A program made the translations under genes and the position numbers. This document shows positions 1-64,000 of a stretch of DNA of 64,000 bases, one piece after another. The stretch covers positions 62,001 through 126,000 of IMG/VR virus record IMGVR_UViG_3300028920_000001. One strand, written 5' to 3'. How positions within the stretch are numbered: the first letter of the stretch is position 1; each line of letters begins with the position of its first letter. The notes beneath the pieces are model-generated. The model was not told the origin of the DNA, made no database searches, and was given only the letters and a program-made list of their open reading frames with translations.

Positions 1-765
1 GCGTGTTTTGTGGTCTGTTCGCCATTTATTGGTTTTGCGGAATTTCTTTTTATACGGCTCGGTACCATTGCTGATCCAACGAGTTTTCTTAATTGGTTTC
101 TTGATTTGAACGTTTCGACTATACAAAACCACACGTAACTTACTTAAATCTTCAGTGACTTCATAAGTTTCGGCATGTAAATAAACTGAAGCTGGATATG
201 GATTCTTAAAAACTAAATCAAGTTCAGGATAACTAACAGTTGCATCAAACCCTCGTTTGATATAAGTCGATGGTCTCGAATGAGAAGTTCGCTGCACAAT
301 TTCCATTCCTGACATTAATGCTGCAGCATGGATTGTAGAACTTACCTGACAAGTTCCACCACCGTATTCTTCTTTAAATTCACCGAGATAAATTATGATA
401 GAAGTCATATACCCGAATTCTTCTGTTCGGGGACCTACTGTTTTATTATAAGAAAATGAATCACCAGGATGAATTGGGATCCATTCTAAATTTGCTACAT
501 TAGTCTTAATATTATGAGCTCGATTTTCATATCGGGAGGTTTTATATTTACCTACATGCTGGTAAATAGTTTCATATTCTCCCACCACATGATACTTATC
601 ATATGATTCTGGTGATTTTATTTCAGGAAAAGTAATTTCCGGCCATTTCTGAAGAACTAATAGCTGTGGCTGTGGCTGTGGCTGTGGTTCAGTTTTACAA
701 GCTGGGATTAGATAAGAGATCGTAATTCCGATAAAGACTGAGGTGAGAATTCTGATCAAATTCAT
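1..765 (-). CDS. VanW-like protein (exported/membrane-anchored), 3' end runs off the window
   Basis: Not in ORF track. Hand translation from ATG at 765 is open to base 1: N-terminal hydrophobic segment, PQPQPQPQ linker, then GGGTCQVSSTIHAAAL..GMEIVQRTSHSRP...GFDATV..ELDLVFKNP, typical of VanW domains. Confidence 0.75.
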   Translation of the reverse strand, partial: MNLIRILTSVFIGITISYLIPACKTEPQPQPQPQLLVLQKWPEITFPEIKSPESYDKYHVVGEYETIYQHVGKYKTSRYENRAHNIKTNVANLEWIPIHPGDSFSYNKTVGPRTEEFGYMTSIIIYLGEFKEEYGGGTCQVSSTIHAAALMSGMEIVQRTSHSRPSTYIKRGFDATVSYPELDLVFKNPYPASVYLHAETYEVTEDLSKLRVVLYSRNVQIKKPIKKTRWISNGTEPYKKKFRKTNKWRTDHKTR

Positions 766-1169
766 TAGCTCTCCATCACTTCAGCTATTCCAGCTAAAAG
801 AACTAAATTGTCGATTTGGCTCTTATACTGAAAAATGTACACATAGGCGCTTCGGCTACCTTGTTGACCCGTCTCAACAGCAACAAACCAAAATCGGCTA
901 CAAGTAAGATGCTTATCCTTAATGTCTGCAATTACACCTTCAAAGTTACCTTTTTTAAGCATATTTTTAACTGAGACAACACCATTCTTTTCCCAATCTG
1001 TTGAACCGGCAAAGAAATAGTAAATACAATTAAGTTCAAGAGTTTCTGTGGATAGTTTCCAACGATCTGGCTCCCAATACCGACAAAAATTCCAGGGCAC
1101 TTGATTATAAAATCGCTGCTGAGGGACTTTCTTTTTCCGTTTAGGAGCAGGATTCCAGGGCCAGTTCAT
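765..1169 (-). CDS. hypothetical protein with C-terminal VMES tag
   Basis: ORF track; ends AGIAEVMES*. Confidence 0.7.
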   Translation of the reverse strand: MNWPWNPAPKRKKKVPQQRFYNQVPWNFCRYWEPDRWKLSTETLELNCIYYFFAGSTDWEKNGVVSVKNMLKKGNFEGVIADIKDKHLTCSRFWFVAVETGQQGSRSAYVYIFQYKSQIDNLVLLAGIAEVMES

Positions 1170-2137
1170 TACTGTTCCCCAAATAGATGGGCGTTTCCAG
1201 TCTTAGTAATGATTCGTCCTTTCGGGGTTTTTTCCACCAGACCAAGCCGCATCAGGTTAGGCTCAATGACTTCCTCAATAGTATCTTTGGACTCACCGAG
1301 GAGAGAAACTAAAGTGGTGAATGCCACTGGCTGATTTTTCTCAGCCAGCACCCGTAGGTATCGCTGGGAGTTTACATCAAGTCCGATGCAATCGATTCCA
1401 AGTCGGTCACAAGTGTATTCAACCAGACGATCATCCACGATGTTAGTAACCTGTACCTGCGCAAAGTCTCGAACTCGACGCAGGATTCGGTTAGCCACCC
1501 GGGGAGTACCTCGGGCTCGACGGGCGAGCTCCTTTGCACCTCGGTCAGTACAGACCATTCCCAGCTTTTCGGCAGATTTAGTGACGATTTGGGTCAGTTC
1601 GTCTTCAGTGTAGAGCTGCATTTCGACTAGGACGCCGAATCGGTCCCGCAGTGGACGCTGCAGCATGCCAGCTCGAGTGGTAGCTCCGATGAGAGTGAAC
1701 GGCTCAAGCTTGATAGTCAGAGGCTGATTCCCTGCCACGACCTCCAATTTGAAATCTTCCATGGCCGGGTATAGGACTTCTTCGACCCGGTTGTTCAGGC
1801 TGTGGATTTCATCCAGGAAGAGGATATCTCCCTTCCGGAGGGAGGCCAAGACCGAAGCCAATTCACCCTTAGTCTTAATAGATGGGGCATTGACTACGAC
1901 CAGTTTGGCACCCATTTCGTTGGCGAGAATACCCGCGAGAGTGGTTTTGCCGAGGCCCGGGGGTCCAGCCAGCAGGATGTGGTCAAGTGCTTCCCTGCGG
2001 CTCAAAGCGGCCTTCACATATACTTCGAGATTGGCCTTAGACTCTTCCTGTCCTAGGAAATCGTCGAAGGTGGTCGGCCGAAGAGCCCGATCCAGATTCT
2101 CTTCAGTGTTATTGGTCGTCTCGTGCGTATTCATCAT
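1169..2137 (-). CDS. ruvB: Holliday junction branch migration helicase RuvB
   Basis: LRP..FDDFLGQE, Walker A GPPGLGKTTLA, Walker B ILFLDEIH, FTLIGATTRAG, ARGTPRVANR, LVEKTPKGR. Confidence 0.97.
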   Translation of the reverse strand: MMNTHETTNNTEENLDRALRPTTFDDFLGQEESKANLEVYVKAALSRREALDHILLAGPPGLGKTTLAGILANEMGAKLVVVNAPSIKTKGELASVLASLRKGDILFLDEIHSLNNRVEEVLYPAMEDFKLEVVAGNQPLTIKLEPFTLIGATTRAGMLQRPLRDRFGVLVEMQLYTEDELTQIVTKSAEKLGMVCTDRGAKELARRARGTPRVANRILRRVRDFAQVQVTNIVDDRLVEYTCDRLGIDCIGLDVNSQRYLRVLAEKNQPVAFTTLVSLLGESKDTIEEVIEPNLMRLGLVEKTPKGRIITKTGNAHLFGEQ

Positions 2138-2166
2138 ATTAATGAATACGGAACGACCAGATTCAC

Positions 2167-2493
2167 TTACGCCTGTCCGATGGGCTTACCCCAAATAGCA
2201 TCCCACCCATCTCGATAGGCTTCAGTGGCGGCTGTCGAAGGTCCTTTAGATTCTTCAGGTTCGATCTTTTTACGATTTTGCCGATAAATATATTCCATGT
2301 CAAATCGGGAATCGTTTTTTCGAGCGGTGAGTTGAACAGCATCTCCTCCAAGTAGATTAAGAGGCTTACCTTGTGGTACTGGCCGAAATTCACCTATTTC
2401 AATTCTCTTTTCAGAATCATTACATACAATTGCTACTCTCCCATTTTCAGTAGGTGGTCCTAGAATAGCATAATCTTTAGATTTCTCGGTCAT
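2167..2493 (-). CDS. hypothetical protein
   Basis: 108-aa ORF collinear with neighbours. Confidence 0.6.
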   Translation of the reverse strand: MTEKSKDYAILGPPTENGRVAIVCNDSEKRIEIGEFRPVPQGKPLNLLGGDAVQLTARKNDSRFDMEYIYRQNRKKIEPEESKGPSTAATEAYRDGWDAIWGKPIGQA

Positions 2494-2532
2494 AATATCT
2501 ATTATGCAGAGTACTCTTTTATTTACATTTGA

Positions 2533-3009
2533 TTAGCAATACATCACTAATACAATTTGCCAATATTCTTCATCAAGTATATTCTTCAAAGCTCTATTTA
2601 GAGTAGTCAGACTAATTTTATGTCGATGATTTTCTTCACTAGGTATTTGCGACTTATCAGGTGCGCCTAGATAAAACCAGGTTTCTTCAGCACCCGGTAC
2701 TTTTTCTGCTTTATTTGGATAATTTTGATAAGCCATTTCAATCAGCTTTTGCATAGCTTTTTCTGGATCAATCATCCAATGAGATGGAATCCTGAAAAGA
2801 AAAGAACCATCAGATGGATAACTTTGATCTCTTAATTCAATATTGATATGCGATGTAGTTTGATGTTCTCCTGATTCTAAATTTGCTTCCCATTCTTCAA
2901 GCCAGGCTCGAATGTGCAATCTAGGTAAGTTTGTGATGGCAATCCCATTCATATTATAATAAAAAGATTCGCTAGTGTGAGTTGCTCCCAATTGAAGTTG
3001 AAAAGTCAT
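2533..3009 (-). CDS. hypothetical protein with variant C-terminal tag (VMYC)
   Basis: ends WQIVLVMYC*. Confidence 0.65.
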   Translation of the reverse strand: MTFQLQLGATHTSESFYYNMNGIAITNLPRLHIRAWLEEWEANLESGEHQTTSHINIELRDQSYPSDGSFLFRIPSHWMIDPEKAMQKLIEMAYQNYPNKAEKVPGAEETWFYLGAPDKSQIPSEENHRHKISLTTLNRALKNILDEEYWQIVLVMYC

Positions 3010-3281
3010 GATTGCATCACCAAAATTACGGTTAACTCTTCTTCTGTCATGGAAATGGAATCATTTGGAATAAATTCGCCTTCTATATCATGATGCTCAC
3101 CAACATAATCCCGTTCGTTATGAAGATCACATCGTCCAAATATAAAAGTTAAACGTAACCGCCTACTAGTTGAATAATACCAAAATTGAGCTTTGCGCGG
3201 ACAATTACAACTACAGATTGAAGCATCATGTCCATGAAAATAAATATGGTTGGGATCAATATTTTCTGATTTAAAATTCAC
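3006..3281 (-). CDS. hypothetical protein with C-terminal VMQS tag
   Basis: ends TVILVMQS*; ATGA overlap with next gene. Confidence 0.7.
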   Translation of the reverse strand: MNFKSENIDPNHIYFHGHDASICSCNCPRKAQFWYYSTSRRLRLTFIFGRCDLHNERDYVGEHHDIEGEFIPNDSISMTEEELTVILVMQS

Positions 3282-3289
3282 TAATGAAA

Positions 3290-3601
3290 TTACACTTCAG
3301 TTTGCATTAAAAGAGCTCCGAATCCGGTCATTATTATCCGTCTTTGTAATGGCTGTTTAACCGCGACTCGAGACCACTGAAGAATACACATGATTAGTTG
3401 ATCTTCAGTAAAACACCCTCTCAAGTCTGCCATAGCTTTTTCAGCTAATTTAATTTCGTCTATATTATCAGATTGGGTAGCAACAGACTTCAGATTTTGA
3501 ATCATTTGCGCTTTAGGTATTAATTTTAATTGAGCTCGACGCTCTTTAACCTGATTCACATTTTTCGCATTCTTCGGATTCATGCCTAGGTTTATACACA
3601 C
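3290..3601 (-). CDS. hypothetical protein
   Basis: 103-aa ORF; start uncertain. Confidence 0.5.
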   Translation of the reverse strand: MCINLGMNPKNAKNVNQVKERRAQLKLIPKAQMIQNLKSVATQSDNIDEIKLAEKAMADLRGCFTEDQLIMCILQWSRVAVKQPLQRRIIMTGFGALLMQTEV

Positions 3602-3881
3602 CGGTAACTGCTACGATTGCCTTTTCAAGTGTGTCACAAATTGTATTTAATTCTGAATTATACCGGGACGAAGCTACGAACAAATCACTTGAAATATCAT
3701 CAAATAAGGAATCTTTCAATAATCCTGCAAATACTAATTCCCAAGCTCTGTTTGCTAATTCGTTATATTTTGTAATGAGTTGTTCGGTTCCATATAGCTC
3801 AACAAATCCACTTCTATTAGGATTACTAATTTGGTGATTCGCTATTCTGATAGCTAGATTATGGAGGATTTGGTCGTCCAT
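3546..3881 (-). CDS. hypothetical protein, possible type-A N-terminal leader
   Basis: begins MDDQILHNLAIRIAN. Confidence 0.55.
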   Translation of the reverse strand: MDDQILHNLAIRIANHQISNPNRSGFVELYGTEQLITKYNELANRAWELVFAGLLKDSLFDDISSDLFVASSRYNSELNTICDTLEKAIVAVTGVYKPRHESEECEKCESG

Positions 3882-5049
3882 TACCTATAGCATCTGAATA
3901 AAATTTGAGCATTTTAGGATCATTTTTAATTCGCTTTCTCATTCGAGCTAAAGCCATATTTTCGAGCTGTCGGATTCTTTCACGAGAAAGACTGTATCTG
4001 TTTCCTAATTCCTGAAGGGTGTTTTCTTTTAGGCCAAACCGTGATTCAATTATGTCTTTTTCACGACGAGGCAATCCGGTCATCAATTGATCCACAATTT
4101 CTTTAGTTTCTTTCTCTTCGAGTTGAATATCCGGTTGTTTAACTTTAGAATCCTTAATCATATCCATCAAAGTTGTTATTCCATCATCGCCGATGAGATT
4201 ATCTAAAGAAGCAACTCCCATATCTCTAGCTTTTTGTAAAGTAATAACTTTGTCAGAAGTAATGTTGGCTTTTTGGGCCAAATTTTCTATGGAGATCTGA
4301 TTTCCAGTTCGTACGTAATATTCTTCTTCCAATTTTTCCAAATTATAAATTTTATCTGAAACATGGACTGGATTACGAATTATTTTCATTTTATCTGCTA
4401 AATATCTACGCATGCTTTGTTTGATCCACCAACAAGCATACGTAGAAAATCGAACTTCATTACGCCAATCAAATTTTTCGACGGCTCTCATGAGTCCCAT
4501 ATTACCTTCTTGAATTAAATCCGGTATTAGACCGGCAATATTAATTTTGTATACGAGTGAAACTACTAATCTTAGATTATGTCGAACAATTTGATTTTTA
4601 GTCTCAATACATGGTCTTCTTAATTCCAAAAGTTTATTTATCCAATCAATACCACCATTTTTAAATTCCGCTTTCAATATTTCAAAATATAAATCTGATT
4701 GGATATTTTTAATTAAAGGATGGTTCTTAGATTCTTTGACGTAGAATTTGGAAGCTTTTTCAATTTCTCTGGTTTTAAGTAATTTAATTAGACGTTTCAG
4801 AGGTTTAAGGGCAGCTTGTTTATCTTCTCTTTGACTTCGTGAAAATTTGTCTATATATGAAGTTAAAATCGGAATTGAAATCTTAGGCATACTAACTAGA
4901 TGTTTGAGATATGCATCTTCTTGTTTTTCTAATAACTGAAATATCTCTCTTTCTTCTTCTCGAGAAAATAAAGTATTTTTACTTATGCTCGAGTAATACT
5001 TAATGAAAGATGATTCGGTTGGTTTTTTGCTATGATTTAGGTTCTGCAT
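3859..5049 (-). CDS. RNA polymerase sigma70-family factor (RpoD/RpoS-like)
   Basis: region 2 NLRLVVS...DLIQEGNMGLMRAVEKFD...RFSTYACWWIKQ; region 4 HTH TLQELG..YSLSRERIRQLE. Confidence 0.93.
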   Translation of the reverse strand: MQNLNHSKKPTESSFIKYYSSISKNTLFSREEEREIFQLLEKQEDAYLKHLVSMPKISIPILTSYIDKFSRSQREDKQAALKPLKRLIKLLKTREIEKASKFYVKESKNHPLIKNIQSDLYFEILKAEFKNGGIDWINKLLELRRPCIETKNQIVRHNLRLVVSLVYKINIAGLIPDLIQEGNMGLMRAVEKFDWRNEVRFSTYACWWIKQSMRRYLADKMKIIRNPVHVSDKIYNLEKLEEEYYVRTGNQISIENLAQKANITSDKVITLQKARDMGVASLDNLIGDDGITTLMDMIKDSKVKQPDIQLEEKETKEIVDQLMTGLPRREKDIIESRFGLKENTLQELGNRYSLSRERIRQLENMALARMRKRIKNDPKMLKFYSDAIGNGRPNPP

Positions 5050-5080
5050 GGGAAGAAATGGATTTTACCTAAAACTACAA

Positions 5081-5407
5081 TTACAATTTTAGGTTATCCT
5101 TAATTTCTTCTAATTTCGATAATCTATTATCTAATATCCCATCTTTCTCTCTTAGTATATTTAAGAATTTCCAATCTTCGTCAGTAATTTGTTTAATTTC
5201 ATATTTGGACGGTTTAACCCCAGTCTTTGATAACACCAGGGCCCGTTCTACTCCGGTTGGATCAAATGTGATTTGATTAGTATCAATACCAGCCGATTTG
5301 ATCAAACCCAGAATCTTTTCATATCCGGCTTTAGATCCATCTTTCGATATTACCTCTACTAAATATATACCATATCCTAAAGATTTTAAAAATAGTTGGT
5401 GTACCAT
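5081..5407 (-). CDS. hypothetical protein
   Basis: 108-aa ORF. Confidence 0.55.
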   Translation of the reverse strand: MVHQLFLKSLGYGIYLVEVISKDGSKAGYEKILGLIKSAGIDTNQITFDPTGVERALVLSKTGVKPSKYEIKQITDEDWKFLNILREKDGILDNRLSKLEEIKDNLKL

Positions 5408-5833
5408 CTCATACCTGTAATGTTATATATGCCAAATTTCAATCAGGCTGCCACCACTGAATTAATTCAGACAACCATTAGGAATACTCTACGTAGTTTT
5501 GTACCTAAGGAGCTTATCAAAGAGTCAGAAATTGACGCTATAGTAGAGATTTGTATGATGTCAATTAATCCTACTGGAAAAGAAAAACCTAGAAAATTAA
5601 TGGCTTTAATTTCCAATGGTTTACTTGAAAATGTTATTATTCAATTCCCTAAGTTGCAGAATACAGCATTTGACAAAGTTAGTTCATTGTTCGTTATTGA
5701 ATGGTGCTATCGTCATGGACATCTAAAGAGCGATTGGTATTGGAAATGGACTGCACCGCGAAAGGGCCAATTATTTTATCAATCCGATGTGCCTATTAAT
5801 GAAATTGAATTGCCTTCAGATAATCAAAAATGA
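5396..5833 (+). CDS. hypothetical protein
   Basis: 145-aa ORF; true start probably downstream (MPNFNQ). Confidence 0.55.
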   Translation: MVYHLIPVMLYMPNFNQAATTELIQTTIRNTLRSFVPKELIKESEIDAIVEICMMSINPTGKEKPRKLMALISNGLLENVIIQFPKLQNTAFDKVSSLFVIEWCYRHGHLKSDWYWKWTAPRKGQLFYQSDVPINEIELPSDNQK

Positions 5834-5954
5834 ATCTGCCAATTTTTTATATGATTCAAAAAACTCGAGTAGAGATTTAGACATTTCTTGTTCAGATCTT
5901 TGTGCCGTCTGAATAGCATTGTTATAAATTAATATACAATCGACTTCAAGTGTA

Positions 5955-7142
5955 TCAAACACAATTGTCTATTATTTGCCAGGGAAGGCCATACTTATTC
6001 AAATCTTCCATGAAAGGATCTGGATTTAGTTGTTCCAGACAGAAGGTCCCTACACCTTCCCATTTTCCTTCCATGATCATTTTAGCACCAATCATCGCGG
6101 GAACACCTGTAGTATAAGATACAGCTTGAGATCCTACTTCTTCATAACATTGTTCATGATCACAGTTATTGTAAAGGAATAATGATTTCTTTTCTCCCAT
6201 ATGATTAGTACCTTTAACTAAACAACCAATGCAGGTTTTTCCTTTGGTTCTAACGCCTAATGAAGCCGGAGTTGGAAGAATGAAATCAAGAAATTGAAGA
6301 GGAACAATTTCCTGACCTTTGTAAACGACTGGCTCGATTGAAGTCATTCCGACATTTTCTAAAACATGAAGATGATTTAAATATTGATCTGAAAATGTCA
6401 TCCAAAATCTCATTCGTCTGATTTCAGGAAAATGTTTAGTAAGAGATTCCATTTCTTCATGAAACATCAAATAAGCACGCCGAGTTCCAACTCCGGGAAA
6501 ATCAAAATCTCTGAAATCACTTAATGGTGGAGTTTCTTTCCACTCACCTTCCCAGTACTTTCCTTTTTGGGTGATTTCACGAATATTAATCTCAGTATTG
6601 AAATTAGTAGCAAAGGGATGGCCATGATCACCACCATTGCAATCTAAAATGTCAACGGTTTCTATTTGTTCGAAATTGTGTTTCTTTAAATAAGCAATGA
6701 AGACATTAGTTACACCGGGGTCAAAGCCGCTACCAAGTAAGGCCATGATCCCGGCGTCCTTGAACCTGTCATGGTATTTCCATTGATGAGAATAACTGAA
6801 AGTTAACTGATTTGGAGCTTCATAATTAGCAGTATCAAGATAATGAGTCTTAGTCTGAAGACAAGCTTCCATTATTTTGAGATCCTGATATGGCAAAGCA
6901 GTATTAATAACTATTTCAGGTTCATATTCTTTAATTAAAGCAACGGTTTCTTCAACATTATTAGCATCAAGTTTTTCAGCAATTACGTTAGGTGGATTCT
7001 TTAATCGTTTCTTAACGTCTTGGCATTTAGATAATGTACGACTAGCTAAAACAATACGATCAAAAATCTCTGGAACCTGAAAACATTTTTGAGCAGTTAC
7101 ATTTCCAACTCCACCGAGTCCAATAATCAATATTGTTCCCAT
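5955..7142 (-). CDS. carboxy(nor)spermidine dehydrogenase (saccharopine dehydrogenase family)
   Basis: Rossmann IIGLGGVG, INTALPYQDLKIMEAC..HYLDTANYE, GSGFDPGVTNVF, DILDCNGGDHGHPFATNFN.EINIRE, SQAVSYTTGVPAMIGA. Confidence 0.92.
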   Translation of the reverse strand: MGTILIIGLGGVGNVTAQKCFQVPEIFDRIVLASRTLSKCQDVKKRLKNPPNVIAEKLDANNVEETVALIKEYEPEIVINTALPYQDLKIMEACLQTKTHYLDTANYEAPNQLTFSYSHQWKYHDRFKDAGIMALLGSGFDPGVTNVFIAYLKKHNFEQIETVDILDCNGGDHGHPFATNFNTEINIREITQKGKYWEGEWKETPPLSDFRDFDFPGVGTRRAYLMFHEEMESLTKHFPEIRRMRFWMTFSDQYLNHLHVLENVGMTSIEPVVYKGQEIVPLQFLDFILPTPASLGVRTKGKTCIGCLVKGTNHMGEKKSLFLYNNCDHEQCYEEVGSQAVSYTTGVPAMIGAKMIMEGKWEGVGTFCLEQLNPDPFMEDLNKYGLPWQIIDNCV

Positions 7143-7195
7143 AATCTTGTCTCCTATTAGAATATAATGTCTAATAGGACTTTACGCTTTATTAA

Positions 7196-7462
7196 TTATT
7201 TTGATTCTTCGACTTTATTTGAAATAATAGCTTGTTCTTCCTCTTCCAGATCCCAATTGGCAAAATCCCAATTAGTTACAGATCTAATTTCACCACCATT
7301 TTTAGTACGACGGATAGCATAAAATCTCCAACCTTGCTTATCAAGATATACTAAATTTTTGTAAGTAGATAGAGCTCGGCGGATAGTTTCCCACTCTCCA
7401 GGCTTCTTGGTTGCCTTCTTGATATAATCAACCAAATCTTTGATGTAAGGAGGAAACTTCAC
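7196..7462 (-). CDS. hypothetical protein
   Basis: 88-aa ORF, GTG start. Confidence 0.55.
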   Translation of the reverse strand: MKFPPYIKDLVDYIKKATKKPGEWETIRRALSTYKNLVYLDKQGWRFYAIRRTKNGGEIRSVTNWDFANWDLEEEEQAIISNKVEESK

Positions 7463-7611
7463 GATTCCATTATATTTCGGACGATTTCATACCTGGTGTC
7501 AAGATGATTTAAAATCAATTTACGAATGCTCGAGCTCAATAGGACTCCTAGGAAAAATGCTATATAATGGGAACTATTTATGGCTTGTAGATAATCAATT
7601 ATCCAATCCAT
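7459..7611 (-). CDS. 50-aa membrane protein with C-terminal IMES tag (below ORF-track cutoff)
   Basis: hand translation MDWIIDYLQAINSSHYIAFFLGVLLSSSIRKLILNHLDTRYEIVRNIMES*. Confidence 0.7.
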   Translation of the reverse strand: MDWIIDYLQAINSSHYIAFFLGVLLSSSIRKLILNHLDTRYEIVRNIMES

Positions 7612-7619
7612 ATGTTATT

Positions 7620-7883
7620 TTACAATTCAGGTTTTTCTTTACATCTTTGGAGTCGAGGATTACTTTCCATCATTAGAATTAATTTAATATTCCCAACGCC
7701 AGAATAAAGATGATCTAAGTAATCCCGATCATCTAAATGAAATACCTTGGCTGCTCCCCAAACTGAAACTGACCTTCCATCTTGGAGCAGTTTAGTGGCT
7801 GAAGAACCACAAATACAAAATGTCCATTTTGAAAAAATAGATTGAAAAATATGACATTTACTACAAGTTGTGATTTTCATCAA
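7620..7883 (-). CDS. hypothetical protein (CxxC motifs)
   Basis: CSKC...CICG. Confidence 0.55.
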   Translation of the reverse strand: MMKITTCSKCHIFQSIFSKWTFCICGSSATKLLQDGRSVSVWGAAKVFHLDDRDYLDHLYSGVGNIKLILMMESNPRLQRCKEKPEL

Positions 7884-7885
7884 TA

Positions 7886-8302
7886 CTAAGATTCCATAAT
7901 TTCTTCAACTAAACTTTGATCTAGCATTTCTATAATTTCCTCTCGAGTCCAATTATAATCTTTAGCTAAAATTCTGAAAGATTGGATTAACATCTCTCTT
8001 TGTTGTTGTTTGACATATTCTGGATCATAACCATGAGTTTGAAATTCCATTCCTGATTCCGAAGCTGAACCGGAATAAAGAACAAGATCTCCTCCATTTT
8101 CATACCCCATATTTCCTCTGAATATTAAATTAGCTCCATCTGCATTAAGTTCTTCATTTAGAAATTTGATGTTTCCAGTGTTCCCGATTTCTACTTTTTC
8201 CCCAATTTTAATATGGGTGTTGGAATTGTCACAGAATTTTACAGTTCCACCCGGGCTTACCAAATTGGGATCTAATTCAGAACTATATATATTCTGACTC
8301 AT
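7886..8302 (-). CDS. hypothetical protein with C-terminal IMES tag
   Basis: ends LVEEIMES*. Confidence 0.7.
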   Translation of the reverse strand: MSQNIYSSELDPNLVSPGGTVKFCDNSNTHIKIGEKVEIGNTGNIKFLNEELNADGANLIFRGNMGYENGGDLVLYSGSASESGMEFQTHGYDPEYVKQQQREMLIQSFRILAKDYNWTREEIIEMLDQSLVEEIMES

Positions 8303-8341
8303 GTTTTAACTATACATTAAGAATTTCTAAAACCCCACATC

Positions 8342-8911
8342 TTAAGTCTCCATTACTTTTGATACGACGCGTTCTTTTTGAACTTCTTTCCAAAGACGAT
8401 TAATGTCCTGAGTAGAAAGTACATTAGCCACCTGATGCATAGTTAATTTCATAGCACGTAAATGAAGTTTGCGATTCTTACGATAAATGGCTTTATTTAG
8501 TCTATTAAGGTAAGTTTTGGTTCGAGTAGCCTGCCTACACCGTTTAATTAAATAATTGTGCATAATAGCTAATTTAGAATCAAAATGAGTCGATAGTTGA
8601 CGAGTCCGACGTAAATAAGGACGTTGACCAGATGGAACATTAAGTAATTTCATTGTAGCTTCAAATAAATTATCACAATCAGATTGAGCCTTTCGAGTAG
8701 AAAATCTGACTATCTTACCATTATATTCGAGATGAAGAAATCCTTCTAAACATTGCGCAACTCTATCAGGAGTAGCCTTTTCCCAATCATGATTTAGTTT
8801 GGAATCAAATCTAAAAGTTACTTTCTTAATGGTAATTTTGTTGAATTCCGTGATCCATTTAGCTTCAATGGCACGCCGTTTAACAGGATCACACCACTTT
8901 TTTCTAGCCAT
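8342..8911 (-). CDS. basic hypothetical protein with C-terminal VMET tag
   Basis: ends VVSKVMET*. Confidence 0.7.
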   Translation of the reverse strand: MARKKWCDPVKRRAIEAKWITEFNKITIKKVTFRFDSKLNHDWEKATPDRVAQCLEGFLHLEYNGKIVRFSTRKAQSDCDNLFEATMKLLNVPSGQRPYLRRTRQLSTHFDSKLAIMHNYLIKRCRQATRTKTYLNRLNKAIYRKNRKLHLRAMKLTMHQVANVLSTQDINRLWKEVQKERVVSKVMET

Positions 8912-8941
8912 TAAGTATGAATACGATGCAAATTTGTGAAT

Positions 8942-9358
8942 TTACGATTCCATGATCGGCTCAATCAAATGAATTTTATAAATAGAAGCTACGGCTTCTT
9001 CGTAAGAAATTCCGTAATTCCACATTGCTTTTCTGAGATCCTTTTCAAATTTAAGTATGAGAAACCAATGATTGAAATCTGTCATTTTTTCTTTAGTAAA
9101 TTCTAAATATTGATTTTGACATTGATCATCCCATACACTACAGTATTTCATGATTTGAACTCCAATATTATAAAGTTCTTCATGAGTAGGCTGATCAAAA
9201 AATGGATAATGTAGATGCATTAATTTGTCAAATAAAGTAGCCCGGTCCCAGCCATTACAAAGATGAATATCCATTTGTTGTCCAAAAATTACTATTAATT
9301 CTGCTCCTCCTTCATAAAGACTACCCAGAGATATTTGTTGGGCATCTGAAAGAGCCAT
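8942..9358 (-). CDS. hypothetical protein with C-terminal IMES tag
   Basis: ends LIEPIMES*. Confidence 0.7.
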   Translation of the reverse strand: MALSDAQQISLGSLYEGGAELIVIFGQQMDIHLCNGWDRATLFDKLMHLHYPFFDQPTHEELYNIGVQIMKYCSVWDDQCQNQYLEFTKEKMTDFNHWFLILKFEKDLRKAMWNYGISYEEAVASIYKIHLIEPIMES

Positions 9359-9546
9359 ATTTGAAATTTACAAATACTAGTATGCACCGTTACAAAGCCA
9401 CGGTGCCACGGCTGTTTTAGTTATTGCCACTAGTATTGCAATTAACACAAATAAAATCGCAATGATATACCTATCCCATCTGCCAGGACACTTATGCTTA
9501 ATTGCAGGTTCTTTTATTTCACCGCAGTTGTCGCAGTAAGCGCCCA

Positions 9547-10128
9547 TTACGAAACACAATAGTCCTTCCATGTCGAAGGAGCTTCGGACTCCTCGATTTG
9601 GATAGGAGCTAATGGCAGGTATTTTGGTTTAACTGGCTTAGAAAGCAGCTTCATACCAGCCTGTTGTGGCGTACGATTGGCCTTCTTGCTATTGCAGTCG
9701 TAACAAGAAGTCACAATGTTTGTCCACTCGGTTTTTCCGCCCTGATCACGTGGGATTACGTGGTCATAGTTGAGTTTCGACGCAGGTAACCGTTGTCCGC
9801 AATACTGACAACGGAATTTGTCTCGTGTCAGAACGTTGATCCGAGAAAATTTAGCTCCACGCTTGATATGGCTGATATTTCGCACCAGCGTAACAACAGC
9901 AGGAACCTTAATTAACAAATAGTCTCCACCATCTTGGTTGTGTTGCGCGGGTAGCGCATCCACCAGCTCTTCGAATTCCTCGAGCTGATCGAGTTCGATA
10001 CAACCAATAATTTCATCATATTCCTCGATAACACGGACCTTTCCGAGGAACATTTTAATGACAGCTTCCTGCCAGTTAATGATTTCATGCGGAGTTCGCC
10101 ACGGGGTCAAAACCAACGTTCGCATCAT
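9547..10128 (-). CDS. HNH endonuclease (McrA-like)
   Basis: FSRINVLTRDKFRCQYCG...YDHVIPRDQGGKTEWTNIVTSCYDCNSKK. Confidence 0.9.
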   Translation of the reverse strand: MMRTLVLTPWRTPHEIINWQEAVIKMFLGKVRVIEEYDEIIGCIELDQLEEFEELVDALPAQHNQDGGDYLLIKVPAVVTLVRNISHIKRGAKFSRINVLTRDKFRCQYCGQRLPASKLNYDHVIPRDQGGKTEWTNIVTSCYDCNSKKANRTPQQAGMKLLSKPVKPKYLPLAPIQIEESEAPSTWKDYCVS

Positions 10129-10196
10129 GACACACCTACCTGCGTTTCTTTTTCCTCATTTCGTTTCTCCTTCTCACCTGTGACGTGAGGGAAATC

Positions 10197-19083: not shown

Positions 19084-19326
19084 TTAATCCTTAATTCCAT
19101 ACCTCTTTTTAGCTTCATGCCAAGCATCGCGATTCCCATATCCACACTGTTGGGACAATCTTGTCTGATATGCAAAAGCCTTTTGTAGATTTTCTTCATC
19201 ATTGTGTTCCATAACATCTTTAACTACTGTAATATCAATTTTTCGTAAAATACGATTCAGCCTTCGGATTTGATATGATAGCACAATTAATAAAACGACA
19301 TTAACAACTGCGATCGCCACGTTCAC
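19084..19326 (-). CDS. small membrane-anchored hypothetical protein
   Basis: N-terminal hydrophobic helix. Confidence 0.55.
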   Translation of the reverse strand: MNVAIAVVNVVLLIVLSYQIRRLNRILRKIDITVVKDVMEHNDEENLQKAFAYQTRLSQQCGYGNRDAWHEAKKRYGIKD

Positions 19327-20080
19327 AATAATTTCGCCTTGCTTTTACTTGAATGATTTCAAATCCATACCTATGATCATCTAGGATAAGTGCTGATAAT
19401 TTTCCGCCAAACACACATCCAGTATCCAATCCAACGCAAAAGATTGGACAATCATGTCCATCCAAAGCTTCAACTACTGGATAGTCATAAGAACGAGGAT
19501 CATGCCCGTATACGACATGGTTTGGTCCATACCATTTTTGAGTCCAGGAAACGGTATCCGGAGGTTGGTCCAATGAATCTTTCTCAAATGGAACCATTAG
19601 TCCATCTTTATCAACGTATCTGACACGAACCAACTTATCTTTGCGTTGTTCAGATAAAGAACGGCCGGGTTCAAATCCGGCATGCACTACATACCAACTA
19701 TGATATTCATCAATCCAAGCATCGATAGCAGTCCATAATTGCATTTCTCGAATCCACTGAATATCATCAGCAGAAAGGGCATCCCACTTCGCCTTTCGTT
19801 CTGGCGCAGGTGAACGCATTGGGTTTTTCTTTCCGGTAGTGGTTCGTTTCTCTTCATGATCTAACCATCGAAGATATTTTTCTTCATGATTTCCTAATAC
19901 TGAATTAGCCTTAATTTCTCGAGCTAATCCGATACACGCTGCCGGGTCGGGTCCCCGATCGATCAGATCTCCGGTAAAAATTACCCGTTCGTCTGCGGCT
20001 GGACCGGCCAGCTTCAGAAGTTCTTGTAGCTCCTGTATGCAGCCGTGAACATCTCCGATGACAATTGTACGATCAGCCAT
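19301..20080 (-). CDS. metallophosphoesterase (ApaH/PrpE/PnkP-phosphatase-like)
   Basis: GDVHG, GDLIDRG, GNHE, VHAG, VYGH, GLDTGCVFGG. Confidence 0.92.
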   Translation of the reverse strand: MADRTIVIGDVHGCIQELQELLKLAGPAADERVIFTGDLIDRGPDPAACIGLAREIKANSVLGNHEEKYLRWLDHEEKRTTTGKKNPMRSPAPERKAKWDALSADDIQWIREMQLWTAIDAWIDEYHSWYVVHAGFEPGRSLSEQRKDKLVRVRYVDKDGLMVPFEKDSLDQPPDTVSWTQKWYGPNHVVYGHDPRSYDYPVVEALDGHDCPIFCVGLDTGCVFGGKLSALILDDHRYGFEIIQVKARRNYCERGDRSC

Positions 20081-20116
20081 ACTAAGTTCTACTCCGATTT
20101 CAGTGTAATTTACACT

Positions 20117-21466
20117 ATGATTGAACGTTATTCAACCCCTGAATTTATTGAACTTTGGTCCGAAAAAACTAAATACAATATTTGGCTTGAAGTAGAAGCA
20201 GCAGCCACAGCGTCTTTATACGATGATGGATTAATTCCCGAAGGAATAGCTGATAAGATCAAAAATATTAAAATTACTGAAAAAGCAATTAAAGATATTA
20301 AGTCTATTGAAAAAGATGTACGTCATGATGTAATTGCCTTTGTTACGTATCTTGAACAAAAATTAGGTGAAAATGGACGATGGGTTCATCGAGGAATGAC
20401 TTCAAGCGATGTAGTTGATACTGCTTTCGCTCTTCAACTCGTTAAAGCATCAGATCTTCTAATCAAAGATTTGACCAATTTAATTGAAGTTCTCATTTTC
20501 ATGTCAATTCAACATCAGGATACTTTAATGATGGGAAGATCCCATGGAGTAAATGCTGAACCCATTACTTTCGGAGTTATGTTAGCCGGACATTTAGCTG
20601 AATTTAAACGAGCTCGAGCTCGTTTAAATTCAGCTAAAGCAGAAATTTCGGTTGGAAAATTATCAGGTGCTGTTGGGACCTATGTCCATCTGTCTCCCAT
20701 GGCTGAACGTTTAGCCATGGATAGATTGGGTCTACGCCAGGAACCAGTTTCAACTCAGATTGTTCCTCGTGATCGACATGCTTTTTTCTTCATGACTATC
20801 GCCCTGATCGCTACTTCGATTGAACGACTAGCAACTAACATCAGGCATCTCCAGAAAACTGAAACTAAAGAAATAGCAGAGGGTTTTAGTAAAAAACAAA
20901 AGGGTTCCAGTGCTATGCCGCATAAGCGGAATCCGATTTTATGTGAGAATTTATGTGGACTCGCTCGAGTCGTTCGAGGTTATTTAACTCCAGCATTCGA
21001 GGATGTTGTATTATGGCATGAACGTGATATTTCTCATTCATCAGTTGAAAGAATCATAGCGCCTGATGCTACTTCCACCTTGAGTTTCATGCTTCAGCGA
21101 ATGGCTAAGATTATTGGCAATCTTGAAGTTGATGTTCAGCGCATGTCACAAAACGTAAGTAAAAATCAACTCTATGAAAGTGAAAATTTGATGTTAGCTT
21201 TAGTTGATAAAGGAATGTCAAGGAAAGAAGCTTATGAAATTGTGCAGCCATTAGCGTTGAAAGCATATAATGAAGATATTCCTTTTGTACCAATGGTATT
21301 GGGCAATGCTGAAATGTTGAATTATTTAAATTCAGAAGAACTTGCTGCTTGTTTTAACTTAGCCAAGTATACCAGATGGACTGGGGCTATCATCCATAGG
21401 GTCGCCAATGTCAGAGAAACAGATCGAAGTCGGACAAAATTTAAAGAACCCGATCATTTCGGTTAA
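20117..21466 (+). CDS. purB: adenylosuccinate lyase
   Basis: MIERYS start at 20117; RHDVIAFV, HRGMTSSDVVDT, GRSHG..AEP.TFG, signature GSSAMPHKRNP, WHERDISHSSVER. Confidence 0.96.
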   Translation: MIERYSTPEFIELWSEKTKYNIWLEVEAAATASLYDDGLIPEGIADKIKNIKITEKAIKDIKSIEKDVRHDVIAFVTYLEQKLGENGRWVHRGMTSSDVVDTAFALQLVKASDLLIKDLTNLIEVLIFMSIQHQDTLMMGRSHGVNAEPITFGVMLAGHLAEFKRARARLNSAKAEISVGKLSGAVGTYVHLSPMAERLAMDRLGLRQEPVSTQIVPRDRHAFFFMTIALIATSIERLATNIRHLQKTETKEIAEGFSKKQKGSSAMPHKRNPILCENLCGLARVVRGYLTPAFEDVVLWHERDISHSSVERIIAPDATSTLSFMLQRMAKIIGNLEVDVQRMSQNVSKNQLYESENLMLALVDKGMSRKEAYEIVQPLALKAYNEDIPFVPMVLGNAEMLNYLNSEELAACFNLAKYTRWTGAIIHRVANVRETDRSRTKFKEPDHFG

Positions 21467-21689
21467 ACACGCTGATTTAGAGCGGATTGGTCCAAACGAA
21501 GTTTATAAATCATGGTGCCCAGTCTGTAATCAAGGCGTATTACTTGTATCACGTAAATTAGGCTCCATGCATATTTCTAGATATGAACATTGTACCATGT
21601 GCGGCCAGCAATTCTTTTATACTGATGATAATATTAGAGGAGAACCTTTTGAAGAACAGGGCAAAGCAATTTATACTAAGAATTCATAA
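21408..21689 (+). CDS. hypothetical zinc-ribbon protein
   Basis: CPVC...CTMC. Confidence 0.6.
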   Translation: MSEKQIEVGQNLKNPIISVKHADLERIGPNEVYKSWCPVCNQGVLLVSRKLGSMHISRYEHCTMCGQQFFYTDDNIRGEPFEEQGKAIYTKNS

Positions 21690-21960
21690 TATGACATACC
21701 ATGGCGTGTTTAAATTCGATTGGTTTCATCTTCAATGATCTTATATTCTCACTTAATATGGACCATCCTGTTTCACTATCATCTATTACTTTATCAATAG
21801 CCTCTTGGGCAGATTGTTTAGTTTGAAATTTTTTAGCATCTTCTGGATTATATACAAAATGAAAGTCCATGAATTTGCCATCAGCTAAAAATATGCCATT
21901 ATTGCTAGAAATTATCCATAAATCTTCATTTGACATTCGAATTAATTTACACCAACTCAA
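21676..21960 (-). CDS. hypothetical protein with C-terminal IMNS tag
   Basis: ends MVCHIMNS*. Confidence 0.7.
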   Translation of the reverse strand: MSWCKLIRMSNEDLWIISSNNGIFLADGKFMDFHFVYNPEDAKKFQTKQSAQEAIDKVIDDSETGWSILSENIRSLKMKPIEFKHAMVCHIMNS

Positions 21961-22276
21961 GCCTTGAACACAGTTTCCTACTCATCCTTCCAGGTTCTAA
22001 AGCAATCGCTGTTAAAGAATAATCAAGATCGGGTTCTCGAAATTCTGAATACCGAATTTTACAAATTTTAGCTTTATTCACTAACTGATTGAGTTCAATT
22101 TCGTTATTGACTCCTAAAACCACAACATAATTTGATTTTTCAAACCATTGTTTCTCAATTTCAGAATGTTCGTATTGAAATTGACGAGCAGCATGAATTG
22201 ATTGAGCAATAATTTTGCCCATTCACAAATCTGTTCTAACGATAATATATAATTTTTCTATCAGAGTATTAGTCAT
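21947..22276 (-). CDS. Pth2-family peptidyl-tRNA hydrolase-like gene with in-frame TGA at codon 18 (22225-22223)
   Basis: MTNTLIEKLYIIVRTDL*MGKIIAQSIHAA...VVLGV..E.EL...FREPDLDYSLTAIALEP; the ORF track captured only the part after the TGA. Confidence 0.8.
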
Positions 22277-22865
22277 CATCTTCATAATCATAAGCCTCGG
22301 CCAGTTCTTTACGCTCTTTAGCGCATTGCTTAAAATGCATAGATACTGCACCAATAATGTCTTCTGGAATGTTAGCTTTTCTCATTTCGTTTTTCCATCC
22401 CGGGTAAGGATCATCCCCACTTATATAACTTTTTTCACCCACCTGGAAACATGGCGGATCACTGTAGATATTACCATGTTCGGTTTCTAAGTATGGCCAA
22501 ACTTCAAGTGGAGAATCATTACAACATCCACAATTATGACTCATATCAAATCGCTTCACTTTATTATTAACAGAAGCAGAACAAAATCTAACCCGTTTCC
22601 AACGATTTACATGTCTGCGTAAATCAGTAAATTGCTGGTATAATGCCTCGAGATCAAGCAGTTCTTTTTGTTTCTCCGCAATTTCTTTTTGTAACGTATC
22701 GATGCAACCTGGAATGCTAGCTCGATATTCTTGTTCTGCTTTAATTCTCTTAAAAGCTTCGTCTTGCTTTTTCCTTTCCTCGTCTCTCTTTAATCGTTCT
22801 TTCTCGTCCATTGGTTCACTTTCATCCATGATGTTGAGGAAATCATCTAAAGCTTTAGCTTTCAT
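22269..22865 (-). CDS. hypothetical protein
   Basis: 198-aa ORF, coiled-coil-like N-terminus. Confidence 0.65.
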   Translation of the reverse strand: MKAKALDDFLNIMDESEPMDEKERLKRDEERKKQDEAFKRIKAEQEYRASIPGCIDTLQKEIAEKQKELLDLEALYQQFTDLRRHVNRWKRVRFCSASVNNKVKRFDMSHNCGCCNDSPLEVWPYLETEHGNIYSDPPCFQVGEKSYISGDDPYPGWKNEMRKANIPEDIIGAVSMHFKQCAKERKELAEAYDYEDDD

Positions 22866-23455
22866 AGCTTTCCTGCCTTTCTAAGTCCTTCACTCAGACA
22901 TAGATCAAAACTGAAGAATTTCTTGGCGTACCAAGCAATCATCGGTCGATCTTGATATTCATTTCCACTACGATCAAGGCCCCTTTTCTTCAAGGCTTTA
23001 TTGTATCGTTTCCACCAATTCTTTCGCCAAGGAAGTATTTTTTCTAATTTCCAAATCAGTTTATCTGAAAATTTACTGAGATTAGAAAATTTCCGATAAA
23101 TACGTTGGTTATTTTCACCATATTGTAGAAGAGGTCCGCCTCCATACTTAACGAATAATTTATGTCTTTCCCATTCTTGTCTGATCTCTTCATCAGTTAA
23201 TTTAATGAGTCCGAAAACGCGGCCTTGATAGTATTCATCCTCCCCGTCTTCGTCTTCATCTTCATCAATCCAATGAGTTTCGTAAGTGCATTCGAACCAA
23301 TGCTCTTTGTCATTGTACATGCACACGCCTGACAATGGCCCATCATAATATCCACAATGCCAGAGATATTGTGGGGCTTTGTCTAAACGGGGAAGAGTAT
23401 TCATCAATTGACGGATACTCTTTGGATTTTCACGCATAAAATTAACTGTGAACAT
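22862..23455 (-). CDS. hypothetical protein
   Basis: 197-aa ORF. Confidence 0.65.
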   Translation of the reverse strand: MFTVNFMRENPKSIRQLMNTLPRLDKAPQYLWHCGYYDGPLSGVCMYNDKEHWFECTYETHWIDEDEDEDGEDEYYQGRVFGLIKLTDEEIRQEWERHKLFVKYGGGPLLQYGENNQRIYRKFSNLSKFSDKLIWKLEKILPWRKNWWKRYNKALKKRGLDRSGNEYQDRPMIAWYAKKFFSFDLCLSEGLRKAGKL

Positions 23456-23463
23456 GATCCCTC

Positions 23464-23847
23464 TTAAACCGTGGCTTCGACCACTGAAGGTTGAAACTCA
23501 GCCAATTGAGGTGGACTCAGCCAATTCTCGAGCTCAGCTTCTGAGATTTCATACTCATGATTGGTCAGGGCATCTTTAAAACCCTGAATTAGATGATAGC
23601 GTAAGTATTTGCAATCATCTTCATAGCATTTTTTCTCGAGTATTCGATACGGAATCCCGCGAAGAAATGCATATGCCAAAAGCAAGTATCTGGCCTCTTG
23701 GCCGACAGCCCGTTTTTCGTCCCAAAGATTATAACGTTCCTGATCTTGGGCAGCGTGAATACGCGGACGAAATGCCTTACCCTCTTTAGCTAGTGCCTTA
23801 ATTTCTTTTTGGATATTCTCGAGCTCGCTTTTCTTATACTTTTTCAT
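23464..23847 (-). CDS. hypothetical protein
   Basis: 127-aa ORF; LLLAYAFLRGIPYRILE. Confidence 0.65.
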   Translation of the reverse strand: MKKYKKSELENIQKEIKALAKEGKAFRPRIHAAQDQERYNLWDEKRAVGQEARYLLLAYAFLRGIPYRILEKKCYEDDCKYLRYHLIQGFKDALTNHEYEISEAELENWLSPPQLAEFQPSVVEATV

Positions 23848-23987
23848 TCTCTTCTGCCTTTCTGTAGAAACTGTCTCAAACCGGTTGGTGAGGCTACAGA
23901 AAGGAGGACCGCGAGCTCCAAAAATTCACAAGAATGGGACCATGACCTACCTAAAATAACCCAGCCCTTTAATCTTGTCAATGGGGT

Positions 23988-24296
23988 GTGAATACTGAAA
24001 TTTTAAAGCAAATTGCCGCACGGGTCGCTGCGGATGAAGAAGGAGAATCGGTAACTCCAGCTGAAACTGAAGAATTGAATATTGACCCCAGATGGCCACC
24101 AATCAAGACTTTGGTTCAATCTGAGCTCTATCCTTTATTCAAACAGCTTAAAGTAGTAACTAAAAACGAAGACAAGACTGCCCTAGCCAATATTTATAAA
24201 GAAATATTGGCACAATTAGCCAAATTGGCTTTTCTAATGGGTATGACTTCAGTTAAGACTCAAATACAGACTTTAAAAAGTAAAATCTTTGATTAG
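23988..24296 (+). CDS. protein with type-A N-terminal leader
   Basis: begins MNTEILKQIAARVAA. Confidence 0.65.
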   Translation: MNTEILKQIAARVAADEEGESVTPAETEELNIDPRWPPIKTLVQSELYPLFKQLKVVTKNEDKTALANIYKEILAQLAKLAFLMGMTSVKTQIQTLKSKIFD

Positions 24297-24841
24297 CCTA
24301 ATATAGTTTTCTTAAATTTATTTAAGATTCGAGTCATTCTCTGTTTAGTGGCTATTTCTTCTTGTGCACCGTCAACTTTGTGAAGCATGTCTGCCCAAGA
24401 CATGTTTAATGAACTAACATATTTGTCTATTTCTTCATCTGGAACAAAATCAGGTATGTAATTTCTACCGTCCCAACAGATTTCTTCCGTGCTTGGTATT
24501 TTATCTAATTTTCCCCAATTAGCATGTAATCCAGCTTCTTCATAATCGTTAATTAAATCTTGTCGATCACGATAATCAATATTATGGCCACCATATAAAT
24601 TATTTGTATGTTCATACATATAAGCTAATTGTTCTTTTCTTTTTCGAGAATAACTTGGACTACGATATCCAGCTTCCCAACATTCTGTGCAGCATGTCCA
24701 CCCACCTTTTTTAAAATGTAATCCACTAAGAACTTCATATTGACCGCAATCACATTTAACTAACCACCTTGGTGGTGGCTTAATTTCCAATTTTCTAATT
24801 ATTATAACTCGACCGTATCTTTTCCCAATTTCGATTTTCAC
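24293..24841 (-). CDS. hypothetical protein with homing-endonuclease-like N-terminus
   Basis: IGKRYGRVIII...WLVKCDCG. Confidence 0.5.
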   Translation of the reverse strand: MKIEIGKRYGRVIIIRKLEIKPPPRWLVKCDCGQYEVLSGLHFKKGGWTCCTECWEAGYRSPSYSRKRKEQLAYMYEHTNNLYGGHNIDYRDRQDLINDYEEAGLHANWGKLDKIPSTEEICWDGRNYIPDFVPDEEIDKYVSSLNMSWADMLHKVDGAQEEIATKQRMTRILNKFKKTILG

Positions 24842-24865
24842 GATCTCATAACATCTTCCATAATA

Positions 24866-25978
24866 TTAAATGAGCCGCTTAGCATAAGCAAAAGCATCCT
24901 GAATACTTTGAACTGAGTGTTCCATCCAGAATTTATCTTCTAAATGTTTCCCATCTTTGTAGATGACTAATTTGATTGGGCCTGTTTTAGTGGCCCATTC
25001 GAAATCAACAGTGTATCCTTTCTTTCCACTAATGATTCGGCGACACCATCTACGCTCTTGAATTTTAAAATCAGGACACCAACCGTCATAAGTAACACCA
25101 TAACTATGATGGTCCTCAGGATTTAGTATTGGATCCTTTACCTGATGTGTATATGCAACATAAAGCGGATCATTAGTTTTAAATTTTTCTATTTCAGCTT
25201 CATGTCGTTTTCTTGCCTCTTCAGATTTTTTCCTTCTAATTTGTTCAGCTTCAGAAACCCATTCATGTTGAAAGACTAATTCATCTCCAACTCGTTTATA
25301 ATCCTGATACGCAACAACTGGTGGGATAAAATCATCAGGTTTATCATCATATTCATTGCTTTCATCCAATTGATAACAACGGATTATTCCATCAGATTCA
25401 AATGTAGGAAGCTTTTTAGTAGCTTCAATGTACATATGCTTATCTGCCAGTTTCAGTTCTTTGAAATTTAATGGATCCGAAAAATCATAAAATCTGAATT
25501 CATACGGGCAAGCCCAAATGCAACCATCCACTATTAGAATCTGTTGTTCTGAATAAAAATGGTGATCTACCCAGCAAAAACCATAACCTTTTTTAGCATC
25601 ATCAGGTAAAATATCTACTCGAGTGCTAGTATCTAATTGAATAATAGTTTGTCCTTGGTAATCCTCACCTGCAATTAAATAATCGTGCCCATTTGGATGT
25701 CCGATAATCCAAGAAAATGGAAAGCTACTATAATTACGATTAATTTTAGTTATGATTAAATTATTCCGATAAACTATGCCTTGAGTATAACCCCAGCATC
25801 CTTCTTTAGTTTCAAATTGAAAAATTTCGAGTTTATACTTACCTTCTTCAAAAGTGCGTTGGAGTTTTCCTTCTTTTCCCTCGAAAAGAGGATCAATTTC
25901 TTTTCGTATTTCTGTTCGCCAATTCATTGGAGAGCACCGGGTAGGAAAACTAAATAAACAATAATCCCAATCACACAA
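24866..25978 (-). CDS. hypothetical protein
   Basis: 370-aa ORF; true start probably MNWRT. Confidence 0.7.
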   Translation of the reverse strand: MCDWDYCLFSFPTRCSPMNWRTEIRKEIDPLFEGKEGKLQRTFEEGKYKLEIFQFETKEGCWGYTQGIVYRNNLIITKINRNYSSFPFSWIIGHPNGHDYLIAGEDYQGQTIIQLDTSTRVDILPDDAKKGYGFCWVDHHFYSEQQILIVDGCIWACPYEFRFYDFSDPLNFKELKLADKHMYIEATKKLPTFESDGIIRCYQLDESNEYDDKPDDFIPPVVAYQDYKRVGDELVFQHEWVSEAEQIRRKKSEEARKRHEAEIEKFKTNDPLYVAYTHQVKDPILNPEDHHSYGVTYDGWCPDFKIQERRWCRRIISGKKGYTVDFEWATKTGPIKLVIYKDGKHLEDKFWMEHSVQSIQDAFAYAKRLI

Positions 25979-26247
25979 AAAAGAAGTTGAAGTCCAGAAG
26001 TGAAACGCGTAGTAGGCCGATATACATCAGATTTTTCAAGATGTTGGAAACCTGCTATTGATCCTAGTGTAACATAGCTAACTAAAACGGAGCTGACTAA
26101 AAAGGTGACTGCGTAAAAGTGACCTCTTACGGGTGTTCTGTATATCATAGTAAATACAGTCAATAAGATAAACACCAAAGCCAAACTAATTATGACTTTT
26201 ACCTGCTGAATACAAGTACGGGCTGCGTCTCTTTTACCTGGACTCAT
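25924..26247 (-). CDS. 3-TM membrane protein
   Basis: three hydrophobic segments. Confidence 0.55.
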   Translation of the reverse strand: MSPGKRDAARTCIQQVKVIISLALVFILLTVFTMIYRTPVRGHFYAVTFLVSSVLVSYVTLGSIAGFQHLEKSDVYRPTTRFTSGLQLLFCVIGIIVYLVFLPGALQ

Positions 26248-26459
26248 GATTCCATTACTTCCTTAGCTACATGGAATTTGGATAGTCGCCATTTTCGAAA
26301 TGCAGAAGGAGCCCAATGAACAGAATCATCCAAGGCCCTCCAATGAGGTCGATATCCATCACGGCCATAGAATGCTTTAACCACAATAATCTCCCCATTT
26401 TCGTCTTCTACTTCAACTGGGACTTCATTCGGTGGTTTGCCAGTTTGCCATTCAGTCAT
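26244..26459 (-). CDS. hypothetical protein with C-terminal VMES tag
   Basis: ends VAKEVMES*. Confidence 0.7.
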   Translation of the reverse strand: MTEWQTGKPPNEVPVEVEDENGEIIVVKAFYGRDGYRPHWRALDDSVHWAPSAFRKWRLSKFHVAKEVMES

Positions 26460-27525
26460 TTCTTTTCCAAATGGTTAAAGAATCACGGATTCCGGGCCAT
26501 TGAGGGATAAGTAACTGATCAATACATTCAAATTCTTCTTCTAATTTAGTATAAAATTCATCATTAGCTGTACATCCGCCAATCTCTCCAATATGAATAA
26601 GATAACGACCTTTCCAATATTGTAAACATTCAGTAGCCATATTATCACCATGTGGCGGCCAACATAAGAAGAGTGTTCTATCAGGAAAATTTTTTAATTG
26701 TTTAGGAAAACCTTTGAGCACTTTTCGATATAATTGCCCATTTGGATGCCAAACATTAAATCCATTGGGAGGTGGGAATTTGTCAAAACAAATAACATCC
26801 CCACCACAGATTTCGATTGCTTTACCCCAGTATCCAGTTCCGGCTCCCATTTCTACTACTGGACCAAAATCAATGATCTTTTTAATGGCTTCTTCAGTAG
26901 GAACGGCCCAAGCATACTTATTAACAACATAATCTCTGATATATAAAGGTTGAACAACATTCGAGAGATTTGGAACTTCATTCATATAAGTAAATATTTC
27001 TTTATTTATTCCAAATAGAGAACAAATTCTATCTATATCGAAAGTTCCTAAAGAAGACATCGCATTTAGATGCAGAATATCAAATTCACTGATATTTTCA
27101 GGAGGCGGAGGACAAATCTCTAAATAAATTCGTAGCAATTCATTAAACTTAACAAGCTTGGGATTAGTTGAAGCCCAAGTAAGCATGGCTTCTTTTTGAG
27201 ACTTAGATAATTTCTTAATTCGAGCTTCTTCTTTTCGAGCAATGGTTTCAGTTTCGCAAGCTCGAGACCAAACTAGACTAAAAGGTCCACGTCCCCGCGT
27301 GTATTTTGCTCCCTTACTGTTGATGTGATTGTGAATACGGTCTCGAAGATGATTGGTTATTCCAGTATAAAGAGATCCATCGCCACAACGAAGGATGTAA
27401 ACAAACCAGGTGCCGTCATATATTCCGAATGGATGGAATACTATCGGATCTGTCATGTTTTCTTGGGTTACTGAGCCCACCAATGAATTTACATTAGCTA
27501 TCCATAATTTGATGAGTAATAGCAT
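26452..27525 (-). CDS. GIY-YIG nuclease (UPF0213-like) fused to a SAM-dependent methyltransferase-like domain
   Basis: WFVYILRCGDGSLYTGIT...GAKYTRGRGP...E..IKKL; C-terminal YAWAVPT...VVEMGAGTGYW...FLCWPP. Confidence 0.8.
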   Translation of the reverse strand: MLLLIKLWIANVNSLVGSVTQENMTDPIVFHPFGIYDGTWFVYILRCGDGSLYTGITNHLRDRIHNHINSKGAKYTRGRGPFSLVWSRACETETIARKEEARIKKLSKSQKEAMLTWASTNPKLVKFNELLRIYLEICPPPPENISEFDILHLNAMSSLGTFDIDRICSLFGINKEIFTYMNEVPNLSNVVQPLYIRDYVVNKYAWAVPTEEAIKKIIDFGPVVEMGAGTGYWGKAIEICGGDVICFDKFPPPNGFNVWHPNGQLYRKVLKGFPKQLKNFPDRTLFLCWPPHGDNMATECLQYWKGRYLIHIGEIGGCTANDEFYTKLEEEFECIDQLLIPQWPGIRDSLTIWKRND

Positions 27526-27733
27526 ATTCTTTAATAAAGACTTCGTATTTCATAACTGAATGTTTTCCAAATTCTTTAGCGAAATTTCGAGCTTCTTGGG
27601 CATTATGGAAAACTAAGGCTTTGTCAATATTTGCTAATAAACTAGTTGGTTGCTGACTATAGGATGGCTGCTGGACAATCCATTCAAAATGAAGTTTTTT
27701 ATCATATTTGGCCACTATAATATATTCAGTCAT
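27494..27733 (-). CDS. hypothetical protein with C-terminal IMDS tag
   Basis: ends ITHQIMDS*. Confidence 0.7.
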   Translation of the reverse strand: MTEYIIVAKYDKKLHFEWIVQQPSYSQQPTSLLANIDKALVFHNAQEARNFAKEFGKHSVMKYEVFIKEYAITHQIMDS

Positions 27734-27746
27734 TTCTTAGATTATA

Positions 27747-28871
27747 CTATGAAAGACGGTCTCTAAAATCTGTATACCCAAATTTTTTAATTAATTCAAA
27801 TTCATTAGTTTCTGGATCATAAGTCATAATCGAGGGTAATCTAATCCCATTGAAAGTATTGGTTTTTACCATCGTATATTGGGCCATATCACAAAAGATA
27901 ATACGATCACCTATTTTTAAAGGTTTAGAAAATGAATAATCTCCAACAATATCACCAGCTAAACAAGTCATACCTCCAAGGCGATACGTATACTGGTACT
28001 TTCCGGGTTTATCCGCTCCTACTATTTCTGGTCGATATGGCATTTCAATTACATCTGGCATATGAGCAGTAGCAGATGTATCTAAAATGGCAATTGGCAT
28101 TTCATTTTTAAAAATATCTAATACACTAGCTACTAACCAACCACAATTATATGCAATGGCTGCACCCGGTTCTAAATAAACTTCGACATCAAATTCCTGC
28201 TTGAAATTTTGAATAATTTTAATTAATTTATAAGTATCATACCATTGAGATGTAATAAGGTGTCCTCCACCAAAATTAACCCACTTTGATAATCGGAGCT
28301 CGGGTTCGAATTTTGACGATACTTTCATTAAAGTTCGTTCTAAAGCATCCGCGTCTTTTTCACATAGATTATGAAAATGCAGTCCGGAGAATCCAATAAA
28401 ATCTTTGGGATCCAATTCTGTTCGAGTAACTCCTAAACGTGAATAACGCTGACATGGATCATAAATTTGAGTTTCAACTTCTGAGTGCTCTGGATTAATT
28501 CGTAATCCACATTCTACCGACTGAATCAAGTTTTTAAATCTATCTCTTTGTGCCGGATTATTGAAAATAATATGATCACAAATTTGAGTAAGTTCTCTTA
28601 ATTCTATTTCTGAATATGCCGGAGCATAAGCGTGTACTTCTCCTTGAAATTGCTCATACCCTAATTGTGCCTCGTATAAAGAACTGGCGGATACTCCAGG
28701 TAAATATTTTCGAATTATCGGGAAAGTGCTCCACATAGAAAAAGCTTTAAGTGCTAATAAGATTTTGCATCCTGAACGAAATTGAACATTAGATAGTAAT
28801 TTAAGATTATGACGTAAAACGCCTAAATCACAAATAAAGGCAGGAGTTTTAATTTGACTGAAATCCACCAA
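27747..28871 (-). CDS. nspC: carboxy(nor)spermidine decarboxylase
   Basis: TPAFI, ILLALKAFS, ASSLYEA.LG, GLRINPE, YDPC..YSRLG, GLHFHNLCE, NFGGGH, YLEPG, MPDVIEMPYRP, TCLAGD, YTMVKTNTFNG. Confidence 0.94.
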   Translation of the reverse strand: MVDFSQIKTPAFICDLGVLRHNLKLLSNVQFRSGCKILLALKAFSMWSTFPIIRKYLPGVSASSLYEAQLGYEQFQGEVHAYAPAYSEIELRELTQICDHIIFNNPAQRDRFKNLIQSVECGLRINPEHSEVETQIYDPCQRYSRLGVTRTELDPKDFIGFSGLHFHNLCEKDADALERTLMKVSSKFEPELRLSKWVNFGGGHLITSQWYDTYKLIKIIQNFKQEFDVEVYLEPGAAIAYNCGWLVASVLDIFKNEMPIAILDTSATAHMPDVIEMPYRPEIVGADKPGKYQYTYRLGGMTCLAGDIVGDYSFSKPLKIGDRIIFCDMAQYTMVKTNTFNGIRLPSIMTYDPETNEFELIKKFGYTDFRDRLS

Positions 28872-28884
28872 CTAATGGATTTCA

Positions 28885-29211
28885 TTATGATTCCATGATT
28901 TTTCCAATCATTCTCATTTTAGCTTGATGTTCATTCATTCGATAAATTCGATACCAAAGTAAGAGTGTACCTAGCCACATGATAGAAGCCATTATACACG
29001 GATATTTATCATATACCTTCCATTTATGACTGTAATAAGAACACAGTATATAAGTGAAAAACCCAATGATAGCTGAATAAAACGGAGCAACATACCAAAT
29101 AAAAAAAGTGCTTAGTCCCAACAACATCCACAGTCCAGTATCATAGTGGACTCCATCAGATAACTCTTCTGACATAAGCCAGATTTTGATCCTACGAACT
29201 ATGGACTTCAA
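28885..29211 (-). CDS. membrane protein with C-terminal IMES tag
   Basis: 3 hydrophobic segments; ends MIGKIMES*. Confidence 0.7.
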   Translation of the reverse strand: MKSIVRRIKIWLMSEELSDGVHYDTGLWMLLGLSTFFIWYVAPFYSAIIGFFTYILCSYYSHKWKVYDKYPCIMASIMWLGTLLLWYRIYRMNEHQAKMRMIGKIMES

Positions 29212-29554
29212 TTACGTTTCTCCATTGTCGAGCTTTATCTATATTATCTCCTATCAATGATAGAGCTTGACATATCCATATTTCTGCCTCTTGAATTGCC
29301 TGGTTTAAATTAGAGACTTCATGATTAGCTAATATTGTATTCTTATTTCTGGGTTCAATATTTAAGCATACAGTCCAATCGTAAAAAGAAAAAGAAGATT
29401 TTCCAGGGAGAGCATTAAAACCCATTACAGGTTGAGATGTAAATGGTTTCGCTTTAGAAATATGAATTTCAAATGGATAAATGATTATGATACAACAATC
29501 GTCTTGTGAATAAGCAGGTTTCACTCCTAATATAGTGATATCTGAAAATTTCAT
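29192..29554 (-). CDS. hypothetical protein with variant tag (VHSS)
   Basis: ends NVIEVHSS*. Confidence 0.65.
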   Translation of the reverse strand: MKFSDITILGVKPAYSQDDCCIIIIYPFEIHISKAKPFTSQPVMGFNALPGKSSFSFYDWTVCLNIEPRNKNTILANHEVSNLNQAIQEAEIWICQALSLIGDNIDKARQWRNVIEVHSS

Positions 29555-30387
29555 CGTTTTCCAGCAAAAATAATGGCCTCTCGAGCTTCAAATCGATATT
29601 TAGCTGGGCCACCGATGTTTCGACGCCCATCAAAGTAATCAACGTCGAATCCTTCGTATAACTCAGCAGTTTTATCTGAAGCTGAATTGGTTAACACAAC
29701 CCTAGTCTTTTTAGCGATTTTTTTGAAAAACTTGGCTAATCGTTCGTGATCTTTGAGTGTAAAGCCACCTTCAGTATACTGAGAAAATTTTGCAGTATTA
29801 GAAATTGGAAGATACGGAGGATCTATATATATCCCATCAATTTCTCTAGGATCGATTGAATCGACTGATTCTTCGAAATCTGCATGGTAAATAGTAATAT
29901 TTTTTAATAATTCAGAAACTGCTCTAATATTAGCCTTGTCTAAAATAATTGGGTCAGTATATTTACCAAATGGAACGTTGAATTCGCCTTTTTGATTGAC
30001 TCGCCAAAGTCCATTAAAACAAGTTTTGTTCAAATAAATTAACCGAGCAGCTCGAGCTACTAACGTAAGCTTGGTTGAATCATAAGCCCGAATCCGTAAA
30101 TAGGCAGCTTTATCATATCGGTATTTCTTTTTCTTGAGCTCTTTAATGAGTTCTTCAGGTTCACGTTTAATCACATTCCAAGTGGTGATCAAATCATAAT
30201 TAGTATCAGCGATGACGGCCTTATTAAATCGACCATATTTAGCTAAATGAATTAAAACTGCTCCTCCCCCGACCATTGGCTCATAGTAACAATCCATATG
30301 ATCAGGTAAGCGAGATGTGATGTGCTTGACTAACCGAGATTTCCCACCAGCCCATTTGACAAAAGGATACGGAGGACGTTTGCTCAT
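29551..30387 (-). CDS. dam: Dam-family N6-adenine DNA methyltransferase
   Basis: PFVKWAGGKS, YYEPMVGGGAV, YLNKTCFNGLWRVN.KG.FNVPFG, YIDPPY. Confidence 0.93.
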   Translation of the reverse strand: MSKRPPYPFVKWAGGKSRLVKHITSRLPDHMDCYYEPMVGGGAVLIHLAKYGRFNKAVIADTNYDLITTWNVIKREPEELIKELKKKKYRYDKAAYLRIRAYDSTKLTLVARAARLIYLNKTCFNGLWRVNQKGEFNVPFGKYTDPIILDKANIRAVSELLKNITIYHADFEESVDSIDPREIDGIYIDPPYLPISNTAKFSQYTEGGFTLKDHERLAKFFKKIAKKTRVVLTNSASDKTAELYEGFDVDYFDGRRNIGGPAKYRFEAREAIIFAGKR

Positions 30388-30411
30388 GCCTAAAAATACA
30401 AGATCAAAAGG

Positions 30412-30792
30412 CTAACTTTCCATTACCTGATGAACTATATATTCTTTATCAGTTAAAAATAGAATTGAACCTGCTGCATTTTCCCCAAAACATTGCCCAT
30501 CAGGCATTTCCACATATCGTCGGACTAAACCTTTGGACTTTTGAACGTTGACAATCCCGACTTTGCCATGATAAATATGAGATTTCGGCGCTAAAAAGAA
30601 AAGGCGTACCTTAGTTCCTTTGGCAAATCGAGCCAATCTGGAGAAATCGCGTTTCCCTGGTTTATGAATTGATTCATTTTTGTATGGAATATTCAGAAAT
30701 TTATACAATTCTCGTTGAAGGGAATTGCCTTTCAAGAGCTGCTGTTTAGGAGCTCTACGGGAATAATGCGTACCGTATTTGCTCATAGTCAA
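30412..30792 (-). CDS. hypothetical protein with C-terminal VMES tag
   Basis: ends IVHQVMES*. Confidence 0.7.
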   Translation of the reverse strand: MTMSKYGTHYSRRAPKQQLLKGNSLQRELYKFLNIPYKNESIHKPGKRDFSRLARFAKGTKVRLFFLAPKSHIYHGKVGIVNVQKSKGLVRRYVEMPDGQCFGENAAGSILFLTDKEYIVHQVMES

Positions 30793-30801
30793 ATCTACAA
30801 A

Positions 30802-31005
30802 TTAGTCGTGTTTATCTTCAGTCTGTTCGGAATTTACAAACACAACCCCGCATTCAATACAAATATACGCCTTAATTCGCTTAACCGTGCCTAGACACTG
30901 ATTATTCCCGAGTTTAATTGTTGCTCCTTTAGCATCAGGGTCATCTTCCAATGGATGAAGCACGAGTTCAACTTCTTGACCAGGAATATGATCATGTACG
31001 AGCAT
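30802..31005 (-). CDS. small hypothetical protein
   Basis: CIECG. Confidence 0.55.
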   Translation of the reverse strand: MLVHDHIPGQEVELVLHPLEDDPDAKGATIKLGNNQCLGTVKRIKAYICIECGVVFVNSEQTEDKHD

Positions 31006-31007
31006 AA

Positions 31008-31268
31008 TTGTACTCTACTATAGTGAAACATATTTGGATAAAAGCTGTAGATCCTAAACTTGAAGAGACATTGGATATGTGTTCATTTATCCAATCTATT
31101 CAAAATAATTTTGGCCCCGCTAAAATATCCGGTAAAAAAAGCGATGTTTACATATGTAAGAATTGTCAACAAATCGGATTGGCTATAGTAGGGGAGCCTA
31201 TCGGTCAGCATCCACCATTAGTAAGTGATTGTGCTGAAACTATAGTTAAAAACATCATGGAATTATGA
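31008..31268 (+). CDS. hypothetical protein with variant tag (IMEL)
   Basis: ends IVKNIMEL*. Confidence 0.6.
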   Translation: MYSTIVKHIWIKAVDPKLEETLDMCSFIQSIQNNFGPAKISGKKSDVYICKNCQQIGLAIVGEPIGQHPPLVSDCAETIVKNIMEL

Positions 31269-31543
31269 ATATCAACCTAACGCAAAAATGCGTTGAGATT
31301 TATGTCCCAACAGCTAAAGATTATATTCAAATTCCGCTTAATATACTTAGTGACAAACATCGAGTTATTCGATGTATTGCAACTCATTTAATGGATTTTT
31401 GTAGATTCGACAGAGAATTTATTGAACTTACTGCAAAAGATTGCGCCACAGCTACGGCTATTTGTTGGGTGGGAGCTGAAAAAATATACGAAAACTTAGA
31501 AAAGGATCCGGATTTAACAATTTTTCGGGTTATGAATTCATAA
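31265..31543 (+). CDS. hypothetical protein with C-terminal VMNS tag
   Basis: ends TIFRVMNS*. Confidence 0.7.
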   Translation: MNINLTQKCVEIYVPTAKDYIQIPLNILSDKHRVIRCIATHLMDFCRFDREFIELTAKDCATATAICWVGAEKIYENLEKDPDLTIFRVMNS

Positions 31544-32372
31544 TTGAATCACAAACATTTAGATTACAATGCCGTTTTTTGTGAAATCTTCTAGCTTTAC
31601 CACGTTTGCGTTTATATACAATTTGACCACCACAACGTGGGCAAAACTCCTTTTTCATTAATTCTTCTCGATCCAGTTCTTCTTTCGGTTCTTCTCGATC
31701 AAATAACCCGTGCTTTTTTCCGTATGATTGATAAATTTCATTCTTATCTAAAACTTCATATGCTATTCCATCCCAGTTAACTTTATGAAATTTAATACCT
31801 GAATGTTGCCTTTTCTTTTCAGTATGAAATTTACCATCTACATTAGACCAAACCTTATTTAATTTAAAATTATTGGTTCGTTTTTCTTTGTGTCTCTGCT
31901 TTCGTTTAATTCGAGCAGCTCTTTTCATTAAGGCACTGTGTCCTAAACCAGTGCGATAACGTAGAACTCGAGTCGAAACTCCCCATAATTCATATCCCCA
32001 GTCCCCATCTTTAATTTTGCAAACCCAACCTAAAGTTGGATGCCATTCAATTGTATCACCCAATAATTTCAAAGTATTAGGTTTATCATTTTCATCATAA
32101 CGAGGATATTGGATTTTTTTCAAAAATCCAGCTTTAGTTAGTCGATTTAAAGCAGGACCAACCAAATTTATAGGCAACCCTAAAGTCTTAGCTATATTGT
32201 CTTTAATTATAATATATGGAGGATCATACTTTCGGCGACCGTACCTTTCCATTACGGTTCTCGGATAAAGATATTTTTTAATTACTTCTTCAGCTGCTCC
32301 GATTGGAGGACATTTATCCGACTTCCGCTTTAGCTGGCGGACAGGAGGTTCTTCTCCGAACAATGCGTCCAC
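31530..32372 (-). CDS. basic hypothetical protein with C-terminal IMNS tag
   Basis: ends VCDSIMNS*. Confidence 0.7.
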   Translation of the reverse strand: MDALFGEEPPVRQLKRKSDKCPPIGAAEEVIKKYLYPRTVMERYGRRKYDPPYIIIKDNIAKTLGLPINLVGPALNRLTKAGFLKKIQYPRYDENDKPNTLKLLGDTIEWHPTLGWVCKIKDGDWGYELWGVSTRVLRYRTGLGHSALMKRAARIKRKQRHKEKRTNNFKLNKVWSNVDGKFHTEKKRQHSGIKFHKVNWDGIAYEVLDKNEIYQSYGKKHGLFDREEPKEELDREELMKKEFCPRCGGQIVYKRKRGKARRFHKKRHCNLNVCDSIMNS

Positions 32373-32506
32373 GAAAACCCTCGATAAACTTATCGGCTAG
32401 CTTATAACACTCTACACATAAAAGAATTTTCCTTACGGGAGTTTTTCCATCCGGAGAAATTAATACTATTGAACCGTATTTGTTAGATTGTTTTCCACAA
32501 ATGCAC

Positions 32507-33592
32507 TCAATAGTCGGCATAATCCATACTAAAACTAACTAATTGTGACTGAATTTCATTTTGCTGTTGCTGTTGCTGTTGATTCTGTTTTAATAAAGTG
32601 TCAAGATACTCTTGTACTCGAGGATTTTGAGGAGGACGGCGACTGATTAATGCATTATAAGTACCAGTACGTTTTCCAGGCCAAGCTTTATTGATTTTAC
32701 ATGAACCTCCCGTTCCATATCCTGTAAAAGTAGCAGTAATCCAATCATTAGTTTGAGAAGAACGAGAACAACGCAAACGATGGACTGCTAAATGCCTACC
32801 TGATACAATAAAACATCGCCGGGTAGAATCATAATCTATCCCAACTAAATCATCAGCAGTCCACCCATTCGGAGTTTTACCTTGACCTAAATTTATTTGA
32901 CCAAGACAAACTGATCGACAAGTCCCGGGGATTCGATGAGCATTCTTAGCCCAAGCAGGAGCACGTTGACCAAACTTGGGATGACCCTTATTATATTCCC
33001 ACTGACAATCACCTCTAGAAGCAAATCCCTCTCCAGAGTGCACATCTCTTCTTAATCCAGACTCGTAGATAGCCACCGTAATCATCATGTACATGAGTTG
33101 ATTTGGTGCCCAACGCCACGGTCTACTGGATTTAAGAGCTCTGCATTTATCAGGAGTTCGTCCCTGTTTAGCTTCTGATTTACAGAACTTAACTAATTTT
33201 GGATCCTTAGCTGCTCTAATTGATAATTCGCGCGAAACGTCATATGCAGCTTTGGCGATGATGACATATCGTTCTAATGCTTCTTCATACGTTTCAGGAC
33301 GAGTGAAAGACTGAGCCTTGGCTTCTGCCTCTAGTTCTTTGTAATTAGCCCATCGGTGTGGATTGCTTCGACGTTCATCCATAAAATCTGACAAATTACG
33401 ATTATATAAATACTTTTCAAATTTTGGCTTCTTGCAACGCCAATCATGTTCATTTTCACAAAGCAATGTGTCTTGACACGATGCATCACAATAAGGAATT
33501 TCAACGCGACTGTACATGCTTTTCCCTGGTGAAATTGCGTTCACTAGAGACAGCACTAAAGCCATTACCTTAGGCGGTAAAACAAATGACAT
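32507..33592 (-). CDS. exported lysozyme-like/lytic transglycosylase-like protein
   Basis: signal-like N-terminus; AIYESGLRRDVHSG...RGD...SVCLGQI (catalytic-Glu ES motif plus GQI); polyQ near C-terminus. Confidence 0.45.
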   Translation of the reverse strand: MSFVLPPKVMALVLSLVNAISPGKSMYSRVEIPYCDASCQDTLLCENEHDWRCKKPKFEKYLYNRNLSDFMDERRSNPHRWANYKELEAEAKAQSFTRPETYEEALERYVIIAKAAYDVSRELSIRAAKDPKLVKFCKSEAKQGRTPDKCRALKSSRPWRWAPNQLMYMMITVAIYESGLRRDVHSGEGFASRGDCQWEYNKGHPKFGQRAPAWAKNAHRIPGTCRSVCLGQINLGQGKTPNGWTADDLVGIDYDSTRRCFIVSGRHLAVHRLRCSRSSQTNDWITATFTGYGTGGSCKINKAWPGKRTGTYNALISRRPPQNPRVQEYLDTLLKQNQQQQQQQNEIQSQLVSFSMDYADY

Positions 33593-33783
33593 AGGATACC
33601 CTCGTTACCGTTATAGATGGCGCACAAGCGTTTGGGTATGATATTTAGCTTGTGGACTACATCCATCGATAAATCGGAGATTGAAATTCTACCCGGTTTG
33701 TCGATAGACTTTTAAACGGCCATAACAAACTTGTCTTTGCTATCACGAAAGCACTATACACTAAAAGAAATTATCAATAGCAT

Positions 33784-33849
33784 TCAGGGCGGCCCATGAA
33801 CTGGGTCGCCCTGATTTGAAATGGGTTAAGTCCTATTGGAACTTAACCC
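33784..33849. other. two tandem stem-loops
   Basis: TCAGGGCGGCCCA/TGGGTCGCCCTGA (33784-33814) and GGGTTAAG/CTTAACCC (33823-33849). Confidence 0.6.
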
Positions 33850-33863
33850 GCCTTTCTCATTGT

Positions 33864-33917
33864 ACGGTAACCTTTAATCGCCGGCCCAAATTGGGCAAAA
33901 ATTTGACCAAAGGTCGT
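33864..33917 (-). ncRNA. circularly permuted Y-RNA-like module
   Basis: ACCUUUGGUC-AAAUUUUU-GCCC-AAUUU-GGGC-CGGC-GAUUAAAGGU-UACCG. Confidence 0.65.
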
Positions 33918-33975
33918 TATATGGTTATTATCCCATATAAAATTACATCTATAAATAGGTGAAGATCTCATCTAT

Positions 33976-34105
33976 TAGTGAAAGGGGCAGGATTCGAACC
34001 CGCGACACTATGCTTTGCAACGATAACCCTAATCCTACGACCCGGGACGGGTAAAAAGGCGGAAAAGGTCTCTAACACATGCTCTACCAACTGAGCTACC
34101 CTTTC
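33976..34105 (-). ncRNA. tRNA-scaffold / Y-module chimera 1 (130 nt)
   Basis: acceptor GAAAGGG/CCCUUUC, canonical D and T arms, anticodon loop replaced by about 61 nt containing UUUUUACCC-GUCCC-GGGUCGUAGGAUUAGGGUUAUCG. Confidence 0.8.
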
Positions 34106-34108
34106 AAA

Positions 34109-34178
34109 ACGGGTAAAGAATTGATACCGGACTGTTGTCTTCAGAAAAGAGGGCGATAACCCGATATCTCCGACCCGT
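34109..34178 (-). ncRNA. Y-RNA-like RNA (70 nt)
   Basis: 5' ACGGGUCGGAGAUAUCGGGUUAUCG ... AAUUCUUUACCCGU 3'; promoter motif TGTAAAGT 5 nt upstream. Confidence 0.75.
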
Positions 34179-34199
34179 ATCAAACTTTACACCTGAAAA

Positions 34200-34610
34200 T
34201 TAACTTTCAAGTATATCTTCAATTATTATCATATTAACCATCTCGATCATAGTTTCATATGATAATAATTTAACCGCTGATTTTAGCATCCCACGAAATT
34301 GAAGTAAACAAATATTAGCCCTATAAGTATTTTGAGCAAATTCGTTCAATTCAATAAATTTTTGAAATCCATCTAGTTTCAAAAGTGAGTCAGAATCAAC
34401 TGGTTCAAATATATCTTCTCCTAATTCTTGAGCAAAATCGCATATAATATGAAATGCTAGTTCTCTCTTATTCATAAATCGAAAGAAACTGATTTGAGTT
34501 CGAGAACAAACTGGTGGTAATTTATAAATTACTTCATATGATTTAAGATCAGTAGAAATGTTTTCTATTTGAGCAAGCCCTAAACAATTAGCAAGTTGCT
34601 CAAGATTCAT
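34200..34610 (-). CDS. hypothetical protein with variant tag (ILES)
   Basis: ends IIEDILES*. Confidence 0.65.
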   Translation of the reverse strand: MNLEQLANCLGLAQIENISTDLKSYEVIYKLPPVCSRTQISFFRFMNKRELAFHIICDFAQELGEDIFEPVDSDSLLKLDGFQKFIELNEFAQNTYRANICLLQFRGMLKSAVKLLSYETMIEMVNMIIIEDILES

Positions 34611-34927
34611 GAATTCATTACCTGAAAAACTGGATTACGTTGTTGACAGATATGACAAATAGCTTTATCATTATCACTCAAATCTTTAGACCATTTAATA
34701 CGTGAAGAATACCACCAATTAGTAGGCATCCAGCGAAGCCGAAGCTTTTTACATTGAGGGCAACGACGATAACGCTTTGAATTATATTTTCTTTTACCCT
34801 TAAATTTGAAATGACTCTCTCGAGCTCGATTTAACATGACGAAGTAGGAGGGAGAGCCCTGCCCAGACTCTCCCTCCTCTCCTAGTTTAGAATTCACCCT
34901 TCGAGAAGGATATCGAAACGTTGGCAT
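34607..34927 (-). CDS. basic zinc-binding hypothetical protein with VMNS tag
   Basis: CPQC..CHIC; ends PVFQVMNS*. Confidence 0.65.
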   Translation of the reverse strand: MPTFRYPSRRVNSKLGEEGESGQGSPSYFVMLNRARESHFKFKGKRKYNSKRYRRCPQCKKLRLRWMPTNWWYSSRIKWSKDLSDNDKAICHICQQRNPVFQVMNS

Positions 34928-35050
34928 CGCTCACGAATAACCTTCTCAATCAGTGTTGCAGATGACTCAGCGATTTCCTGCTCTAGTTTGCTTCGCTTCT
35001 GCAATGCGGCCTCCCCTGTTCGTTCGTGTTTGACATATATATCTCCGGGC

Positions 35051-35869
35051 CTACTGGTAGATATTAACTACTGCATTATTACCGTACACTTCTTTAGCTC
35101 GTTGATCATAAGCCATGGCAGCTAATTCTTCTGTTTCAAAACTACCTATAACACGGGTCTTTCCATCGTAAAACAAACGAGCCCTCCAACTTTTACCTCC
35201 TTTTGGTTTATATACTCCCTTATACTTAGAAGTCTTCTTTTTATTCAGGGCTACTCGATCAAAGATGTCTTTCTTTCGTTCCATCCAAACTGAAGCATCT
35301 TTGTACATCCATTCTTTAATACGTAGTATTTCATATTTGCTGCTCCATTGAATCTTGTGGCATTTCTGAAATATAATTTTAGTATTCCTAATACTAAGCC
35401 TGTTTACCAAGATTGATTTAATGAATTGAACGAATTCGTATGTTCCAACAAAATAAACACAAAATAATCCATTCTTCTTTTGACTTATTCCTCCATCTCC
35501 GTCAAAATATCCTCGTATGAAATGATGGACTAATTCTAAAGGAATATAGTCGAATACTTTAGAATTTAATACTTTAGTCTTCTGCTTTGGTACGTCTTTG
35601 TCTAAAATAGAATTACATAAATATTTAGAAGATAACAAACATCGAACATGCTCATAGTTTTTACGAGTTCTTTTATCGTAAGAAGTTTTAATTCGCACAG
35701 AAACATTAAATATGGAAGCCAATTTATCTAAATGCAATTTATCTTTAGATGATAAATAAAAACAAACCTGTTTTCCATTTGGATAAATGCATCCATCGGC
35801 ACAGAAGAATCCAAACCAGTAGGCTTGCTCTTCTGTGCCGATGGTGTCGAAGAATTCTTGTCTCTTCAT
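35051..35869 (-). mobile_element. LAGLIDADG homing endonuclease with C-terminal AP2 domain
   Basis: YWFGFFCADGCI, HFIRGYFDGDGGI; AP2 KYKGVY...WRARL...IGSFETEELAAMAYD. Confidence 0.88.
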
Positions 35870-35891
35870 GCCCTTTACAGGGCATTAAAGA

Positions 35892-37637
35892 TTAAAATTC
35901 TCCTTTGGAGAAAGAAGAAATAAGATCGGGGACTGAAGTATCCATGCCACAAATGTCCAACATTCCAGGATCACGCGGGTCAGCGATGGTAAATTTATCG
36001 CTGGTTAGACCGCAAACAATCAGCCGAGCTTGACGGCCCATTTCCTGCCGATACTTACGCAGGGCCTGAAAGGGCTGCATGCGGCCGGCCCACGTTTCAT
36101 TGTCCGTGTAGACCATGAACGTATCAACTTCGATCTTGTGCTTTAGAGCATACAGCATTGGCTGTGAGCAATCAGTTCCACCGAAGTCTTGACGGGCAGT
36201 GACTTCACAAACCTGATCCAGCCGCATTTTCGGGCTGATATTCAGAACAGTTACGCCACTATCAGGATCGCTGGAAGAATTATTACGACTACCCCAACCC
36301 CAACCGCCACCGGATTCACAAGTGAATCCGATTACCTGCCAATTCTGCTCGAGCTTAGCAGTAACCATGGCCATAGCAGCTGCGGCTTCACGACAAGTCA
36401 AAGTACCACATCCTTGGATGGCAGAGCCCATAGACCCAGAAACATCCAAAGCAAGCAAGTAGTTTTTACCTGTCGGCTGAACTGACTTGAATGCCGTATA
36501 AAATGCAGAATCCATGGCATCAATTACTTGAGTTACTGGGCTCCAGCTGAGTTTACCCTTATCACCATGACCAGATTGATACTGCTTCATAGCAATCAGG
36601 ATCTTCATCGGGTGAAGACGACTCTTACGGATGGCTTCCTCGTTGGCGAACTGTTCAGCTACTTTCTTGGAAGCGGCACTCATCGGCTTGATTAGTCCAC
36701 AAGCCGTCATAACTCCCAAATTACGCGTTAGCGCTGTCATCGGAAGACCACGGTCGAGCAGAGCCTCCCAAATCTCAGGCTCTTTCTTCCACTGAGTCGG
36801 AAGCATCTCATGGCTGAGCCAATATTCATGAATCAACTTGATTACTTCCGCCTTTGATTCGGCCAGCTGGACGGCTTCGAAACCATGGACCAGCTTCGGC
36901 AGAGCTTCCCGATTGAGCTCCTCATAGGAGTCCATACGAGAGTCCTTCTTCTGGCCCTTTCTGAGCACTTCTCGGGCCTCGAGGCTACCATCTTGGGTAA
37001 CCCACCGAAATAGCGCTTGATAAGCTCCGGAATCCATTTCCGGGTCACGACGGACCAATTCAAATGGGTTGGCGTGGCTCAGCTTCAGAAGATCCTTGTG
37101 GGACCATCCATTTCGTTGCTGATACTTGACCAATTGAAGAGCCAACTTATCGGCCGGCTTATCGAGATACCAATTAGCTACAGCATTCCGAAGAGCCCGT
37201 CCCCAACGCCGGAAATTCTCAACATCAGCCGCAAAGTTGAATAGATCAGTACCAATACGGCAAACCTTCGGTAAAGCTTGAAGGGCCGCCTTTCGCACTT
37301 CATTATCCGAATGACCGGCTGCCATGGCGAGACAGAATACTGCCGGATCATTTTTGACCGCACGACCTGCCTGGCTGATTTCAGCGATACGCTTGACTGT
37401 CCGGATACCGTCTTGTTTCAGACACTCCCCAATTGCCTTAGCATTTTCCTTGACGAGCTTTTTCTCGCCAACGTAATAAGTCGAACCCTCAGCACCAAGA
37501 ATCAAAAACCGGTCTAAGCTAGTCCAGCAATCGACCTGCCAAACATAACCGCCTGCACGGTTCTTGACCTGATCCTCACGAGCTTGCTCACTCTGAGAAG
37601 TTACTCGTGGATTGACAATTTCTCCATACCTGGTCAT
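35892..37637 (-). CDS. rsr: Ro60 / TROVE-domain RNA-binding protein with vWA domain (Rsr-like)
   Basis: start MTRYG at 37637 after AGGAG; NRAGGY, LDRFLILGAEG.TYY, KYQQRNGWSHKDLLKLSH, ALTRNLG.MT, RLHP, vWA LALDVSGSM, TDNETW, D..MLD.CG.D. Confidence 0.93.
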   Translation of the reverse strand: MTRYGEIVNPRVTSQSEQAREDQVKNRAGGYVWQVDCWTSLDRFLILGAEGSTYYVGEKKLVKENAKAIGECLKQDGIRTVKRIAEISQAGRAVKNDPAVFCLAMAAGHSDNEVRKAALQALPKVCRIGTDLFNFAADVENFRRWGRALRNAVANWYLDKPADKLALQLVKYQQRNGWSHKDLLKLSHANPFELVRRDPEMDSGAYQALFRWVTQDGSLEAREVLRKGQKKDSRMDSYEELNREALPKLVHGFEAVQLAESKAEVIKLIHEYWLSHEMLPTQWKKEPEIWEALLDRGLPMTALTRNLGVMTACGLIKPMSAASKKVAEQFANEEAIRKSRLHPMKILIAMKQYQSGHGDKGKLSWSPVTQVIDAMDSAFYTAFKSVQPTGKNYLLALDVSGSMGSAIQGCGTLTCREAAAAMAMVTAKLEQNWQVIGFTCESGGGWGWGSRNNSSSDPDSGVTVLNISPKMRLDQVCEVTARQDFGGTDCSQPMLYALKHKIEVDTFMVYTDNETWAGRMQPFQALRKYRQEMGRQARLIVCGLTSDKFTIADPRDPGMLDICGMDTSVPDLISSFSKGEF

Positions 37638-37695
37638 GGTTTTTTCTCCTTGAACGGCCCGAAATTCAGGCAAAAACCCAGATAGCGAAATCTGG
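37638..37695 (-). promoter_or_regulatory. Y-RNA-like module in the Ro60 5' UTR overlapping its Shine-Dalgarno
   Basis: GGUUUUU-GCCUG-AAUUU-CGGGC-CGUUC-AAGGAG-AAAAAACC-AUG. Confidence 0.6.
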
Positions 37696-37753
37696 AAAAA
37701 TCTACATTTGAGAAATCCGGCTTTACGATTATTATTGTCAGTTTCTTGAAGAA

Positions 37754-38260
37754 ATGAGCAAAAATGATGGAAAGAATGGAGATACAGCTAAAAAGGGTCT
37801 ACTTTATCTTTTAGTTGGTCTGACTCCTGTAACCATTTTGTCGATTGTTGCTTTCGGCACTAGTGATCCTAAAGAAGGAGGTAAATCTGCTCTAAAAGGA
37901 TTAGTCCAGGCTTTTATTAATGCTGGTCCATTAGGCTTAGCTGCTTTCATATTTATTTTATCTACTTTTATTCTCGGATACTTGGCCTGGAAATCTAAAC
38001 AAGAACAAATCCAATTCATGGAAAGCGTAATTGACGCTGGAAAAGAAGAAATTAAAGAAAACCAAAACTTCACCAATACCCAAACTAAAGCATATCTAGA
38101 ATTAGCTGATACCATTAAAGAAAGCAATACCAAAATTCATGAGCTTGTCAAGGCATTATCTGCAGCAGAAAAAAAGTTAACCAAACGGGTTGATGCTATT
38201 GCATTATCCGATCCTCATGTCGATACGTCAAGATATTTAGCTCAAAGAGGCGAGGATTAA
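37754..38260 (+). CDS. 2-TM membrane protein (holin-like/lysis-module candidate)
   Basis: two TM helices plus coiled-coil C-terminus. Confidence 0.5.
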   Translation: MSKNDGKNGDTAKKGLLYLLVGLTPVTILSIVAFGTSDPKEGGKSALKGLVQAFINAGPLGLAAFIFILSTFILGYLAWKSKQEQIQFMESVIDAGKEEIKENQNFTNTQTKAYLELADTIKESNTKIHELVKALSAAEKKLTKRVDAIALSDPHVDTSRYLAQRGED

Positions 38261-38484
38261 TGTCAATTATGAAATCCGTTTCTGTTTTTTTCACTACCCT
38301 CTTTGGGACAAGCCAAGCTGAAAAAGAGCTACGTAAGCAGTTCGAATCAACGCTTCAACATAAGAGGGAACGAGCCTCTAATTTAGCATTAGCTAAAGAA
38401 GCGTTGGAAGAAGCCCAACGGAAAATACATATTAGAACTGATGAACTCGAGGGGAATGTGAAAAGAGAGAGCATAAATGGCTAG
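38260..38484 (+). CDS. small coiled-coil protein
   Basis: coupled between two membrane genes. Confidence 0.55.
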   Translation: MSIMKSVSVFFTTLFGTSQAEKELRKQFESTLQHKRERASNLALAKEALEEAQRKIHIRTDELEGNVKRESING

Positions 38485-39235
38485 GAAAACATCAAGTATG
38501 AGTGGGGAACATAAATTGGAACTAGACAAAGCTATACAAAAAAACAAAAACTTAATTCAAAATGGACAAAAGATGGTTGAAAAAGCCAGCGAGTCTGTTC
38601 CTCCAGATGATCAAGCAGATGTGTCTATTGGTGATAGGCAGAGTCAAACGGGGGTAGAAGTAGCAGCCGTAGAAGTTAAAGAAGCATCTCAAACTCTGAA
38701 AGAATCAGTAGAAGAACTCAAGCTGCCGATGTTATTAGCGGTAGGCATGCTTGAAAAAGTATTAGTTTGGTTAAAATTAACTACTATTATCGGCATCTTA
38801 ACTTTAGTTGTAATGGTTTATGCGGCTATTAAAATTACTATGGCTGCAAGCGTATCGGCTAGGACTAATCAGACTCAAATTGAATTAACTCAAAAACTAG
38901 AAGAAAAACTCAAAGTATCGCCTAAGCAAATACTAGATCAAATTAATAAAAAAGATGTAGAAGAAAAGGCAGAAGAAGAAATTGCAGCTGCAGAACAACC
39001 AACAATTGAAGCTGACGAACACGGGAAAGTAGCTATTGTTGTGCCGCAAAAGTTATCACCTGAAAAGAAACAAGAAATCAGAGAAAGAGTAGTTAGATTT
39101 AAACAAGAGGATAGTCATCCTCCAGTTAAAACTAAAGCTGTGAGAATCGAAGTTGATCTTGAACGGAAAAAGGTAACCGATATAAACCAACAAGAAATTG
39201 TACCACAAACTCAGTCAGCACAATCTAAAAAATAA
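38477..39235 (+). CDS. single-TM coiled-coil protein
   Basis: central TM VLVWLKLTTIIGILTLVVMVYAAI. Confidence 0.6.
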   Translation: MARKTSSMSGEHKLELDKAIQKNKNLIQNGQKMVEKASESVPPDDQADVSIGDRQSQTGVEVAAVEVKEASQTLKESVEELKLPMLLAVGMLEKVLVWLKLTTIIGILTLVVMVYAAIKITMAASVSARTNQTQIELTQKLEEKLKVSPKQILDQINKKDVEEKAEEEIAAAEQPTIEADEHGKVAIVVPQKLSPEKKQEIRERVVRFKQEDSHPPVKTKAVRIEVDLERKKVTDINQQEIVPQTQSAQSKK

Positions 39236-39236
39236 A

Positions 39237-39524
39237 CTAAGAATGCATGATAGAACGAATTTTATCTAAATTTATTCTATCTCTACAAGAACATCCGTGA
39301 GAATCTTTTAAATTATTGGCTGGCATTCCGTCTTGAATTATACATAATTTACAATATTTACATGTCCAAACAATTTCTGCTATGTCATATCTAGTTGTGG
39401 CCAAAGCCCAAGTCCAAATATGAAAATCGATAAAGATATTTTTATGGCTGGCCCGGCAAGGCTCGAACTTGCGACTTTCGGATTCAAAGTCCGACGTTCT
39501 ACCAACTGAACTACGGGCCATCAT
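39237..39524 (-). CDS. hypothetical protein with IMHS tag; frame runs through tRNA-Gln
   Basis: ends KIRSIMHS*; the only ATGs are at the tRNA 5' edge. Confidence 0.5.
   Translation of the reverse strand: MMARSSVGRTSDFESESRKFEPCRASHKNIFIDFHIWTWALATTRYDIAEIVWTCKYCKLCIIQDGMPANNLKDSHGCSCRDRINLDKIRSIMHS
39445..39520 (-). tRNA. tRNA-Gln(UUG)
   Basis: UGGCCCG/CGGGCCA, UCGGA-CUUUGAA-UCCGA, CCA encoded. Confidence 0.93.
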
Positions 39525-39525
39525 C

Positions 39526-39804
39526 TTATATTTCCATTATTGCTCGAACTTGTTTTAAGCTACGAGCTTGTTGAACTAATGGATCTATGACTTCTCGGCT
39601 AGTATTCCACCAAGAGCGCCATCCTAAGTCTTCAGGAGGCTCAACCTCAGCTAATTCAAACAATCGTTTTAAATGGTCTTTATGTACTAAACCTAGTGGA
39701 GTTCGACAATGACACCAAAGATAGCTTAATAAATCATCGTCATCTTTAAATGATTCCATATTATTCTTCTTCATCTTCATCTTCAACAGGTTCAGTAGAC
39801 TCAA
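39526..39804 (-). CDS. hypothetical protein with variant tag (IMEI)
   Basis: ends QVRAIMEI*; start probably MESFK. Confidence 0.6.
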   Translation of the reverse strand: MSLLNLLKMKMKKNNMESFKDDDDLLSYLWCHCRTPLGLVHKDHLKRLFELAEVEPPEDLGWRSWWNTSREVIDPLVQQARSLKQVRAIMEI

Positions 39805-40230
39805 CTGTTACCAACCAATCATCTTCCTCCAAAGAAGCTACTATTTCAGTCACTTCCTCCTCAGGATCTGCTTCTGGGTCCCTGAGTTCAATCGTTTTTT
39901 GAATTGTGAAAGTGACACAAAGTTTCGCCATCCGTTCGTCTCCTTAATCTGTTTTTACACCCACAGAGGCCATTATTAGAATTAAAATAGCTAACAATAC
40001 TAATGGCCAAAGGAAAATCATCCCTGTAATAACTATAAAGGTAGATTTATGATCTCTAAATACAGTTAAGTCTGGGTTATTTTGTAATTTAACAAAATAA
40101 CCCATTACCGGAATGCAAAGTAGCATTATACCCCATAACCAGATTTGAAATAAAAGCATCTTTTTACCTTATCAAGTCTTATGTCAAATTTACAATTTGA
40201 ATTATAAAATTCCCATTTAAACATCTTAAT

Positions 40231-40584
40231 ATGGAAACTGGTCCAGACACCCTAAAAAGTTGTTTAGCCTGCGGAGGGAATAATGTAGAAGATTGTCCAT
40301 GGTGCACTGATGGGTATATGGACAAAGAACAAGAACGAAAATGGAAAGTCTTTCGTCAAAAAATGAAGTCTTTATCCAAAACTTACACCTTCCTCCAAGA
40401 CATAACTAAAGAAATCATTGCGCGATTAAGAAATGTAAATAAAGTCAAACCACAACAACTAGCCGACCATGGAGAGGACTTACTTGAAAAATGGTCAGAA
40501 GCTGAAGACAGGGCTAGTTTGACTTCCGGATTATCCAAATTTAATAAAGAAGCCCTGGATTATTTAATGGATGAAAATAATTGA
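40231..40584 (+). CDS. hypothetical protein with N-terminal zinc finger
   Basis: CLACGG..CPWCTDG. Confidence 0.6.
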   Translation: METGPDTLKSCLACGGNNVEDCPWCTDGYMDKEQERKWKVFRQKMKSLSKTYTFLQDITKEIIARLRNVNKVKPQQLADHGEDLLEKWSEAEDRASLTSGLSKFNKEALDYLMDENN

Positions 40585-41090
40585 TCTTTGAGTCCAATCA
40601 TAATATTTTTAATTTCAGGCCATGAAGCAGGCTTGAAACCAAGAGCATCTACCCCAACGTCAATGGCCCCATACTGAGGAGCTCGCCTACCATGGACATG
40701 TCCATAAAGTAGCCAAGTTCTAGGGTGATGCTCTTCGTGGTTCCAAACGAAATAGTGGTTTAACCAAAGTGGCTGTCCATCAATAGCTATTTCAAGCGAT
40801 TCATGAACAGCATCCCAACCAGCACGAAATGTAGCTCGCCGGTCGTGGTTTCCCTTGATTAAAATTTTCCTTCCTTGAAGTTTGTTTAAATACCAAGCTG
40901 GAAGACTCTCATCTCGTCTAGTAAAACAAAAATCTCCAAGCATATAGATGGTATCCGAGTCTTTGACTCGCTGATTCCAATTTCGGATAATTGTTTCATC
41001 CATTTCTCTTGAATTGCGAAATGGACGATTACAATACTTAATGATGTTTGCATGATTTAAATGCAAATCAGATGTAAACCAAATGGTCAT
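40560..41090 (-). CDS. calcineurin-like metallophosphoesterase (phage type)
   Basis: WFTSDLHLNH, LGDF, GNHD, LYGHVH, DVGVD. Confidence 0.9.
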   Translation of the reverse strand: MTIWFTSDLHLNHANIIKYCNRPFRNSREMDETIIRNWNQRVKDSDTIYMLGDFCFTRRDESLPAWYLNKLQGRKILIKGNHDRRATFRAGWDAVHESLEIAIDGQPLWLNHYFVWNHEEHHPRTWLLYGHVHGRRAPQYGAIDVGVDALGFKPASWPEIKNIMIGLKDQLFSSIK

Positions 41091-41120
41091 ATTTTGTTTC
41101 TATTTCCTTTATTGTTATGA

Positions 41121-41402
41121 TTAACTCAACATTATTTCTGTAATGTTAAGATGATCTAAAAATTCTTGTTCGTTTAGTCCGGTTTCGAAGAAAACATTGT
41201 GCAACAGGATTTTGGCTTTGTTTGGATTCCTGTTTTTTAGTTCTTCTAGCCCTAAACGTAAGGCTTTTACAACATTGGCTGGATTGCTTGCGAGTTCTTT
41301 GGAAACGTCTTTGAATAAATGTGCGCTGTACTTGATAAGGATTTGGAATTGAATTACTAAATTGGTAACGCTTATGCGGTTTTGGTTGGATCTGGAGGAC
41401 AT
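41121..41402 (-). CDS. hypothetical protein with C-terminal IMLS tag
   Basis: ends NITEIMLS*; start uncertain. Confidence 0.55.
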   Translation of the reverse strand: MSSRSNQNRISVTNLVIQFQILIKYSAHLFKDVSKELASNPANVVKALRLGLEELKNRNPNKAKILLHNVFFETGLNEQEFLDHLNITEIMLS

Positions 41403-41706
41403 GATCAGGAATCCCGTACTGTTTAAGATTTAAACGATAGAAAAATAAATATATTTCTGCTTGTCTAAATCTCTCTTCAATTTTAGCTGGTAATTTAGGT
41501 CTTCGTCCTCGAGGAATCTCAATTGTAATTATTGATTTAGGTTCAGAATAATCACTGTAATTATCTGGGTAACGAATAGAATAAATTTCAGGCCATAATT
41601 CTGTAGGATTAGCGGTGGTGGTGCATTTACTTCGATAAGTCCAAAAGAAATATTGACCACAAGGAGTGGTGGTATCATTTTCCGAATAATGATCGAAAGC
41701 TGCCAT
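41146..41706 (-). CDS. hypothetical protein (3' part overlaps the IMLS ORF)
   Basis: coupled to upstream stop at 41706; true 3' end uncertain. Confidence 0.45.
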   Translation of the reverse strand: MAAFDHYSENDTTTPCGQYFFWTYRSKCTTTANPTELWPEIYSIRYPDNYSDYSEPKSIITIEIPRGRRPKLPAKIEERFRQAEIYLFFYRLNLKQYGIPDHVLQIQPKPHKRYQFSNSIPNPYQVQRTFIQRRFQRTRKQSSQCCKSLTFRARRTKKQESKQSQNPVAQCFLRNRTKRTRIFRSS

Positions 41707-42032
41707 TATGATTGCATAATTTTGGCTATATCGAATTCACGTTTGGAAATAAACCTAAGATCTGATTCATTTAATAACACATAATGTGCTTGATAAGAAA
41801 CAGTTGGAACTAATACATGAATACGATAGCGATGTTCCACAGGAGTGACTTGAGTACCATTTATATTAAACATGGGAAAAGATGCTATATGTACGGGTTC
41901 GCCACTGGGCGAACTATGAGTAACTCGCCCGTAGCAACCTTTTGCTTTTGATTTAATAATTTCTACGTATCGACATTTATTTTCAGCATTAGACATTAAG
42001 TAATTTTCCGCAAGTTCCTCTTCCCAATTCAA
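41706..42032 (-). CDS. hypothetical protein with C-terminal IMQS tag
   Basis: ends DIAKIMQS*. Confidence 0.7.
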   Translation of the reverse strand: MNWEEELAENYLMSNAENKCRYVEIIKSKAKGCYGRVTHSSPSGEPVHIASFPMFNINGTQVTPVEHRYRIHVLVPTVSYQAHYVLLNESDLRFISKREFDIAKIMQS

Positions 42033-42618
42033 GGGCGGCTTTCATTTTCATTCCAACAGTAACTACTCGATAGTGAAGTGTGCTCTTTGGAATATTATAC
42101 AATCTGGCCCAATCCACCAAACACTTCTTTTCTCCATCTACTTCATAAAAAGTGTTATTGACTCGATTCCGATTGCACTGATCTAATGTTGCCCAATAAG
42201 TGTTGCTTGGAGTAAAGTCTCTGTTCTTATTTAACCGACTTAAACGATGCTTTGGGCTTGGCCGTTCACCCATGTCTTTTAAGAAATTCTGAAATCCGTC
42301 ATTCCCTCTCCAACGCTTACATACTTTAATCCCATAGTATCCAACGTAAATCCAGGAAGAGGTATCTGGATTATAGCAATTACCAATCATGCTTCTCCAA
42401 GCCAAATAGGTTGGAGTTCCAGTAGACCCATGCTTAAAATTAGATTGTGCGATTCGCTCGAGTCTTAAACAACCACAAGATTGGGTCTGTCCAGATAGCA
42501 AATTCGAAGCCGAAACAGTTTTCAGCACCCCACATTGACACTTGACGCGACACGTGGTTCTCCCGTTGATTTGGACTTCCAATACGGTCAAACGGCCGAA
42601 TACCTGTCCTTCTTTCAT
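41989..42618 (-). mobile_element. phage HNH-type homing endonuclease homolog (nuclease motif looks degenerate)
   Basis: FGRLTVL..CRVKCQCG..GQTQSCGCL..HG..TYLAWRSM..GIKVCKRW..F.NFLKDMGERP; expected IDRIDN..N..CRWAT appears as LSRLNK..F..TYWAT. Confidence 0.75.
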
Positions 42619-42654
42619 GCAGACCTCCTAAAATTTTATTTTGGTTAGATCAAT

Positions 42655-43209
42655 ATGGAACCTACTGAACTGTCTTCTCAGCTTCGTCAGATTGCAGACT
42701 TTATTGATTCTGAAGAGAAACCAGATAAAACAACTGTTGCTAGTAAAATTAAGACCACTATTGCTGCTTTAGGTCCTGAGTCAATTTCACCTTTGTCATC
42801 AGTAGTAGCTGGCCTTAGAGCAGCTCGATTTCTTACCCATACCTATCATTGGGTAACTACCGGACCTCAATTTTATGGTGATCATCTTTTACTTCAAAGA
42901 ATTTATGAAGGTACAGAATTTGATAACGTAGCTGAAAAAACTGTGGCTTATGAAGGATCCGTAGATCCAATCCAACAAGTACAAGCTGTATCTAACTTAA
43001 TTGCTAAATATGGATCCCAATCTGATGATCCTGAATCATTATTGGCATCTGCCTTAGACATTGAAAAAGCTGTAATTGAAATCATTGCTCAAGCTAAGAA
43101 CCAACTCGAGCAAAGTGGTCAGTTAACTGATGGAATTGATAATATGCTCCAAGGTATTGCTGACGGCCATGAAACCTTCGTTTATTTGCTACAACAAAGA
43201 TTGAAGTAA
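42655..43209 (+). CDS. ferritin/Dps-like protein with type-B N-terminal leader
   Basis: THTYHWVTTGPQFYGDHLLLQRIYE...IDNMLQGIADGHETFVYLL. Confidence 0.75.
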   Translation: MEPTELSSQLRQIADFIDSEEKPDKTTVASKIKTTIAALGPESISPLSSVVAGLRAARFLTHTYHWVTTGPQFYGDHLLLQRIYEGTEFDNVAEKTVAYEGSVDPIQQVQAVSNLIAKYGSQSDDPESLLASALDIEKAVIEIIAQAKNQLEQSGQLTDGIDNMLQGIADGHETFVYLLQQRLK

Positions 43210-43472
43210 ATTGTAAGTTAGTGAGTGGACTACAGTAAATTAATAGAACTTCGTTCTGTCAAATATCAAATTTCCCGTACTTGTGGCTTATGTCAGCACG
43301 GGGAATTTATTGATGGGGAATGGGGAACTTGTTTAGTTAGTGGTTATTCTCCACTAAAACACCGACAACAAGGTAAGAAATGTAAAATCAATAAATTCGG
43401 TAGCTGCAATAAATTCAGATTTGATACTAAATCATATCTTCAGCTTGGGGAATTTGTAGAATTCTTAAATAG

Positions 43473-43545
43473 AGCTGCTGATAGGACTTGAACCTACAAC
43501 CGGAGCTTTACAAAAGCCCTGTTCTACCAATTGAACTACAGCAGC
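43473..43545 (-). tRNA. tRNA-Thr(UGU)
   Basis: GCUGCUG/CAGCAGC, loop UU-UGU-AA. Confidence 0.9.
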
Positions 43546-43550
43546 ATGAA

Positions 43551-43811
43551 CTACAGTGGCTTAAATTCGCCATTTTCGTATTTGTATGTTCTGCCTTCTT
43601 CGAAAGATTTACTTCGAATAGCGGTATAATAGTCTTCTATGGTCCCTGGACAACCCAATCTTTGCCATTCTTTCTTAGAAATATAAATAATAGTACAAGG
43701 CAGCCTAGGACCAGTAGTGTTATGATTAGCCCAGGGACAACAGGTATGACATTCGCATCCCCGATTATGTAGTGCAATATTTTGCCACTCAGCTTGATTA
43801 TTGATAATCAT
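43551..43811 (-). CDS. hypothetical protein
   Basis: 86-aa ORF. Confidence 0.5.
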   Translation of the reverse strand: MIINNQAEWQNIALHNRGCECHTCCPWANHNTTGPRLPCTIIYISKKEWQRLGCPGTIEDYYTAIRSKSFEEGRTYKYENGEFKPL

Positions 43812-43815
43812 ATCA

Positions 43816-44235
43816 TTACCACGCTACCATAATTTCAGCAACGTCAGCCAATGAATTGAGTAAATATTGATTTGCTCCCTGAATATTATTAGCAAAGATT
43901 CTCATAATATCCGGGTCGCCACTATAAATTACAAGTCGCTGAAGGCGATTAATATTTGCTTCTTTCACGTCTCGAGCAAAAGCATAAGCAACATATGGAT
44001 TATTAGATCTAATTATAATCCGCTGGAGTTTCTTTATATCAACATCTTGGCGACTCTGCCACTCTTTGGCAAAAGCCCAAGCTCCCCAAGCTGGATCATA
44101 GTTGTGTCCTCTACGAAAATATCGGGGATTGGTACTCCACCCTGGGCAGGGCCACATCCAGTGCTCTGCATCTAATTTCAAGACAGCCTGATACTGACGC
44201 TTCAGACGCCTAGTAAGCCGCGCTTTTTTGGCCAT
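43816..44235 (-). CDS. hypothetical protein with short internal repeats, variant tag (IMVAW)
   Basis: YAFARDV..A.I..LQ repeats; ends VAEIMVAW*. Confidence 0.65.
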   Translation of the reverse strand: MAKKARLTRRLKRQYQAVLKLDAEHWMWPCPGWSTNPRYFRRGHNYDPAWGAWAFAKEWQSRQDVDIKKLQRIIIRSNNPYVAYAFARDVKEANINRLQRLVIYSGDPDIMRIFANNIQGANQYLLNSLADVAEIMVAW

Positions 44236-44368
44236 GACATACTCTCCACCTATGAAACCGGAACTGGGTTAGCTTCATATGTGGAAATGCTTGAGCATGA
44301 CCAATAATTAATTTTACACCAACACGGTATTGGTTTACAATGGTACATTTTTGATATAGGATCTAGAT

Positions 44369-44914
44369 ATGGATCTAGATAAGATTGCAACTCGAATTGC
44401 TACAAATTCAGATGACCCAATATTGGACTTAAAAGGCCCATTTAAAGCAGATACACATGATTGGACTAACAGCGGAGGTATAGAAATACTAGATGCTGAA
44501 TTAATTATAAATAATCCCGATTTTTTTAAGGTAGATACTAAAAAACTGAAAGCCATGGAAAAAGCTTCAGCTTGGTATGCCAAACAATATGAAAATGATC
44601 CAAATTGGACTATCGACAAATTGATTGGGGTACGAGAGCCTTATGACATAGTAGTTGAATTTGACGTAACCAGTTCTAAAATAAATAGTTTGGATGATTT
44701 TAATTGGAGTGTTATAAATATTGCTGGTGTAGATTTAACCGAAGAAGATGCTAAACGTACGCATGACCTTCTCCAAAAAGAAATACCGGAAACTTTATTA
44801 GACAAAGCTAAAGAATATATAAGTGAACCCGAAGAAGACTTTAATGAACCAGATCCTGATTGGGGGTACACCACTGATCGGGATTACCCACCTTATGGAT
44901 ATTCACCGGATTAA
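44369..44914 (+). CDS. acidic protein with type-A N-terminal leader
   Basis: begins MDLDKIATRIAT..DP.LDLKGPF. Confidence 0.75.
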   Translation: MDLDKIATRIATNSDDPILDLKGPFKADTHDWTNSGGIEILDAELIINNPDFFKVDTKKLKAMEKASAWYAKQYENDPNWTIDKLIGVREPYDIVVEFDVTSSKINSLDDFNWSVINIAGVDLTEEDAKRTHDLLQKEIPETLLDKAKEYISEPEEDFNEPDPDWGYTTDRDYPPYGYSPD

Positions 44915-44919
44915 AGAAA

Positions 44920-45423
44920 ATGAACCTCAACAAAATAGCAGCCCGCATGACTGAACCGCTTGATTTGAGCGGACCATTTGAGATTATAGATAATACTGAC
45001 AATTATGTTAAAGTAGAAGTTACTAATGTTGAAGTTCCGGCCAATTTAGCGGCTAAATTACAAGAATACTATTCCTCTAGAGGAATCAAAGGAGAAGATT
45101 CCCCGCTACAAACTCAAGGGGGGAAGTCCATCCTGAAGCAAGGAAAGATTTTATTAGATAAAGATTGGATTGTCCCGGGATATGAACCGGAGGATCTTGC
45201 GGCAGGGATTAGAGGTGGAATGGTCATAGAAGAACATGAAGTTAATGGTATTGAAAATATCCTTTTTACCAATCCGAAAGACGTTGAAAAAGCTACTCAA
45301 TTCTTCCTCGAAGACGTCTTAGCTAAAGACGAAGAAATTCTAAAAACTATCGGTGCAGATCAACCAGAAAAAGAACCAGACTACGACTATGAACCACCTT
45401 CTGAAGAATATCCGGAATGGTGA
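44920..45423 (+). CDS. acidic protein with type-A N-terminal leader (paralog-like)
   Basis: begins MNLNKIAARMTEPLDLSGPF; acidic EPDYDY tail. Confidence 0.75.
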   Translation: MNLNKIAARMTEPLDLSGPFEIIDNTDNYVKVEVTNVEVPANLAAKLQEYYSSRGIKGEDSPLQTQGGKSILKQGKILLDKDWIVPGYEPEDLAAGIRGGMVIEEHEVNGIENILFTNPKDVEKATQFFLEDVLAKDEEILKTIGADQPEKEPDYDYEPPSEEYPEW

Positions 45424-45770
45424 ATTTATCTAGAATCGCTGCCAAAATAGCAGCATTACATTTAGAAGGTCCTTTTCGTCAAGCCAATGAAAATGAATTG
45501 GCAAATGCCGTTAGTTTTGAAGTTCCCGATCTCGAATTAGATAATGAAGAATTTGCTAAACCATTAAATATTAGTATTAAGATCCAGCAGTATCATGAAG
45601 ATGCCGATTCTGAAGTCGGATTTGAAGGCAGGGATGATATTCAAGAGTTTACTCCAGTAGCTGTAAATGGAATGATGCTTGAAAATCAACAAGACAAAAA
45701 TGCTTTACATCGAGCCATTTACAAATATGTGATGGACCATGAAAAAAGATTGGTCAAAGCTGTAAATTAA
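45417..45770 (+). CDS. acidic protein with type-A N-terminal leader (paralog-like)
   Basis: begins MVNLSRIAAKIAALHLEGPF. Confidence 0.7.
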   Translation: MVNLSRIAAKIAALHLEGPFRQANENELANAVSFEVPDLELDNEEFAKPLNISIKIQQYHEDADSEVGFEGRDDIQEFTPVAVNGMMLENQQDKNALHRAIYKYVMDHEKRLVKAVN

Positions 45771-45774
45771 TATA

Positions 45775-45999
45775 ATGCCTAAGAAGAGTGGAAATTATTT
45801 AAATGCTGTAGATTGTTGTAAAGAAAAGGGATACGATAAAGGTACTATTTTAGTTTCTACTTCCTGGAATAAGCCTCGAGCTATTGTAGAAATTGATTTT
45901 GCTGGAGTCTGGATGCAGCATATTATAGGCAACCGACGTAGCAGTCAAACTTATGTTAAACGATTTCCACTGGATGTGACTACTATCAATGGCGATTAG
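45775..45999 (+). CDS. hypothetical protein
   Basis: 74-aa ORF. Confidence 0.55.
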   Translation: MPKKSGNYLNAVDCCKEKGYDKGTILVSTSWNKPRAIVEIDFAGVWMQHIIGNRRSSQTYVKRFPLDVTTINGD

Positions 46000-46267
46000 A
46001 CCGTTCTATGAATCAATCATGATTGCAGAAGATAGACGCATCATGCGTATAATTGATGCAACCTGGGAACATCATGCCATTATTAGAGATGGGACGGTAT
46101 ACTTAATAATCGGTTATGATGGTAGTGGATCGGATTTAAAAATAGCAATTGATGAGGTTGCGTTTAGTGATAGTGAACTAATTTCGCTCATAAATGGCCC
46201 AATTTCCACAGAAGCTCAAGCAATCGTTGATAACTTGAACAAAATTTCTAAAATCATGAATTCATAA
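45989..46267 (+). CDS. hypothetical protein with C-terminal IMNS tag
   Basis: ends KISKIMNS*. Confidence 0.7.
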   Translation: MAIRPFYESIMIAEDRRIMRIIDATWEHHAIIRDGTVYLIIGYDGSGSDLKIAIDEVAFSDSELISLINGPISTEAQAIVDNLNKISKIMNS

Positions 46268-46496
46268 CTTCCTTCACAATTTCCATCGGGTATGCGTCCA
46301 TCACTCGTTTAAAACAATAACCAAAACATGAATCCCAAGGTCCGGGATCAGCACGCACTTTTTCAACAATCCGGCCCATTTCACAAATTGCAACAAATTC
46401 CAGGGCTTCGAGTAGAGTTGGCTTCTTACAAGCTTTTCTTATAGAATCTTCAATATTGTGATATAATTTTAAAAATTCGGTGGCATTAGTTGTCAT
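46254..46496 (-). CDS. hypothetical protein with C-terminal VMNS tag
   Basis: ends IVKEVMNS*. Confidence 0.7.
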   Translation of the reverse strand: MTTNATEFLKLYHNIEDSIRKACKKPTLLEALEFVAICEMGRIVEKVRADPGPWDSCFGYCFKRVMDAYPMEIVKEVMNS

Positions 46497-46978
46497 TCTA
46501 AATCATACACTGTGACAGGAACTTGGATTTCTTTAGATATAATTTCTTCAATACGGCTCCAATCACCTCCAGCAAGTCCAGCTCCCATTCGGGGCATATG
46601 TATACTGGCATCATATAATCTGGCCTGAAGATTCACCTTTAGTAAACCATTTTGGATAGCCTCATATCGGATAGGGGCTTTATTATTTGCTCTTCGAACT
46701 CCATGTTGACCAATCAGATTTGCCACCCATAATTCGGGTTCAACTTCTATAAATTGGACACTTCCTAAGGTAAATTTACCAATAGCTTGAACTTTGCCAT
46801 TCAGCATTCGTCCGGTTCTAAACCAAAGACGATAGGCGTTTTCCGTATCCGGCCAACGCCGAGTTAAAGCTTTAACAAATCCTCGGCCCCATCTCCCTTC
46901 ATCATTACAACAATGGGTAATGATTTTAGGGCCTTCTCCTTGAGGCCGAGTGGCATCGCCTTTAATATAATTAATCAT
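46493..46978 (-). CDS. macro domain protein (Poa1p/DarG-like ADP-ribose hydrolase family)
   Basis: YIKGDAT, HCCNDEGRWGRGF, VANLIGQ, IHMPRMGAGLAGGDW. Confidence 0.88.
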   Translation of the reverse strand: MINYIKGDATRPQGEGPKIITHCCNDEGRWGRGFVKALTRRWPDTENAYRLWFRTGRMLNGKVQAIGKFTLGSVQFIEVEPELWVANLIGQHGVRRANNKAPIRYEAIQNGLLKVNLQARLYDASIHMPRMGAGLAGGDWSRIEEIISKEIQVPVTVYDLE

Positions 46979-47001
46979 AAGATCCTCGGTTAAACATTAC
47001 A

Positions 47002-47088
47002 TGGCGGAGGGCAGTGGTCTCGATCCACACGGTGTGACCCGCAGACTGCTTAGCAGGCAGCTCCAGTCCCTGACATGGTTTACCCTCC
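47002..47088 (-). tRNA. tRNA-Ser(GCU)
   Basis: loop CU-GCU-AA, long variable arm, CCA encoded. Confidence 0.88.
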
Positions 47089-47107
47089 AAACTAGTTTAC
47101 TTCTTGC

Positions 47108-47195
47108 TAGCGGAAGGCGGAGGTCACGATCCTCACGGTGTTACCCGCACACTGGTTTCGAATCAGGTCCCGGTCCAATCCTGGGTTCACCTTCC
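47108..47195 (-). tRNA. tRNA-Ser(CGA)
   Basis: loop UU-CGA-AA, long variable arm. Confidence 0.85.
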
Positions 47196-47599
47196 AACTG
47201 TTCTTTTTCAGACAGACGAGCCTTCTGCTCCTGCCGAGTTTGATGTACAAAGGAATTTTTATTACCGTTTGCCTTCCAGTATTTACACATCAAGCAACCG
47301 GCTCTACGATTCTTAGGACGACCGCGCTTGTGATTCATGAAATCCTCCTGCCGGCGCTACCGGCTTGGATGTGATTTCATGTCCGCGCGTAATCATATTT
47401 ACCTTTAGGGAGATGGCCAGCGTCTCCAGGCGAATCAACCTATACAGAATGGGTAATAAAAGGGGAGGCCAAACCCTTTCATCATTCCAAACTAAAGATT
47501 GAAAGCCGGTTGCCCCATTCGCAAGCGAATGCATGATCCAGGCGGAGACGTGAGTTCCTGAATGGACAACCCTGCTCGAGCATCGTTCCAATTTTACAA

Positions 47600-47687
47600 T
47601 AGCGGAGGGTAGAGGTCACGATCCCCAATGCTTTCGCATCGCACTGTGTTCAAAGCAGGCTCCGGCCCATGCCAGGATTTACCCTCC
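47600..47687 (-). tRNA. tRNA-Ser(UGA)
   Basis: loop UU-UGA-AC, long variable arm GAUGC-GAAA-GCAUU. Confidence 0.85.
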
Positions 47688-47690
47688 AAG

Positions 47691-47778
47691 TGGCGGAAGG
47701 CGGAGGTCACGATCCCCAATGCTTTCGCATCACATCGCTTTCCAAGCGAGTCCGGGCCCTGCCAACGGTTCACCTTCC
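47691..47778 (-). tRNA. tRNA-Ser(GGA)
   Basis: loop UU-GGA-AA, long variable arm, CCA encoded. Confidence 0.88.
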
Positions 47779-47780
47779 AG

Positions 47781-47858
47781 TAGTACGGAGGGCGGGATTC
47801 GAACCCGCACTGTCTAGCATCTCGGGCTAGTGCCTCTGCCTAGTTGGGCTACCTCCGC
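47781..47858 (-). tRNA. tRNA-Leu(GAG), short variable loop
   Basis: CUAGC-CCGAGAU-GCUAG, variable ACAGU. Confidence 0.85.
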
Positions 47859-47872
47859 ATGTAAAGTATGAT

Positions 47873-48397
47873 ATGGACGCCAAAAAATTATTGGTTATGG
47901 AAGAATTGCCTTTTGATGTAATTCCTCGATATGATATTGATCCTGAAATTCCTGCATTCTATCTATCTGAAGACGGAACTCAGATTAAGCAGGCGCTTTA
48001 TAGTGGAGACCAGGGATTTAGAGTCCCGCTGCTTTCAGCCGAAAATCGAAATATTGATAATTTAATATGTGATGTCATTATTACTGCTGCAATGGAAAAT
48101 GAAGAATGGACAGCTTCTTCAGTTGAAGAAGCCATTACATTAATTAAAGAGAAATTAATACTTTTCGATGTTGAATTAGATGCTCTTTTAACTAATTCCA
48201 AACTGAATCTACCAATAACTGAGTCATTCACTCAAGTTGCTTACTACGACGAAATTCCAACTAATGTTATTTATGGATTAGGAGAAAACACATACCTTGG
48301 TGTGTTACCATATCGTCCTGAAGGACTTAATGAATATGGTAAATTTGGTATTGCGGTATTCAATTCAAATGCTATCGTGAAAGTAGTTATCAATTGA
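47873..48397 (+). CDS. hypothetical protein (weak resemblance to capsid-protein C-terminal motifs)
   Basis: EIPTNVIYG...YLGVLPYR...FGIAVFN. Confidence 0.55.
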   Translation: MDAKKLLVMEELPFDVIPRYDIDPEIPAFYLSEDGTQIKQALYSGDQGFRVPLLSAENRNIDNLICDVIITAAMENEEWTASSVEEAITLIKEKLILFDVELDALLTNSKLNLPITESFTQVAYYDEIPTNVIYGLGENTYLGVLPYRPEGLNEYGKFGIAVFNSNAIVKVVIN

Positions 48398-48618
48398 GTT
48401 ATGTCGAAGAAGTCTGGGACTTAGCTTCACAAGTCGCTAATTTCCAAGATGACGAACTGCTTTGGAACACTAGTGACTATGTTTATATTTCAGTTCCTGC
48501 TCGCTTAATACAAAGACTTTGGTGGGCTACACGTTGTGATCTCGATGTTACTAAAACAGGCATTAAACGATCATGGACTTTCCAAGAAGCGATTGTCTAT
48601 GAAGTGATGGGATCGTAG
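48394..48618 (+). CDS. hypothetical protein with C-terminal VMGS tag
   Basis: ends IVYEVMGS*. Confidence 0.65.
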   Translation: MSYVEEVWDLASQVANFQDDELLWNTSDYVYISVPARLIQRLWWATRCDLDVTKTGIKRSWTFQEAIVYEVMGS

Positions 48619-48692
48619 TACCCGTGATAGGATTCGAACCTACACTGTACGGCACCTAAAGCCGTCGCCTCTGCCAGTTGGGCTACACGGGC
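48616..48692 (-). tRNA. tRNA-Leu(UAG), short variable loop
   Basis: ACGGC-UUUAGGU-GCCGU, variable ACAGU. Confidence 0.88.
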
Positions 48693-49013
48693 ATGAAACC
48701 TTCAAAAATCAGAAGAAATTATGGACACATGAAGATTGAAGGCATTCCAATTATAGATCCTGAAATTTTGTCATATATGAATTGCTGTTTTGTTCATCTA
48801 TGTAAAAACAAAACCGTTACGTATTACCAACTGCATGAAAATGGGAAGATTTCATACCAAGCATACTGTGTTGATCATCAATATTATCTTCGAGATGAAC
48901 ACAATAAAATCAGTTATGGTTATTGGATACGAGGCATAACAAGTTCGCGTCAGTATCGAGTTCATAAAGAAAACTGGAATCAAATAATAGTATGTAACAT
49001 AATGAACGTATAG
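48693..49013 (+). CDS. hypothetical protein with variant tag (IMNV)
   Basis: start reassigned to MKPSK outside the tRNA; ends IVCNIMNV*. Confidence 0.6.
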   Translation: MKPSKIRRNYGHMKIEGIPIIDPEILSYMNCCFVHLCKNKTVTYYQLHENGKISYQAYCVDHQYYLRDEHNKISYGYWIRGITSSRQYRVHKENWNQIIVCNIMNV

Positions 49014-49087
49014 TGCTCAGGGAGGGATTCGAACCCACACTGTGTAGTGTTTGAAACTACCGCCTCTGCCAGTTGGGCTACCTGAGC
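49011..49087 (-). tRNA. tRNA-Leu(CAA), short variable loop
   Basis: GUAGU-UUCAAAC-ACUAC, variable ACAGU. Confidence 0.88.
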
Positions 49088-49171
49088 ATAGAGTTTGGTT
49101 ATGACTTGGAAAGCACACTGGAATTATTTAAAATATATTTGAAGTTATAACTTTAATATAGTAAAATTAAT

Positions 49172-49462
49172 ATGAATATGAATCCTCATCAGTTATCCAC
49201 TTCTCTGCGTCACATTGCTAGTAAAATTGAAAATTCGAAGAATCCTCAACGAGATTTGGTAATAGCCGACTTAAAGAAAATTATTGCAGGTATTGATGAT
49301 ACCGTATCTACCCCTATTCGTGTAACAATTAATACTGTAGTTGACATTCCACAAGAACAGCTTGATCATATTACTGATTTTGATTTAGTAAATCTCATAT
49401 TGCAAAAAATTGGAGATAATAAGTATATAGATGATGGAGAAATTGAATTAGAATTTGTTTAG
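49172..49462 (+). CDS. protein with type-B N-terminal leader
   Basis: MNPHQLSTSLRHIASKIENSKNPQRDLVIADL. Confidence 0.7.
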   Translation: MNMNPHQLSTSLRHIASKIENSKNPQRDLVIADLKKIIAGIDDTVSTPIRVTINTVVDIPQEQLDHITDFDLVNLILQKIGDNKYIDDGEIELEFV

Positions 49463-49529
49463 TGCGGATAGCAGGATTCCACTGATTAATTTTTGAAATT
49501 AGTGCCTCTGCCAGTTGGGCTATATCCGC
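49460..49529 (-). pseudogene. tRNA-Leu(CAA) pseudogene with T-arm deletion
   Basis: Leu-type D-arm and CAA loop intact, but + strand reads GCAGGATTCCACTG where siblings read GNNGGATTCGAACCNNCACTG (about 7 nt lost). Confidence 0.75.
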
Positions 49530-49558
49530 TTATAGGTATTATTATTGTAAAATAAAAC

Positions 49559-49771
49559 ATGCCTGAGAATCAACCAGATTTCATATTAAAATTAAATTCA
49601 AAAGATCCTAATGGGGATTTCAATGAAAGAGTCGGGGCTGGATGGTATACTAAATTTGGGGGCATTTCAATCACTCTAAACCCTGGCATTGTATTATCAT
49701 ATGAGACTATTCAGGATTTTTTTCTTATTCTTGCTAAAACTAATCATAAGAAAAGTGATAAAAAGACATGA
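49559..49771 (+). CDS. hypothetical protein
   Basis: ERVGAGW..KFGGISITLNPG. Confidence 0.6.
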   Translation: MPENQPDFILKLNSKDPNGDFNERVGAGWYTKFGGISITLNPGIVLSYETIQDFFLILAKTNHKKSDKKT

Positions 49772-50019
49772 TTTGTGTTAGGATAATCCAAGGTAAGTAT
49801 AAAGGTCATTATGGATATATAGATTTGAAATATATATCCAATAGTGAACATGTAATCGACCTGTGTGATTCCGATGACGAAGAATTTAATGATAGAACAC
49901 CTATTCTTTTAGTTACAAAACAAATTGGTATAAAACCAACTCGAATTATGGAGAGTCCCGATCACTTCAATCTGATTTCTAAAGAAGAATACACTGTTGG
50001 AGTAATAATGACGCTGTAA
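49768..50019 (+). CDS. KOW-like small protein with variant tag (IMTL)
   Basis: VRIIQGKYKGHYG; ends TVGVIMTL*. Confidence 0.6.
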   Translation: MICVRIIQGKYKGHYGYIDLKYISNSEHVIDLCDSDDEEFNDRTPILLVTKQIGIKPTRIMESPDHFNLISKEEYTVGVIMTL

Positions 50020-50027
50020 GGTAGACT

Positions 50028-50240
50028 ATGACCTACGTTAAATTCATTCAAGGTCCGAATCAAGGACATCATGGGGTTGTAGTTAAAAGTCTTGGGACTA
50101 CTTCCCAAGTTCAAATTATGACCAAGTGGGACGGACCGCCACAACGACAATATCATCCAACCGTTACTGAACCAACAACAAATTTCGAATTGGTAGGTGA
50201 AGATGAGTATAAAACAGCAATGTTAAACTGCTTAAGATGA
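50028..50240 (+). CDS. KOW-like small protein
   Basis: VKFIQGPNQGHHGVV. Confidence 0.55.
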   Translation: MTYVKFIQGPNQGHHGVVVKSLGTTSQVQIMTKWDGPPQRQYHPTVTEPTTNFELVGEDEYKTAMLNCLR

Positions 50241-50388
50241 AATTTCACTTTTAATCTTACATTTGAATATGAATGAAGCTCAAAAAAGACGTGTTAATCA
50301 CATCATCATCTTAGGAATCGGGATTGTCCTTGGAATGATGATATCCACACTGCTCCATCATTATGGATTAGCTCCTCTTCAATAGTAT

Positions 50389-50466
50389 TTGTGCGGAGAG
50401 CGGGATTCGAACCCGCACTGGATAGTGTCTGAAACTATTGCCTCTGCCTAGTTGGGCTACCTCCGC
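50389..50466 (-). tRNA. tRNA-Leu(CAG), short variable loop
   Basis: AUAGU-UUCAGAC-ACUAU, variable CCAGU. Confidence 0.88.
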
Positions 50467-50503
50467 ATTATGGACGGCACAAATCTGAACATACGATAAC
50501 CAT

Positions 50504-50633
50504 TAGTGCCCCGAACAGGATTTGAACCTGTAACATCCGGCTTGAATGGCGATAACCCTTATCCTCCGGCCCGAATCGGGCAAAAAATCGGCAAGGATAT
50601 TTTACGGCGCTCTATCCGTTGAGCTATCGGGGC
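50504..50633 (-). ncRNA. tRNA-scaffold / Y-module chimera 2 (130 nt)
   Basis: acceptor GCCCCGA/UCGGGGC, D and T arms canonical; insert AUCCUUGCCGAUUUUUUGCCCG-AUU-CGGGCCGGAGGAUAAGGGUUAUCGCC. Confidence 0.8.
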
Positions 50634-50673
50634 GATAGAACTTTTTGCCTCGAGAAGGCCTCGAGAAAAGTTC

Positions 50674-50748
50674 TGGTGCGGAGAACAAGAATCGAACTTG
50701 TCTACAACGCTATGTCAAAGCGTGCTCATCCCAGATGAGTATCTCCGC
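50674..50748 (-). tRNA. tRNA-Val(GAC)
   Basis: ACGCU-UUGACAU-AGCGU, CCA encoded. Confidence 0.9.
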
Positions 50749-50750
50749 AA

Positions 50751-50880
50751 ACGGGCAAAAAATCGTGAATGGATGTTGAAGGTTGGATTCGAACCAACGA
50801 CCTCCGGATGTTAGTCCGGCGCTCTAACCACTGAGCTACTCGCTCGATTGATGGGCGATAACCCACACACTCCGGCCCGT
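50751..50880 (-). ncRNA. Y-RNA-like RNA carrying an internal degenerate tRNA cloverleaf (130 nt)
   Basis: 5' ACGGGCCGGAGUGUGUGGGUUAUCGCC ... D-arm, CCGGA-CUAACA-UCCGG (6-nt loop), T-arm ... AUCCAUUCACGAUUUUUUGCCCGU 3'; 2-nt spacers to flanking tRNAs. Confidence 0.75.
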
Positions 50881-50882
50881 AT

Positions 50883-50959
50883 TGGTGGAGCGCCTGGGAA
50901 TTGAACCCAGCACAGGTCGCTTATCAGGCGTCCTAGGTCAGACCAGACGCTTACGCTCC
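50883..50959 (-). tRNA. tRNA-Ile(GAU)
   Basis: loop CU-GAU-AA, CCA encoded. Confidence 0.85.
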
Positions 50960-50971
50960 GTTAAAGTTTCT

Positions 50972-51049
50972 TAGTAGGGGAGATAGGATTCGAACCTACA
51001 CTGTAGGGTTTTTAAAACCCTCGCCTCTGCCTAGTTGGGCTACTCCCCC
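50972..51049 (-). tRNA. tRNA-Leu(UAA), short variable loop
   Basis: AGGGU-UUUAAAA-ACCCU, variable ACAGU. Confidence 0.88.
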
Positions 51050-51070
51050 GATCTGTTGTATTATTTAATA

Positions 51071-51433
51071 GTGGATCAAAGATTAGATAAAATCACAATT
51101 CCTACTACCATAGTTGATATGTATGGAGGTGAAACTTGCTTCTTTTCTTTGAATGATATCTATGCCTCTTTTAATGCTCTTCATATACCGAATGCTGCTT
51201 CCTCTAAAAAATTTGGCTTAGTTTGCATTCATAAATTGGATCAAAGTCAATTACAAACAGACATTTTCCATGCTGTGATTCTTCAAATTAAGAAAATTAA
51301 GCGAATTCATTGGATATCGAACGACTACACCCTAATTCAAACTTTTGACTTAGTTAAGAGCCCTATTGAATATTACCGAAAAATCAAAGAATTGAAAGCG
51401 CTCCATTTAGTTCGAAATATAATGGAATCTTAA
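51071..51433 (+). CDS. hypothetical protein with C-terminal IMES tag
   Basis: start reassigned to GTG 51071 (promoter motif 6 nt upstream); ends LVRNIMES*. Confidence 0.6.
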   Translation: MDQRLDKITIPTTIVDMYGGETCFFSLNDIYASFNALHIPNAASSKKFGLVCIHKLDQSQLQTDIFHAVILQIKKIKRIHWISNDYTLIQTFDLVKSPIEYYRKIKELKALHLVRNIMES

Positions 51434-51443
51434 ATCTTAAATC

Positions 51444-51734
51444 CTAAATATCATGAACTTCGTACACGAAAATTTTAGTCAAAAATTCTTCTTCTGATTC
51501 AGCAAAGAAGAACCAATCATAATCAGAATCAGAATCTATATCATCATTATATAATTGTCTATCACGTTTATACTGAAAGATTTTCATTCCATCCCCATAT
51601 TTCTCGAGTTTAGCTTGAGCTAAAGAATTGGAAACTGTAGTCCCTTGATAGACATCAGAAATAGATCTAAGATCATCTAAATTCATCTTATCGAGAACCA
51701 ATACAGCTTCCCATGGACAGGCATCGATCCTCAT
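51444..51734 (-). CDS. hypothetical protein with variant tag (VHDI)
   Basis: ends FVYEVHDI*. Confidence 0.6.
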   Translation of the reverse strand: MRIDACPWEAVLVLDKMNLDDLRSISDVYQGTTVSNSLAQAKLEKYGDGMKIFQYKRDRQLYNDDIDSDSDYDWFFFAESEEEFLTKIFVYEVHDI

Positions 51735-51961
51735 GGATTATCTTTCTTAGTCACGACTTCTACAATTCTTCTTAGTAAATTCTGTTCTTTTAAGTATACT
51801 AATAAATGTTGAAGCTCCCATGGTTCAAGTTTAGTCAAACCAACTTCTTTAATTCGACGTTTGAAATAATCTCGAGTACTTTCCATGGTTATTTGAGTAA
51901 ATCTAGAATCTTGGTCAGTATATCTTTTTATACCTCCTATAACGGATATTATAGATCTCAC
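51731..51961 (-). CDS. hypothetical protein
   Basis: 76-aa ORF. Confidence 0.5.
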   Translation of the reverse strand: MRSIISVIGGIKRYTDQDSRFTQITMESTRDYFKRRIKEVGLTKLEPWELQHLLVYLKEQNLLRRIVEVVTKKDNP

Positions 51962-52136
51962 TCTTAAGATTTTGTTTCGCTATTATCTGATTCATATAAT
52001 CATTACTAGTATTAAGTGAAGGCTCTACTCTTCCTACTCGACGCATGCAACGAACGGCATTCATAAGTTCCTCAGCGTCATCTTCACGCATCGGTTCTTC
52101 TAAAATAACCGTAAACCCTTTGATTCGGTCTGTCAT
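51915..52136 (-). CDS. hypothetical protein
   Basis: MTDRIKGFTVILEEPMREDDAE. Confidence 0.6.
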   Translation of the reverse strand: MTDRIKGFTVILEEPMREDDAEELMNAVRCMRRVGRVEPSLNTSNDYMNQIIAKQNLKSEIYNIRYRRYKKIY

Positions 52137-52369
52137 GATTCCATCACCTGATATACATAAATTACATCCAAAATTTCTTGTTCATTTCTACGTTTCACCA
52201 TTTCTTTGGAAAAATGGAGTGTATGAGTTTCTCCCATCTTATTCCCAAAAGTAATAAGATAAAATGAGTTACCGGTCCCATCATGCTCAAATCCCATTGA
52301 TAAATATTTAATTCCATTCCTGTCTGCGACATCTTTAATCCATCGCCAATTTTTAGGTCCGTTATACAT
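52133..52369 (-). CDS. hypothetical protein with C-terminal VMES tag
   Basis: ends YVYQVMES*. Confidence 0.7.
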   Translation of the reverse strand: MYNGPKNWRWIKDVADRNGIKYLSMGFEHDGTGNSFYLITFGNKMGETHTLHFSKEMVKRRNEQEILDVIYVYQVMES

Positions 52370-52387
52370 TAATAACTCTAGAGCAAT

Positions 52388-52463
52388 TGGTACGGGGCGT
52401 GAGGATCGAACTCACCTTGTTCTCCTTGTAAAAGAGATGCCATCACCAGACGACTCGCCCCGC
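52388..52463 (-). tRNA. tRNA-Val(UAC)
   Basis: loop UU-UAC-AA, CCA encoded. Confidence 0.88.
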
Positions 52464-52693
52464 TCTCTACTTGGTTGAATTACGCCCCCTAAGATTCCTG
52501 GTTAGTTTCTCTTAAATCTTTAAGTTTTGCTTTAATCTCGGTAATCCAACCACAACATTTTATACATACATGATCTTTATGTACAATTCCTTCCCTGTTC
52601 GGTGGTCCGAAAAATAATCCACCTGGTTCCATCAACTCCTTTCCACAGAAATCACAGACCACTTGAATCATAATCAATTGTACAATTATCTTA

Positions 52694-53041
52694 ATGTTGG
52701 AAGAAATCAAAGCTCAGATGGCAACTGTTTCTTCTCGAGAGAAAAGATTAGATATTATTTATGATGTGATCGATGACGCATTGATAGCAGGTAAGTTTAA
52801 TGAAATTAACCAAATGTTTACAGAAATCAAATGTGAGGAATTTGAAGCAACTGAATTGTTAGGATTTCTAACCATCACTTTAATGGCTCATGGCCAATTA
52901 TCCAATCGTGGATGGTTCTATGATCAATGCAAAATTGAATTATTAAAAAGTCGTCCATTAACAGAAGTTAATAAAATGACAAGTGGCTTGGCATTTCCTT
53001 ATCAAGCCCAAACTCAAGCCAAGAAAATTGTTACTAAATAG
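52694..53041 (+). CDS. hypothetical protein with KKIVTK C-terminal tag
   Basis: ends TQAKKIVTK*. Confidence 0.7.
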   Translation: MLEEIKAQMATVSSREKRLDIIYDVIDDALIAGKFNEINQMFTEIKCEEFEATELLGFLTITLMAHGQLSNRGWFYDQCKIELLKSRPLTEVNKMTSGLAFPYQAQTQAKKIVTK

Positions 53042-53113
53042 TCGGAGTGAGAGGAATTGAACCTCCATGATCTCGGTCCCGAACCGAGTGGCTTACCAGT
53101 TGCCTACACTCCG
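53039..53113 (-). tRNA. tRNA-Pro(CGG)
   Basis: CUCGG-UUCGGGA-CCGAG. Confidence 0.9.
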
Positions 53114-53114
53114 G

Positions 53115-53184
53115 CTGGGGTACTAGGACTCGAACCTAGATACTGAGATCCAAAGTCTCAGGTCCTACCGTTGGACGATACCCC
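53115..53184 (-). tRNA. tRNA-Gln(UUG), second copy
   Basis: UGGGGUA/UACCCCA, UGAGA-CUUUGGA-UCUCA. Confidence 0.88.
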
Positions 53185-53187
53185 AAT

Positions 53188-53259
53188 TGGTCGCTACGGA
53201 GGGATCTCGAACCCTCGCCCAAGGCCGTATGAAAGCCCGGTCCTTCCTAGGTCGTAGCG
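53188..53259 (-). tRNA. tRNA-Met/Ile2(CAU) with reduced D-arm
   Basis: CGCUACG/CGUAGCG, loop UU-CAU-AC, CCA encoded; D-arm barely pairs. Confidence 0.7.
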
Positions 53260-53292
53260 GAAGATTCTAGTTCATTTAACGTAATCTTTAAC

Positions 53293-53712
53293 ATGCTTAT
53301 CGAATGGGATAAAATCATTGGTATAAGCTTTAGAAAAAGAGAAGATGGTTATGATTTTATAGTCACTACTGATGAAGCATATGATGCTGCGGACGGTTGG
53401 CATGCAGGTGATGAAGAGCATACAATATTTTTTAAATCCGATTGTACTTGGCAAGATATAAGAATAAGTCTAGATGCCATTAATTATCATTTTCAGAAAG
53501 AAGTTGAAAAACAAATTCGAGCAATTACACGTAAAGTCTTTGATATCATCGGTCCTAATTTCTCTAATGAAGGACATAGACAATTTCATTGTTGGTGGAA
53601 TTGCCTTCATTTTGAAGAATTCGTATTATATTTAACTAATTATGTTAATTATGAAGATGCTTTGGAAATTTTAAATCGAATTTATTTAGTTAAATCAATA
53701 ATGGATAGTTAA
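53293..53712 (+). CDS. hypothetical protein with C-terminal IMDS tag
   Basis: ends LVKSIMDS*. Confidence 0.7.
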   Translation: MLIEWDKIIGISFRKREDGYDFIVTTDEAYDAADGWHAGDEEHTIFFKSDCTWQDIRISLDAINYHFQKEVEKQIRAITRKVFDIIGPNFSNEGHRQFHCWWNCLHFEEFVLYLTNYVNYEDALEILNRIYLVKSIMDS

Positions 53713-54065
53713 GAATTCATAACCTGATAGATAGTCCAACTCGGTGAATTTTCAAAATGTGCTTCATTGATTTCATGAATCTCGAGTCCATCATTAATTG
53801 CACATCCTAATTTATCTTGTCCCTTAGGAGTAGTAATTAATTGAGTTAAGTATTTTTCATTTGATAAATTTAAAATATTACCAAAACGACGACGTTGGAC
53901 TTGAGTAAGTCGTACAAACCAGAAATCGGATTCATTAATAGTAGCCATTCCTAAAAGAAGCGAGTTGCTATCTCGATACCATCGTACATCTTTACCTGTC
54001 ATTAAATGATAATCTCTAGCTTTATTAAGAACTTCACCTAGATCACTACACTGATGTTTGTTCAT
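53709..54065 (-). CDS. hypothetical protein with C-terminal VMNS tag
   Basis: ends TIYQVMNS*. Confidence 0.7.
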   Translation of the reverse strand: MNKHQCSDLGEVLNKARDYHLMTGKDVRWYRDSNSLLLGMATINESDFWFVRLTQVQRRRFGNILNLSNEKYLTQLITTPKGQDKLGCAINDGLEIHEINEAHFENSPSWTIYQVMNS

Positions 54066-54080
54066 ATTTCATTTTACAAT

Positions 54081-54159
54081 TGGTTGCGGGCACGGGGAGT
54101 CGAACCCCGCTGTTACTAGCTCATGAGGCTAGTGTGTAATGCCGTTTCACTCGCCCGCA
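54081..54159 (-). tRNA. tRNA-Met/Ile2(CAU)
   Basis: CUAGC-CUCAUGA-GCUAG, CCA encoded. Confidence 0.88.
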
Positions 54160-54234
54160 TAGTCTCCCCAGCAGGACTCGAACCTGCATAACAAGCTCCG
54201 GAGGCTTGTGCCTTATCCATTAGACGATGAGGAG
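54160..54234 (-). tRNA. tRNA-Arg(CCG)
   Basis: loop CU-CCG-GA. Confidence 0.88.
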
Positions 54235-54251
54235 AATTTACTACCCTAAAA

Positions 54252-54857
54252 CTAGCATTTATTTCTAATAAAACATAAAGGAAAAACAATATCACTCATA
54301 CAACATGGGATCAGTACTGCTAAAAACAAAAACACACTAATTAAAACTAATTCTACAGCATCAAATCTAGTCTGAGTAGCCATGGAAATATGAAATAATG
54401 ATGCCCAAGTACTAAGCAATACATGAATTGTATGAGGAAATTTGGTACTAGGTATAAGAATCCCTAATAGGATTCCAACTAAAGCTAATGGATTAATTAA
54501 CCACCATTTTTCGATGAATCCAATATGATGATGAGCATGAGGCATATTAAGCAATAGCTCTCCTACATACGGAATGATACAATCACTTAATGTGCCAATT
54601 CCAATAGAACCCATATATCCAATTAATATGATATATCCAAATCTAAATTTACTACCAGAATTTAGACAAAAAATTCCAGTAGTAACCCATGCACTAACTA
54701 AAACATGAAGAGGATGTAAAGTCCAAAACGCATTTTCGGAAAATGATCTTGGTAAGTCTAAAACTAAAATCAATGCCATAATGGCAATTCCAGTAAAGAC
54801 TCCAAAACTAGTAAATGGGGAATGAATTTTAAGTTCTTTTATGATAGTAACTAACAT
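54252..54857 (-). CDS. multi-pass membrane protein with conserved-looking His motifs (possible metal-binding/transport)
   Basis: HSPFT, LHPLHVLVSA, TLSDCIIPY, HAHHHIGFIE, HTIHVLLSTWASLFH, PCCMSDIVFP. Confidence 0.65.
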   Translation of the reverse strand: MLVTIIKELKIHSPFTSFGVFTGIAIMALILVLDLPRSFSENAFWTLHPLHVLVSAWVTTGIFCLNSGSKFRFGYIILIGYMGSIGIGTLSDCIIPYVGELLLNMPHAHHHIGFIEKWWLINPLALVGILLGILIPSTKFPHTIHVLLSTWASLFHISMATQTRFDAVELVLISVFLFLAVLIPCCMSDIVFPLCFIRNKC

Positions 54858-54890
54858 ACTAATAAATACAAAAGTAGACTTTAAACTTAC

Positions 54891-54966
54891 GGAGCCCCTA
54901 GCAGGAGTCGAACCCGCATTAACCTGGTTCCGTAGACCAGTGCATTCTCCGTTATGCTATAGGGGC
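54891..54966 (-). tRNA. tRNA-Arg(ACG)
   Basis: CUGGU-CUACGGA-ACCAG. Confidence 0.88.
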
Positions 54967-54993
54967 AAAAATACTGATGTGCTGTTCTAATCC

Positions 54994-55065
54994 GGAGCCC
55001 CCACTAGGAGTCGAACCTAGAACGCGAAGCTTAGAACACTCTGCTGGGTATCCGTCCCTGAGGGC
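54994..55065 (-). tRNA. tRNA-Arg(UCU)
   Basis: loop GU-UCU-AA; weak anticodon stem. Confidence 0.75.
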
Positions 55066-55117
55066 CTATCGTGTGATTATTCGTCTTTTCCACTCTCTGC
55101 ATGCTTTACAATTAGGA

Positions 55118-55963
55118 TCATAACCTTGATGTCTTGAACAAATTCCTGCCATCTCGTTTCTTTCTGCCTGTTAGTTCATATAATGAAGTGCCATTTCTCA
55201 TTAGCCAACAATCAATTGAAATCCAAGTTCTTCCGTCAGTTGACTGACAACTTTTCTTATCCCGATTAACAATAGGGAGTCTTCCAGTTTGAACAAAGAA
55301 ATCTTTGATCCATGATTTAATTAACGGGATTGTAAATGATGGATATGAACGAGTCTTTAGACCAAGCTTCTCTTTCATATAGATTCCTGTACTCATTTTA
55401 TGATTTTTACGAATCCATTCACCAATAGTTCTCCAGTCCCATCCATTAGTAAATTCGTTGCCTTTATGCGGAACTTTTTGGTATTTTGCATAATAGAGTT
55501 TAATCCAACTATCAACAGATGCTTTGGTTAGTGGAACATGTGGTCCTTTAAAACCAATAAACTCTGGTGTTACCCTCTTAGTTTCTATCCTCTGTTTAAT
55601 TGGCTTTCTTCTATCAAATTTTTTATCTAGAGCTCGAGCTTTCTTTAAAGTTATGAGTCTCAAGTTATCTCTGCAGAAATTTAACTTATTCCCATCTAGA
55701 TGATAAATAACGTATCCTCTTTTCCCTTTCTTTCCTTTAATGAAATACTTCAGATTATGACATGGTTCTCCAATACTATGTAGAGAATGGACCTGTTTGC
55801 CTTTTTTCCATACCCACTTATATTCATTAACTCGATCCCAGTCCTTTTCATCAATTAATGCAAAATTTCCATTTCCCACTTCTATCCATTGTTTACCAGG
55901 CTTTTTTCGTGGTTTCGGATGTCCGTAGGTAGATGACGGTTTTGGCACATTATTATTGTACAT
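55118..55963 (-). mobile_element. HNH-related homing endonuclease homolog with repeated C-terminal DNA-binding-like units
   Basis: FALIDEKDWDRVNEYKW...YHLDGNKLNFCRDNL; repeated 'I.SWIK.(Y/F)...G..P...W..I..W.R'. Confidence 0.65.
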
Positions 55964-55970
55964 TAAAATA

Positions 55971-56192
55971 ATGGCTTATCCTATAGGAACTCATGTTAAA
56001 ATTAAAGAACATCATCATAGTATTGATAATGATGCCTGGTATGGAACTATTGAAAATTATGATCATGATACCACACTTTATGAAGTGAAAATTGATCAAG
56101 ATGAAATTAAATGGAATAGACTTGTATTTGAAAATGAATTCGTTATTGTTTCTCCAGATGAGCTTTTATTATTAGAAGTTATGAAATCTTAG
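55971..56192 (+). CDS. small SH3/KOW-like protein with C-terminal VMKS tag
   Basis: MAYPIGTHVKI...GTI...YEV; ends LLLEVMKS*. Confidence 0.65.
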   Translation: MAYPIGTHVKIKEHHHSIDNDAWYGTIENYDHDTTLYEVKIDQDEIKWNRLVFENEFVIVSPDELLLLEVMKS

Positions 56193-56262
56193 AGTCCTAG
56201 GTGAGATTCGAACTCACTTCCTGTGGGTTGCAATCACAGTCCCGCATCCCGCGAACTAGGAC
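56190..56262 (-). tRNA. tRNA-Cys(GCA)
   Basis: loop UU-GCA-AC, U73. Confidence 0.85.
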
Positions 56263-56340
56263 AATAAGGATAGGTCTGCAGCCTCATCCTTAATCAGTTA
56301 TTCGGAGGAGTGGCGTCCCACTCATATTAAAGTGAATAAC

Positions 56341-56416
56341 TGGAGCGGCCGACGAGGATCGAACTCGTACTTCTAGCTTGGCAAGCTAGCTTGCTACCAT
56401 TAAACAACACGGCCGC
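56341..56416 (-). tRNA. tRNA-Gly(GCC)
   Basis: CUAGC-UUGCCAA-GCUAG, UCCA end. Confidence 0.9.
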
Positions 56417-56418
56417 AA

Positions 56419-56668
56419 ACGACTCGTTCCAATTGGTTTAGCCAACCGGGCCCTGGAACAAGTCGAATCGAAGAATTTTAAACAATCCGATAAGCACAAG
56501 CTCGGATCACAAGGACTGTTATAGACTGTGCCTTTCCATAACACCTCATCAAAATTCTTCAGAGCGACAGGAGGGTAACGCTCCCTCACATCTTAATAGA
56601 CTCGTCACTTTCCGAATCAGTCGCTAGACAACTACCGGTTTCCCGATTCAGAGTCGGGTCCGGCTCGT
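56419..56668 (-). ncRNA. unassigned approximately 250-nt structured RNA between two tRNA-Gly genes
   Basis: stems CCCGA/UCGGG, GCGAC/GUCGC, GAGGG/CCCUC, GAAGAAUUUU/AAAAUUCUUC, AUCCGA/UCGGAU, GUUCCA/UGGAAC. Confidence 0.55.
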
Positions 56669-56744
56669 TAGAGCAGGATACGAGATTCGAACTCGTGATT
56701 TTCTGGTTGGAAGCCAGACGCCTTACCAACTTGGCTAATCCTGC
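56669..56744 (-). tRNA. tRNA-Gly(UCC)
   Basis: UCUGG-CUUCCAA-CCAGA. Confidence 0.9.
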
Positions 56745-56801
56745 AAATGACCCGAAGGTCAAGTCAACTCAGATTTCCCATCCTAAGGGCGGGCCTGATG
56801 T

Positions 56802-56875
56802 TGGAGCCAGCCTAGAGAATCGAACTCTAATCGCACCCGTACCAGGGGTGTGCTCTACCATTGAGCTAGGCTGGC
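56802..56875 (-). tRNA. tRNA-Thr(GGU)
   Basis: CACCC-CUGGUAC-GGGUG, CCA encoded. Confidence 0.9.
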
Positions 56876-56877
56876 AA

Positions 56878-56942
56878 ACGGGCAAAAAATTGACGGAAGG
56901 CAGTTTCGTTTACAAGGCGATAACCTTCAATCTCCGGCCCGT
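56878..56942 (-). ncRNA. Y-RNA-like RNA (65 nt)
   Basis: ACGGGCCGGAGAUUGAAGGUUAUCGCC...CCUUCCGUCAAUUUUUUGCCCGU; 2 nt upstream of tRNA-Thr. Confidence 0.75.
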
Positions 56943-56965
56943 AAATCTTTTTGTAGAGTCAAAAC

Positions 56966-57373
56966 ATGGTTGACGATGAACTTGATCAATTATGGGAACA
57001 AATTCCTTGGTCTCCAGGATCATCGCATATTTGTGATGATTCTAAAGAATGCAATGATTTAATAGAGGAACAACTTAAATTCTTAGAGGAGGATCCATTT
57101 AAAGATCCATCAAATCCTCATAATGACATTGTTACGTCGGAAGCAAGAGTCTACAAGTCATTAGGGAGGCATAAAATTGAAAATGAACAAAATCATGAAG
57201 GTTCGTTTCGTGTATTATACCCAAAAAAACGAACTATATTAGTAGATCTATATGGCTTAGCTTATGAACAAGGTCGTTTTAGTACTCACTTAATAACATT
57301 GAGAAAGCAAGATGCAGAGCAACAGGTAGAAACTCGCAAGAAAGCTATTATACTTAGTGTGATGGAGTCATAA
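56966..57373 (+). CDS. hypothetical protein with C-terminal VMES tag
   Basis: ends IILSVMES*. Confidence 0.7.
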   Translation: MVDDELDQLWEQIPWSPGSSHICDDSKECNDLIEEQLKFLEEDPFKDPSNPHNDIVTSEARVYKSLGRHKIENEQNHEGSFRVLYPKKRTILVDLYGLAYEQGRFSTHLITLRKQDAEQQVETRKKAIILSVMES

Positions 57374-57580
57374 ATGGCCGTTTATCCTTATCATTGCACT
57401 AATAAAAAATGCGGCCATGAATGGGAAGCTGAACACGGGATGAACGAAGACCCACTTAAGAAATGCCCTAAGTGTAAAAAGAAAACAGCTAAAAGAGACA
57501 TTGCTGGATCAAATTTTGTTCTTAAAGGTCCTGGTTGGGCTGATGATGGTTACAGCCAAAAATTTAACCCTGAGACTTAG
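57374..57580 (+). CDS. FmdB-family zinc-ribbon protein
   Basis: MAVYPYHC..KCGHEWE...M.EDPL..CPKC...FVLKG.GW. Confidence 0.85.
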   Translation: MAVYPYHCTNKKCGHEWEAEHGMNEDPLKKCPKCKKKTAKRDIAGSNFVLKGPGWADDGYSQKFNPET

Positions 57581-57809
57581 TAGCTTCTAATTCTTTTTCC
57601 ATTTCTTCTAAAGCATCATAATATCGAGGATCTTCAACTAAATGGTCTCTTACAATCTCTAAGGCAATATTGGCATCATCAGTATGCTCTAATTCAACTA
57701 AAATCCCTTTACCTAAAGCACAGGGATCAAATTGATTAATATCGCATTCATCAGCTTTCCCACCCGGAAGTTGATCAGTGATCCTTAAAGCTAACTTAGA
57801 TAAATCCAT
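57564..57809 (-). CDS. DUF5661-like phage protein with type-A N-terminal leader
   Basis: LPGGKAD...FDP.AL.KGI.VELEHT.D..IA.EI..DHL.EDP.YY..L. Confidence 0.7.
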   Translation of the reverse strand: MDLSKLALRITDQLPGGKADECDINQFDPCALGKGILVELEHTDDANIALEIVRDHLVEDPRYYDALEEMEKELEATKSQG

Positions 57810-57832
57810 ATTTTAAATTCAAATTAAAACTA

Positions 57833-57906
57833 TAGTGGACCAGCAGGGAATCGAACCCTGATGCGACTGCTTGCAGAGCAGTGCCCTGAACCCATCAGAC
57901 CAGCCC
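57833..57906 (-). tRNA. tRNA-Ala(UGC)
   Basis: G3:U70, loop UC-UGC-AA. Confidence 0.85.
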
Positions 57907-57991
57907 TTGGGTGAGATGCTCGCGCGCAGCTTTTTGTAGGCCCCGACAAGATCTGTCGTTTCTCACCTTGCCTTCGGAGTCTCGAGCCTCC

Positions 57992-58064
57992 TAGTGGACC
58001 TGCAGAGAGTTGAACTCTGATGCAACTGTGTGCGACACAGTACCCCGACCCGCCGGACAAGCCC
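57992..58064 (-). tRNA. tRNA-Ala(CGC)
   Basis: G3:U70, ACUGU-GUCGCAC-ACAGU. Confidence 0.8.
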
Positions 58065-58065
58065 T

Positions 58066-58142
58066 TAGTGGAACCGGAGGGATTCAAACCCTCGACCTCT
58101 TGTCTGCCAGACAAGCGCTCTCTCGGACTGAGCTACGATCCC
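58066..58142 (-). tRNA. tRNA-Ala(GGC)
   Basis: G3:U70, CUUGU-CUGGCAG-ACAAG. Confidence 0.88.
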
Positions 58143-58143
58143 G

Positions 58144-58217
58144 TAGCGGGCTGTCATGGGATCGAACCATGAGCAGTGGACTTGGAAACCACTATGTTGC
58201 CATTACACCAACAGCCC
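58144..58217 (-). tRNA. tRNA-Trp(CCA)
   Basis: GUGGU-UUCCAAG-UCCAC, G73. Confidence 0.88.
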
Positions 58218-58936
58218 TAAGCCGCTTTCTTAAAGAATTTTCTGGAATTCTTTAATTTCTCTTTGTCTGTTTCATCCCAAATCTTTTTCTTACGCTTCAT
58301 GAAAATGGTTGCGTCTTTGTACATCCATTCACAGAGAAGCATTGAATCGTACTGATTAAATATCAACTTCTGAGCTTTTCCATTAGCAATCTTTTTGTTT
58401 CCCACAGGAATAAACTCACGGAGCTTCTGTTTAAAATCTTCTAAGAAATTTCCGGTGTCATTCCCGGCAGTGAAAGAAGTTCCTAAAGCAGAAATACGTC
58501 TCCCGTGTCGATTATTGTAATGCTTGTAATATATAGACCCATCCCCATCGAAATAGCCACGTACAAAATGATGAAAATACTTGTTAGGAATTTTGGGATA
58601 AGAGTATTTAAATGACTTCTTTCTAGTACCTCCAAAACTTATTAATTTATTGACCATATGATTACTTCCAAATCTAACAAATCCATACGACGATCCCCTA
58701 CCATAGGATTTTGGGTTAGAACTAATGATTTGAATCTTTTTCTTTAGTTTCATTAAATCAATTATCATTTCAAGATGATCAACATCTTTCCCAGAAAAAC
58801 TTATTCTAGCATGAGACCTCTTCCCATTCTTACGATGTCTGATGTATATACTTCCATCAGCCCACCAGAATCCAAACACGTAGGCTGAAGCTTCATTCCA
58901 TTGATCAAAGAATTTTTCGTTAACTCTCCAATTCAC
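58217..58936 (-). mobile_element. LAGLIDADG homing endonuclease, free-standing, abutting tRNA-Trp
   Basis: AYVFGFWWADGSI, HFVRGYFDGDGSI. Confidence 0.88.
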
Positions 58937-59172
58937 AATTTACTTTATCATCGTTATTCTAATAGTAATTTTCAAAGAAATCGCCCTCAGCCTCAGACCC
59001 ATGCAAGTCAATAATTGACTTGTGTATTCTTATTTATGAACTCTCGGTTATTCCGATATTTACTAAAGTATCGTTGGTTCCGGTTTTTGGTAGATTACGG
59101 ATTTAATGTAAAAATTGGCTGCCCTAATTGTGGAAAAGGGAGTCTTGAATCAAATCCTGGTCGTACTCACCA

Positions 59173-59448
59173 TTGTGGAGCTTGTGGATATCTAAGGTAA
59201 TTTATTTTATGTGGGTGATCCAATGTGTTAGATCCAAAATGTTTGCTTCTAAACTCAGTGGAGTTTTACCTACCTTAAGTCAAATTGATGATGCTTTATT
59301 TTTTGAAACTCGAATTGCAGCTGATGTTAAATTAACTGGTTATTTCAATGATTGGCTAACTCGCTATCCAAGTCATAATTTGAAGGATTTTACCTATACA
59401 GTAGTGCGTGCAGAAGATTTTATAGTGAGCAATGTTATGGAGTCATGA
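59173..59448 (+). CDS. hypothetical protein with C-terminal VMES tag
   Basis: ends IVSNVMES*; start probably MWVIQ. Confidence 0.65.
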   Translation: MWSLWISKVIYFMWVIQCVRSKMFASKLSGVLPTLSQIDDALFFETRIAADVKLTGYFNDWLTRYPSHNLKDFTYTVVRAEDFIVSNVMES

Positions 59449-59459
59449 CTCCATAACAT
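59432..59459. repeat. perfect 28-bp palindrome at the junction of two convergent VMES-tagged genes
   Basis: ATGTTATGGAGTCA|TGACTCCATAACAT. Confidence 0.95.
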
Positions 59460-59718
59460 CTGAAATAATTTCATTTTCCAATTGATCTATTTGCTCAATT
59501 AGCGCTTTACCTTTACGTTCTATTCTTTTATCAATCGGGCTAAAAAGCATTGCTAAAAAGGCCAGATGTACCCAAACGTCTGCAGGTTTATCCATAAATA
59601 AATAGTCATACATTCCAAGAGTTGCCATGGTGAGAAAAGTAGCACAACACCCGAAATTTAAGAAACGAATAGCAACTAAAATCCAAAATAATATATTAGC
59701 TCGGCGCAAAGACTTCAT
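59443..59718 (-). CDS. 2-TM protein with C-terminal VMES tag
   Basis: ends IISDVMES*. Confidence 0.7.
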   Translation of the reverse strand: MKSLRRANILFWILVAIRFLNFGCCATFLTMATLGMYDYLFMDKPADVWVHLAFLAMLFSPIDKRIERKGKALIEQIDQLENEIISDVMES

Positions 59719-59930
59719 GATCTCATGACTTTGCCGGTAATAATTTCAAACGCTTTCTCACCAACTTCCTCCAAACACTGGGGACAAAATCTTACTTCAA
59801 TAGTGCTTAAACCGTGTCGCATTCGTTCAGCACTTTTAACAACAAATATGTAGGTGGACGATTCATCCAGACAAAAATTACAAAATCCAGCGTCCCTCTG
59901 ACTTACTTTTACAATAGATATATTTTTCAT
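59715..59930 (-). CDS. zinc-binding small protein with VMRS tag
   Basis: CNFC..CPQC; ends ITGKVMRS*. Confidence 0.7.
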   Translation of the reverse strand: MKNISIVKVSQRDAGFCNFCLDESSTYIFVVKSAERMRHGLSTIEVRFCPQCLEEVGEKAFEIITGKVMRS

Positions 59931-60310
59931 GATTCCATGATTTCCTTAACTGTCAAGAAATACCGCGATTCCCTACGGATTTTCATTATCAATCTCAGAA
60001 ATTCCCACAATTCAACTTCTTTCACAAAATTAACTTGTGAATGAGTCGTATAAATGTTCATAGTAGTAATATCAACTGGAAGAAGTGGTCTCTTCACAAT
60101 CACTACAGCTAAAGTTCCATCAGCTAGTTTATGAACCAAAATTGGCCCGACTCTTTTTCTAAAAGCGTAATTATGTAAATAAACTAAGCCACTACTATCA
60201 ATTAATATATCTGCATAATGACAAAAACAACATTCTCCATTTTGGAGAGTGCTAACTTGCTTATCATATTCAAATAAGATACTAGTAGTGTAACCCTCAG
60301 GTTGGCCCAT
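59927..60310 (-). CDS. hypothetical protein with C-terminal IMES tag
   Basis: ends TVKEIMES*. Confidence 0.7.
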   Translation of the reverse strand: MGQPEGYTTSILFEYDKQVSTLQNGECCFCHYADILIDSSGLVYLHNYAFRKRVGPILVHKLADGTLAVVIVKRPLLPVDITTMNIYTTHSQVNFVKEVELWEFLRLIMKIRRESRYFLTVKEIMES

Positions 60311-60353
60311 AAATGTATTTTACAATGTGCCTAGTTGATAAAATTATGTTTAT

Positions 60354-60929
60354 TTAGGATTCATCACTATGTTCTCCAGTTAGTTTATCAACCCCAAGTT
60401 CCACACCAGTTCTTTGTTCCCAATTTGAGTACCATTCACATCTTCGAGATGAAGTAGGAACTGCAGACATCAGTCTACTAATTTCTCCGTCCCGATCTTC
60501 AAAAAATCCCCATCCCAACCAACTCAGCCAATGACAGAATGGATGAGCTGCATCCCAGTGCACTTTATTAACAATAAGTGCGTATCCTTCTTTGTCTTTC
60601 CAAATTCCAAACCATGGATTCCAATCCTTACCTCCATAATAAAGAACAAGATCCCGAAGAATCATGAGTTCAAATTTTGCATTTTTGAGTTTAGGAACAA
60701 TAGCAAGTTTCAAGACTCCAGAACCACGTTTAAATTCTGGTAGAACTGGCTTTACAGGTTCCGGTACCTGAACAATTCTAGTCGGAATAGGAATTAATTC
60801 AAAAGGAACTGGTTGAATATCAGCTGTAGGAGCAGGTGTTGTAATAGGCTCGAGTAATTTCATAGGCTCCTGTGGAAGTGCATCATTACACCCTAAACTA
60901 ATTAATACTAAACTGATGAAATATCTCAA
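60354..60929 (-). CDS. exported/lipoprotein-like hypothetical protein
   Basis: MRYFISLVLISLGC signal, Pro-rich linker. Confidence 0.6.
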   Translation of the reverse strand: MRYFISLVLISLGCNDALPQEPMKLLEPITTPAPTADIQPVPFELIPIPTRIVQVPEPVKPVLPEFKRGSGVLKLAIVPKLKNAKFELMILRDLVLYYGGKDWNPWFGIWKDKEGYALIVNKVHWDAAHPFCHWLSWLGWGFFEDRDGEISRLMSAVPTSSRRCEWYSNWEQRTGVELGVDKLTGEHSDES

Positions 60930-61135
60930 CGAATTACCTTTAGGTTACCATGCTTAACTTGAATTTCTGGGTCACAGATGCTTAAGGCACAAGCAGGCAT
61001 GGCAACCATGAATTCTAAATCACCATGCTTAACCCTTACCCCATTCACCGCTCTAGTGAGTTTTATTCCATATTTATCATCTTTGTTCCAAATAAAGAAA
61101 GTCTGTCCTTGTCTGTCAAGTTGTTTGATCTTCAT
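60926..61135 (-). CDS. hypothetical protein
   Basis: TGTAAATT 5 nt upstream of ATG. Confidence 0.55.
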   Translation of the reverse strand: MKIKQLDRQGQTFFIWNKDDKYGIKLTRAVNGVRVKHGDLEFMVAMPACALSICDPEIQVKHGNLKVIR

Positions 61136-61166
61136 AAGTCAATTTACATTTGCGCCCTAATTTGCA

Positions 61167-61238
61167 GTAGGAGAGCGGGTATCGAACCCGCAATGTTTGA
61201 TTCGAGGTCAGATGTTTATCCATTAAACGATAACCTAC
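61167..61238 (-). tRNA. tRNA-Arg(UCG)-like, imperfect acceptor; 5' strand overlaps the Y motif GGUUAUCG
   Basis: D-arm GUUU/AAAC, loop CC-UCG-AA, T-arm GCGGG/CCCGC; preceded by GGGCCGGACGCGUG (61251-61238). Confidence 0.65.
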
Positions 61239-61254
61239 ACGCGTCCGGCCCATA

Positions 61255-61354
61255 TAGTCCGGGAGATAAGATTTGAACTTACGATAACCATCCTTCAACG
61301 GCCCGTACACGGGCAAAGAACGATGGACGGATGGCCGCCATGGCCAACTCCCGG
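61255..61354 (-). ncRNA. tRNA-scaffold / Y-module chimera 3 (100 nt, no anticodon stem)
   Basis: acceptor CCGGGAG/CUCCCGG, D-arm GGCC/GGCC, T-arm GUAAG-UUCAAAU-CUUAU; insert UUCUUUGCCCGU-GU-ACGGGCCGUUGAAGGAUGGUUAUC. Confidence 0.75.
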
Positions 61355-61365
61355 GTAGCCGATCA

Positions 61366-61791
61366 TTGATCGGTGTAATCTTTTTCGTGAGTAATAAAGT
61401 AGTTAAAATAAATAAAAGTGGAGTAACAGGAACTATTACTCATTTAGATGCAGTCATGAAAGAGCTTGCTAATTTTTTACAAAATAGCGAATTTGCTTTT
61501 GTTAATTATATAGATTTGGCATTCATCAATGATTTGATAGTAAAAGCTCCTAACATTAATGCCACTATTTCTGAGTCCCTTTATACCCCAAGAAATATTA
61601 CCATTTTTGGGGTTAGGCTCGAGCGTTATAGTTTTATTCCACAAGGTTGGGTTTTCGCAGCTGATACCAAACCTAATTGTTTATCTGATTTACTGTCAAT
61701 GGACTGCAAAAAGATTCCATATGAAGATGACGATCCTTGGATTTTGGAAACTGAAGACCTGGTTCGTGTTTTCATTATTATGAATATGTAG
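61366..61791 (+). CDS. hypothetical protein with variant tag (IMNM)
   Basis: ends VFIIMNM*. Confidence 0.6.
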   Translation: MIGVIFFVSNKVVKINKSGVTGTITHLDAVMKELANFLQNSEFAFVNYIDLAFINDLIVKAPNINATISESLYTPRNITIFGVRLERYSFIPQGWVFAADTKPNCLSDLLSMDCKKIPYEDDDPWILETEDLVRVFIIMNM

Positions 61792-61863
61792 TACCCCCGG
61801 AAGGAATCGAACCTTCATCTCATGATTAGGAATCATGTGCTTGATCCATTAAGCTACGAGGGC
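61789..61863 (-). tRNA. tRNA-Arg(CCU)
   Basis: CAUGA-UUCCUAA-UCAUG. Confidence 0.9.
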
Positions 61864-62304
61864 TTAAATGTGCATCACTTCTTCACATTGAAGCATCTGT
61901 TTAAGATAAGTCTTATTCTTTATTCCCTTGAATAGCCAAAATGGTAAAAATCCCGGCCAAGATCCGGTTTTACGAAGAATATCAGGTAAAGGACCGGATT
62001 CCACAAATAGGTGAGCATATTTTGTCCAACACAATCCAATTGAAATTGTATATGGATCTAATCGACAGTATGAAATAAATAAACAACCATTTTTCTTATT
62101 TAACTTCAAAAGAGCTCTGGCTACGTTCAAAATTAAGCTTGATTCTTCCCATGGCGTCATAAGTGATCGAAATCGTTTTCCATTTGGAGCAATGGTTACG
62201 TCAATCCATTTATTTTCATCCCAACTAAAACCAATAATTGATTTTCCCTCTTCCCAATCATAAATGGCAGACCCAGGCCCAATACAATCAGTCCACAGCT
62301 TCAT
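61864..62304 (-). CDS. hypothetical protein with variant tag (VMHI)
   Basis: ends QCEEVMHI*. Confidence 0.65.
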   Translation of the reverse strand: MKLWTDCIGPGSAIYDWEEGKSIIGFSWDENKWIDVTIAPNGKRFRSLMTPWEESSLILNVARALLKLNKKNGCLFISYCRLDPYTISIGLCWTKYAHLFVESGPLPDILRKTGSWPGFLPFWLFKGIKNKTYLKQMLQCEEVMHI

Positions 62305-62815
62305 CTAAAATTCTCCGAGCCCAACGCTGCATCCATTCAGGATAGAGATTCTCATCACCTTTCTCAAGGGGCATTATACCATCTTTACAATACGGACAAT
62401 CAATGTACTTAGGCGTTCCTTTAGGGGGAGCTAAATGTTTGCATTGATCAACAGCTTTTTGCAGAGCTTTATCAAGTTTAGCTCTGTCTTCTAAGTCAAC
62501 TATTGGCTCTTCCCAAAATTTAGTAGCATCAGGATTGACAATTTTGGCTGAGACTCTAACACAACCATCAATCTTGTCTTTCACACCTAGTTCTACTTGA
62601 AATTGTTCTTCTAATCTAAAAACTTCATCCAACCATGGCTTCCATGCAGGATTGAGAGGCTGAGCCGGAATTTTGTACATATCACCTTCAGGCTTAACAC
62701 TAAATCTGTGATCAACAGGAGCCTCACCTGGTTCCACTTGCGGGCTAAAATTACAATGAGGACATGGTTTTTCAAAAACAAATCGGGCTTCTCTAATAAC
62801 TTGATCCATAATCAA
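62288..62815 (-). CDS. hypothetical zinc-binding protein
   Basis: CPHC...CPYC. Confidence 0.65.
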   Translation of the reverse strand: MIMDQVIREARFVFEKPCPHCNFSPQVEPGEAPVDHRFSVKPEGDMYKIPAQPLNPAWKPWLDEVFRLEEQFQVELGVKDKIDGCVRVSAKIVNPDATKFWEEPIVDLEDRAKLDKALQKAVDQCKHLAPPKGTPKYIDCPYCKDGIMPLEKGDENLYPEWMQRWARRILDEAVD

Positions 62816-62841
62816 ATCTACACTTAAATTTGTTAAAAATC

Positions 62842-62917
62842 TGGGGTGACCGACGAGAATCGAACTCGCTTACCCTGAGTCACAGTCAGGTACATTTACC
62901 AATATGATACGGTCACC
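62842..62917 (-). tRNA. tRNA-His(GUG)
   Basis: encoded G-1, C73, CCUGA-CUGUGAC-UCAGG, CCA. Confidence 0.92.
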
Positions 62918-62949
62918 ATAAATTTGCCTGAATTTGACTAAATTGTTGG

Positions 62950-64000: not shown

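Follow-up and report, generated by a model that had tools for sequence, protein, structure and literature searches.

A recurrent C-terminal tail on small, unrelated proteins of huge phages points to a virus-wide protein-tagging system

A shared tail in an uncultured phage genome

Why should small phage proteins with no detectable similarity to one another end in the same few residues? The question arises from a 64,000-nucleotide stretch (the window) of a 427-kb IMG/VR contig from an uncultured phage, about a quarter of whose 427-kb genome was read. Gene calls are ORF heuristics, with starts taken as longest-ORF guesses. Tails were counted among ORFs of at least 30 amino acids across the whole window, and a greedy non-overlapping gene set contains 152 ORFs (19,762 amino acids). 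The phage encodes EF-Tu, tmRNA, many tRNAs, and a tRNA with a UCA anticodon, and a Shine-Dalgarno core is present in only 16 of 128 ORFs.

The sequence [VI]-M-x-[ST]-stop ends exactly 34 ORFs of the window, matching the initial annotation in both count and coordinates. In the non-overlapping set, the four-residue motif is terminal in 32 ORFs and internal only six times, from which about 0.05 terminal occurrences are expected. The enrichment is real and far above expectation. Among 289 shadow ORFs the ending appears just twice, once in an ORF (12356..12688) that is probably a real gene.

In full, the motif is eight residues long, [ILV]-[VI]-x-x-[VI]-M-[E/D/N]-S, with a broader consensus of [ILV]-[VI]-x-x-[VI]-[M, less often H/Q]-[E/D/N]-[S/A]-COOH, and information content above background is confined to positions -8 to -1. 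A count of [VI]M[EDNQ]S over 47.8k residues gives 69 instances: 67 end the protein exactly, and offsets 1-11 from the C-terminus have none. Many carriers have a helix N-cap-like S/T-x-x-E ahead of the tail, and in the sole confident structure model (pLDDT 93) the tail is helical, the helix reaching the last residue.

Carriers, variants, and non-carriers

The ORFs listed below with their terminal residues lie on the minus strand unless marked (+). The carriers begin with 765..1169 (134 aa, VMES-TAA, Ser as AGC) and 3006..3281 (91 aa, VMQS-TGA); an ORF at 3250-3360, of only 36 aa, is a doubtful gene. A hydrophobic segment precedes the tail of 7459..7611 (50 aa, IMES-TGA), which is followed by 7886..8302 (138 aa, IMES-TAG), 8342..8911 (189 aa, VMET-TAA), and 8942..9358 (138 aa, IMES-TAA), the last a weak paralogue of 53293-53712. 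After 11908..12099 (63 aa, VMES-TGA) comes 12356..12688 (110 aa, VMNS-TGA), which is overlapped by a plus-strand shadow ORF and suits the minus-strand gene array, then 13220..13564 (114 aa, IMDS-TGA, with sub-threshold Zn-ribbon matches) and 13539..13787 (82 aa, IMES-TGA). Further carriers are 21676..21960 (94 aa, IMNS-TAG), 26244..26459 (71 aa, VMES-TGA), 27494..27733 (79 aa, IMDS-TAA, Ser as AGC), 28885..29211 (108 aa, IMES-TAA), and 30412..30792 (126 aa, VMES-TAG, Ser as AGT). The basic CPxC...CHxC protein at 34607..34927 (106 aa, VMNS-TGA) has relatives that end in VHKS (P0102) and VHQS (P0104). It is followed by 39237..39524 (95 aa, IMHS-TAG) and 41706..42032 (108 aa, IMQS-TAA), with 41121..41402 (93 aa, IMLS-TAA) a doubtful gene because a longer ORF overlaps it in a different frame. 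A tRNA lies directly 3' of 48394..48618 (+; 74 aa, VMGS-TAG), and 51035..51433 (+; 132 aa, IMES-TAA) has a body paralogous to 59927..60310 (127 aa, IMES-TGA). The remaining single carriers are 52133..52369 (78 aa, VMES-TGA), 55956..56192 (+; 78 aa, VMKS-TAG), 56966..57373 (+; 135 aa, VMES-TAA), and 59715..59930 (71 aa, VMRS-TGA), in which a CxxC stands immediately ahead of the tail.

Four convergent gene pairs have tails that overlap in palindromes. The tail of 31265..31543 (+; 92 aa, VMNS-TAA) overlaps that of 31530..32372 (280 aa, IMNS-TAA), the largest carrier, in the palindrome ATGAATTCAT, and 45989..46267 (+; 92 aa, IMNS-TAA) similarly meets 46254..46496 (80 aa, VMNS-TGA). The stop of 53293..53712 (+; 139 aa, IMDS-TAA, Ser as AGT) overlaps that of 53709..54065 (118 aa, VMNS-TAA), and 59173..59448 (+; 91 aa, VMES-TGA) forms the perfect palindrome GTTATGGAGTCATGACTCCATAAC with 59443..59718 (91 aa, VMES-TGA), which has one predicted transmembrane (TM) segment.

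About 15 further ORFs of the window have near-variant ends. The variants reported by the initial annotation are all present: VMYC-TAA (2533..3009, 158 aa), IMRC-TAA (17708..18148, 146 aa), IMTI-TGA (18163..18591, 142 aa), IMEL-TGA (31008..31268, +, 86 aa), IMEI-TAA (39526..39804, 92 aa), IMNV-TAG (48678..49013, +, 111 aa), IMTL-TAA (49768..50019, +, 83 aa), IMNM-TAG (61366..61791, +, 141 aa), and VMHI-TAA (61864..62304, 146 aa). So are its five outliers: LMNL-TGA (11561..11911, 116 aa), VHSS-TAG (29192..29554, 120 aa, with His at -3 as in an H/Q dialect described below), ILES-TAA (34200..34610, 136 aa, with Leu at -3 and Ser as AGT), IMVAW-TAA (43816..44235, 139 aa, one residue longer), and VHDI-TAG (51444..51734, 96 aa). 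A second, basic tail class is almost invariant as DNA and may represent a second class of tag. It comprises PKKIIVQ-TAA (10824..11003, 59 aa), PRKIITK-TGA (11000..11218, 72 aa), PKKIITK-TGA (11215..11400, 61 aa, and 11397..11564, 55 aa), AKKIITK-TAA (13023..13223, 66 aa), TKKIFTK-TAA (14631..14858, 75 aa), and AKKIVTK-TAG (52694..53041, +, 115 aa).

The bodies of the carriers, 45 to 290 aa long, show no detectable similarity to one another; Zn-ribbon-like, TM, and large alpha/beta proteins are among them. None of the carriers scores high enough for Pfam's gathering threshold, and no ORF that does has the tail. All-versus-all BLASTP of the carriers gives a single weak pair, and phmmer with the last 10 residues cut off gives only a few small paralogue pairs, bearing out the initial description of unrelated small proteins. 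The tail is missing from enzymes with cellular homologues, among them all those that the annotation listed as tail-free (RuvB, sigma-70, PurB, Dam, Ro60, NspC-like, and EF-Tu). Carriers often stand in tandem arrays of similar lengths, scattered amid tRNA and metabolic genes rather than beside head genes. In the few that have a TM segment, the tail follows a basic stretch, and it is predicted to lie on the cytoplasmic side.

Selection acts on the peptide

The terminal serine is encoded by TCA (18), TCT (6), TCG (3), AGC (2), and AGT (2), and the initial annotation had placed its AGC and AGT sites correctly. All three stop codons occur, in proportions matching those of non-carriers, and the V, I, and E positions follow genome codon usage; the excess of TCA is due to TCATGA stop-start overlaps. 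His (CAY) can stand in for Met (ATG) at -3, and in relatives the peptide is unchanged at 38%, ~50%, and 60% G+C. The motif is restricted to one reading frame and is independent of whether an overlapping start, a spacer, a convergent gene, or a tRNA lies downstream. The target of selection is the peptide, without a fixed DNA word, and the corresponding claim of the initial annotation gains support from the genome-like V/I/E codons, the persistence from 38 to 60% G+C, and the independence from downstream context.

These data also bear on the idea that what is conserved is a gene-end signal in DNA or RNA (a recombination site, terminator, or ribosome-binding context), with the peptide as its by-product. 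Over-use of TCA at the last serine, mostly in TCATGA, where it makes the next gene's start codon, would fit such a signal, as would the four palindromic overlaps and the near-invariant DNA of the minor KKIITK tail. The genome-like third codon positions of V, I, and E, the use of both TCN and AGY serine codons with all three stops, the replacement of ATG by CAY, retention of the peptide across the G+C range, and the single reading frame with no role for downstream context all speak against it. For the main motif this idea is largely refuted, and we give it almost no weight.

Conservation and genome dialects

The tail is common to several other huge-phage contigs, including in orthologs only ~20% identical. 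In a 97-member family with ~20% mean identity, the 25 best-conserved columns include V-7, V-4, and M-3, and M-3 lies two residues from the C-terminus in 92 of the 101 proteins fetched for that family. Close orthologues (81-96% identical) agree at 55 of 56 tail residues. In this phage and its relatives, the tail is shared by roughly one in four small, otherwise unrelated proteins, and in some regions tail-bearing ORFs make up one fifth to one half of the total (17 of 33 in locus L045). The observation made by the initial annotation is confirmed, and its interpretation partly supported, but it set the scope too narrowly: the trait spans a group of huge phages, and this genome also carries the KKIITK class.

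Related genomes use different dialects of the tail: VM.S, VH.S/VQ.S, T..V[VIL]ES, and K..[VI]FK. The residue at -3 varies by genome (chi-square 62, p = 1.5e-11), with 137 M versus 16 H/Q in M-type genomes and 7 M versus 18 H/Q in H/Q-type genomes. T..V[VIL]ES ends 11 of 49 ORFs in L283 and 9 of 22 in L286, versus ~0.05 expected, and K..[VI]FK ends 14 of 40 ORFs in L287, versus 0.14 expected. In L283, orthologues of VM.S carriers end in SVIES, SVLSS, and EVLDR, and the A2-family member ends in TSEVLDR, the dialect of that genome. The tail of an orthologous protein tracks the dialect of the genome that hosts its gene, and unrelated proteins change alongside. Such genome-wide co-variation is the expected outcome of one co-evolving reader protein per genome; lineage-specific gene expansion or tail gene conversion, without a reader, could also be partly behind it. 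The joint shift lends indirect support to the single receptor first proposed.

A tag and its reader

A short C-terminal peptide tag that docks into a trans-acting reader is the reading we favor, with a probability of roughly 65%. The tag would work at the protein level, exclusively at a free C-terminus. Hydrophobic residues at -8, -7, -4, and -3 would share one face of a two-turn helix, and the acidic or amide residue, the small residue, and the terminal carboxylate would close off its end. One reader protein per genome, probably phage-encoded, would receive the tail. The PDZ-type ligand suggested earlier is unlikely, given a small, polar terminal residue and hydrophobics that follow a helical (i, i+1, i+4, i+5) rather than alternating pattern. 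Against the tag-reader model, no reader was found in the sequence analysed. The only conserved neighboring module pairs a MoxR AAA+ ATPase with a DUF2201 metallopeptidase-VWA protein; that it is also present in the tail-less locus L285 and in phage rV5 of E. coli, where the small ORFs have no common tail, likewise counts against the model.

Could the tail persist with no reader at all? It might be the terminal-helix end-piece of one ancient small-protein family diverged beyond recognition, its likeness within a genome maintained by duplication and gene conversion. Tandem arrays of like-sized carriers, the few detectable paralogue pairs, the N-cap-like S/T-x-x-E, the model in which the tail is merely the end of a long helix, and the near-fixed KKIITK DNA, as expected of recent copying, are consistent with this view. 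Yet the carrier bodies are diverse in size and kind, a structural helix need not end exactly two residues past the Met in every protein, and orthologues change dialect jointly with unrelated neighbors. Synonymous tail sites are randomized, which argues against recent gene conversion, and we regard this explanation as unlikely. Less probable still, with only a slim chance, is that the eight terminal residues work in cis, as a nascent chain within the ribosome at the stop codon, to tune termination, ribosome release, or re-initiation. Eight residues roughly span the distance from the peptidyl-transferase center to the upper exit tunnel, and the fixed distance to the stop codon, the sparing use of Shine-Dalgarno sites, and the phage's own EF-Tu, tmRNA, and tRNAs, including that with the UCA anticodon, would suit such a role. 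Against it, stop usage equal to that of non-carriers means no release-factor bias, the motif is equally common ahead of convergent genes and tRNAs, where re-initiation plays no part, and the ribosome tunnel is highly conserved whereas the dialects differ sharply, down to the basic K..VFK.

As for what a reader would do, an adaptor or AAA+ unfoldase-protease may receive small accessory proteins by way of the tag, and timed turnover is our tentative choice of output, slightly preferred over virion loading. The proposed role resembles delivery of ssrA and MuA-type tags to ClpX, which reads degrons of five classes, the two C-terminal ones being ssrA (C-motif 1) and MuA (C-motif 2) (PMC12723719). 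Known unfoldase degrons are unstructured with two non-polar last residues, whereas the phage tail is predicted to be helical with a polar end. Among the minority of ORFs scanned in the ~200 kb sampled, no protease, PDZ, or ClpX-like genes were seen. Virion loading, nearly as likely as turnover and likewise only a possibility, would have the tail bind the procapsid inner face, scaffold, or portal, so that a large arsenal of small, effector-like proteins is packed and, together with the DNA, ejected into the next cell. Encapsulin cargo offers a precedent, entering an HK97-fold shell via a short conserved C-terminal peptide that suffices to load foreign proteins when fused to them (PMC7355545), and giant phage capsids contain many packaged and ejected proteins, SPN3US having more than 50 gene products (PMC10052503). 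The carriers resemble an effector repertoire, being small, fast-evolving, and unrelated, with a short motif alone in common, and a capsid or scaffold reader would diverge fast, consistent with the dialects. However, so large a tagged fraction of ORFs would mean packing many different proteins, TM segments occur in a few carriers, and the genes are scattered rather than placed beside head genes. Encapsulin peptides also tolerate a non-terminal position, whereas the phage tail is strictly terminal and never displaced. A literature search on capsid targeting in jumbo phages yielded nothing comparable.

No description of such a C-terminal signal was found in the literature searched, and the shared tail with its dialects points to a protein-tagging system that is virus-wide and so far undescribed. 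The reader would accept small phage-specific proteins, a set both large and fast-evolving, and pass over enzymes and structural proteins, and its co-evolution with the tag would give rise to the dialects of the different phage lineages.

A C-terminal tail shared by unrelated small proteins

A six-frame scan of the window for ORFs of at least 30 aa recovered exactly 34 that end in [VI]-M-x-[ST]-stop, the number and coordinates claimed in the initial annotation, together with all the near variants listed there. The motif is far more frequent than chance allows: 32 of 152 non-overlapping ORFs end in it against ~0.05 expected, an expectation this low because the same 4-mer occurs only 6 times internally in 19,762 residues. 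Among shadow ORFs, 2 of 289 end in the motif. In a C-terminus-anchored alignment, information content exceeds background only at positions -8 to -1 (counted back from the last residue, -1), where the consensus is [ILV]-[VI]-x-x-[VI]-M-[E/D/N]-S. The hydrophobic positions, -8, -7, -4 and -3, follow an i, i+1, i+4, i+5 pattern, corresponding to one face of a helix. If position -3 is left out of the definition of a tail (n = 229), it is occupied by M in 179, H in 25, Q in 16, L in 4 and another residue in 5. E, D or N occupies position -2, and the chain closes with S (82/85), or with A, T or G in relatives; some tails have a proline at -5.

The tail is strictly terminal. Across all clade ORFs collected (47,803 residues), [VI]M[EDNQ]S occurs 69 times, 67 of them at the exact end, and no occurrence is displaced from the end by 1-11 residues, so the tail keeps a constant distance from the stop codon and the free carboxylate.

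The proteins that carry the tail (carriers) have little else in common, as the initial annotation had noted: all-versus-all BLASTP returned one weak pair, and phmmer searches with the carrier bodies, stripped of their last ten residues, gave a few groups of two members each. A single paralogous family is unsupported by these comparisons, very remote common descent being possible. No carrier reaches a Pfam gathering score and no Pfam family is shared; the ORFs that do reach it all lack the tail, in agreement with the earlier remark that recognisable enzymes are without it. Most carriers are soluble. Three have a clear transmembrane segment, and in these the tail follows a basic stretch, indicating that it faces the cytoplasm. 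Carriers turn up in every sampled region and on either strand, interspersed with tRNA and metabolic genes.

Selection on the peptide

That selection acts on the peptide, and not on a fixed DNA word, is borne out by codon usage. The V, I and E codons of the tail follow genome-wide usage, the serine codons TCA, TCT, TCG, AGC and AGT are all in use, and the three stop codons appear in the proportions seen in other genes. TCA encodes the terminal serine in 18 cases against 7 expected, a secondary effect that arises largely because the ATG of the next gene overlaps the stop in TCATGA. Tails are equally frequent before overlapping starts, short or long spacers, convergent genes and tRNAs. The methionine (ATG) at -3 can be replaced by histidine (CAY), and the same tail peptide is found in relatives of about 50% and 60% G+C. 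Taken together, codon usage, stop codons, independence of context, histidine variants and the range in G+C indicate that the main motif is not accounted for by an element in DNA or RNA, and a nucleic-acid signal is scarcely credible. A fixed DNA word, palindrome or recombination site conflicts with the codon usage, the G+C range and the histidine variants. A Shine-Dalgarno or coupling signal for the next gene was likewise rejected, because the GGA or GGAG in ATGGA[AG]TCATGA lies just 2-3 nt from the overlapping start and because the tail is as common before convergent genes, tRNAs and long spacers.

Four convergent gene pairs have overlapping tails (31530-31543, 46254-46267, 53709-53712 and 59443-59448). 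ATGAATTCAT and GTTATGGAGTCATGACTCCATAAC are palindromes at convergent tails, with M-N-S or V-M-E-S encoded on both strands.

Tail-rich relatives and a conserved carrier family

IMG/VR was scanned for the DNA words GTNATGGAATCATGA and GTN7GTNATGGAATCNTGA. Most matches are isolated chance matches without motif-ending ORFs; the exceptions are a handful of large contigs rich in such ORFs, including several other regions of the window's contig. Tail-rich contigs include 3300032782_000001 (436 kb; a single 11-kb stretch has 33 ORFs, 17 of them tailed), 3300012980_000004 (393 kb), 3300036766_000359 (193 kb) and 3300048997_000225 (132 kb), with others besides. In a near relative from another sample (L121), whose proteins are 80-97% identical, seven orthologue pairs have identical tail residues at 55 of 56 positions, and non-orthologous genes are also tailed. 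Roughly one quarter of the 427-kb genome was read, along with short portions of its relatives; genes were called by ORF heuristics, with the collection's own calls added for three loci. Extrapolated from the quarter sampled, carriers probably number well over a hundred per genome.

A 246-aa carrier (L027:9681-10421) has an orthologue in 3300032782_000001 at 23% identity, and both end in VMDS. Its family, A2, a conserved carrier family of ~240 aa, comprises 99 members, each representing a 50%-identity cluster, in a profile search of 1.84 billion representatives from public metagenomes. Among 101 family A2 proteins fetched, 92 end in [VIL][MHLQ]-x-x and 30 in the strict motif. V-7, V-4 and M-3 are within the 25 most conserved columns, and the chain ends exactly two residues past the M-3 position. 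An AlphaFold2 model based on this alignment (pLDDT 93) predicts a beta-rich domain flanked by long helices at both termini; the C-terminal one takes up residues 205-245 of 246, placing the tail in its final two turns. The family has no match in PDB, Pfam or PHROG. A Zn-ribbon-like carrier (34607-34927) ends in VFQVMNS in this phage and in VEAVHKS or VEEVHQS in relatives; its AlphaFold2 model (pLDDT 46) is uninformative. A search of GenBank phages (50,697 records) found neither a close relative of the window by DNA nor one of the conserved carrier family.

Across the huge-phage group (loci L260, L262, L264 and L280-L287), a MoxR-type AAA+ ATPase is consistently paired with a DUF2201 metallopeptidase-VWA protein. 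The pair also occurs in E. coli rV5-like phages (L288), at about 25% identity.

Tail dialects

Genome-specific versions of the tail, or dialects, were compared at the loci of distant family A2 members and of the shared marker gene DUF2201. In Met-type genomes (the window's contig, 3300032782_000001, 3300012980_000004 and L260), position -3 is M in 137 tails and H or Q in 16, whereas in His/Gln-rich genomes (L262, L264 and L276) it is M in 7 and H or Q in 18 (Fisher p = 2.5e-10; heterogeneity chi-square 62, p = 1.5e-11). Two further loci of related huge phages, L283 (IMGVR_UViG_3300024054_000008) and L286 (3300032053_000010), have 11 of 49 and 9 of 22 ORFs, respectively, ending in [VLI][VIL][EDNK][SG], against about 0.05 expected; these tails often have Thr at -7 (T..V[VIL]ES), and VM.S is almost absent. 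Another dialect, K..[VI]FK, is found in L287 (3300033066_001736; 27% G+C), where 14 of 40 ORFs end in [VIT]F[KEGST] against 0.14 expected, typically as K-x-K-x-x-V-F-K.

Orthologues of VM.S carriers in L283 end in SVIES, SVLSS and EVLDR. For the L283 member of family A2, the alignment reaches the extreme C-terminus and sets TSEVLD against V..VM. (hhalign probability 98.4%). These counts and orthologue ends indicate concerted change of the tails, both among the unrelated proteins of one genome and among orthologues from different genomes.

A second, basic tail

Seven dissimilar small ORFs (10824-14858, minus strand; 52694-53041, plus strand) share a second tail, K-K-I-[IVF]-T-K-stop. Unlike that of the main tail, its DNA is almost invariant, with AAGAAAATTATTACTAA present three times, making recent copying possible. 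This tail resembles the basic dialect dominant in L287. In the MuA-like C-motif 2 of ClpX substrates, basic residues are followed by hydrophobic residues at the C-terminus. P-K-K-I-I-T-K looks similar to that motif, for which the class name alone is documented in the source cited here (PMC12723719).

Genomic setting

The source, IMGVR_UViG_3300028920_000001, is a viral contig of 426,960 bp, on which the window maps to about 62,004-126,003; the window has a G+C content of 38%. The window encodes 24-26 tRNAs and one tmRNA, along with sigma-70, RuvB, PurB, Dam, Ro60, a polyamine gene pair, part of EF-Tu and several homing endonucleases. Five genes are of homing-endonuclease type (9547-10128, 26452-27525, 35051-35869, 55118-55963 and 58217-58936; two HNH, one GIY-YIG and two LAGLIDADG, one with an AP2 domain), and none of the five carries the tail. 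The family assignments of a saccharopine-dehydrogenase-family gene of carboxynorspermidine synthase type (5955-7142, minus strand) and an Orn/DAP/Arg decarboxylase-family gene of NspC type (27747-28871, minus strand) suggest phage-encoded norspermidine or spermidine synthesis. The phage RuvB (1169-2137, minus strand) has its best cellular match, at 62%, on a 103-kb contig binned as Lentisphaeria (MAG; L124), with the second best at 52%. Genes neighbouring the match are uninformative as to host, and it may be either a host clue or a mis-binned phage contig.

The tmRNA (13832-14185, minus strand; Rfam 106 bits; tag peptide ANDNASLAIAA) sits within an array of tail-bearing small genes. Two 127-nt Rfam tRNA-model matches that ARAGORN does not report (33979-34105 and 50507-50633, both minus strand) may be intron-containing tRNA genes. 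A tRNA of normal length with a UCA anticodon (18541-18615, minus strand) would decode the stop codon UGA. With the standard code the window is densely coding, and the opal suppression that this tRNA brings to mind was rejected, as carriers use all three stop codons in proportions matching those of other genes.

Across the whole window, a Shine-Dalgarno core at -16 to -6 precedes only 16 of 128 ORFs. The word TGTAAATT has 10 copies on the gene (minus) strand of the window against 1 on the plus strand, several of them directly 5' of start codons (9365, 18155, 30831 and 40187), and may be a promoter or initiation element. A scan of 7000-15000 for sigma-70 promoters and terminators gave no excess over shuffled controls.

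Candidate readers and functions

Terminal anchoring, purifying selection on the peptide across deep divergence, unrelated carriers and genome-wide co-variation are together best explained by a C-terminal tag that would be read in trans by one co-evolving protein per genome, a putative reader. Neither a conserved ribosome nor a highly conserved host protease would readily give rise to dialects. Two candidate readers were rejected. The MoxR/DUF2201 pair lies near many tail-rich arrays but is also present where no tails are seen: in L285, and in the E. coli phage rV5, the small ORFs of which have no tail in common. The association is not specific. The vWA domain of Ro60 is not universal. Among the candidates examined (the MoxR/DUF2201 pair and the Ro60 vWA domain), no reader was found.

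The initial annotation had also offered a PDZ-type ligand, which does not fit: the last residue is S and not hydrophobic, and the hydrophobic residues at -3, -4, -7 and -8 are spaced helically instead of alternating at 0 and -2. PTS1 (SKL-COOH) and HbYX tails are tiny motifs that need a free carboxylate and a single receptor or pocket, with a degenerate consensus and lineage-specific preferences. They resemble the tail in size and in the free carboxylate, but they are eukaryotic or archaeal and have other sequences, and we know of no PTS1- or HbYX-type receptor in phages or bacteria. RxLR, PEXEL and the Dot/Icm C-terminal signal offer another likeness, one short addressing motif on many unrelated, fast-evolving small proteins; these are signals of cellular pathogens, mostly at the N-terminus, that serve known secretion machines.

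As to what a reader would do, we lean tentatively towards turnover. The tail may be a turnover tag, given the exact-terminus rule, the small last residue, the hydrophobic -3 and the restriction to small accessory proteins. The ssrA tag is added by tmRNA and not gene-encoded, and its last residues (LAA) are non-polar and unstructured. The tail instead ends in E-S, is predicted to be helical, is encoded on at least a fifth of phage genes and varies between related phages. Like the tail, ssrA and other ClpX C-degrons are short, act only at the exact C-terminus, are portable between unrelated proteins and combine a hydrophobic -3 with a small last residue. Set against ClpX C-motif 1, the tail shares the extreme C-terminal position with a free carboxylate (67/69 motif occurrences; 92/101 family A2 proteins ending two residues past the Met position). 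It lacks three non-polar, small last residues (L-A-A), with only -3 and -1 fitting loosely. As to the unstructured state of that degron, the tail is helical to the last residue in one confident model, a second model (pLDDT 46) is uninformative, and some tails have the proline at -5. ClpX C-terminal degrons fall into C-motif 1 (ssrA type) and C-motif 2 (MuA type) (PMC12723719), two classes in one cell, one of them basic, which the VMES and KKIITK tails recall.

Loading into the virion is almost as probable. The HK97 maturation protease has a C-terminal capsid-targeting tail, and the T4 capsid targeting sequence routes small phage proteins into the head. The latter is, like the tail, a short amphipathic peptide rich in hydrophobic residues and Glu, but it is N-terminal, cleaved off and marks few proteins; within the tail, [VI]-x-E is reminiscent of (L/I)-x-E, the site of the T4 prohead protease. 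Encapsulin cargo peptides are Gly/Ser/Leu-rich and can be N-terminal or internal. In encapsulin systems a handful of cargo genes adjoin the shell gene, whereas carriers here are scattered and their tail is strictly terminal and different in sequence. Shared with the tail is a short conserved C-terminal peptide common to unrelated cargo, and the encapsulin peptide sets a precedent in being read by an HK97-fold shell and sufficient when fused to foreign proteins (PMC7355545). Carriers look like an effector repertoire, which would suit virion loading, but no capsid gene was seen in the sampled DNA and carriers do not lie beside a shell gene. Docking to another kind of hub is unlikely, as is a tail with no reader at all: were the helix purely structural, nothing would require it to stop at a fixed residue in unrelated folds. 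An effect on the nascent chain, such as ribosome arrest or termination stalling, would account for the fixed distance to the stop codon, yet downstream context is irrelevant, stop-codon bias is absent and a conserved ribosome would be expected to allow little variation where related phages have distinct dialects; we regard it as improbable.

Under a code of tags and readers, more than 100 small, unrelated, phage-specific proteins in each genome would be tagged at the C-terminus, and this genome would use at least two such tags (VMES and KKIITK). The tags would be recognised by dedicated readers encoded by the phage, and co-evolution of reader and tag would produce a separate dialect in every lineage. 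The accessory or effector arsenal would thereby be routed to a common fate, whether co-injection from the capsid, a phage-built compartment or scheduled destruction. We put the probability that this uncultured huge-phage group runs such a protein-addressing code of its own at roughly 0.5.

Significance for huge-phage biology

The initial annotation did not recognise the tail among described phage signals, and full-text literature searches returned no proteome-wide phage C-terminal motif; a search on jumbo-phage capsid targeting also gave nothing comparable. The C-terminal signal peptide is a familiar class; a virus-encoded tag on at least a fifth of the proteome, with lineage dialects, is not. 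Huge phages have hundreds of small genes of no known function, and the shared tag offers a first means of gathering much of this "dark" proteome into a single functional class; it predicts a single machine handling all carriers. The dialects amount to a natural co-evolution experiment, which makes the receptor question testable by computation and at the bench. If a reader is found, it would add a new layer to phage cell biology, in the sorting, timed removal or co-injection of effectors, and would supply engineers with a portable tag of 8 residues. With the C-terminal dialect as a simple sequence criterion, such phages could then be classified and their accessory or effector genes picked from metagenomes.

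What the first reader, a model, noticed from the sequence alone, without database searches (positions are those of the whole stretch)
21947..22276. Pth2-like peptidyl-tRNA hydrolase gene split by one in-frame UGA
Seen: an ATG at 22276 overlapping the upstream gene's stop opens MTNTLIEKLYIIVRTDL, then TGA (22225-22223), then in frame MGKIIAQSIHAA...EPD...LTAIA. Established: Pth2-family proteins begin with K-x-Y-hydrophobic-VR-x-DL followed a few residues later by G-K/Q-x-x-AQ-x-x-HA, so the pre-stop peptide is the family's first beta-strand. The conserved K, D and T positions appear intact after the stop. Inference: the full enzyme needs UGA readthrough, which the UCA tRNA 3.6 kb away could supply. 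That would be a feedback switch producing Pth only when termination at UGA is leaky or suppressed, conceptually like RF2 autoregulation. A recent nonsense mutation or a sequencing error is the alternative.
Basis: partly seen in the sequence, partly recalled or inferred. Interest (0 to 1): 0.82.

Follow-up and report, generated by a model that had tools for sequence, protein, structure and literature searches.

The report
Stop-gated Pth2-like gene beside suppressor tRNA
A huge marine-sediment phage carries a peptidyl-tRNA-hydrolase-like gene interrupted by one UGA that its own nearby UGA-reading tRNA can decode, and the same gene–suppressor-tRNA pairing, with the stop codon matched to the tRNA, recurs in dozens of other phages, pointing to an undescribed control module for stop-codon suppression.

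Summary
On the minus strand, an ATG at 22276 opens 17 codons that form the first beta-strand of a Pth2-fold protein. A TGA follows at 22225-22223, and then 91 in-frame codons hold the rest of the domain.

The TGA is not a sequencing error or a fresh mutation. Contig depth is about 800 with no variant. A second strain, diverged at dS 0.23, keeps the same leader and TGA, and the downstream part has dN/dS 0.17.

About 102 kb of this 427-kb genome reads as standard code. TGA ends 33-55% of genes there, and I found no other interrupted gene.

The main new result is comparative. In 55 phage clusters of this subfamily, the first tRNA downstream on the same strand is a suppressor (29) or an odd-looped UCA/CUA tRNA (16) in 45 of the 47 clusters that have one. 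Twenty-four clusters carry an in-frame TAG, 18 of them with tRNA-CUA. Both TGA cases carry tRNA-UCA. No pair is mismatched.

The feedback logic remains inference. I found no prior description.

The parts
22226..22276 (-). 5' part of the Pth2-like gene: ATG plus 16 codons (MTNTLIEKLYIIVRTDL), which form beta-strand 1 and carry the family's near-invariant Arg and Asp. The start overlaps the stop of the upstream gene (ATGACTAA).
   Evidence: maps to HMM positions 4-15; R10 and D12 conserved in at least 90% of the family; strand at residues 4-9 in the model of homologue P0003; 100% identical in strain L006.
22223..22225 (-). In-frame TGA (codon 18), followed by A. It sits at a highly variable loop position of the family, where homologues have K, D, E, H, P, S, F, R or A.
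   Evidence: Contig depth is about 800 with no variant. The same TGA is present in strain L006.
21947..22222 (-). 3' part of the Pth2-like gene: 91 codons plus a TAA stop. It holds the rest of the PTH2 domain and all the invariant residues of the subfamily.
   Evidence: dN/dS against L006 is 0.17 (p = 4e-4).
18541..18615 (-). Opal-suppressor tRNA with anticodon UCA. It is 75 nt long, has a canonical cloverleaf, a G73 discriminator, a U31-U39 mismatch and the loop UUUCAAG. It is the first tRNA downstream of the Pth2-like gene (3.3 kb away) on the same strand.
   Evidence: ARAGORN's 'SeC' label rests on the anticodon alone.
13832..14185 (-). tmRNA with tag ANDNASLAIAA, further downstream on the same strand. 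The other TGA-type phage (L066) has the same order: Pth2-like gene, tRNA-UCA, tmRNA.
22269..22865 (-). Upstream 198-aa gene of unknown function. Its stop overlaps the Pth2-like start, so the two may be translationally coupled.
   Evidence: no family match. dN/dS against L006 is 0.04.

Best explanation
The gene is intact. It encodes a 109-residue Pth2-fold protein that is completed only when the UGA at codon 18 is decoded, most likely by the phage's own tRNA(UCA) encoded 3.3 kb downstream on the same strand. By its G73, C35 and A36 that tRNA is probably charged with Trp by the host enzyme. The enzyme is therefore made in step with suppressor activity.

This is the UGA version of a widespread phage module: a divergent Pth2-like gene followed by one or two suppressor or suppressor-like tRNA genes. 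In phages that decode TAG, the module carries an obligatory TAG at codons 3-6.

What is shown:
- the gene architecture;
- conservation of the TGA;
- purifying selection on the downstream part;
- the gene-tRNA linkage and the codon-anticodon match across phages.

What is inferred:
- that the tRNA is expressed, charged and reads this UGA;
- that the protein hydrolyses peptidyl-tRNA (or aminoacyl-tRNA) produced as a by-product of suppression, for example by drop-off or by non-stop stalls after readthrough. The nearby tmRNA fits this idea.
For: **In this genome**
- The leader and the 91-aa piece map to adjacent profile positions.
- The leader carries the near-invariant R and D and forms one of the four sheet strands. 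The fold equals Pth2 (TM 0.78-0.82 to 1q7s, 2zv3, 1xty).
- The TGA is at about 800x depth.
- Strain L006 keeps an identical leader and TGA while the downstream part shows dS 0.23 and dN/dS 0.17, p = 4e-4.
- The TGA sits at a variable position.
- 102 kb of the genome is standard code, TGA ends 33-55% of genes, and no other gene is convincingly interrupted.

**Across 55 phage clusters**
- The first downstream tRNA is a suppressor in 29 clusters, an odd-looped UCA/CUA type in 16, and a sense tRNA in 2. All 47 are on the same strand.
- TAG in the gene goes with tRNA-CUA in 18 of 24 clusters; 3 of the other 6 have almost no downstream flank. TGA goes with tRNA-UCA in 2 of 2. No pair is mismatched.
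- The early TAG follows an ATG that has a GGAG Shine-Dalgarno sequence, and no start codon follows the TAG.
- TAG fills the N-terminal site in 23 of 23 clusters. It makes up only 0.6% of Gln-type codons in the gene body and 7.6% in neighbouring genes.
Against: - There are no expression, charging or proteomic data.
- An ATG directly follows the TGA, so restart cannot be excluded, and this phage shows no Shine-Dalgarno signal that could help decide.
- Only 24% of the genome was examined.
- The second strain comes from the same sample, and no third close relative was found.
- Read support is from assembled Logan contigs, not raw reads.
- The TAG-type clusters were grouped by the feature itself, so the 23 of 23 figure is descriptive.
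- The tRNA lies 3.3 kb away with five genes between, one on the other strand. That is the largest spacing in the set.
- Most subfamily members lack the canonical Pth2 lysine, so the substrate is uncertain.
Confidence: 0.65

Rival explanations
1. Termination and restart. Ribosomes stop at the UGA, release a 17-residue peptide and restart at the adjacent AUG (UGA-AUG). This gives a 91-residue protein that works without strand 1, or together with the free peptide.
For: An ATG immediately follows the TGA. Gene callers and two assemblies annotate the 91-aa ORF. Overlapping or abutting stop-start junctions are common in this genome.
Against: The Met is a family residue in the canonical DL-x-M-G-K motif, not a new start. 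The truncated form would lose one of four sheet strands and two near-invariant residues. In L066 (TGA at codon 59) and in all the early-TAG genes no start codon follows the stop, so in those relatives the stop has to be decoded.
Confidence: 0.15
2. The phage uses TGA as Trp widely in late genes elsewhere in its genome (code-4-type recoding). On this view the TGA is just one of many recoded codons with no special role.
For: The phage has a suppressor tRNA(UCA). Phage recoding is known to spare early regions. 76% of the genome was not examined.
Against: In 102 kb, code 11 gives a higher coding density than a TGA-sense model (0.82-0.91 against 0.77-0.83). TGA ends 33-55% of genes there, whereas recoded phages deplete the reassigned stop. 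Even in TAG-recoded phages the TAG in this gene is fixed at one site and nearly absent from the rest of the gene (1 of 157 Gln-type codons), so it is not an ordinary synonymous codon.
Confidence: 0.15
3. The gene is a pseudogene created by a recent nonsense mutation, or the TGA is an assembly or sequencing error.
For: It is the only stop-interrupted gene seen in 102 kb of otherwise intact genes.
Against: Contig depth is about 800 with no alternative letter. Two independent assemblies agree. The same TGA is present in a strain diverged by dS 0.23, with dN/dS 0.17 downstream.
Confidence: 0.04
4. The UGA encodes selenocysteine.
For: ARAGORN labels the tRNA 'SeC'.
Against: That label comes from the anticodon alone. 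The tRNA is 75 nt with a standard 7/5 arm geometry and a short variable loop. There is no significant hairpin downstream of the UGA (z = -1.5). The position is a variable surface loop.
Confidence: 0.01

Closest known systems
Stop-codon recoding in phages with phage-encoded suppressor tRNAs (Borges et al., bioRxiv 10.1101/2021.08.26.457843; Peters et al., PMC9523058)
   Same: A phage-encoded suppressor tRNA decodes in-frame stops in phage genes, so those genes are made only once the tRNA is present. Standard-code phages that already carry a TGA suppressor have been reported.
   Different: In that work the recoded genes are many and are mainly structural or lysis genes, the reassigned stop is depleted as a terminator, and the 'code-change module' is tRNA plus aaRS plus release factor. 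Here a single gene in 102 kb is interrupted and TGA remains a common terminator. The gated gene is a Pth2-like enzyme physically linked to the suppressor tRNA. I found no paper describing that link.
RF2 (prfB) autoregulation at an in-frame UGA
   Same: A translation-termination-related gene carries an in-frame UGA, so its own synthesis reports how UGA is being read.
   Different: RF2 uses a +1 frameshift at CUU-UGA-C with an upstream Shine-Dalgarno sequence. Here the context is UUG-UGA-AUG in frame 0 with no such signal, and a tRNA rather than a shift is needed. Feedback by the product is not shown.
Archaeal and eukaryotic Pth2 (PTRH2/Bit1; PDB 1q7s, 2zv3, 1xty)
   Same: The fold is the same (TM 0.78-0.82), the Pfam PTH2 match is above threshold, and the window protein has the G-K...AQ..HA motif.
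   Different: This is a divergent phage subfamily (PHROG 1866, function unknown). It scores far below the NCBIfam equivalog cutoffs (25-34 bits against 126 and 82). Most members replace the lysine motif with P-G-Y-Q.
Programmed UGA readthrough in phage Q-beta (A1 protein); from my own knowledge
   Same: Decoding of a UGA gives a longer functional protein.
   Different: In Q-beta the host tRNA-Trp reads through at a low level at the end of a complete coat gene, and both products are used. Here the stop lies inside a single domain and the phage brings its own suppressor.
Lambda bar minigenes and host Pth; from my own knowledge
   Same: The ATG-(1-4 codons)-TAG openings of the TAG-type relatives look like two- to three-codon minigenes, which are classic sources of peptidyl-tRNA drop-off that Pth must clear.
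   Different: In bar the minigene is the whole ORF and is toxic when Pth is low. Here the stop is followed by the body of a Pth-like gene. The resemblance was not tested.

Membership tests
PTH2 superfamily (Pfam PF01981) | Sequence match above Pfam's gathering score | tested here: met
   The 91-aa piece scores 32.5 bits against a cutoff of 23. Full-length homologues score 31-41 bits.
PTH2 superfamily (Pfam PF01981) | Complete domain including N-terminal strand 1 | tested here: met
   Met only across the stop. The leader maps to HMM positions 4-15 and the downstream piece to positions 18-106. The 91-aa piece alone starts at Pfam position 16.
PTH2 superfamily (Pfam PF01981) | Pth2 alpha/beta fold | tested here: met
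   The AlphaFold2 model of the nearest full-length homologue, P0003 (61% identical), has pLDDT 94. Its top Foldseek matches in the PDB are 1q7s, 2zv3, 1wn2, 3erj and 1xty at TM 0.78-0.82. The window protein itself was not modelled.
Pth2 equivalog (NCBIfam NF003314 / TIGR00283) | Score above the curated equivalog cutoff | tested here: not met
   Scores are 25.4 and 22 bits against cutoffs of 126 and 82. This is a divergent subfamily, not an orthologue of cellular Pth2.
Pth2 equivalog (NCBIfam NF003314 / TIGR00283) | Peptidyl-tRNA hydrolase activity and catalytic residues | not testable with these tools
   The window protein keeps G-K and E-P-D...T-A-I-A, but most of the subfamily has G-Y-Q in place of G-K.
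Phage TGA-to-Trp recoding (code 4 type) | Phage-encoded tRNA with anticodon UCA | tested here: met
Phage TGA-to-Trp recoding (code 4 type) | Many genes with in-frame TGA; coding density higher when TGA is read as sense | tested here: not met
   Over 102 kb the code-11 density is 0.82-0.91 against 0.77-0.83 for TGA-sense. There is only one interrupted gene. The remaining 325 kb was not examined.
Phage TGA-to-Trp recoding (code 4 type) | TGA depleted as a terminator | tested here: not met
   TGA ends 43 of 130 genes in the window, and 8-12 of about 20 genes in each further 10-kb stretch.
Pth2-like / suppressor-tRNA module (defined here) | The first tRNA downstream on the same strand is a suppressor | tested here: met
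   The tRNA-UCA lies at +3335 nt with no other tRNA between. The same holds for 45 of the 47 clusters that have a downstream tRNA.
Pth2-like / suppressor-tRNA module (defined here) | The in-frame stop matches the suppressor's anticodon | tested here: met
   TGA with UCA here and in L066. TAG with CUA in 18 clusters. No mismatched pair.
Selenoprotein gene | tRNA-Sec architecture and a SECIS hairpin after the UGA | tested here: not met
   The tRNA is a 75-nt standard cloverleaf. The downstream fold has z = -1.5.
RF2-type frameshift autoregulation | Slippery CUU-UGA site with an upstream Shine-Dalgarno sequence and the continuation in the +1 frame | tested here: not met
   The context is UUG-UGA-AUG and the continuation is in frame 0.

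The most novel reading that the evidence does not exclude
The Pth2-like protein and the suppressor tRNA form a self-setting loop. The suppressor tRNA permits synthesis of the enzyme through the matched in-frame stop. The enzyme in turn acts on the suppressor's acylated or peptidyl form, or on the products of readthrough, and so sets the level of stop-codon suppression in the infected cell. This would be a general, previously unrecognised controller. It would explain how phages whose own genes still end in that stop codon, as here where a third or more end in TGA, can afford to carry a suppressor. It would also explain why the pair is kept together from mycobacteriophages (Bxz1, Phabba) to 400-700-kb phages.
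Probability: 0.25. Interest if true: 0.88.

Novelty: new variant of a known kind. Interest (0 to 1): 0.75.

Why it matters
Phage suppressor tRNAs and stop-codon recoding are known. How suppression is dosed, and why standard-code phages carry suppressors at all, is still open. A conserved partner gene whose own translation depends on the suppressor gives a concrete handle on both questions.

The module can be tested in cultured phages. In Mycobacterium phages Bxz1 and Phabba the Pth2-like gene is followed by a tRNA that the records list as 'tRNA-like' or 'undetermined'.

There are also practical gains:
- Gene callers split or truncate this gene in many genomes; many database entries start at internal Met or Val codons.
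- The gene-tRNA pair could serve as a marker for suppressor use.
- tRNAs with expanded anticodon loops, which standard tools fail to type, lie at the same position.

Tried and rejected
- **Nucleotide search for close relatives.** A megablast against 50,697 phage records found none. The metagenome scan found only the same two contigs.
- **Walking the genome.** Exact-protein look-ups often returned small contigs from other samples instead of the 428-kb contig. A homing-endonuclease query meant to jump to paralogues elsewhere found only itself. Only contig 62-163.6 kb was covered.
- **Other TGA-bridged genes.** The candidates in L015 and L081 were rejected. The upstream partner in L015 is a complete Apyc1 domain, and the others end with the genome's usual gene-end motif.
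- **Shine-Dalgarno analysis** to choose between the two ATGs is uninformative. Gene starts in this phage show no stronger anti-SD pairing than random positions.
- **RNA structure after the UGA** is not significant.
- **Origin of the suppressor tRNA.** It is not derived from any of the window's other tRNAs; identities are 39-49 of 75.
- **Local code of L066.** Whether L066 is broadly TGA-recoded could not be settled.
- **Raw reads** were not available. The run is held as Logan contigs, which drop rare variants.

Full report
**The observation**

The minus strand reads ATG at 22276, then 16 more codons (MTNTLIEKLYIIVRTDL), then TGA at 22225-22223. ATG at 22222 follows, with 91 codons to TAA at 21949-21947. 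The first ATG overlaps the TAA of the upstream 198-aa gene through ATGACTAA.

The 91-aa piece matches Pfam PTH2 above threshold, but only from profile position 16. It aligns to the M. jannaschii Pth2 structure from residue 16. I built an HMM from 23 full-length homologues. It puts the pre-stop peptide on positions 4-15 and the downstream piece on positions 18-106. The pre-stop segment ranks 3rd of 3077 six-frame segments of the window. One domain is split by one stop.

**Where the window comes from**

The window is about positions 62,001-126,000 of a 426,960-bp IMG/VR contig from a marine-sediment metagenome. The contig was also assembled independently as a 428,825-bp ENA contig. The window holds 24 tRNA genes by ARAGORN, a few more by Rfam, and a tmRNA.

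**The TGA is neither an error nor a dead gene**

- The contig piece across the TGA has word depth of about 885 with no other letters, and no variant at the TGA is listed at the 5% threshold. These are contigs, not raw reads.
- A 2,112-bp contig from the same sample (L006) is a diverged strain. Its 54-nt leader plus TGA is identical. The downstream 91 codons differ by 11 synonymous and 8 non-synonymous changes (dS 0.23, dN/dS 0.17). The binomial p against neutrality is 4e-4.
- The lack of any change in the 54 nt is mildly unusual (p of about 0.04).

**The leader matters and the stop sits in a tolerant place**

In the family alignment the Arg and Asp of (I/V)-(T/V)-R-x-D-L are conserved in at least 90% of sequences, and both lie before the stop. 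The column aligned with the TGA is among the most variable, with K, D, E, H, P, S, F, R and A. The Met after the TGA matches the canonical DL-x-M-G-K of cellular Pth2.

An AlphaFold2 model of the nearest full-length homologue (P0003, 61% identical, pLDDT 94) has strands at residues 4-9, 46-51, 71-76 and 82-88. The leader is therefore one of four sheet strands. The model matches human Bit1/PTRH2 and archaeal Pth2 structures at TM 0.78-0.82.

The family is a divergent branch. It corresponds to PHROG 1866 of unknown function, and it scores far below the NCBIfam Pth2 equivalog cutoffs.

**The genome's code**

- In the window, 130 gene models cover 88% under code 11, and 43 of them end in TGA.
- Three further 10-kb stretches up to contig position 163.6 kb behave the same way. 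Code-11 density is 0.82-0.91 against 0.77-0.80 for a TGA-sense model, and TGA ends 8-12 of about 20 genes in each.
- A search for other genes bridged by a TGA found nothing convincing. The best candidate's upstream partner is a complete Apyc1 domain.
- So in 24% of the genome TGA is an ordinary, frequent terminator, and the Pth2-like gene is the only interrupted one. Described TGA-recoded phages deplete the reassigned stop first.

**The suppressor tRNA**

The tRNA at 18541-18615 is 75 nt long and scores 55 bits against Rfam tRNA. It has the loop UUUCAAG, a U31-U39 mismatch and a G73 discriminator. It has none of the size or arm features of tRNA-Sec. G73 with C35 and A36 fits Trp identity. This is inference from known bacterial identity rules, and notes that UGA suppressors are tryptophanylated in E. 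coli.

**The comparative result**

Homologues in four other huge phages all carry in-frame TAG, and two of them have tRNA-CUA genes 0.8-2.2 kb downstream.

A family-profile scan of IMG/VR returned 64 loci. Together with those four loci they form 55 clusters at 90% identity:

| In-frame stop in the gene | Clusters | Suppressor tRNA downstream |
|---|---|---|
| TAG | 24 | tRNA-CUA in 18; 3 of the other 6 have under 300 nt of downstream sequence |
| TGA (this phage; L066, codon 59) | 2 | tRNA-UCA in both |
| TAA (codon 5) | 1 | no tRNA in reach |
| none | 28 | CUA in 6, UUA in 3, unusual loops in 16 |

- In the TAG group, 23 clusters have the TAG at codons 3-6 and always just before (I/V)-K-x-G-D-K-L-Y. 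The suppressor tRNAs are on the same strand and, in all but one case, downstream, with no other tRNA between.
- In the 16 clusters with unusual tRNAs, ARAGORN cannot type the anticodon. These tRNAs have eight-membered loops (AUUUCAAC or ACUUCAAG) that contain UCA.
- Overall, the first tRNA downstream is a suppressor in 29 clusters, an odd-looped type in 16, and an ordinary tRNA in 2 of the 47 clusters that have one. All 47 are on the same strand.
- Among the other 115 tRNAs in the same loci, 95 are ordinary. No gene carries a stop that differs from its neighbour's anticodon.

**The early TAG is not an ordinary Gln codon**

- The ATG before it has a GGAG 6-9 nt upstream. The codon after it is ATT, ATC, GTT, AAC or AGC, so the TAG must be decoded.
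- TAG makes up 7.6% of Gln-type codons in 333 neighbouring genes. In the Pth2-like gene body it is 1 of 157. The N-terminal site is TAG in 23 of 23 clusters.
- That last figure is descriptive, because the group was defined by the feature.

**Cultured phages show the same pair**

In Bxz1, gp154 is followed by a 'tRNA-like product' that ARAGORN reads as CUA. In Phabba, the annotated peptidyl-tRNA hydrolase gene is followed 7 nt later by a 'tRNA-undetermined' gene, and then by a tRNA with a nine-membered loop.

L066 and this phage also share the order Pth2-like gene, tRNA-UCA, tmRNA.

**Interpretation**

The full protein needs the UGA to be decoded, and the phage carries the tool for that next door. 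Restart at the adjacent AUG cannot be excluded from sequence alone, since this phage shows no Shine-Dalgarno use. It would, however, discard conserved residues and a core strand. It is also impossible in L066 and in the TAG-type relatives.

What the enzyme does for or to the suppressor is unknown. The simplest reading is that it clears peptidyl-tRNA generated by readthrough and is made in proportion to suppression. A true feedback loop, in which the enzyme limits suppression, is the more novel reading and is untested.

**Prior work**

Searches of about 8.4 million papers found none that holds PTH2, suppressor tRNA and phage together. Nothing in the recoding literature I read links the two. The search covers open-access text only.

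Noticed in passing
window, e.g. 12358/12367, 31532/31541, 46256/46265, 59437/59454, and about 20 more sites on both strands: 26 genes end with the same four codons, ATG-GA(A/G)-TC(N)-stop or ATG-AAT-TC(N)-stop, giving ...(I/V)-M-(E/N)-S*. The next gene's ATG often lies inside TCATGA. Palindromic versions (TTATGAATTCATAA and ATGGAGTCATGACTCCAT) let convergent genes share their last codons. This could be a coupling cassette, a recombination site or a C-terminal tag.
   Followed up: partly
window 47783-47858, 48618-48692, 49013-49087, 50391-50466, 50974-51049 (all minus strand): Five tRNAs with Leu anticodons are only 75-76 nt long. They lack the long variable arm that defines bacterial tRNA-Leu.
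   Followed up: no
window 33979-34105 and 50507-50633 (minus strand); also 50777-50845 and 61167-61237: Rfam finds four tRNAs that ARAGORN missed. Two carry an insertion of about 55-60 nt in the anticodon region. The insertions share a motif: a GCCCG-loop-CGGGC hairpin followed by GGAT(T/A)AGGGTTATCG. GG(G)TTATCG also recurs beside other tRNAs. The tRNA at 50507 has UUCAAG just before its 3' stem half, so it might become a second UCA-type tRNA after processing. This could be a small intron or ribozyme.
   Followed up: partly
L031, L032, L037, L038, L040, L041, L044, L047, L051, L053, L054, L057, L061 (0.4-1.6 kb downstream of the Pth2-like gene): GC-rich standard-code phages carry tRNAs, often in tandem pairs, with eight-membered anticodon loops AUUUCAAC or ACUUCAAG. 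ARAGORN calls them ???(ttca), ???(tc) or Glu(ttc). They could be UGA suppressors or quadruplet decoders.
   Followed up: partly
L046 5980-6000 (IMGVR_UViG_3300035208_009193, 675 kb): The Pth2-like gene opens ATG-AAA-GAA-ACA-TAA-ATT, so it has an early in-frame TAA with no start codon after it. In this locus TAA ends 22 of 24 genes. No tRNA lies within 6 kb.
   Followed up: no
window 35892-37673 (minus strand): A Ro60-like RNA-binding protein, 41-44% identical to those of actinobacteriophages. I did not look for a partner Y-RNA-like gene.
   Followed up: no
window 20045-21466 (plus strand): An adenylosuccinate lyase gene (Lyase_1 plus ADSL_C domains) sits on the opposite strand, between the Pth2-like gene and the suppressor tRNA.
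   Followed up: no
L014 / L011 (contig about 126-134 kb) and L015 5124-5912 (contig about 148 kb): Just beyond the window's right edge the phage encodes a full-length EF-Tu (392 aa), RtcB, an RNA ligase, 13 more tRNAs and an anti-Pycsar Apyc1-like hydrolase (115.8 bits against a cutoff of 50).
   Followed up: no
TAG-type loci L016-L079: 27 of 333 neighbouring gene models also have a TAG among their first six codons, about five times the overall TAG density. Part of this may be an artefact of taking the longest ORF. It could also mean that early-stop gating is used more widely.
   Followed up: no
window 22223-22276 compared with L006 624-677: The 54-nt leader plus TGA shows no substitution between strains, although the flanking coding sequence has dS of about 0.23-0.26 (p of about 0.04). 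This may point to a constraint at the RNA level.
   Followed up: partly

What the first reader, a model, noticed from the sequence alone, without database searches (positions are those of the whole stretch)
33864..61354. Ro60 gene plus a dispersed family of nine Y-RNA-like elements
Seen on the minus strand: eight elements share GGGYCG-N9-GGUUA(U/C)CG (one has N10), at 33864, 33976, 34109, 50504, 50751, 56878, 61167 (leader to 61251) and 61255. A ninth partial copy lies in the Ro60 5' UTR. All but the 61167 copy have a partner strand U5-6-RCCC, and the N9 segment covaries with its partner (for example GAUUAAAGGU/ACCUUUGGUC, UAAGGGU/AUCCUUG, GUGUGUGGGU/AUCCAUUCAC). Established: Ro60/Rsr binds the terminal stem of Y RNAs, and bacterial Y RNAs are usually encoded next to rsr. 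From memory, vertebrate Y1/Y4 begin GGCUGGUCCG-N9-(A/G)GUUAUC, the same spacing and the same UUAUC motif as here and as in nematode sbRNAs. Inference: a phage Ro60 system with an expanded Y-RNA repertoire that looks more like metazoan Y RNA than like bacterial YrlA.
Basis: partly seen in the sequence, partly recalled or inferred. Interest (0 to 1): 0.9.

Follow-up and report, generated by a model that had tools for sequence, protein, structure and literature searches.

The report
Phage Ro60 with tRNA-shaped Y RNAs
A giant-phage contig encodes a Ro60 RNA-binding protein plus nine copies of its predicted RNA docking helix scattered through the phage's tRNA genes, three of them built into tRNA-shaped RNAs in an arrangement I did not find described.

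Summary
GGGYCG-N9-GGTTAYCG occurs 7 times, all on the minus strand, with 0 expected. An eighth copy has N10, and a ninth partial copy overlaps the Ro60 ribosome-binding site. The variable segment pairs specifically with its own partner strand (best of 5040 permutations). The gene at 35892-37637 is a full-length Ro60, closer to vertebrate Ro60 than to Deinococcus Rsr. The window matches a 427-kb IMG/VR viral contig.

- Three copies are plain hairpins ending RCCCG-UUU directly before the next tRNA.
- One replaces the acceptor stem of a tRNA-like RNA, as in Deinococcus Yrn1.
- Three are capped hairpins inserted into the anticodon stem of complete tRNA-shaped RNAs with open 7-bp acceptor stems. 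These are circular permutations of the known YrlA.

Two covariance models recover both classes next to Ro60 in many viral contigs and bacterial MAGs, with strong covariation.

The docking helix does resemble the metazoan and nematode type, but the tRNA-like modules are a bacterial Y-RNA trait. Verdict: a real Ro60/Y-RNA system, a known kind, with a new topological variant and unusual dispersal. Ro60 binding and function are inferred, not shown.

The parts
35892..37637 (-). Ro60 (TROVE + vWA) gene, 581 aa
   Evidence: Pfam vWA_Ro60 2e-62 and TROVE 1.5e-42. PHROG 850 RNA-binding protein. PDB: RO60 9nen 416 bits, X. laevis 1yvp 411 bits, D. radiodurans Rsr 2nvo 336 bits.
37638..37679 (-). Partial capped copy of the helix in the Ro60 5'UTR. 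U5-GCC, a loop, then CGGGCCG. The Shine-Dalgarno AAGGAG sits where N9 normally lies. No GGUUAUC.
   Evidence: Sequence; fold; one of the 5 capped cores against 0.07 expected. Not conserved upstream of Ro60 in relatives.
34107..34178 (-). Open hairpin Y RNA. The 5' strand GGGUCG...GGUUAUCG pairs with a 3' strand ...UUUACCCG, followed by UUUU and then +1 of the next RNA.
   Evidence: R2 model 45.4 bits. RF01656 24.9 bits, E=0.012.
33979..34105 (-). tRNA-shaped chimera 1: 7-bp acceptor stem, D arm, 54-nt capped Ro-type helix inserted on the 5' side of the anticodon loop, 7-nt loop UUGCAAA, T arm, A73-CUA trailer.
   Evidence: Rfam tRNA 48.1 bits with a 61-nt insert. R1 model 111 bits. Parse; trailer.
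33865..33917 (-). Stand-alone capped helix (GACCUUUGGUC...U5GCCC-AAUUU-GGGCCG...GGUUACCG), followed by two further hairpins.
   Evidence: Weak R1 match over 33818-33949, 30.7 bits.
50507..50633 (-). tRNA-shaped chimera 2. The capped helix is inserted into a split anticodon stem (CCG|GC / GCCGG). Loop CAUUCAA. A73-CUA trailer.
   Evidence: Rfam tRNA 49 bits with a 65-nt insert. R1 117.8 bits..
50751..50880 (-). Yrn1-like Y RNA. The open Ro-type stem takes the place of the acceptor stem of a tRNA-like core (D arm, anticodon arm with a 6-nt loop, T arm; core 50777-50845). It ends GCCCG-UUU before tRNA-Val +1 at 50748.
   Evidence: Rfam tRNA 49.9 bits with unpaired acceptor positions and a one-base loop deletion. 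R2 38.2 bits.
56878..56942 (-). Open hairpin Y RNA. It ends GCCCG-UUU before tRNA-Thr +1 at 56875.
   Evidence: Fold z = -2.55. R2 51.5 bits. RF01656 19.1 bits.
61255..61354 (-). tRNA-shaped chimera 3, reduced form: acceptor stem, small D arm, capped helix, T arm. No anticodon hairpin. A73-CUA trailer.
   Evidence: Fold z = -3.92. R1 52.1 bits. Trailer.
61167..61251 (-). Orphan 5' strand (GGGCCG-N10-GGUUAUCG) with no partner. Its 3' part forms the acceptor and D region of a degenerate tRNA-like fold.
   Evidence: Rfam tRNA 35.9 bits with two mismatched acceptor pairs. Fold no better than shuffles, z = 0.06.

Best explanation
This is a phage Ro60/Y-RNA ribonucleoprotein system.

The repeated unit is a Ro60 docking helix: a 5-6 bp stem (N)CGGGY/RCCCG(N'), an invariant unpaired C, a G.U/A-U run, a copy-specific upper helix and the junction motif GGUUAYC. 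The phage uses this helix as a portable module in three topologies:
(a) plain hairpins;
(b) a Yrn1-like RNA in which the helix replaces the acceptor stem of a tRNA-like core;
(c) complete tRNA-shaped RNAs in which the helix, closed by a small loop, is inserted in the 5' strand of the anticodon stem. Type (c) is the circular permutation of known YrlA.

Inferred steps:
- The elements are transcribed with the surrounding tRNA arrays.
- They are matured by the tRNA machinery. RNase P cutting at the next tRNA would leave the hairpins with a ...CCCG-UUU end. The chimeras would be processed at their own acceptor ends.
- Ro60 binds the helix, and the variable or tRNA-like module tethers Ro60 to a partner (PNPase or a tRNA-binding factor). 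This would specialise RNA surveillance or decay in the infected cell.
- The 5'UTR copy may let Ro60 repress its own translation.
For: Shown:
- Motif enrichment and strand bias.
- Cognate-specific pairing.
- Intact Ro60 gene.
- The same RNAs sit on the Ro60 strand beside Ro60 in 14 of 30 viral Ro60 loci.
- 15 pattern-found loci contain Ro60, and these include most of the multi-copy ones.
- Open-hairpin model R2: 66 hits. 91.9% of cells are paired, and 203 cells changed on both sides against 65.6 in shuffles (0/500). Slid controls give 55 or fewer. In the seed alignment the unpaired C and the following G are invariant, and the two flanking base pairs covary.
- Chimera model R1: 18 strong hits (74-118 bits) in 10 viral contigs. 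Acceptor, D and T arms are 100% paired with many compensatory changes. The upper Y helix is 96.7% paired. 0/500 shuffles reach the observed values.
- R1 also gives strong hits beside Ro60 in Planctomycetota, Polyangiaceae and Gemmataceae MAGs.
- All three open copies end RCCCG-UUU(U) exactly at +1 of the next tRNA or tRNA-like RNA.
- All three chimeras carry the A73-CUA trailer found in 11 of 24 window tRNAs.
- The two halves of the chimeras align colinearly, in swapped order, with mycobacteriophage YrlA. The HyRo element matches the T-acceptor-D core of Rfam YrlA (34.3 bits, E = 8.6e-6).

Established knowledge:
- Ro60 binds the bulged helix of Y RNAs, and Y RNAs tether PNPase (PMC4201824).
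- M. smegmatis YrlA is cut by RNase P and receives CCA (PMC4201824).
- Thermus phage phiLo Ro60 binds adjacent Yrl RNAs and host PNPase in vitro (PMC12135203).
Against: - There are no expression or binding data. Ro60 binding, processing and partners are all inferred.
- No window element reaches the gathering score of Rfam Y_RNA, YrlA or the nematode family.
- The window copies read GYCG(G/U)NG rather than the published GNCGAA motif.
- Five copies lie 13-25 kb from Ro60.
- The 5'UTR element is not conserved in relatives.
- Whether Ro60 tolerates a loop-closed end of the helix is untested.
- No PNPase or other obvious partner gene was found among the ORFs scanned.
Confidence: 0.78

Rival explanations
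1. The chimeras are intron-containing tRNA genes. The Y-like hairpin is excised and the exons ligated, giving functional tRNAs. The hairpin is then either an intron or a released Y RNA.
For: In 15 of 18 chimeras, removing the 48-74 nt insert restores a 5-bp anticodon stem with a 7-nt loop. By my reading of the alignment, the loops carry U at position 2 and a purine at position 6. ARAGORN in intron mode calls them tRNAs. They share the tRNA-type 3' trailers.
Against: - Chimera 3 and some relatives have no anticodon hairpin at all.
- Copies with Ser-type triplets (GCU, UGA) lack the long variable arm of tRNA-Ser.
- Chimera 2 has A rather than U at position 33.
- No splicing endonuclease or ligase was found in the ORFs scanned.
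- The permuted YrlA form, with the same modules, is a stable unspliced RNA in bacteria (PMC4201824).
Confidence: 0.07
2. The elements are a selfish mobile hairpin (MITE-like), or merely tRNA-operon processing or termination signals, unrelated to Ro60. The chimeras are then tRNA pseudogenes disrupted by insertion.
For: The family is multi-copy and dispersed among tRNA genes in a region rich in homing endonucleases. One copy (61251) looks decayed.
Against: - All 10 viral contigs with strong chimera hits carry Ro60 next to them.
- Compensatory changes maintain every helix of the chimeras across contigs, which is not expected of pseudogenes.
- The U-run lies inside the stem rather than after it, so these are not intrinsic terminators.
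- There are no terminal inverted repeats or target-site duplications.
Confidence: 0.05
3. The RNAs are the same, but their main role is counter-defence. The tRNA-shaped chimeras, which display anticodon-like loops, would act as decoys or sensors for host anticodon nucleases or other tRNA-targeting defences, with Ro60 protecting or recycling them.
For: The anticodon-loop signature is retained with varied triplets. The elements are embedded in a phage module that supplies tRNAs, tmRNA and EF-Tu. Jumbo phages pair Ro/TROVE proteins with RNA-repair genes (PMC7824862).
Against: This is purely inferential. The same chimeras occur beside Ro60 in bacterial MAG contigs, where a counter-defence role is not obvious, although some of those contigs could be prophage.
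Confidence: 0.1

Closest known systems
YrlA (bacterial and mycobacteriophage tRNA-like Y RNA; Rfam RF02553; Chen et al. 2014, PMC4201824; structure preprint 10.1101/312249)
   Same: Same modules: a Ro-binding 5' strand ending in GGUUAYC, a small hairpin with a 7-nt loop, a variable region, a T arm, an acceptor-like stem, a D arm, an A-rich linker and the 3' strand. Encoded beside Ro60. The two halves align at 68-69% column identity with HyRo and Sparky YrlA.
   Different: The order is circularly permuted. Here the RNA ends are at a 7-bp acceptor stem and the Ro-binding helix is closed by a loop. In YrlA the ends are in the Ro-binding stem and the acceptor stem is a closed loop with no free CCA end. 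The Rfam YrlA model scores the window at only 14-18 bits against a threshold of 69.
Deinococcus radiodurans Yrn1
   Same: Both strands of the Ro-binding helix are retained. In 50751-50880 the Y stem replaces the acceptor stem of a D-anticodon-T tRNA-like core, and the anticodon-like loop has 6 nt, as described for Yrn1 (PMC4201824).
   Different: No detectable sequence relationship was tested. PNPase tethering is unknown here. The element is embedded in a phage tRNA array.
Metazoan Y RNAs and nematode stem-bulge RNAs (Rfam RF00019, RF01656)
   Same: The helix architecture is GGNC-C-G(R) over (U)U-GNCC with an unpaired C. The spacing to a (G/A)GUUAUC motif at the stem-loop junction is the same, N9. 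RF01656 is the best non-tRNA Rfam match. The Ro60 protein is closest to vertebrate Ro60 among solved structures.
   Different: The window copies score below the gathering threshold. There is no Pol III or La context. Most copies carry tRNA-like modules or lie inside tRNA operons. The 3' strand here is a U-run rather than ACUUGAC.
Thermus phage phiLo Ro60 with Yrl1/Yrl2 (PMC12135203)
   Same: A phage-encoded Ro60 with adjacent Y-like RNAs. It offers a plausible model for hijacking host PNPase.
   Different: phiLo has two simple CGAA-motif hairpins upstream of the gene. Here there are nine modules in three topologies, spread over 27 kb of tRNA arrays.

Membership tests
Y RNA (Ro60 ligand, metazoan/sbRNA type) | Stem containing the conserved bulged helix (GGUC-C-GA over UU-GACC type) that Ro60 recognises | tested here: met
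   (N)CGGGY-C-G over U-run-RCCCG in 7 copies. The unpaired C and the following G are invariant in the 26 seed sequences, and the flanking pairs covary.
Y RNA (Ro60 ligand, metazoan/sbRNA type) | UUAUC motif at the upper-stem/loop junction at fixed spacing from the bulged helix | tested here: met
   GGUUAYC lies 9 nt (once 10) after GGGYCG. Human Y1 reads GGUCCG-N9-AGUUAUC in a published primer.
Y RNA (Ro60 ligand, metazoan/sbRNA type) | Reaches the Rfam gathering score of RF00019 or RF01656 | tested here: not met
   No RF00019 hit. RF01656 gives 24.9, 18.9 and 19.1 bits against a threshold of 38. One relative, L055, reaches 38.5.
Y RNA (Ro60 ligand, metazoan/sbRNA type) | Physically bound by Ro60 | not testable with these tools
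   Needs EMSA or RIP.
YrlA (RF02553) | tRNA-like domain with conserved D and T arms, encoded near Ro60 | tested here: met
   Rfam tRNA hits of 48-49 bits within the chimeras. D and T arms are 100% paired across 18 homologues. All 10 viral contigs carry Ro60 adjacent.
YrlA (RF02553) | Circularly permuted order (5' strand, T arm, closed acceptor stem-loop, D arm, 3' strand) with no free acceptor end | tested here: not met
   The order here is acceptor 5', D arm, 3' strand, cap, 5' strand, small hairpin, T arm, acceptor 3'.
YrlA (RF02553) | GNCGAAN0-1G motif | tested here: inconclusive
   Window copies read GCCGGAG, GUCGGAG, GUCGUAG, GCCGGCG, GCCGUUG and GCCGGAC. Many relatives read GCCGAAG.
YrlA (RF02553) | Reaches the Rfam gathering score | tested here: not met
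   18.1 and 14.3 bits against a threshold of 69.
Yrn1 type | Y stem in place of the acceptor stem; D arm, anticodon-like arm (6-nt loop), T arm inside; both helix strands conserved | tested here: met
   Element 50751-50880. Feature list taken from PMC4201824.
Canonical tRNA (RF00005) | Uninterrupted 5-bp anticodon stem and 7-nt loop, with identity elements matching the anticodon | tested here: not met
   There are 54-nt inserts in chimeras 1 and 2, and chimera 3 has no anticodon arm. Ser-type triplets occur without a long variable arm in relatives.

The most novel reading that the evidence does not exclude
The non-permuted chimeras (open acceptor stem, tRNA-type trailer, anticodon-like loop, Ro60 handle in the anticodon stem) form a widespread, undescribed class of Y RNA in phages and bacteria. 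They would be matured like tRNAs, possibly receive CCA or even an amino acid, and couple Ro60 directly to tRNA-handling machinery or to tRNA-targeting defence. They could also be the precursor of YrlA: a tandem duplication of one chimera yields the YrlA order, with a ready-made closed acceptor stem formed from the 3' acceptor strand of copy 1 and the 5' acceptor strand of copy 2.
Probability: 0.35. Interest if true: 0.8.

Novelty: new variant of a known kind. Interest (0 to 1): 0.62.

Why it matters
Ro60/Y-RNA particles are conserved from bacteria to humans. The partner and purpose of the tRNA-like module in bacterial Y RNAs are still unknown, and so is its origin.

A natural version with tRNA topology has a free acceptor end and usually an anticodon-like loop. 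This makes several questions directly testable:
- Is the module recognised by RNase P, the CCA-adding enzyme, synthetases or EF-Tu?
- Can Ro60 bind a loop-closed helix?
- Did YrlA arise by permutation of such a chimera?

The case also shows a giant phage wiring Ro60 ligands into its own tRNA/tmRNA/EF-Tu module. That points to RNA surveillance as part of how the phage takes over translation. Finally, it provides two covariance models that find unannotated Y RNAs beside Ro60 in many genomes.

Tried and rejected
- Rfam at gathering thresholds finds only tRNA and tmRNA in the window. There is no Y_RNA or YrlA membership.
- DNA similarity to cultured phages: none for a chimera. The Ro60 region gives only weak hits to Ro genes.
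- Conservation of the 5'UTR mini-helix upstream of Ro60 in 15 relatives: not seen. The autoregulation idea therefore stays speculative.
- Pfam and PHROG scans of the ORFs between and around Ro60 and the RNA cluster gave no RNA-repair or nuclease partner. The only hit between them is a LAGLIDADG homing endonuclease.
- Intrinsic-terminator reading: rejected, because the U-run is inside the stem.
- tRNA-intron reading: considered unlikely (see rivals).
- The tandem chimeras in L102 were checked by eye for complementarity between the acceptor strands of neighbouring units. None was found, so there is no direct support for the duplication-origin idea.
- MAFFT alone misaligned the capped end. This was solved by re-aligning to the covariance model.
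- A weak group I intron hit at 34193-34326 (14 bits) was ignored as chance.

Full report
**What is there**

The motif GGGYCG-N9-GGTTAYCG occurs seven times in the 64-kb window, always on the minus strand, with none expected from shuffles. An eighth copy with N10 lies at 61251.

The gene at 35892-37637 (-) is a full-length Ro60. It carries TROVE and Ro60-vWA domains, and its ATG at 37637 follows an AAGGAG. Among solved structures it scores 416 and 411 bits against vertebrate Ro60 (9nen, 1yvp) and 336 bits against Deinococcus Rsr.

The Ro60 is 100% identical to one on IMG/VR contig 3300028920_000001 (426,960 bp), and the motif copies recur there unchanged. The window also holds 24 tRNA genes and a tmRNA, all on the minus strand. 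Other genes include an EF-Tu, a sigma factor, several homing endonucleases and many ORFs without family matches. This fits a very large phage.

**Anatomy**

Reading and folding the copies shows one conserved helix. It has a 5-6 bp stem CGGGY/RCCCG, an unpaired C, a run of G.U/A-U pairs against a U-tract, a copy-specific upper helix, and GGUUAYCG at the junction. It is used in different topologies.

- Open hairpins: 34107-34178 and 56878-56942.
- An open stem enclosing a tRNA-like core: 50751-50880. The acceptor positions are unpaired, the anticodon-like loop has 6 nt, and the D and T arms are normal. This is the layout reported for Deinococcus Yrn1 (PMC4201824).
- Capped helices, in which the partner strand comes first and a 3-4 nt loop closes the conserved end. 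These sit inside three tRNA-shaped RNAs with perfect 7-bp acceptor stems: 33979-34105, 50507-50633 and 61255-61354. Rfam's tRNA model matches the first two at 48-49 bits with 61-65 nt inserts.
- A stand-alone capped helix at 33865-33917.
- A partial capped copy overlapping the Ro60 ribosome-binding site at 37638-37679.

The capped core TTTRCC-N3-10-GGGYCG occurs five times, against 0.07 expected.

The 61251 copy has no partner. Its GGUUAUCG forms part of a degenerate tRNA-like fold.

**Is the pairing real?**

Within the window, each variable 5' segment prefers its own partner strand. The cognate assignment is the best of all 5040 permutations.

Across genomes I built two covariance models.

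R2 models the open hairpins (seed A5).
- It finds 66 hits in the fetched viral loci and exactly the three open copies in the window.
- 91.9% of cells are paired.
- 203 cells changed on both sides, against 65.6 in shuffles (0/500). Slid controls give 55 or fewer.
- In the seed, the unpaired C and the next G are invariant, and the two base pairs below GGGY/RCCC covary.

R1 models the tRNA-shaped chimeras.
- It gives 18 hits of 74-118 bits in 10 viral contigs, clearly separated from ordinary tRNAs, which score below 60 bits.
- Acceptor, D and T stems are 100% paired with abundant compensatory changes.
- The upper Y helix is 96.7% paired.
- No shuffle reaches the observed values.

**Association with Ro60**

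- In 14 of 30 viral Ro60 loci the motif lies beside Ro60, on the same strand.
- Fifteen of the 68 loci found by the bare pattern contain Ro60, and these include most of the multi-copy ones.
- All ten viral contigs with a chimera have Ro60 adjacent.
- Both classes also occur next to Ro60 in bacterial MAG contigs from Planctomycetota, Polyangiaceae, Gemmataceae and Armatimonadota.
- Several other contigs of 277-465 kb show the hairpins scattered through tRNA arrays, as in this window.

**The chimeras are permuted YrlA**

In the model alignment, most chimeras keep a 5-bp anticodon-type stem that the 48-74 nt helix interrupts on its 5' strand. A 7-nt loop follows. Fifteen of 18 give 5 of 5 pairs, against a mean of 3.6 for shuffled tails. 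By my reading of the alignment, the loops show U at position 2 and a purine at position 6. The loop triplets vary, and Ser-type triplets occur without a long variable arm, so these are mimics rather than decoding tRNAs.

Mycobacteriophage HyRo carries the same modules in the published YrlA order: 5' strand ending GGUUACC, small hairpin, T arm, closed acceptor stem-loop, D arm, A-rich linker, 3' strand. Rfam's YrlA model matches its T-acceptor-D core (34.3 bits, E = 8.6e-6). The 3' halves of the chimeras align with the 5' part of HyRo and Sparky YrlA, and the 5' halves with the 3' part (68-69% column identity).

The literature describes YrlA as resembling a circularly permuted tRNA with a closed acceptor stem, no free CCA end and no anticodon loop (preprint 10.1101/312249). 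The form with tRNA topology was not described in any paper I could retrieve, and Rfam labels it only as tRNA.

**Processing clues**

All three open RNAs end RCCCG-UUU(U) exactly at +1 of the downstream tRNA or chimera. RNase P would therefore define their 3' ends. This is an inference.

All three chimeras are followed by A73-CUA, the trailer seen in 11 of the 24 window tRNAs. This suggests a shared 3' maturation pathway. There is a precedent: M. smegmatis YrlA is cut by RNase P and receives CCA (PMC4201824).

**Comparison with metazoan Y RNAs**

A published Y RNA1 primer reads GGCTGGTCCG-AAGGTAGTG-AGTTATC, and relatives of the phage RNAs carry ACUUGCCC as the 3' strand. The only non-tRNA Rfam family resembling the open copies is a nematode small-RNA family, RF01656, which from memory is a stem-bulge RNA family. 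The window copies fall below its threshold, and one relative just passes it.

So the docking helix is of the metazoan/Deinococcus double-stranded type. The effector modules are the tRNA-like type known from bacteria and phages.

**Mechanism (inferred)**

Ro60 binds the helix. The different distal modules then adapt it to different partners, as in the Ro60/Y RNA/PNPase machine of Deinococcus and Salmonella, and as shown in vitro for Thermus phage phiLo (PMC12135203).

The placement inside the tRNA/tmRNA/EF-Tu module suggests surveillance or turnover of structured RNAs during the phage's takeover of translation.

The 5'UTR copy places the Shine-Dalgarno sequence inside a Ro-type helix, which suggests autoregulation. 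It is not conserved in relatives, so I hold this loosely.

**Verdict**

This is a real, well-supported Ro60/Y-RNA system. Phage Ro60 with Y RNAs is already known. New here are the YrlA variant with tRNA topology, the use of one docking helix in three topologies within one genome, and its dispersal through tRNA arrays.

Noticed in passing
window 13832-14185 (-): Phage-encoded tmRNA (Rfam 106.5 bits) with tag peptide ANDNASLAIAA.
   Followed up: no
window 18541-18615 (-): A tRNA with anticodon UCA. ARAGORN calls it tRNA-SeC, and it scores 55 bits as an ordinary 74-nt tRNA. It could be an opal-reading or suppressor tRNA, which hints at stop-codon recoding in part of this genome.
   Followed up: no
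window 47783-63024 (-): Eleven of the 24 tRNA genes are followed by N73-C-U-A rather than an encoded CCA, while eight encode CCA. The three Y-RNA chimeras share the CUA trailer. This looks like a genome-specific 3' processing signature.
   Followed up: partly
window 63069-63995 (-): EF-Tu gene (domains 2 and 3 and part of the GTPase domain), with its N-terminus cut off by the end of the window. It sits next to the tRNA arrays.
   Followed up: no
window 5955-7142 (-) and 27747-28871 (-): A saccharopine-dehydrogenase-family protein and a PLP-dependent decarboxylase (Orn/DAP/Arg type). Together these resemble a carboxy(nor)spermidine polyamine pathway. An adenylosuccinate lyase lies at 20045-21466 (+).
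   Followed up: no
window 9547-10128, 26452-27525, 35051-35869, 55118-55963, 58217-58936 (all -): Five homing-endonuclease-type genes (HNH, GIY-YIG, LAGLIDADG+AP2, HNH, LAGLIDADG) are interspersed with the tRNA and Y-RNA genes. One sits between Ro60 and its RNA cluster.
   Followed up: no
window 53041-53185 (-): tRNA-Gln(UUG) and tRNA-Pro(CGG) overlap by one nucleotide (53113). ARAGORN in intron mode fuses them into a spurious intron-containing tRNA.
   Followed up: no
window 50634-50673 (-): A long, nearly perfect hairpin (GAACUUUU-CUCGAGG...CUCGAGG-CAAAAAGUUC) fills the spacer between tRNA-Val(GAC) and chimera 2. It could be a processing site.
   Followed up: no
L102:5861-6116 (Planctomycetales MAG contig CAZNDQ010000001.1): Two chimeras lie in tandem, 2 nt apart, directly downstream of Ro60. 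The open-hairpin model also weakly matches the stretch from the 5' strand of unit 1 to the 3' strand of unit 2. That stretch has the YrlA order.
   Followed up: partly
L134:1704-1769 (Microbacterium phage Cece, OP068343.1): An unannotated Y-type hairpin (R2 42 bits) lies between tRNA-Ile and tRNA-Ala, 2.2 kb upstream of Ro60 in a cultured phage. This is a practical system for experiments. The tmRNA in Gordonia phage Sixama (L131:5989-6410) is also unannotated in the record.
   Followed up: partly

What the first reader, a model, noticed from the sequence alone, without database searches (positions are those of the whole stretch)
33976..34105. tRNA scaffolds whose anticodon loop is replaced by a circularly permuted Y module (three cases)
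Seen: 33976-34105 and 50504-50633 (both 130 nt) and 61255-61354 (100 nt) have perfect 7-bp acceptor stems and recognisable D and T arms but no anticodon. In its place is the Y module in reversed order: the U-rich/RCCC strand first, a 2-5 nt loop, then GGGYCG-N9-GGUUAUCG. Established: YrlA-type Y RNAs mimic tRNA but keep free ends at the Ro-binding stem. Here the topology is inverted, with real tRNA-like ends and a capped Ro stem. Inference: these could be matured by RNase P and CCA-adding enzyme and possibly aminoacylated or bound by EF-Tu. They might act as decoys for anticodon nucleases or synthetases, as adaptors tethering Ro60 to tRNA-handling enzymes, or as precursors nicked at the small loop.
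Basis: partly seen in the sequence, partly recalled or inferred. Interest (0 to 1): 0.86.

Follow-up and report, generated by a model that had tools for sequence, protein, structure and literature searches.

The report
tRNA-shaped Ro60-binding Y RNAs
Three small RNA genes in a 427-kb phage are tRNA look-alikes whose anticodon stem carries an extra hairpin with the binding site for the phage's own Ro60 protein; they belong to a conserved form of bacterial YrlA "Y RNAs" in normal tRNA order, present in many phages and bacteria, for which I found no description in the searchable literature.

Summary
On the minus strand, 33979-34105, 50507-50633 and 61258-61354 each have a perfect 7-bp acceptor stem and D and T arms. 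Each carries a 50-56-nt hairpin with the U-rich/RCCC strand, a 3-4-nt cap, then GGGYCG-N9-GGUUAUCG. A Ro60/Rsr gene lies at 35892-37673, same strand.

"No anticodon" is wrong for cases 1 and 2. The hairpin interrupts the 5' strand of an otherwise complete 5-bp anticodon stem with a 7-nt loop.

About 57 relatives occur in roughly 19 phage contigs and in at least 11 bacterial genomes: cyanobacteria, Myxococcota, Chloroflexota, Armatimonadota and an unclassified bacterium. Most lie beside rsr. Covariation supports every helix, including the pairs that span the insert, and the Levitt pair covaries. CCA follows the discriminator about ten times more often than chance.

The loop triplets are unconstrained. 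They include A34 triplets, UCA, and GCU without a long variable arm, so these are tRNA mimics, not decoders. Closed-acceptor YrlAs in sister loci share the same junction.

Best reading: YrlA-class Y RNAs in native tRNA order, with free tRNA ends and a capped Ro60 arm. Splicing to a normal tRNA is not excluded but is disfavoured. I found no published description: a new variant of a known kind.

The parts
33979..34105 (-). Case 1, tRNA-order Y RNA (127 nt including A73). Acceptor 34099-34105 / 33980-33986. D arm 34081-34096. Anticodon-stem strands 34075-34079 (UGUGU) and 34009-34013 (GCAUA). 54-nt Ro60-module insert 34021-34074, with GGGUCG..GGUUAUCG at 34021-34043. 7-nt loop UUGCAAA 34014-34020. 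T arm 33987-34003. CUA trailer 33976-33978.
   Evidence: (100.4 bits)
50507..50633 (-). Case 2, tRNA-order Y RNA (127 nt). Acceptor 50627-50633 / 50508-50514. D arm 50609-50624. Stem nt 27-29 CCG at 50605-50607. Insert 50551-50604. Local GC plus loop CAUUCAA plus GCCGG at 50537-50550. T arm 50515-50531. CUA trailer 50504-50506.
   Evidence: 96.1 bits; z -2.35
61258..61354 (-). Case 3, reduced form (97 nt). Acceptor 61348-61354 / 61259-61265. Short D-like hairpin. Module with GGGCCG..GGUUAUCG at 61282-61304. T arm 61266-61282 follows the motif directly. No anticodon arm and no variable loop. CUA trailer 61255-61257.
   Evidence: 59.4 bits; z -4.13. Same reduced type in L021 8742, L020 6534, L065 570, L094 5934 and L152 1424.
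35892..37673 (-). Ro60/Rsr orthologue (593 aa), the presumed protein partner. It lies 1.8 kb upstream of case 1 on the same strand.
   Evidence: TROVE 1.5e-42, vWA_Ro60 2e-62; Ro60 structures, E 2.5e-123
34106..34180 (-). Ordinary-order Y RNA: 5' ACGGGUCGG..GGUUAUCG, 3' UUCUUUACCCGU. Its 3' end abuts nt 1 of case 1, so one RNase P cut would make both ends.
56876..56943 (-). Ordinary-order Y RNA abutting tRNA-Thr(GGU).
   Evidence: z -3.16
50749..50882 (-). Third topology: the two Y-module strands flank a tRNA-like D / anticodon(AAC) / T body. The Ro60 helix takes the place of the acceptor stem, as in D. radiodurans Yrn1.
   Evidence: (tRNA 49.9 bits at 50777-50845)
33865..33916 (-). Capped (reversed-order) Y hairpin without a tRNA body, followed by a terminator-like hairpin.
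   Evidence: 34 bits; z -3.06

Best explanation
These are non-coding Y RNAs of the bacterial YrlA class, built in native tRNA order.

Anatomy. Each RNA is a tRNA-shaped body with a free 7-bp acceptor stem, a D arm, a T arm and the elbow nucleotides. In cases 1 and 2 there is also a complete anticodon stem-loop. A 50-56-nt capped hairpin is inserted into the 5' strand of the anticodon stem: after nt 28-29 in most relatives, after nt 31 in case 1. [quoted passage not shown]

Shown by sequence and comparison: the fold, its conservation, and the linkage to rsr.

Inferred mechanism:
1. The RNAs are co-transcribed with neighbouring Y RNAs and tRNAs.
2. RNase P cuts at nt 1. The 3' trailer is trimmed and CCA is added or repaired, as for the phage's tRNAs.
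3. The phage Rsr ring binds the capped arm.
4. The tRNA-like body, including a U-turn anticodon-like loop that does not decode, docks onto tRNA-handling proteins. The RNA thereby tethers or gates Rsr, as other Y RNAs tether Rsr to exoribonucleases.

The effector and the benefit to the phage are unknown.
For: Structure:
- Perfect acceptor, D and T arms plus the module in all three window copies. Rfam tRNA hits with one insertion.
- Covariation on 23 sequences: 90.2% of cells paired against 40-49% for slid controls, and 31 of 35 pairs show compensatory changes. The acceptor stem is 100% paired. The junction-spanning pairs 27-28:42-43 are 95% paired, with CG, UA and GC types.
- tRNA tertiary signature across 57 sequences: U8 50, A14 55, GG in the D loop 52, T loop 51, G53:C61 54. 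The Levitt pair covaries, G15:C48 in 30 and A15:U48 in 15.

Link to Ro60:
- Ro60 gene in the window.
- The module is abundant beside rsr in 30 related phage loci.
- A pattern search blind to rsr, followed by a covariance model, found about 34 tRNA-order copies in about 19 phage contigs. Fourteen of those contigs show rsr within the fetched DNA.
- The same RNAs sit next to rsr in Nostoc, Leptolyngbyaceae, Sorangium, other Myxococcota, Chloroflexota and Armatimonadota.

Anticodon arm is a mimic:
- 34 of 57 have a perfect composite 5-bp stem plus 7-nt loop, against 3.5 expected. U33 is present in 25 of 29 and R37 in 27 of 29. There are 19 different triplets, including AUG x2, AGG x2, AUC and UCA x2.
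- GCU occurs without a long variable arm.

tRNA-like ends:
- CCA after the discriminator in at least 9 of 57, against about 0.9 expected.
- The window copies share the N73-CUA trailer with 12 of 24 phage tRNA genes.

Same family as YrlA:
- Closed-acceptor YrlAs in sister loci have the same A-rich linker, GGUUAU linker and composite arm.
- Published motifs are GNCGAAN0-1G and YUAY, and RNase P cleavage plus CCA addition is documented for a YrlA with a 7-bp stem (PMC4201824).
Against: - No expression, end-mapping or Rsr-binding data exist for any member.
- The window copies match the published Ro60 motif only approximately (GUCGUAGG, GCCGGAGG, GCCGUUGAAGG instead of GNCGAAN0-1G). Exact matches occur in relatives.
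- Cases 2 and 3 lie 13-25 kb from rsr, inside the tRNA array.
- No Rfam Y-RNA family matched, even at E<=1.
- In-silico removal of the insert gives standard cloverleaves in 20 of 21, so an intron reading is not excluded.
- Folding z-scores are modest for case 1 (-1.4).
- Module helix 2 is only 76% paired in the MAFFT alignment.
Confidence: 0.7

Rival explanations
1. Intron-containing tRNA genes. The Ro60 module is a protein-dependent intron that is cut out at the A-rich and GGUUAU linkers. The exons are ligated, for example by an RtcB-type ligase, to give functional tRNA-Cys(GCA) and tRNA-Glu(UUC). The excised module may itself serve as a Y RNA.
For: - Deleting the 50-56-nt insert restores a perfect 5-bp anticodon stem with a 7-nt loop in 34 of 57, against 3.5 expected. 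ARAGORN then of 21 as tRNAs.
- Insert size is tightly conserved.
- No ordinary tRNA-Cys or tRNA-Glu lies in the window's array or in the 2.4 kb beyond it.
- In Salmonella, rsr and Y RNAs are co-operonic with the splicing-type ligase RtcB (literature).
Against: - The triplets are not those of real decoders. A34 occurs in 5 of 29 and never as ACG. UCA occurs twice. GCU occurs without a class II variable arm.
- Case 2 has A33. Case 1 has A73 and G15:C48, not the U73 and G15:G48 of E. coli-type tRNA-Cys (E. coli rule from my own knowledge).
- Many members (case 3, L002_1, L032_1, L115_2, L041, L082) have no anticodon loop at all.
- The covariation-supported fold is a three-way junction, not a bulge-helix-bulge.
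- The insert is far too small for a group I intron, and Rfam gives no intron hit.
- No RtcB or splicing endonuclease was found in the window or in the few neighbouring ORFs tested in L189, L221 and L002.
- The module is under selection as a Ro60 site, and closed-acceptor YrlAs have the same junction.
Confidence: 0.08
2. Processing intermediates. The chimera is cut after transcription, either in the small capping loop or in the junction linkers. This would give a two-piece, base-paired RNA with free ends at the Ro60 helix, mirroring the RNase P-nicked M. smegmatis YrlA. The nicked form would be the active one.
For: - M. smegmatis YrlA exists in vivo mainly as two halves that both co-precipitate with Rsr.
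- The A-rich and U-rich single-stranded linkers are plausible endonuclease sites (inference).
Against: - The capping loop is only 3-4 nt, on a G+C-rich 4-5-bp helix that covaries.
- Nothing in the sequence marks a cleavage site.
- There are no data.
Confidence: 0.12
3. Dead tRNA genes. A repeated or mobile Y-module landed in tRNA genes of the array and inactivated them, and the chimeras have no function of their own.
For: - The module is a repeat family in the window, with 8-9 copies in several contexts, including degenerate fusions at 61167-61250 and an orphan GGUUAUCG at 50494.
- Homing endonuclease genes are scattered through the region.
Against: - The same architecture is kept across phages and four or more bacterial phyla. 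Compensatory changes occur in every helix, the tertiary nucleotides are conserved and the Levitt pair covaries.
- The insertion point and both linkers are conserved.
- Linkage to rsr.
- Encoded CCA is enriched.
Confidence: 0.04

Closest known systems
YrlA (Y RNA-like A) of Salmonella Typhimurium and more than 250 bacteria and phages (Chen et al. 2014, PMC4201824; Wang et al. 2018, bioRxiv 10.1101/312249)
   Same: Encoded beside and co-oriented with Ro60/Rsr. GNCGAAN0-1G-type motif on the 5' strand of the Ro60 helix. YUAY motif at the junction. tRNA-like D and T arms with tRNA tertiary nucleotides and a covarying Levitt pair. A hairpin between the Ro60 helix and the T arm, which those authors call the 'V' arm.
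   Different: YrlA is a circularly permuted tRNA. Its T arm precedes its D arm, its acceptor stem is closed by a loop, and its 5' and 3' ends lie at the Ro60 helix. Here the order is that of a tRNA, the acceptor stem has the free ends, often with encoded CCA, and the Ro60 helix is capped. Here the 'V' hairpin plus two or three nucleotides after the D arm form an exact 5-bp, 7-nt-loop anticodon arm.
[quoted passage not shown] 2014)
   Same: A 7-bp acceptor-like stem recognised as a tRNA end, with a CCA-tailed 3' end, in an Rsr-bound RNA.
   Different: That RNA becomes two pieces and keeps open ends at the Ro60 helix as well. The RNAs here would be one continuous chain with a single pair of ends.
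Deinococcus radiodurans Yrn1
   Same: A Y RNA whose tRNA-like part runs D, then anticodon-like arm, then T, with the Ro60 helix formed by the ends. This matches the window RNA at 50749-50882.
   Different: This is not the topology of the three cases of the finding. Yrn1 has only partial D-arm features and a 6-nt 'anticodon' loop.
Intron-containing and permuted tRNA genes of archaea and red algae (bulge-helix-bulge splicing); bacterial group I introns in tRNA genes
   Same: An insertion interrupts the anticodon arm, and its removal in silico restores a cloverleaf.
   Different: No bulge-helix-bulge. At 50-56 nt the insert is far below group I size. No endonuclease or ligase lies nearby. The loop triplets are not those of decoders. 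The insert is a conserved protein-binding module.
tmRNA and viral tRNA-like structures
   Same: tRNA mimics with a real acceptor end joined to a non-tRNA functional domain.
   Different: Those are aminoacylated and act on ribosomes or replicases. Nothing here shows charging, and the added domain is a Ro60 site.

Membership tests
YrlA-class bacterial Y RNA | Encoded within a few kb of, and on the same strand as, a Ro60/Rsr (TROVE) gene | tested here: met
   Case 1 lies 1.8 kb downstream of rsr on the same strand. Cases 2 and 3 are on the same strand but 13-25 kb away. Rsr is visible in 14 of 19 phage contigs and 11 bacterial loci that carry relatives.
YrlA-class bacterial Y RNA | GNCGAAN0-1G motif in the Ro60-binding strand | tested here: inconclusive
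   The window copies read GUCGUAGG, GCCGGAGG and GCCGUUGAAGG, which are near matches. Exact GCCGAAG or GUCGAAG occurs in many relatives, e.g. L043, L014, L032, L160 and L208.
YrlA-class bacterial Y RNA | Conserved YUAY at the junction after the Ro60 helix | tested here: met
   UUAU within GGUUAUCG in all three cases. It is invariant in alignment A2.
YrlA-class bacterial Y RNA | tRNA-like D and T arms with tRNA tertiary nucleotides and a covarying Levitt pair | tested here: met
   Case 1 has G15:C48 and case 2 has A15:U48.
YrlA-class bacterial Y RNA | Permuted order: T arm 5' of D arm, acceptor stem closed by a loop, ends at the Ro60 helix | tested here: not met
   D arm precedes T arm, the ends are at the acceptor stem and the Ro60 helix is capped by 3-4 nt. 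I therefore file these as a topological variant, not a standard member.
YrlA-class bacterial Y RNA | Binds Rsr in vivo or in vitro | not testable with these tools
   Needs RIP or EMSA.
Functional (decoding) tRNA | Contiguous cloverleaf found by tRNA gene finders | tested here: not met
   ARAGORN calls none of the three. Rfam tRNA matches only with a 54-nt insertion.
Functional (decoding) tRNA | Anticodon triplet and body that fit a natural isoacceptor | tested here: not met
   Across the family, A34 triplets other than ACG, UCA, and GCU without a long variable arm occur. Case 2 has A33.
Intron-containing tRNA (archaeal/eukaryal type) | Bulge-helix-bulge at the exon-intron boundaries | tested here: not met
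   The covariation-supported fold puts both boundaries at one three-way junction: an A-rich linker of 3-6 nt, a GUUAU linker, and no linker on the third side. No 4-bp helix is possible between the intron start and the start of exon 2. This was judged by inspection.
Group I intron in a tRNA gene | Intron of 200 nt or more with a P1-P9 core | tested here: not met
   The insert is 50-56 nt. No Rfam intron hit.

The most novel reading that the evidence does not exclude
The Ro60-binding hairpin is a genuine, protein-dependent tRNA intron of bacteria and phages. Rsr would mark the pre-tRNA, an unknown nuclease would cut at the A-rich and GGUUAU linkers, and an RtcB-type ligase would join the exons. 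tRNA supply would then be gated by the Ro60 system, and the excised module would become a Y RNA. This would be the first non-self-splicing tRNA intron outside archaea and eukaryotes. It would also explain why rsr, Y RNAs and RtcB travel together.
Probability: 0.07. Interest if true: 0.95.

Novelty: new variant of a known kind. Interest (0 to 1): 0.7.

Why it matters
YrlA RNAs are the most widespread bacterial Y RNAs. Neither the partner of their tRNA-like domain nor their origin is known.

- **A second topology.** These RNAs are the same family in native tRNA order, with real and often CCA-encoding tRNA ends and an intact anticodon-like arm.
- **The 'V arm' is reinterpreted.** The hairpin published as a variable arm behaves as an anticodon arm split by the Ro60 module.
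- **An intermediate for the origin model.** The published idea is that YrlA arose from tandem tRNA transcripts. Tandem copies in L030 share near-identical acceptor stems and can fold either way.
- **A possible answer to missing YrlAs.** Few YrlAs were found in cyanobacteria and delta-proteobacteria with models that assume the permuted order (section 18). The tRNA-order form occurs in exactly these groups.
- **New experiments become possible.** A one-piece, CCA-ended tRNA mimic bound to Ro60 makes charging, EF-Tu binding, tRNA-modification and anticodon-nuclease decoy hypotheses directly testable. Cultured hosts such as Nostoc and Sorangium carry the RNA.

Tried and rejected
- **Rfam.** No Y-RNA family hit at gathering scores or at E<=1; only tRNA and tmRNA matched.
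- **GenBank phages.** No near match to the rsr region. A distant search with the case 2 region found only ordinary tRNA similarity.
- **ARAGORN with the intron option.** It gives inconsistent anticodons and intron positions, so it is not informative.
- **RNA repair or splicing genes.** I looked for RtcB, other RNA ligases and splicing endonucleases. None appeared among 40 window ORFs or among the 10 ORFs tested from loci L189, L221 and L002.
- **Extending the contig.** 2.4 kb beyond the window end holds no further tRNAs or chimeras, so whether the phage has ordinary tRNA-Cys or tRNA-Glu elsewhere in its 427 kb stays open.
- **Cultured Ro60-encoding phages.** Atu_ph07, Forza, Catera and Yaboi were sampled. 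No tRNA-order copy scored above 45 bits.
- **Promoter and terminator scan around case 1.** Uninformative.
- **MAFFT alignment.** It misplaces the 5' strand of module helix 2 in some rows, so that helix is under-counted.
- **Reviews not held.** Sim & Wolin 2018 and Sim et al. 2020 are not in the library, so I could not check them for prior mention.

Full report
**What is there**

The window is part of IMGVR_UViG_3300028920_000001, a 426,960-bp phage contig. It has no close relative among GenBank phages. Almost all genes and RNA genes lie on the minus strand. ARAGORN finds 24 tRNAs and a tmRNA.

The three stated loci read on the minus strand as follows:
- a perfect 7-bp acceptor stem;
- U8 and a D arm;
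- a long hairpin made of a U-rich strand ending in RCCC(G), a 3-4-nt cap, then GGGYCG-N9-GGUUAUCG;
- a T arm, the 3' acceptor strand, A73 and the trailer CUA.

The Rfam tRNA model matches cases 1 and 2 end to end at 48-49 bits with one large insertion. ARAGORN calls none of them. RNAfold returns the expected cloverleaf-plus-hairpin for all three, with z-scores of -1.4, -2.35 and -4.1. The motif is far above chance and is strand-specific: GGTTATCG occurs 8 times against 1.1 expected, and the 23-nt pattern 9 times against 0.19 expected.

**A correction to the observation**

The module does not simply replace the anticodon.

In case 1, the five nucleotides after N26 (UGUGU) pair perfectly with GCAUA just before the variable loop. 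Directly after GGUUAUCG comes a 7-nt loop, UUGCAAA.

In case 2, CCG after N26 and GC after GGUUAUC together pair with GCCGG around the loop CAUUCAA.

The 54-nt module is therefore an insertion in the 5' strand of an otherwise complete anticodon arm. Case 3 is a reduced form: the T arm follows GGUUAUC directly, with no anticodon arm and no variable loop.

**Context**

ORF 35892-37673 (minus strand) is a Ro60/Rsr orthologue. It matches TROVE at 1.5e-42 and the Ro60 vWA domain at 2e-62. It matches solved Ro60 structures at E 2.5e-123.

Between rsr and case 1 lies an ordinary-order Y RNA (34106-34180) whose 3' end abuts nt 1 of case 1. A second ordinary Y RNA (56876-56943) abuts tRNA-Thr.

The RNA at 50749-50882 uses the two module strands to close a tRNA-like D / anticodon / T body. 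This is the topology of D. radiodurans Yrn1.

The hairpin at 33865-33916 is a capped module without a tRNA body.

The published YrlA hallmarks are a GNCGAAN0-1G motif in the Ro60-binding strand and a conserved YUAY at the start of the 'V' region (PMC4201824). They correspond to GGGYCG(A/G/U)(A)G and to the UUAU of GGUUAUCG.

**Relatives**

Thirty phage loci encode Rsr proteins 32-52% identical to the window's. The module is abundant beside rsr in them.

I then searched IMG/VR with a pattern for the reversed module order. This search is blind to rsr. A parser and a covariance model built from 19 copies (A1, R1) followed. Together they gave about 34 non-redundant tRNA-order copies in about 19 phage contigs. 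Fourteen of those contigs show rsr within the fetched DNA, usually within 1.5 kb and on the same strand.

The same pattern in one-genome-per-species bacterial contigs, followed by R1, found strong copies next to rsr in:
- Nostoc, including sp. LEGE 12447;
- Leptolyngbyaceae;
- Sorangium sp. So ce1099 and other Myxococcota;
- Chloroflexota;
- Armatimonadota.

A Prochloraceae contig (L208) also carries strong copies, but no rsr was visible in the fetched stretch.

The Nostoc copies sit in a chromosomal context. The class is therefore not phage-specific.

**Structure by comparison**

RNAalifold on A1 shows compensatory changes in 11-12 of 19 sequences at most acceptor positions.

I wrote out the full structure on a 23-sequence alignment (A2). 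It comprises the acceptor, D stem, pairs 27-28:42-43 spanning the insert, module helix 2, the apical RCCC/GGGY helix, local pairs 29-31:39-41 and the T stem. The results were:
- 90.2% of cells pair, against 40-49% for slid controls and 68% for shuffles;
- 31 of 35 pairs show changes on both sides;
- the acceptor and T stems are 100% paired;
- the junction-spanning helix is 95% paired, with CG, UA and GC at 28:42.

The fold is therefore a tRNA whose anticodon stem forms a three-way junction with the Ro60 arm. The junction has an A-rich linker of 3-6 nt, a (G)UUAU linker, and no linker on the third side.

The tRNA tertiary nucleotides are kept across 57 sequences: U8 in 50, A14 in 55, GG in the D loop in 52, the T loop in 51 and G53:C61 in 54. 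The Levitt pair covaries, with G15:C48 in 30 and A15:U48 in 15. Case 1 is G:C and case 2 is A:U.

**Is the anticodon arm real, and does it decode?**

Of the 57 sequences, 34 have a perfect composite 5-bp stem with a 7-nt loop, against 3.5 expected from shuffling the interior (21 of 34 against 2.06 for phages alone). In the 29 where the insert lies inside the stem, U33 occurs in 25 and a purine at position 37 in 27. This is the U-turn signature.

The triplets, however, number 19 different kinds. They include AUG x2, AGG x2 and AUC, which have A34 but are never ACG. They also include UCA x2, and GCU in bodies with a 5-nt variable loop. By contrast, the window's 24 real tRNAs have A34 only in ACG.

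Case 2 has A33. Case 1 has A73 and G15:C48, which are not the tRNA-Cys features known from E. coli (that comparison rests on my own knowledge).

The loop is therefore conserved as a shape, not as a decoder.

**Are the ends tRNA-like?**

CCA follows the discriminator in at least 9 of 57 copies, against about 0.9 expected. Several Nostoc and Prochloraceae copies gain an encoded CCA if the stem is shifted by one nucleotide.

In the window, 12 of 24 ordinary tRNA genes carry N73-CUA, and so do all three chimeras. This points to a shared 3' maturation route.

M. smegmatis YrlA has a 7-bp acceptor-like stem. It is cut by RNase P and receives CCA in vivo.

**Relation to YrlA**

Closed-acceptor, permuted YrlAs in sister loci (L025 1875, L028 9635, L098 4009, L108 433) have the same A-rich linker, the same GGUUAU linker and the same composite 5-bp, 7-nt-loop arm. 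The chimeras are therefore the same family cut open at the other end.

The literature describes YrlA as resembling a circularly permuted tRNA. It proposes an origin from dimeric tRNA transcripts (bioRxiv 10.1101/312249). In L030, two tandem chimeras have near-identical acceptor strands. The 3' half of one plus the 5' half of the next therefore folds as a permuted YrlA.

Chen et al. found few YrlAs in cyanobacteria and delta-proteobacteria (section 18). The tRNA-order form is found in these groups. That it accounts for the 'missing' YrlAs is my inference.

I found no description of the tRNA-order form in the searchable literature. Two reviews were not held.

**Rivals**

*Splicing.* Deleting the insert in silico gives ARAGORN-callable tRNAs in 20 of 21, and the window's array lacks Cys and Glu tRNAs. 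Against this:
- the triplets are unnatural;
- many members have no loop at all;
- there is no bulge-helix-bulge and no group I core;
- no ligase or endonuclease gene lies in the window or in the neighbouring ORFs tested in three other loci.

I put it at about 0.08.

*Nicked two-piece forms.* Possible and not exclusive (0.12).

*Dead tRNA genes.* Contradicted by covariation across phyla (0.04).

**Verdict**

The feature is real. It is a conserved family linked to Ro60. It is best read as YrlA-class Y RNA in native tRNA order, with a capped Ro60 arm inserted in the anticodon stem.

Shown: the fold, its conservation and the linkage to rsr. [quoted passage not shown] Unknown: the effector and the benefit to the phage.

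Noticed in passing
window, all tRNA genes (e.g. 43472-43545, 47783-47858, 48618-48692, 49013-49087, 50974-51049, 53041-53113, 54162-54234, 56671-56744, 58068-58217, 61791-61863): Twelve of the 24 ordinary tRNA genes have CUA, not CCA, directly after the discriminator. About eight have CCA. The three chimeras also have A73-CUA. I have no explanation. It suggests a common 3' trimming or CCA-repair route.
   Followed up: partly
window 50749-50882 (-): A Y RNA in which the two Ro60-module strands enclose a tRNA-like D arm, an anticodon arm (loop CUAACAU) and a T arm. The acceptor stem is degenerate, with 4 of 7 pairs. Rfam scores it as tRNA at 49.9 bits and ARAGORN is silent. This is the Yrn1-like topology. 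The phage therefore carries three different tRNA/Y arrangements.
   Followed up: partly
window 33865-33916 (-), terminator-like hairpin 33818-33850: A fourth reversed-order (capped) Y hairpin without an acceptor stem or T arm. It lies just downstream of case 1 and ahead of a strong hairpin followed by AUUU.
   Followed up: partly
window 61167-61250 (-) and 50494-50501 (-): At 61167-61250, a GGGCCGG..GGUUAUCG strand is fused to a weak tRNA (Rfam 35.9 bits). The GGUUAUC motif forms part of that tRNA's 5' acceptor strand. At 50494-50501 an orphan GGUUAUCG lies 5 nt after the end of case 2. Both are unexplained.
   Followed up: no
window 63069-64000 and beyond (L145 1546-2745): A phage-encoded EF-Tu (399 aa, with the GTP_EFTU, D2 and D3 domains) at the upstream edge of the tRNA array.
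   Followed up: partly
window 13832-14185 (-) and 18541-18615 (-): A phage tmRNA (tag ANDNASLAIAA). Also a 75-nt tRNA with anticodon UCA that ARAGORN labels SeC. It is too short for a selenocysteine tRNA, so it is possibly an opal suppressor.
   Followed up: no
window 35051-35869, 58217-58936, 26452-27525, 9547-10128, 55118-55963 (all -): Homing-endonuclease-type ORFs (LAGLIDADG x2, GIY-YIG, HNH x2) are interspersed with the RNA genes. One lies directly downstream of rsr.
   Followed up: no
L030 8597-8850: Two tandem tRNA-order chimeras have almost identical acceptor stems (GUUGUGG and GUUGUAG). The 3' half of the first and the 5' half of the second can therefore fold as a closed-acceptor, permuted YrlA.
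   Followed up: partly
L160 3999-4121 and 4275-4398 (Leptolyngbyaceae): A further variant alternates with the standard chimeras. Here the capped module follows the D arm directly, and a long extra segment precedes the T arm.
   Followed up: no
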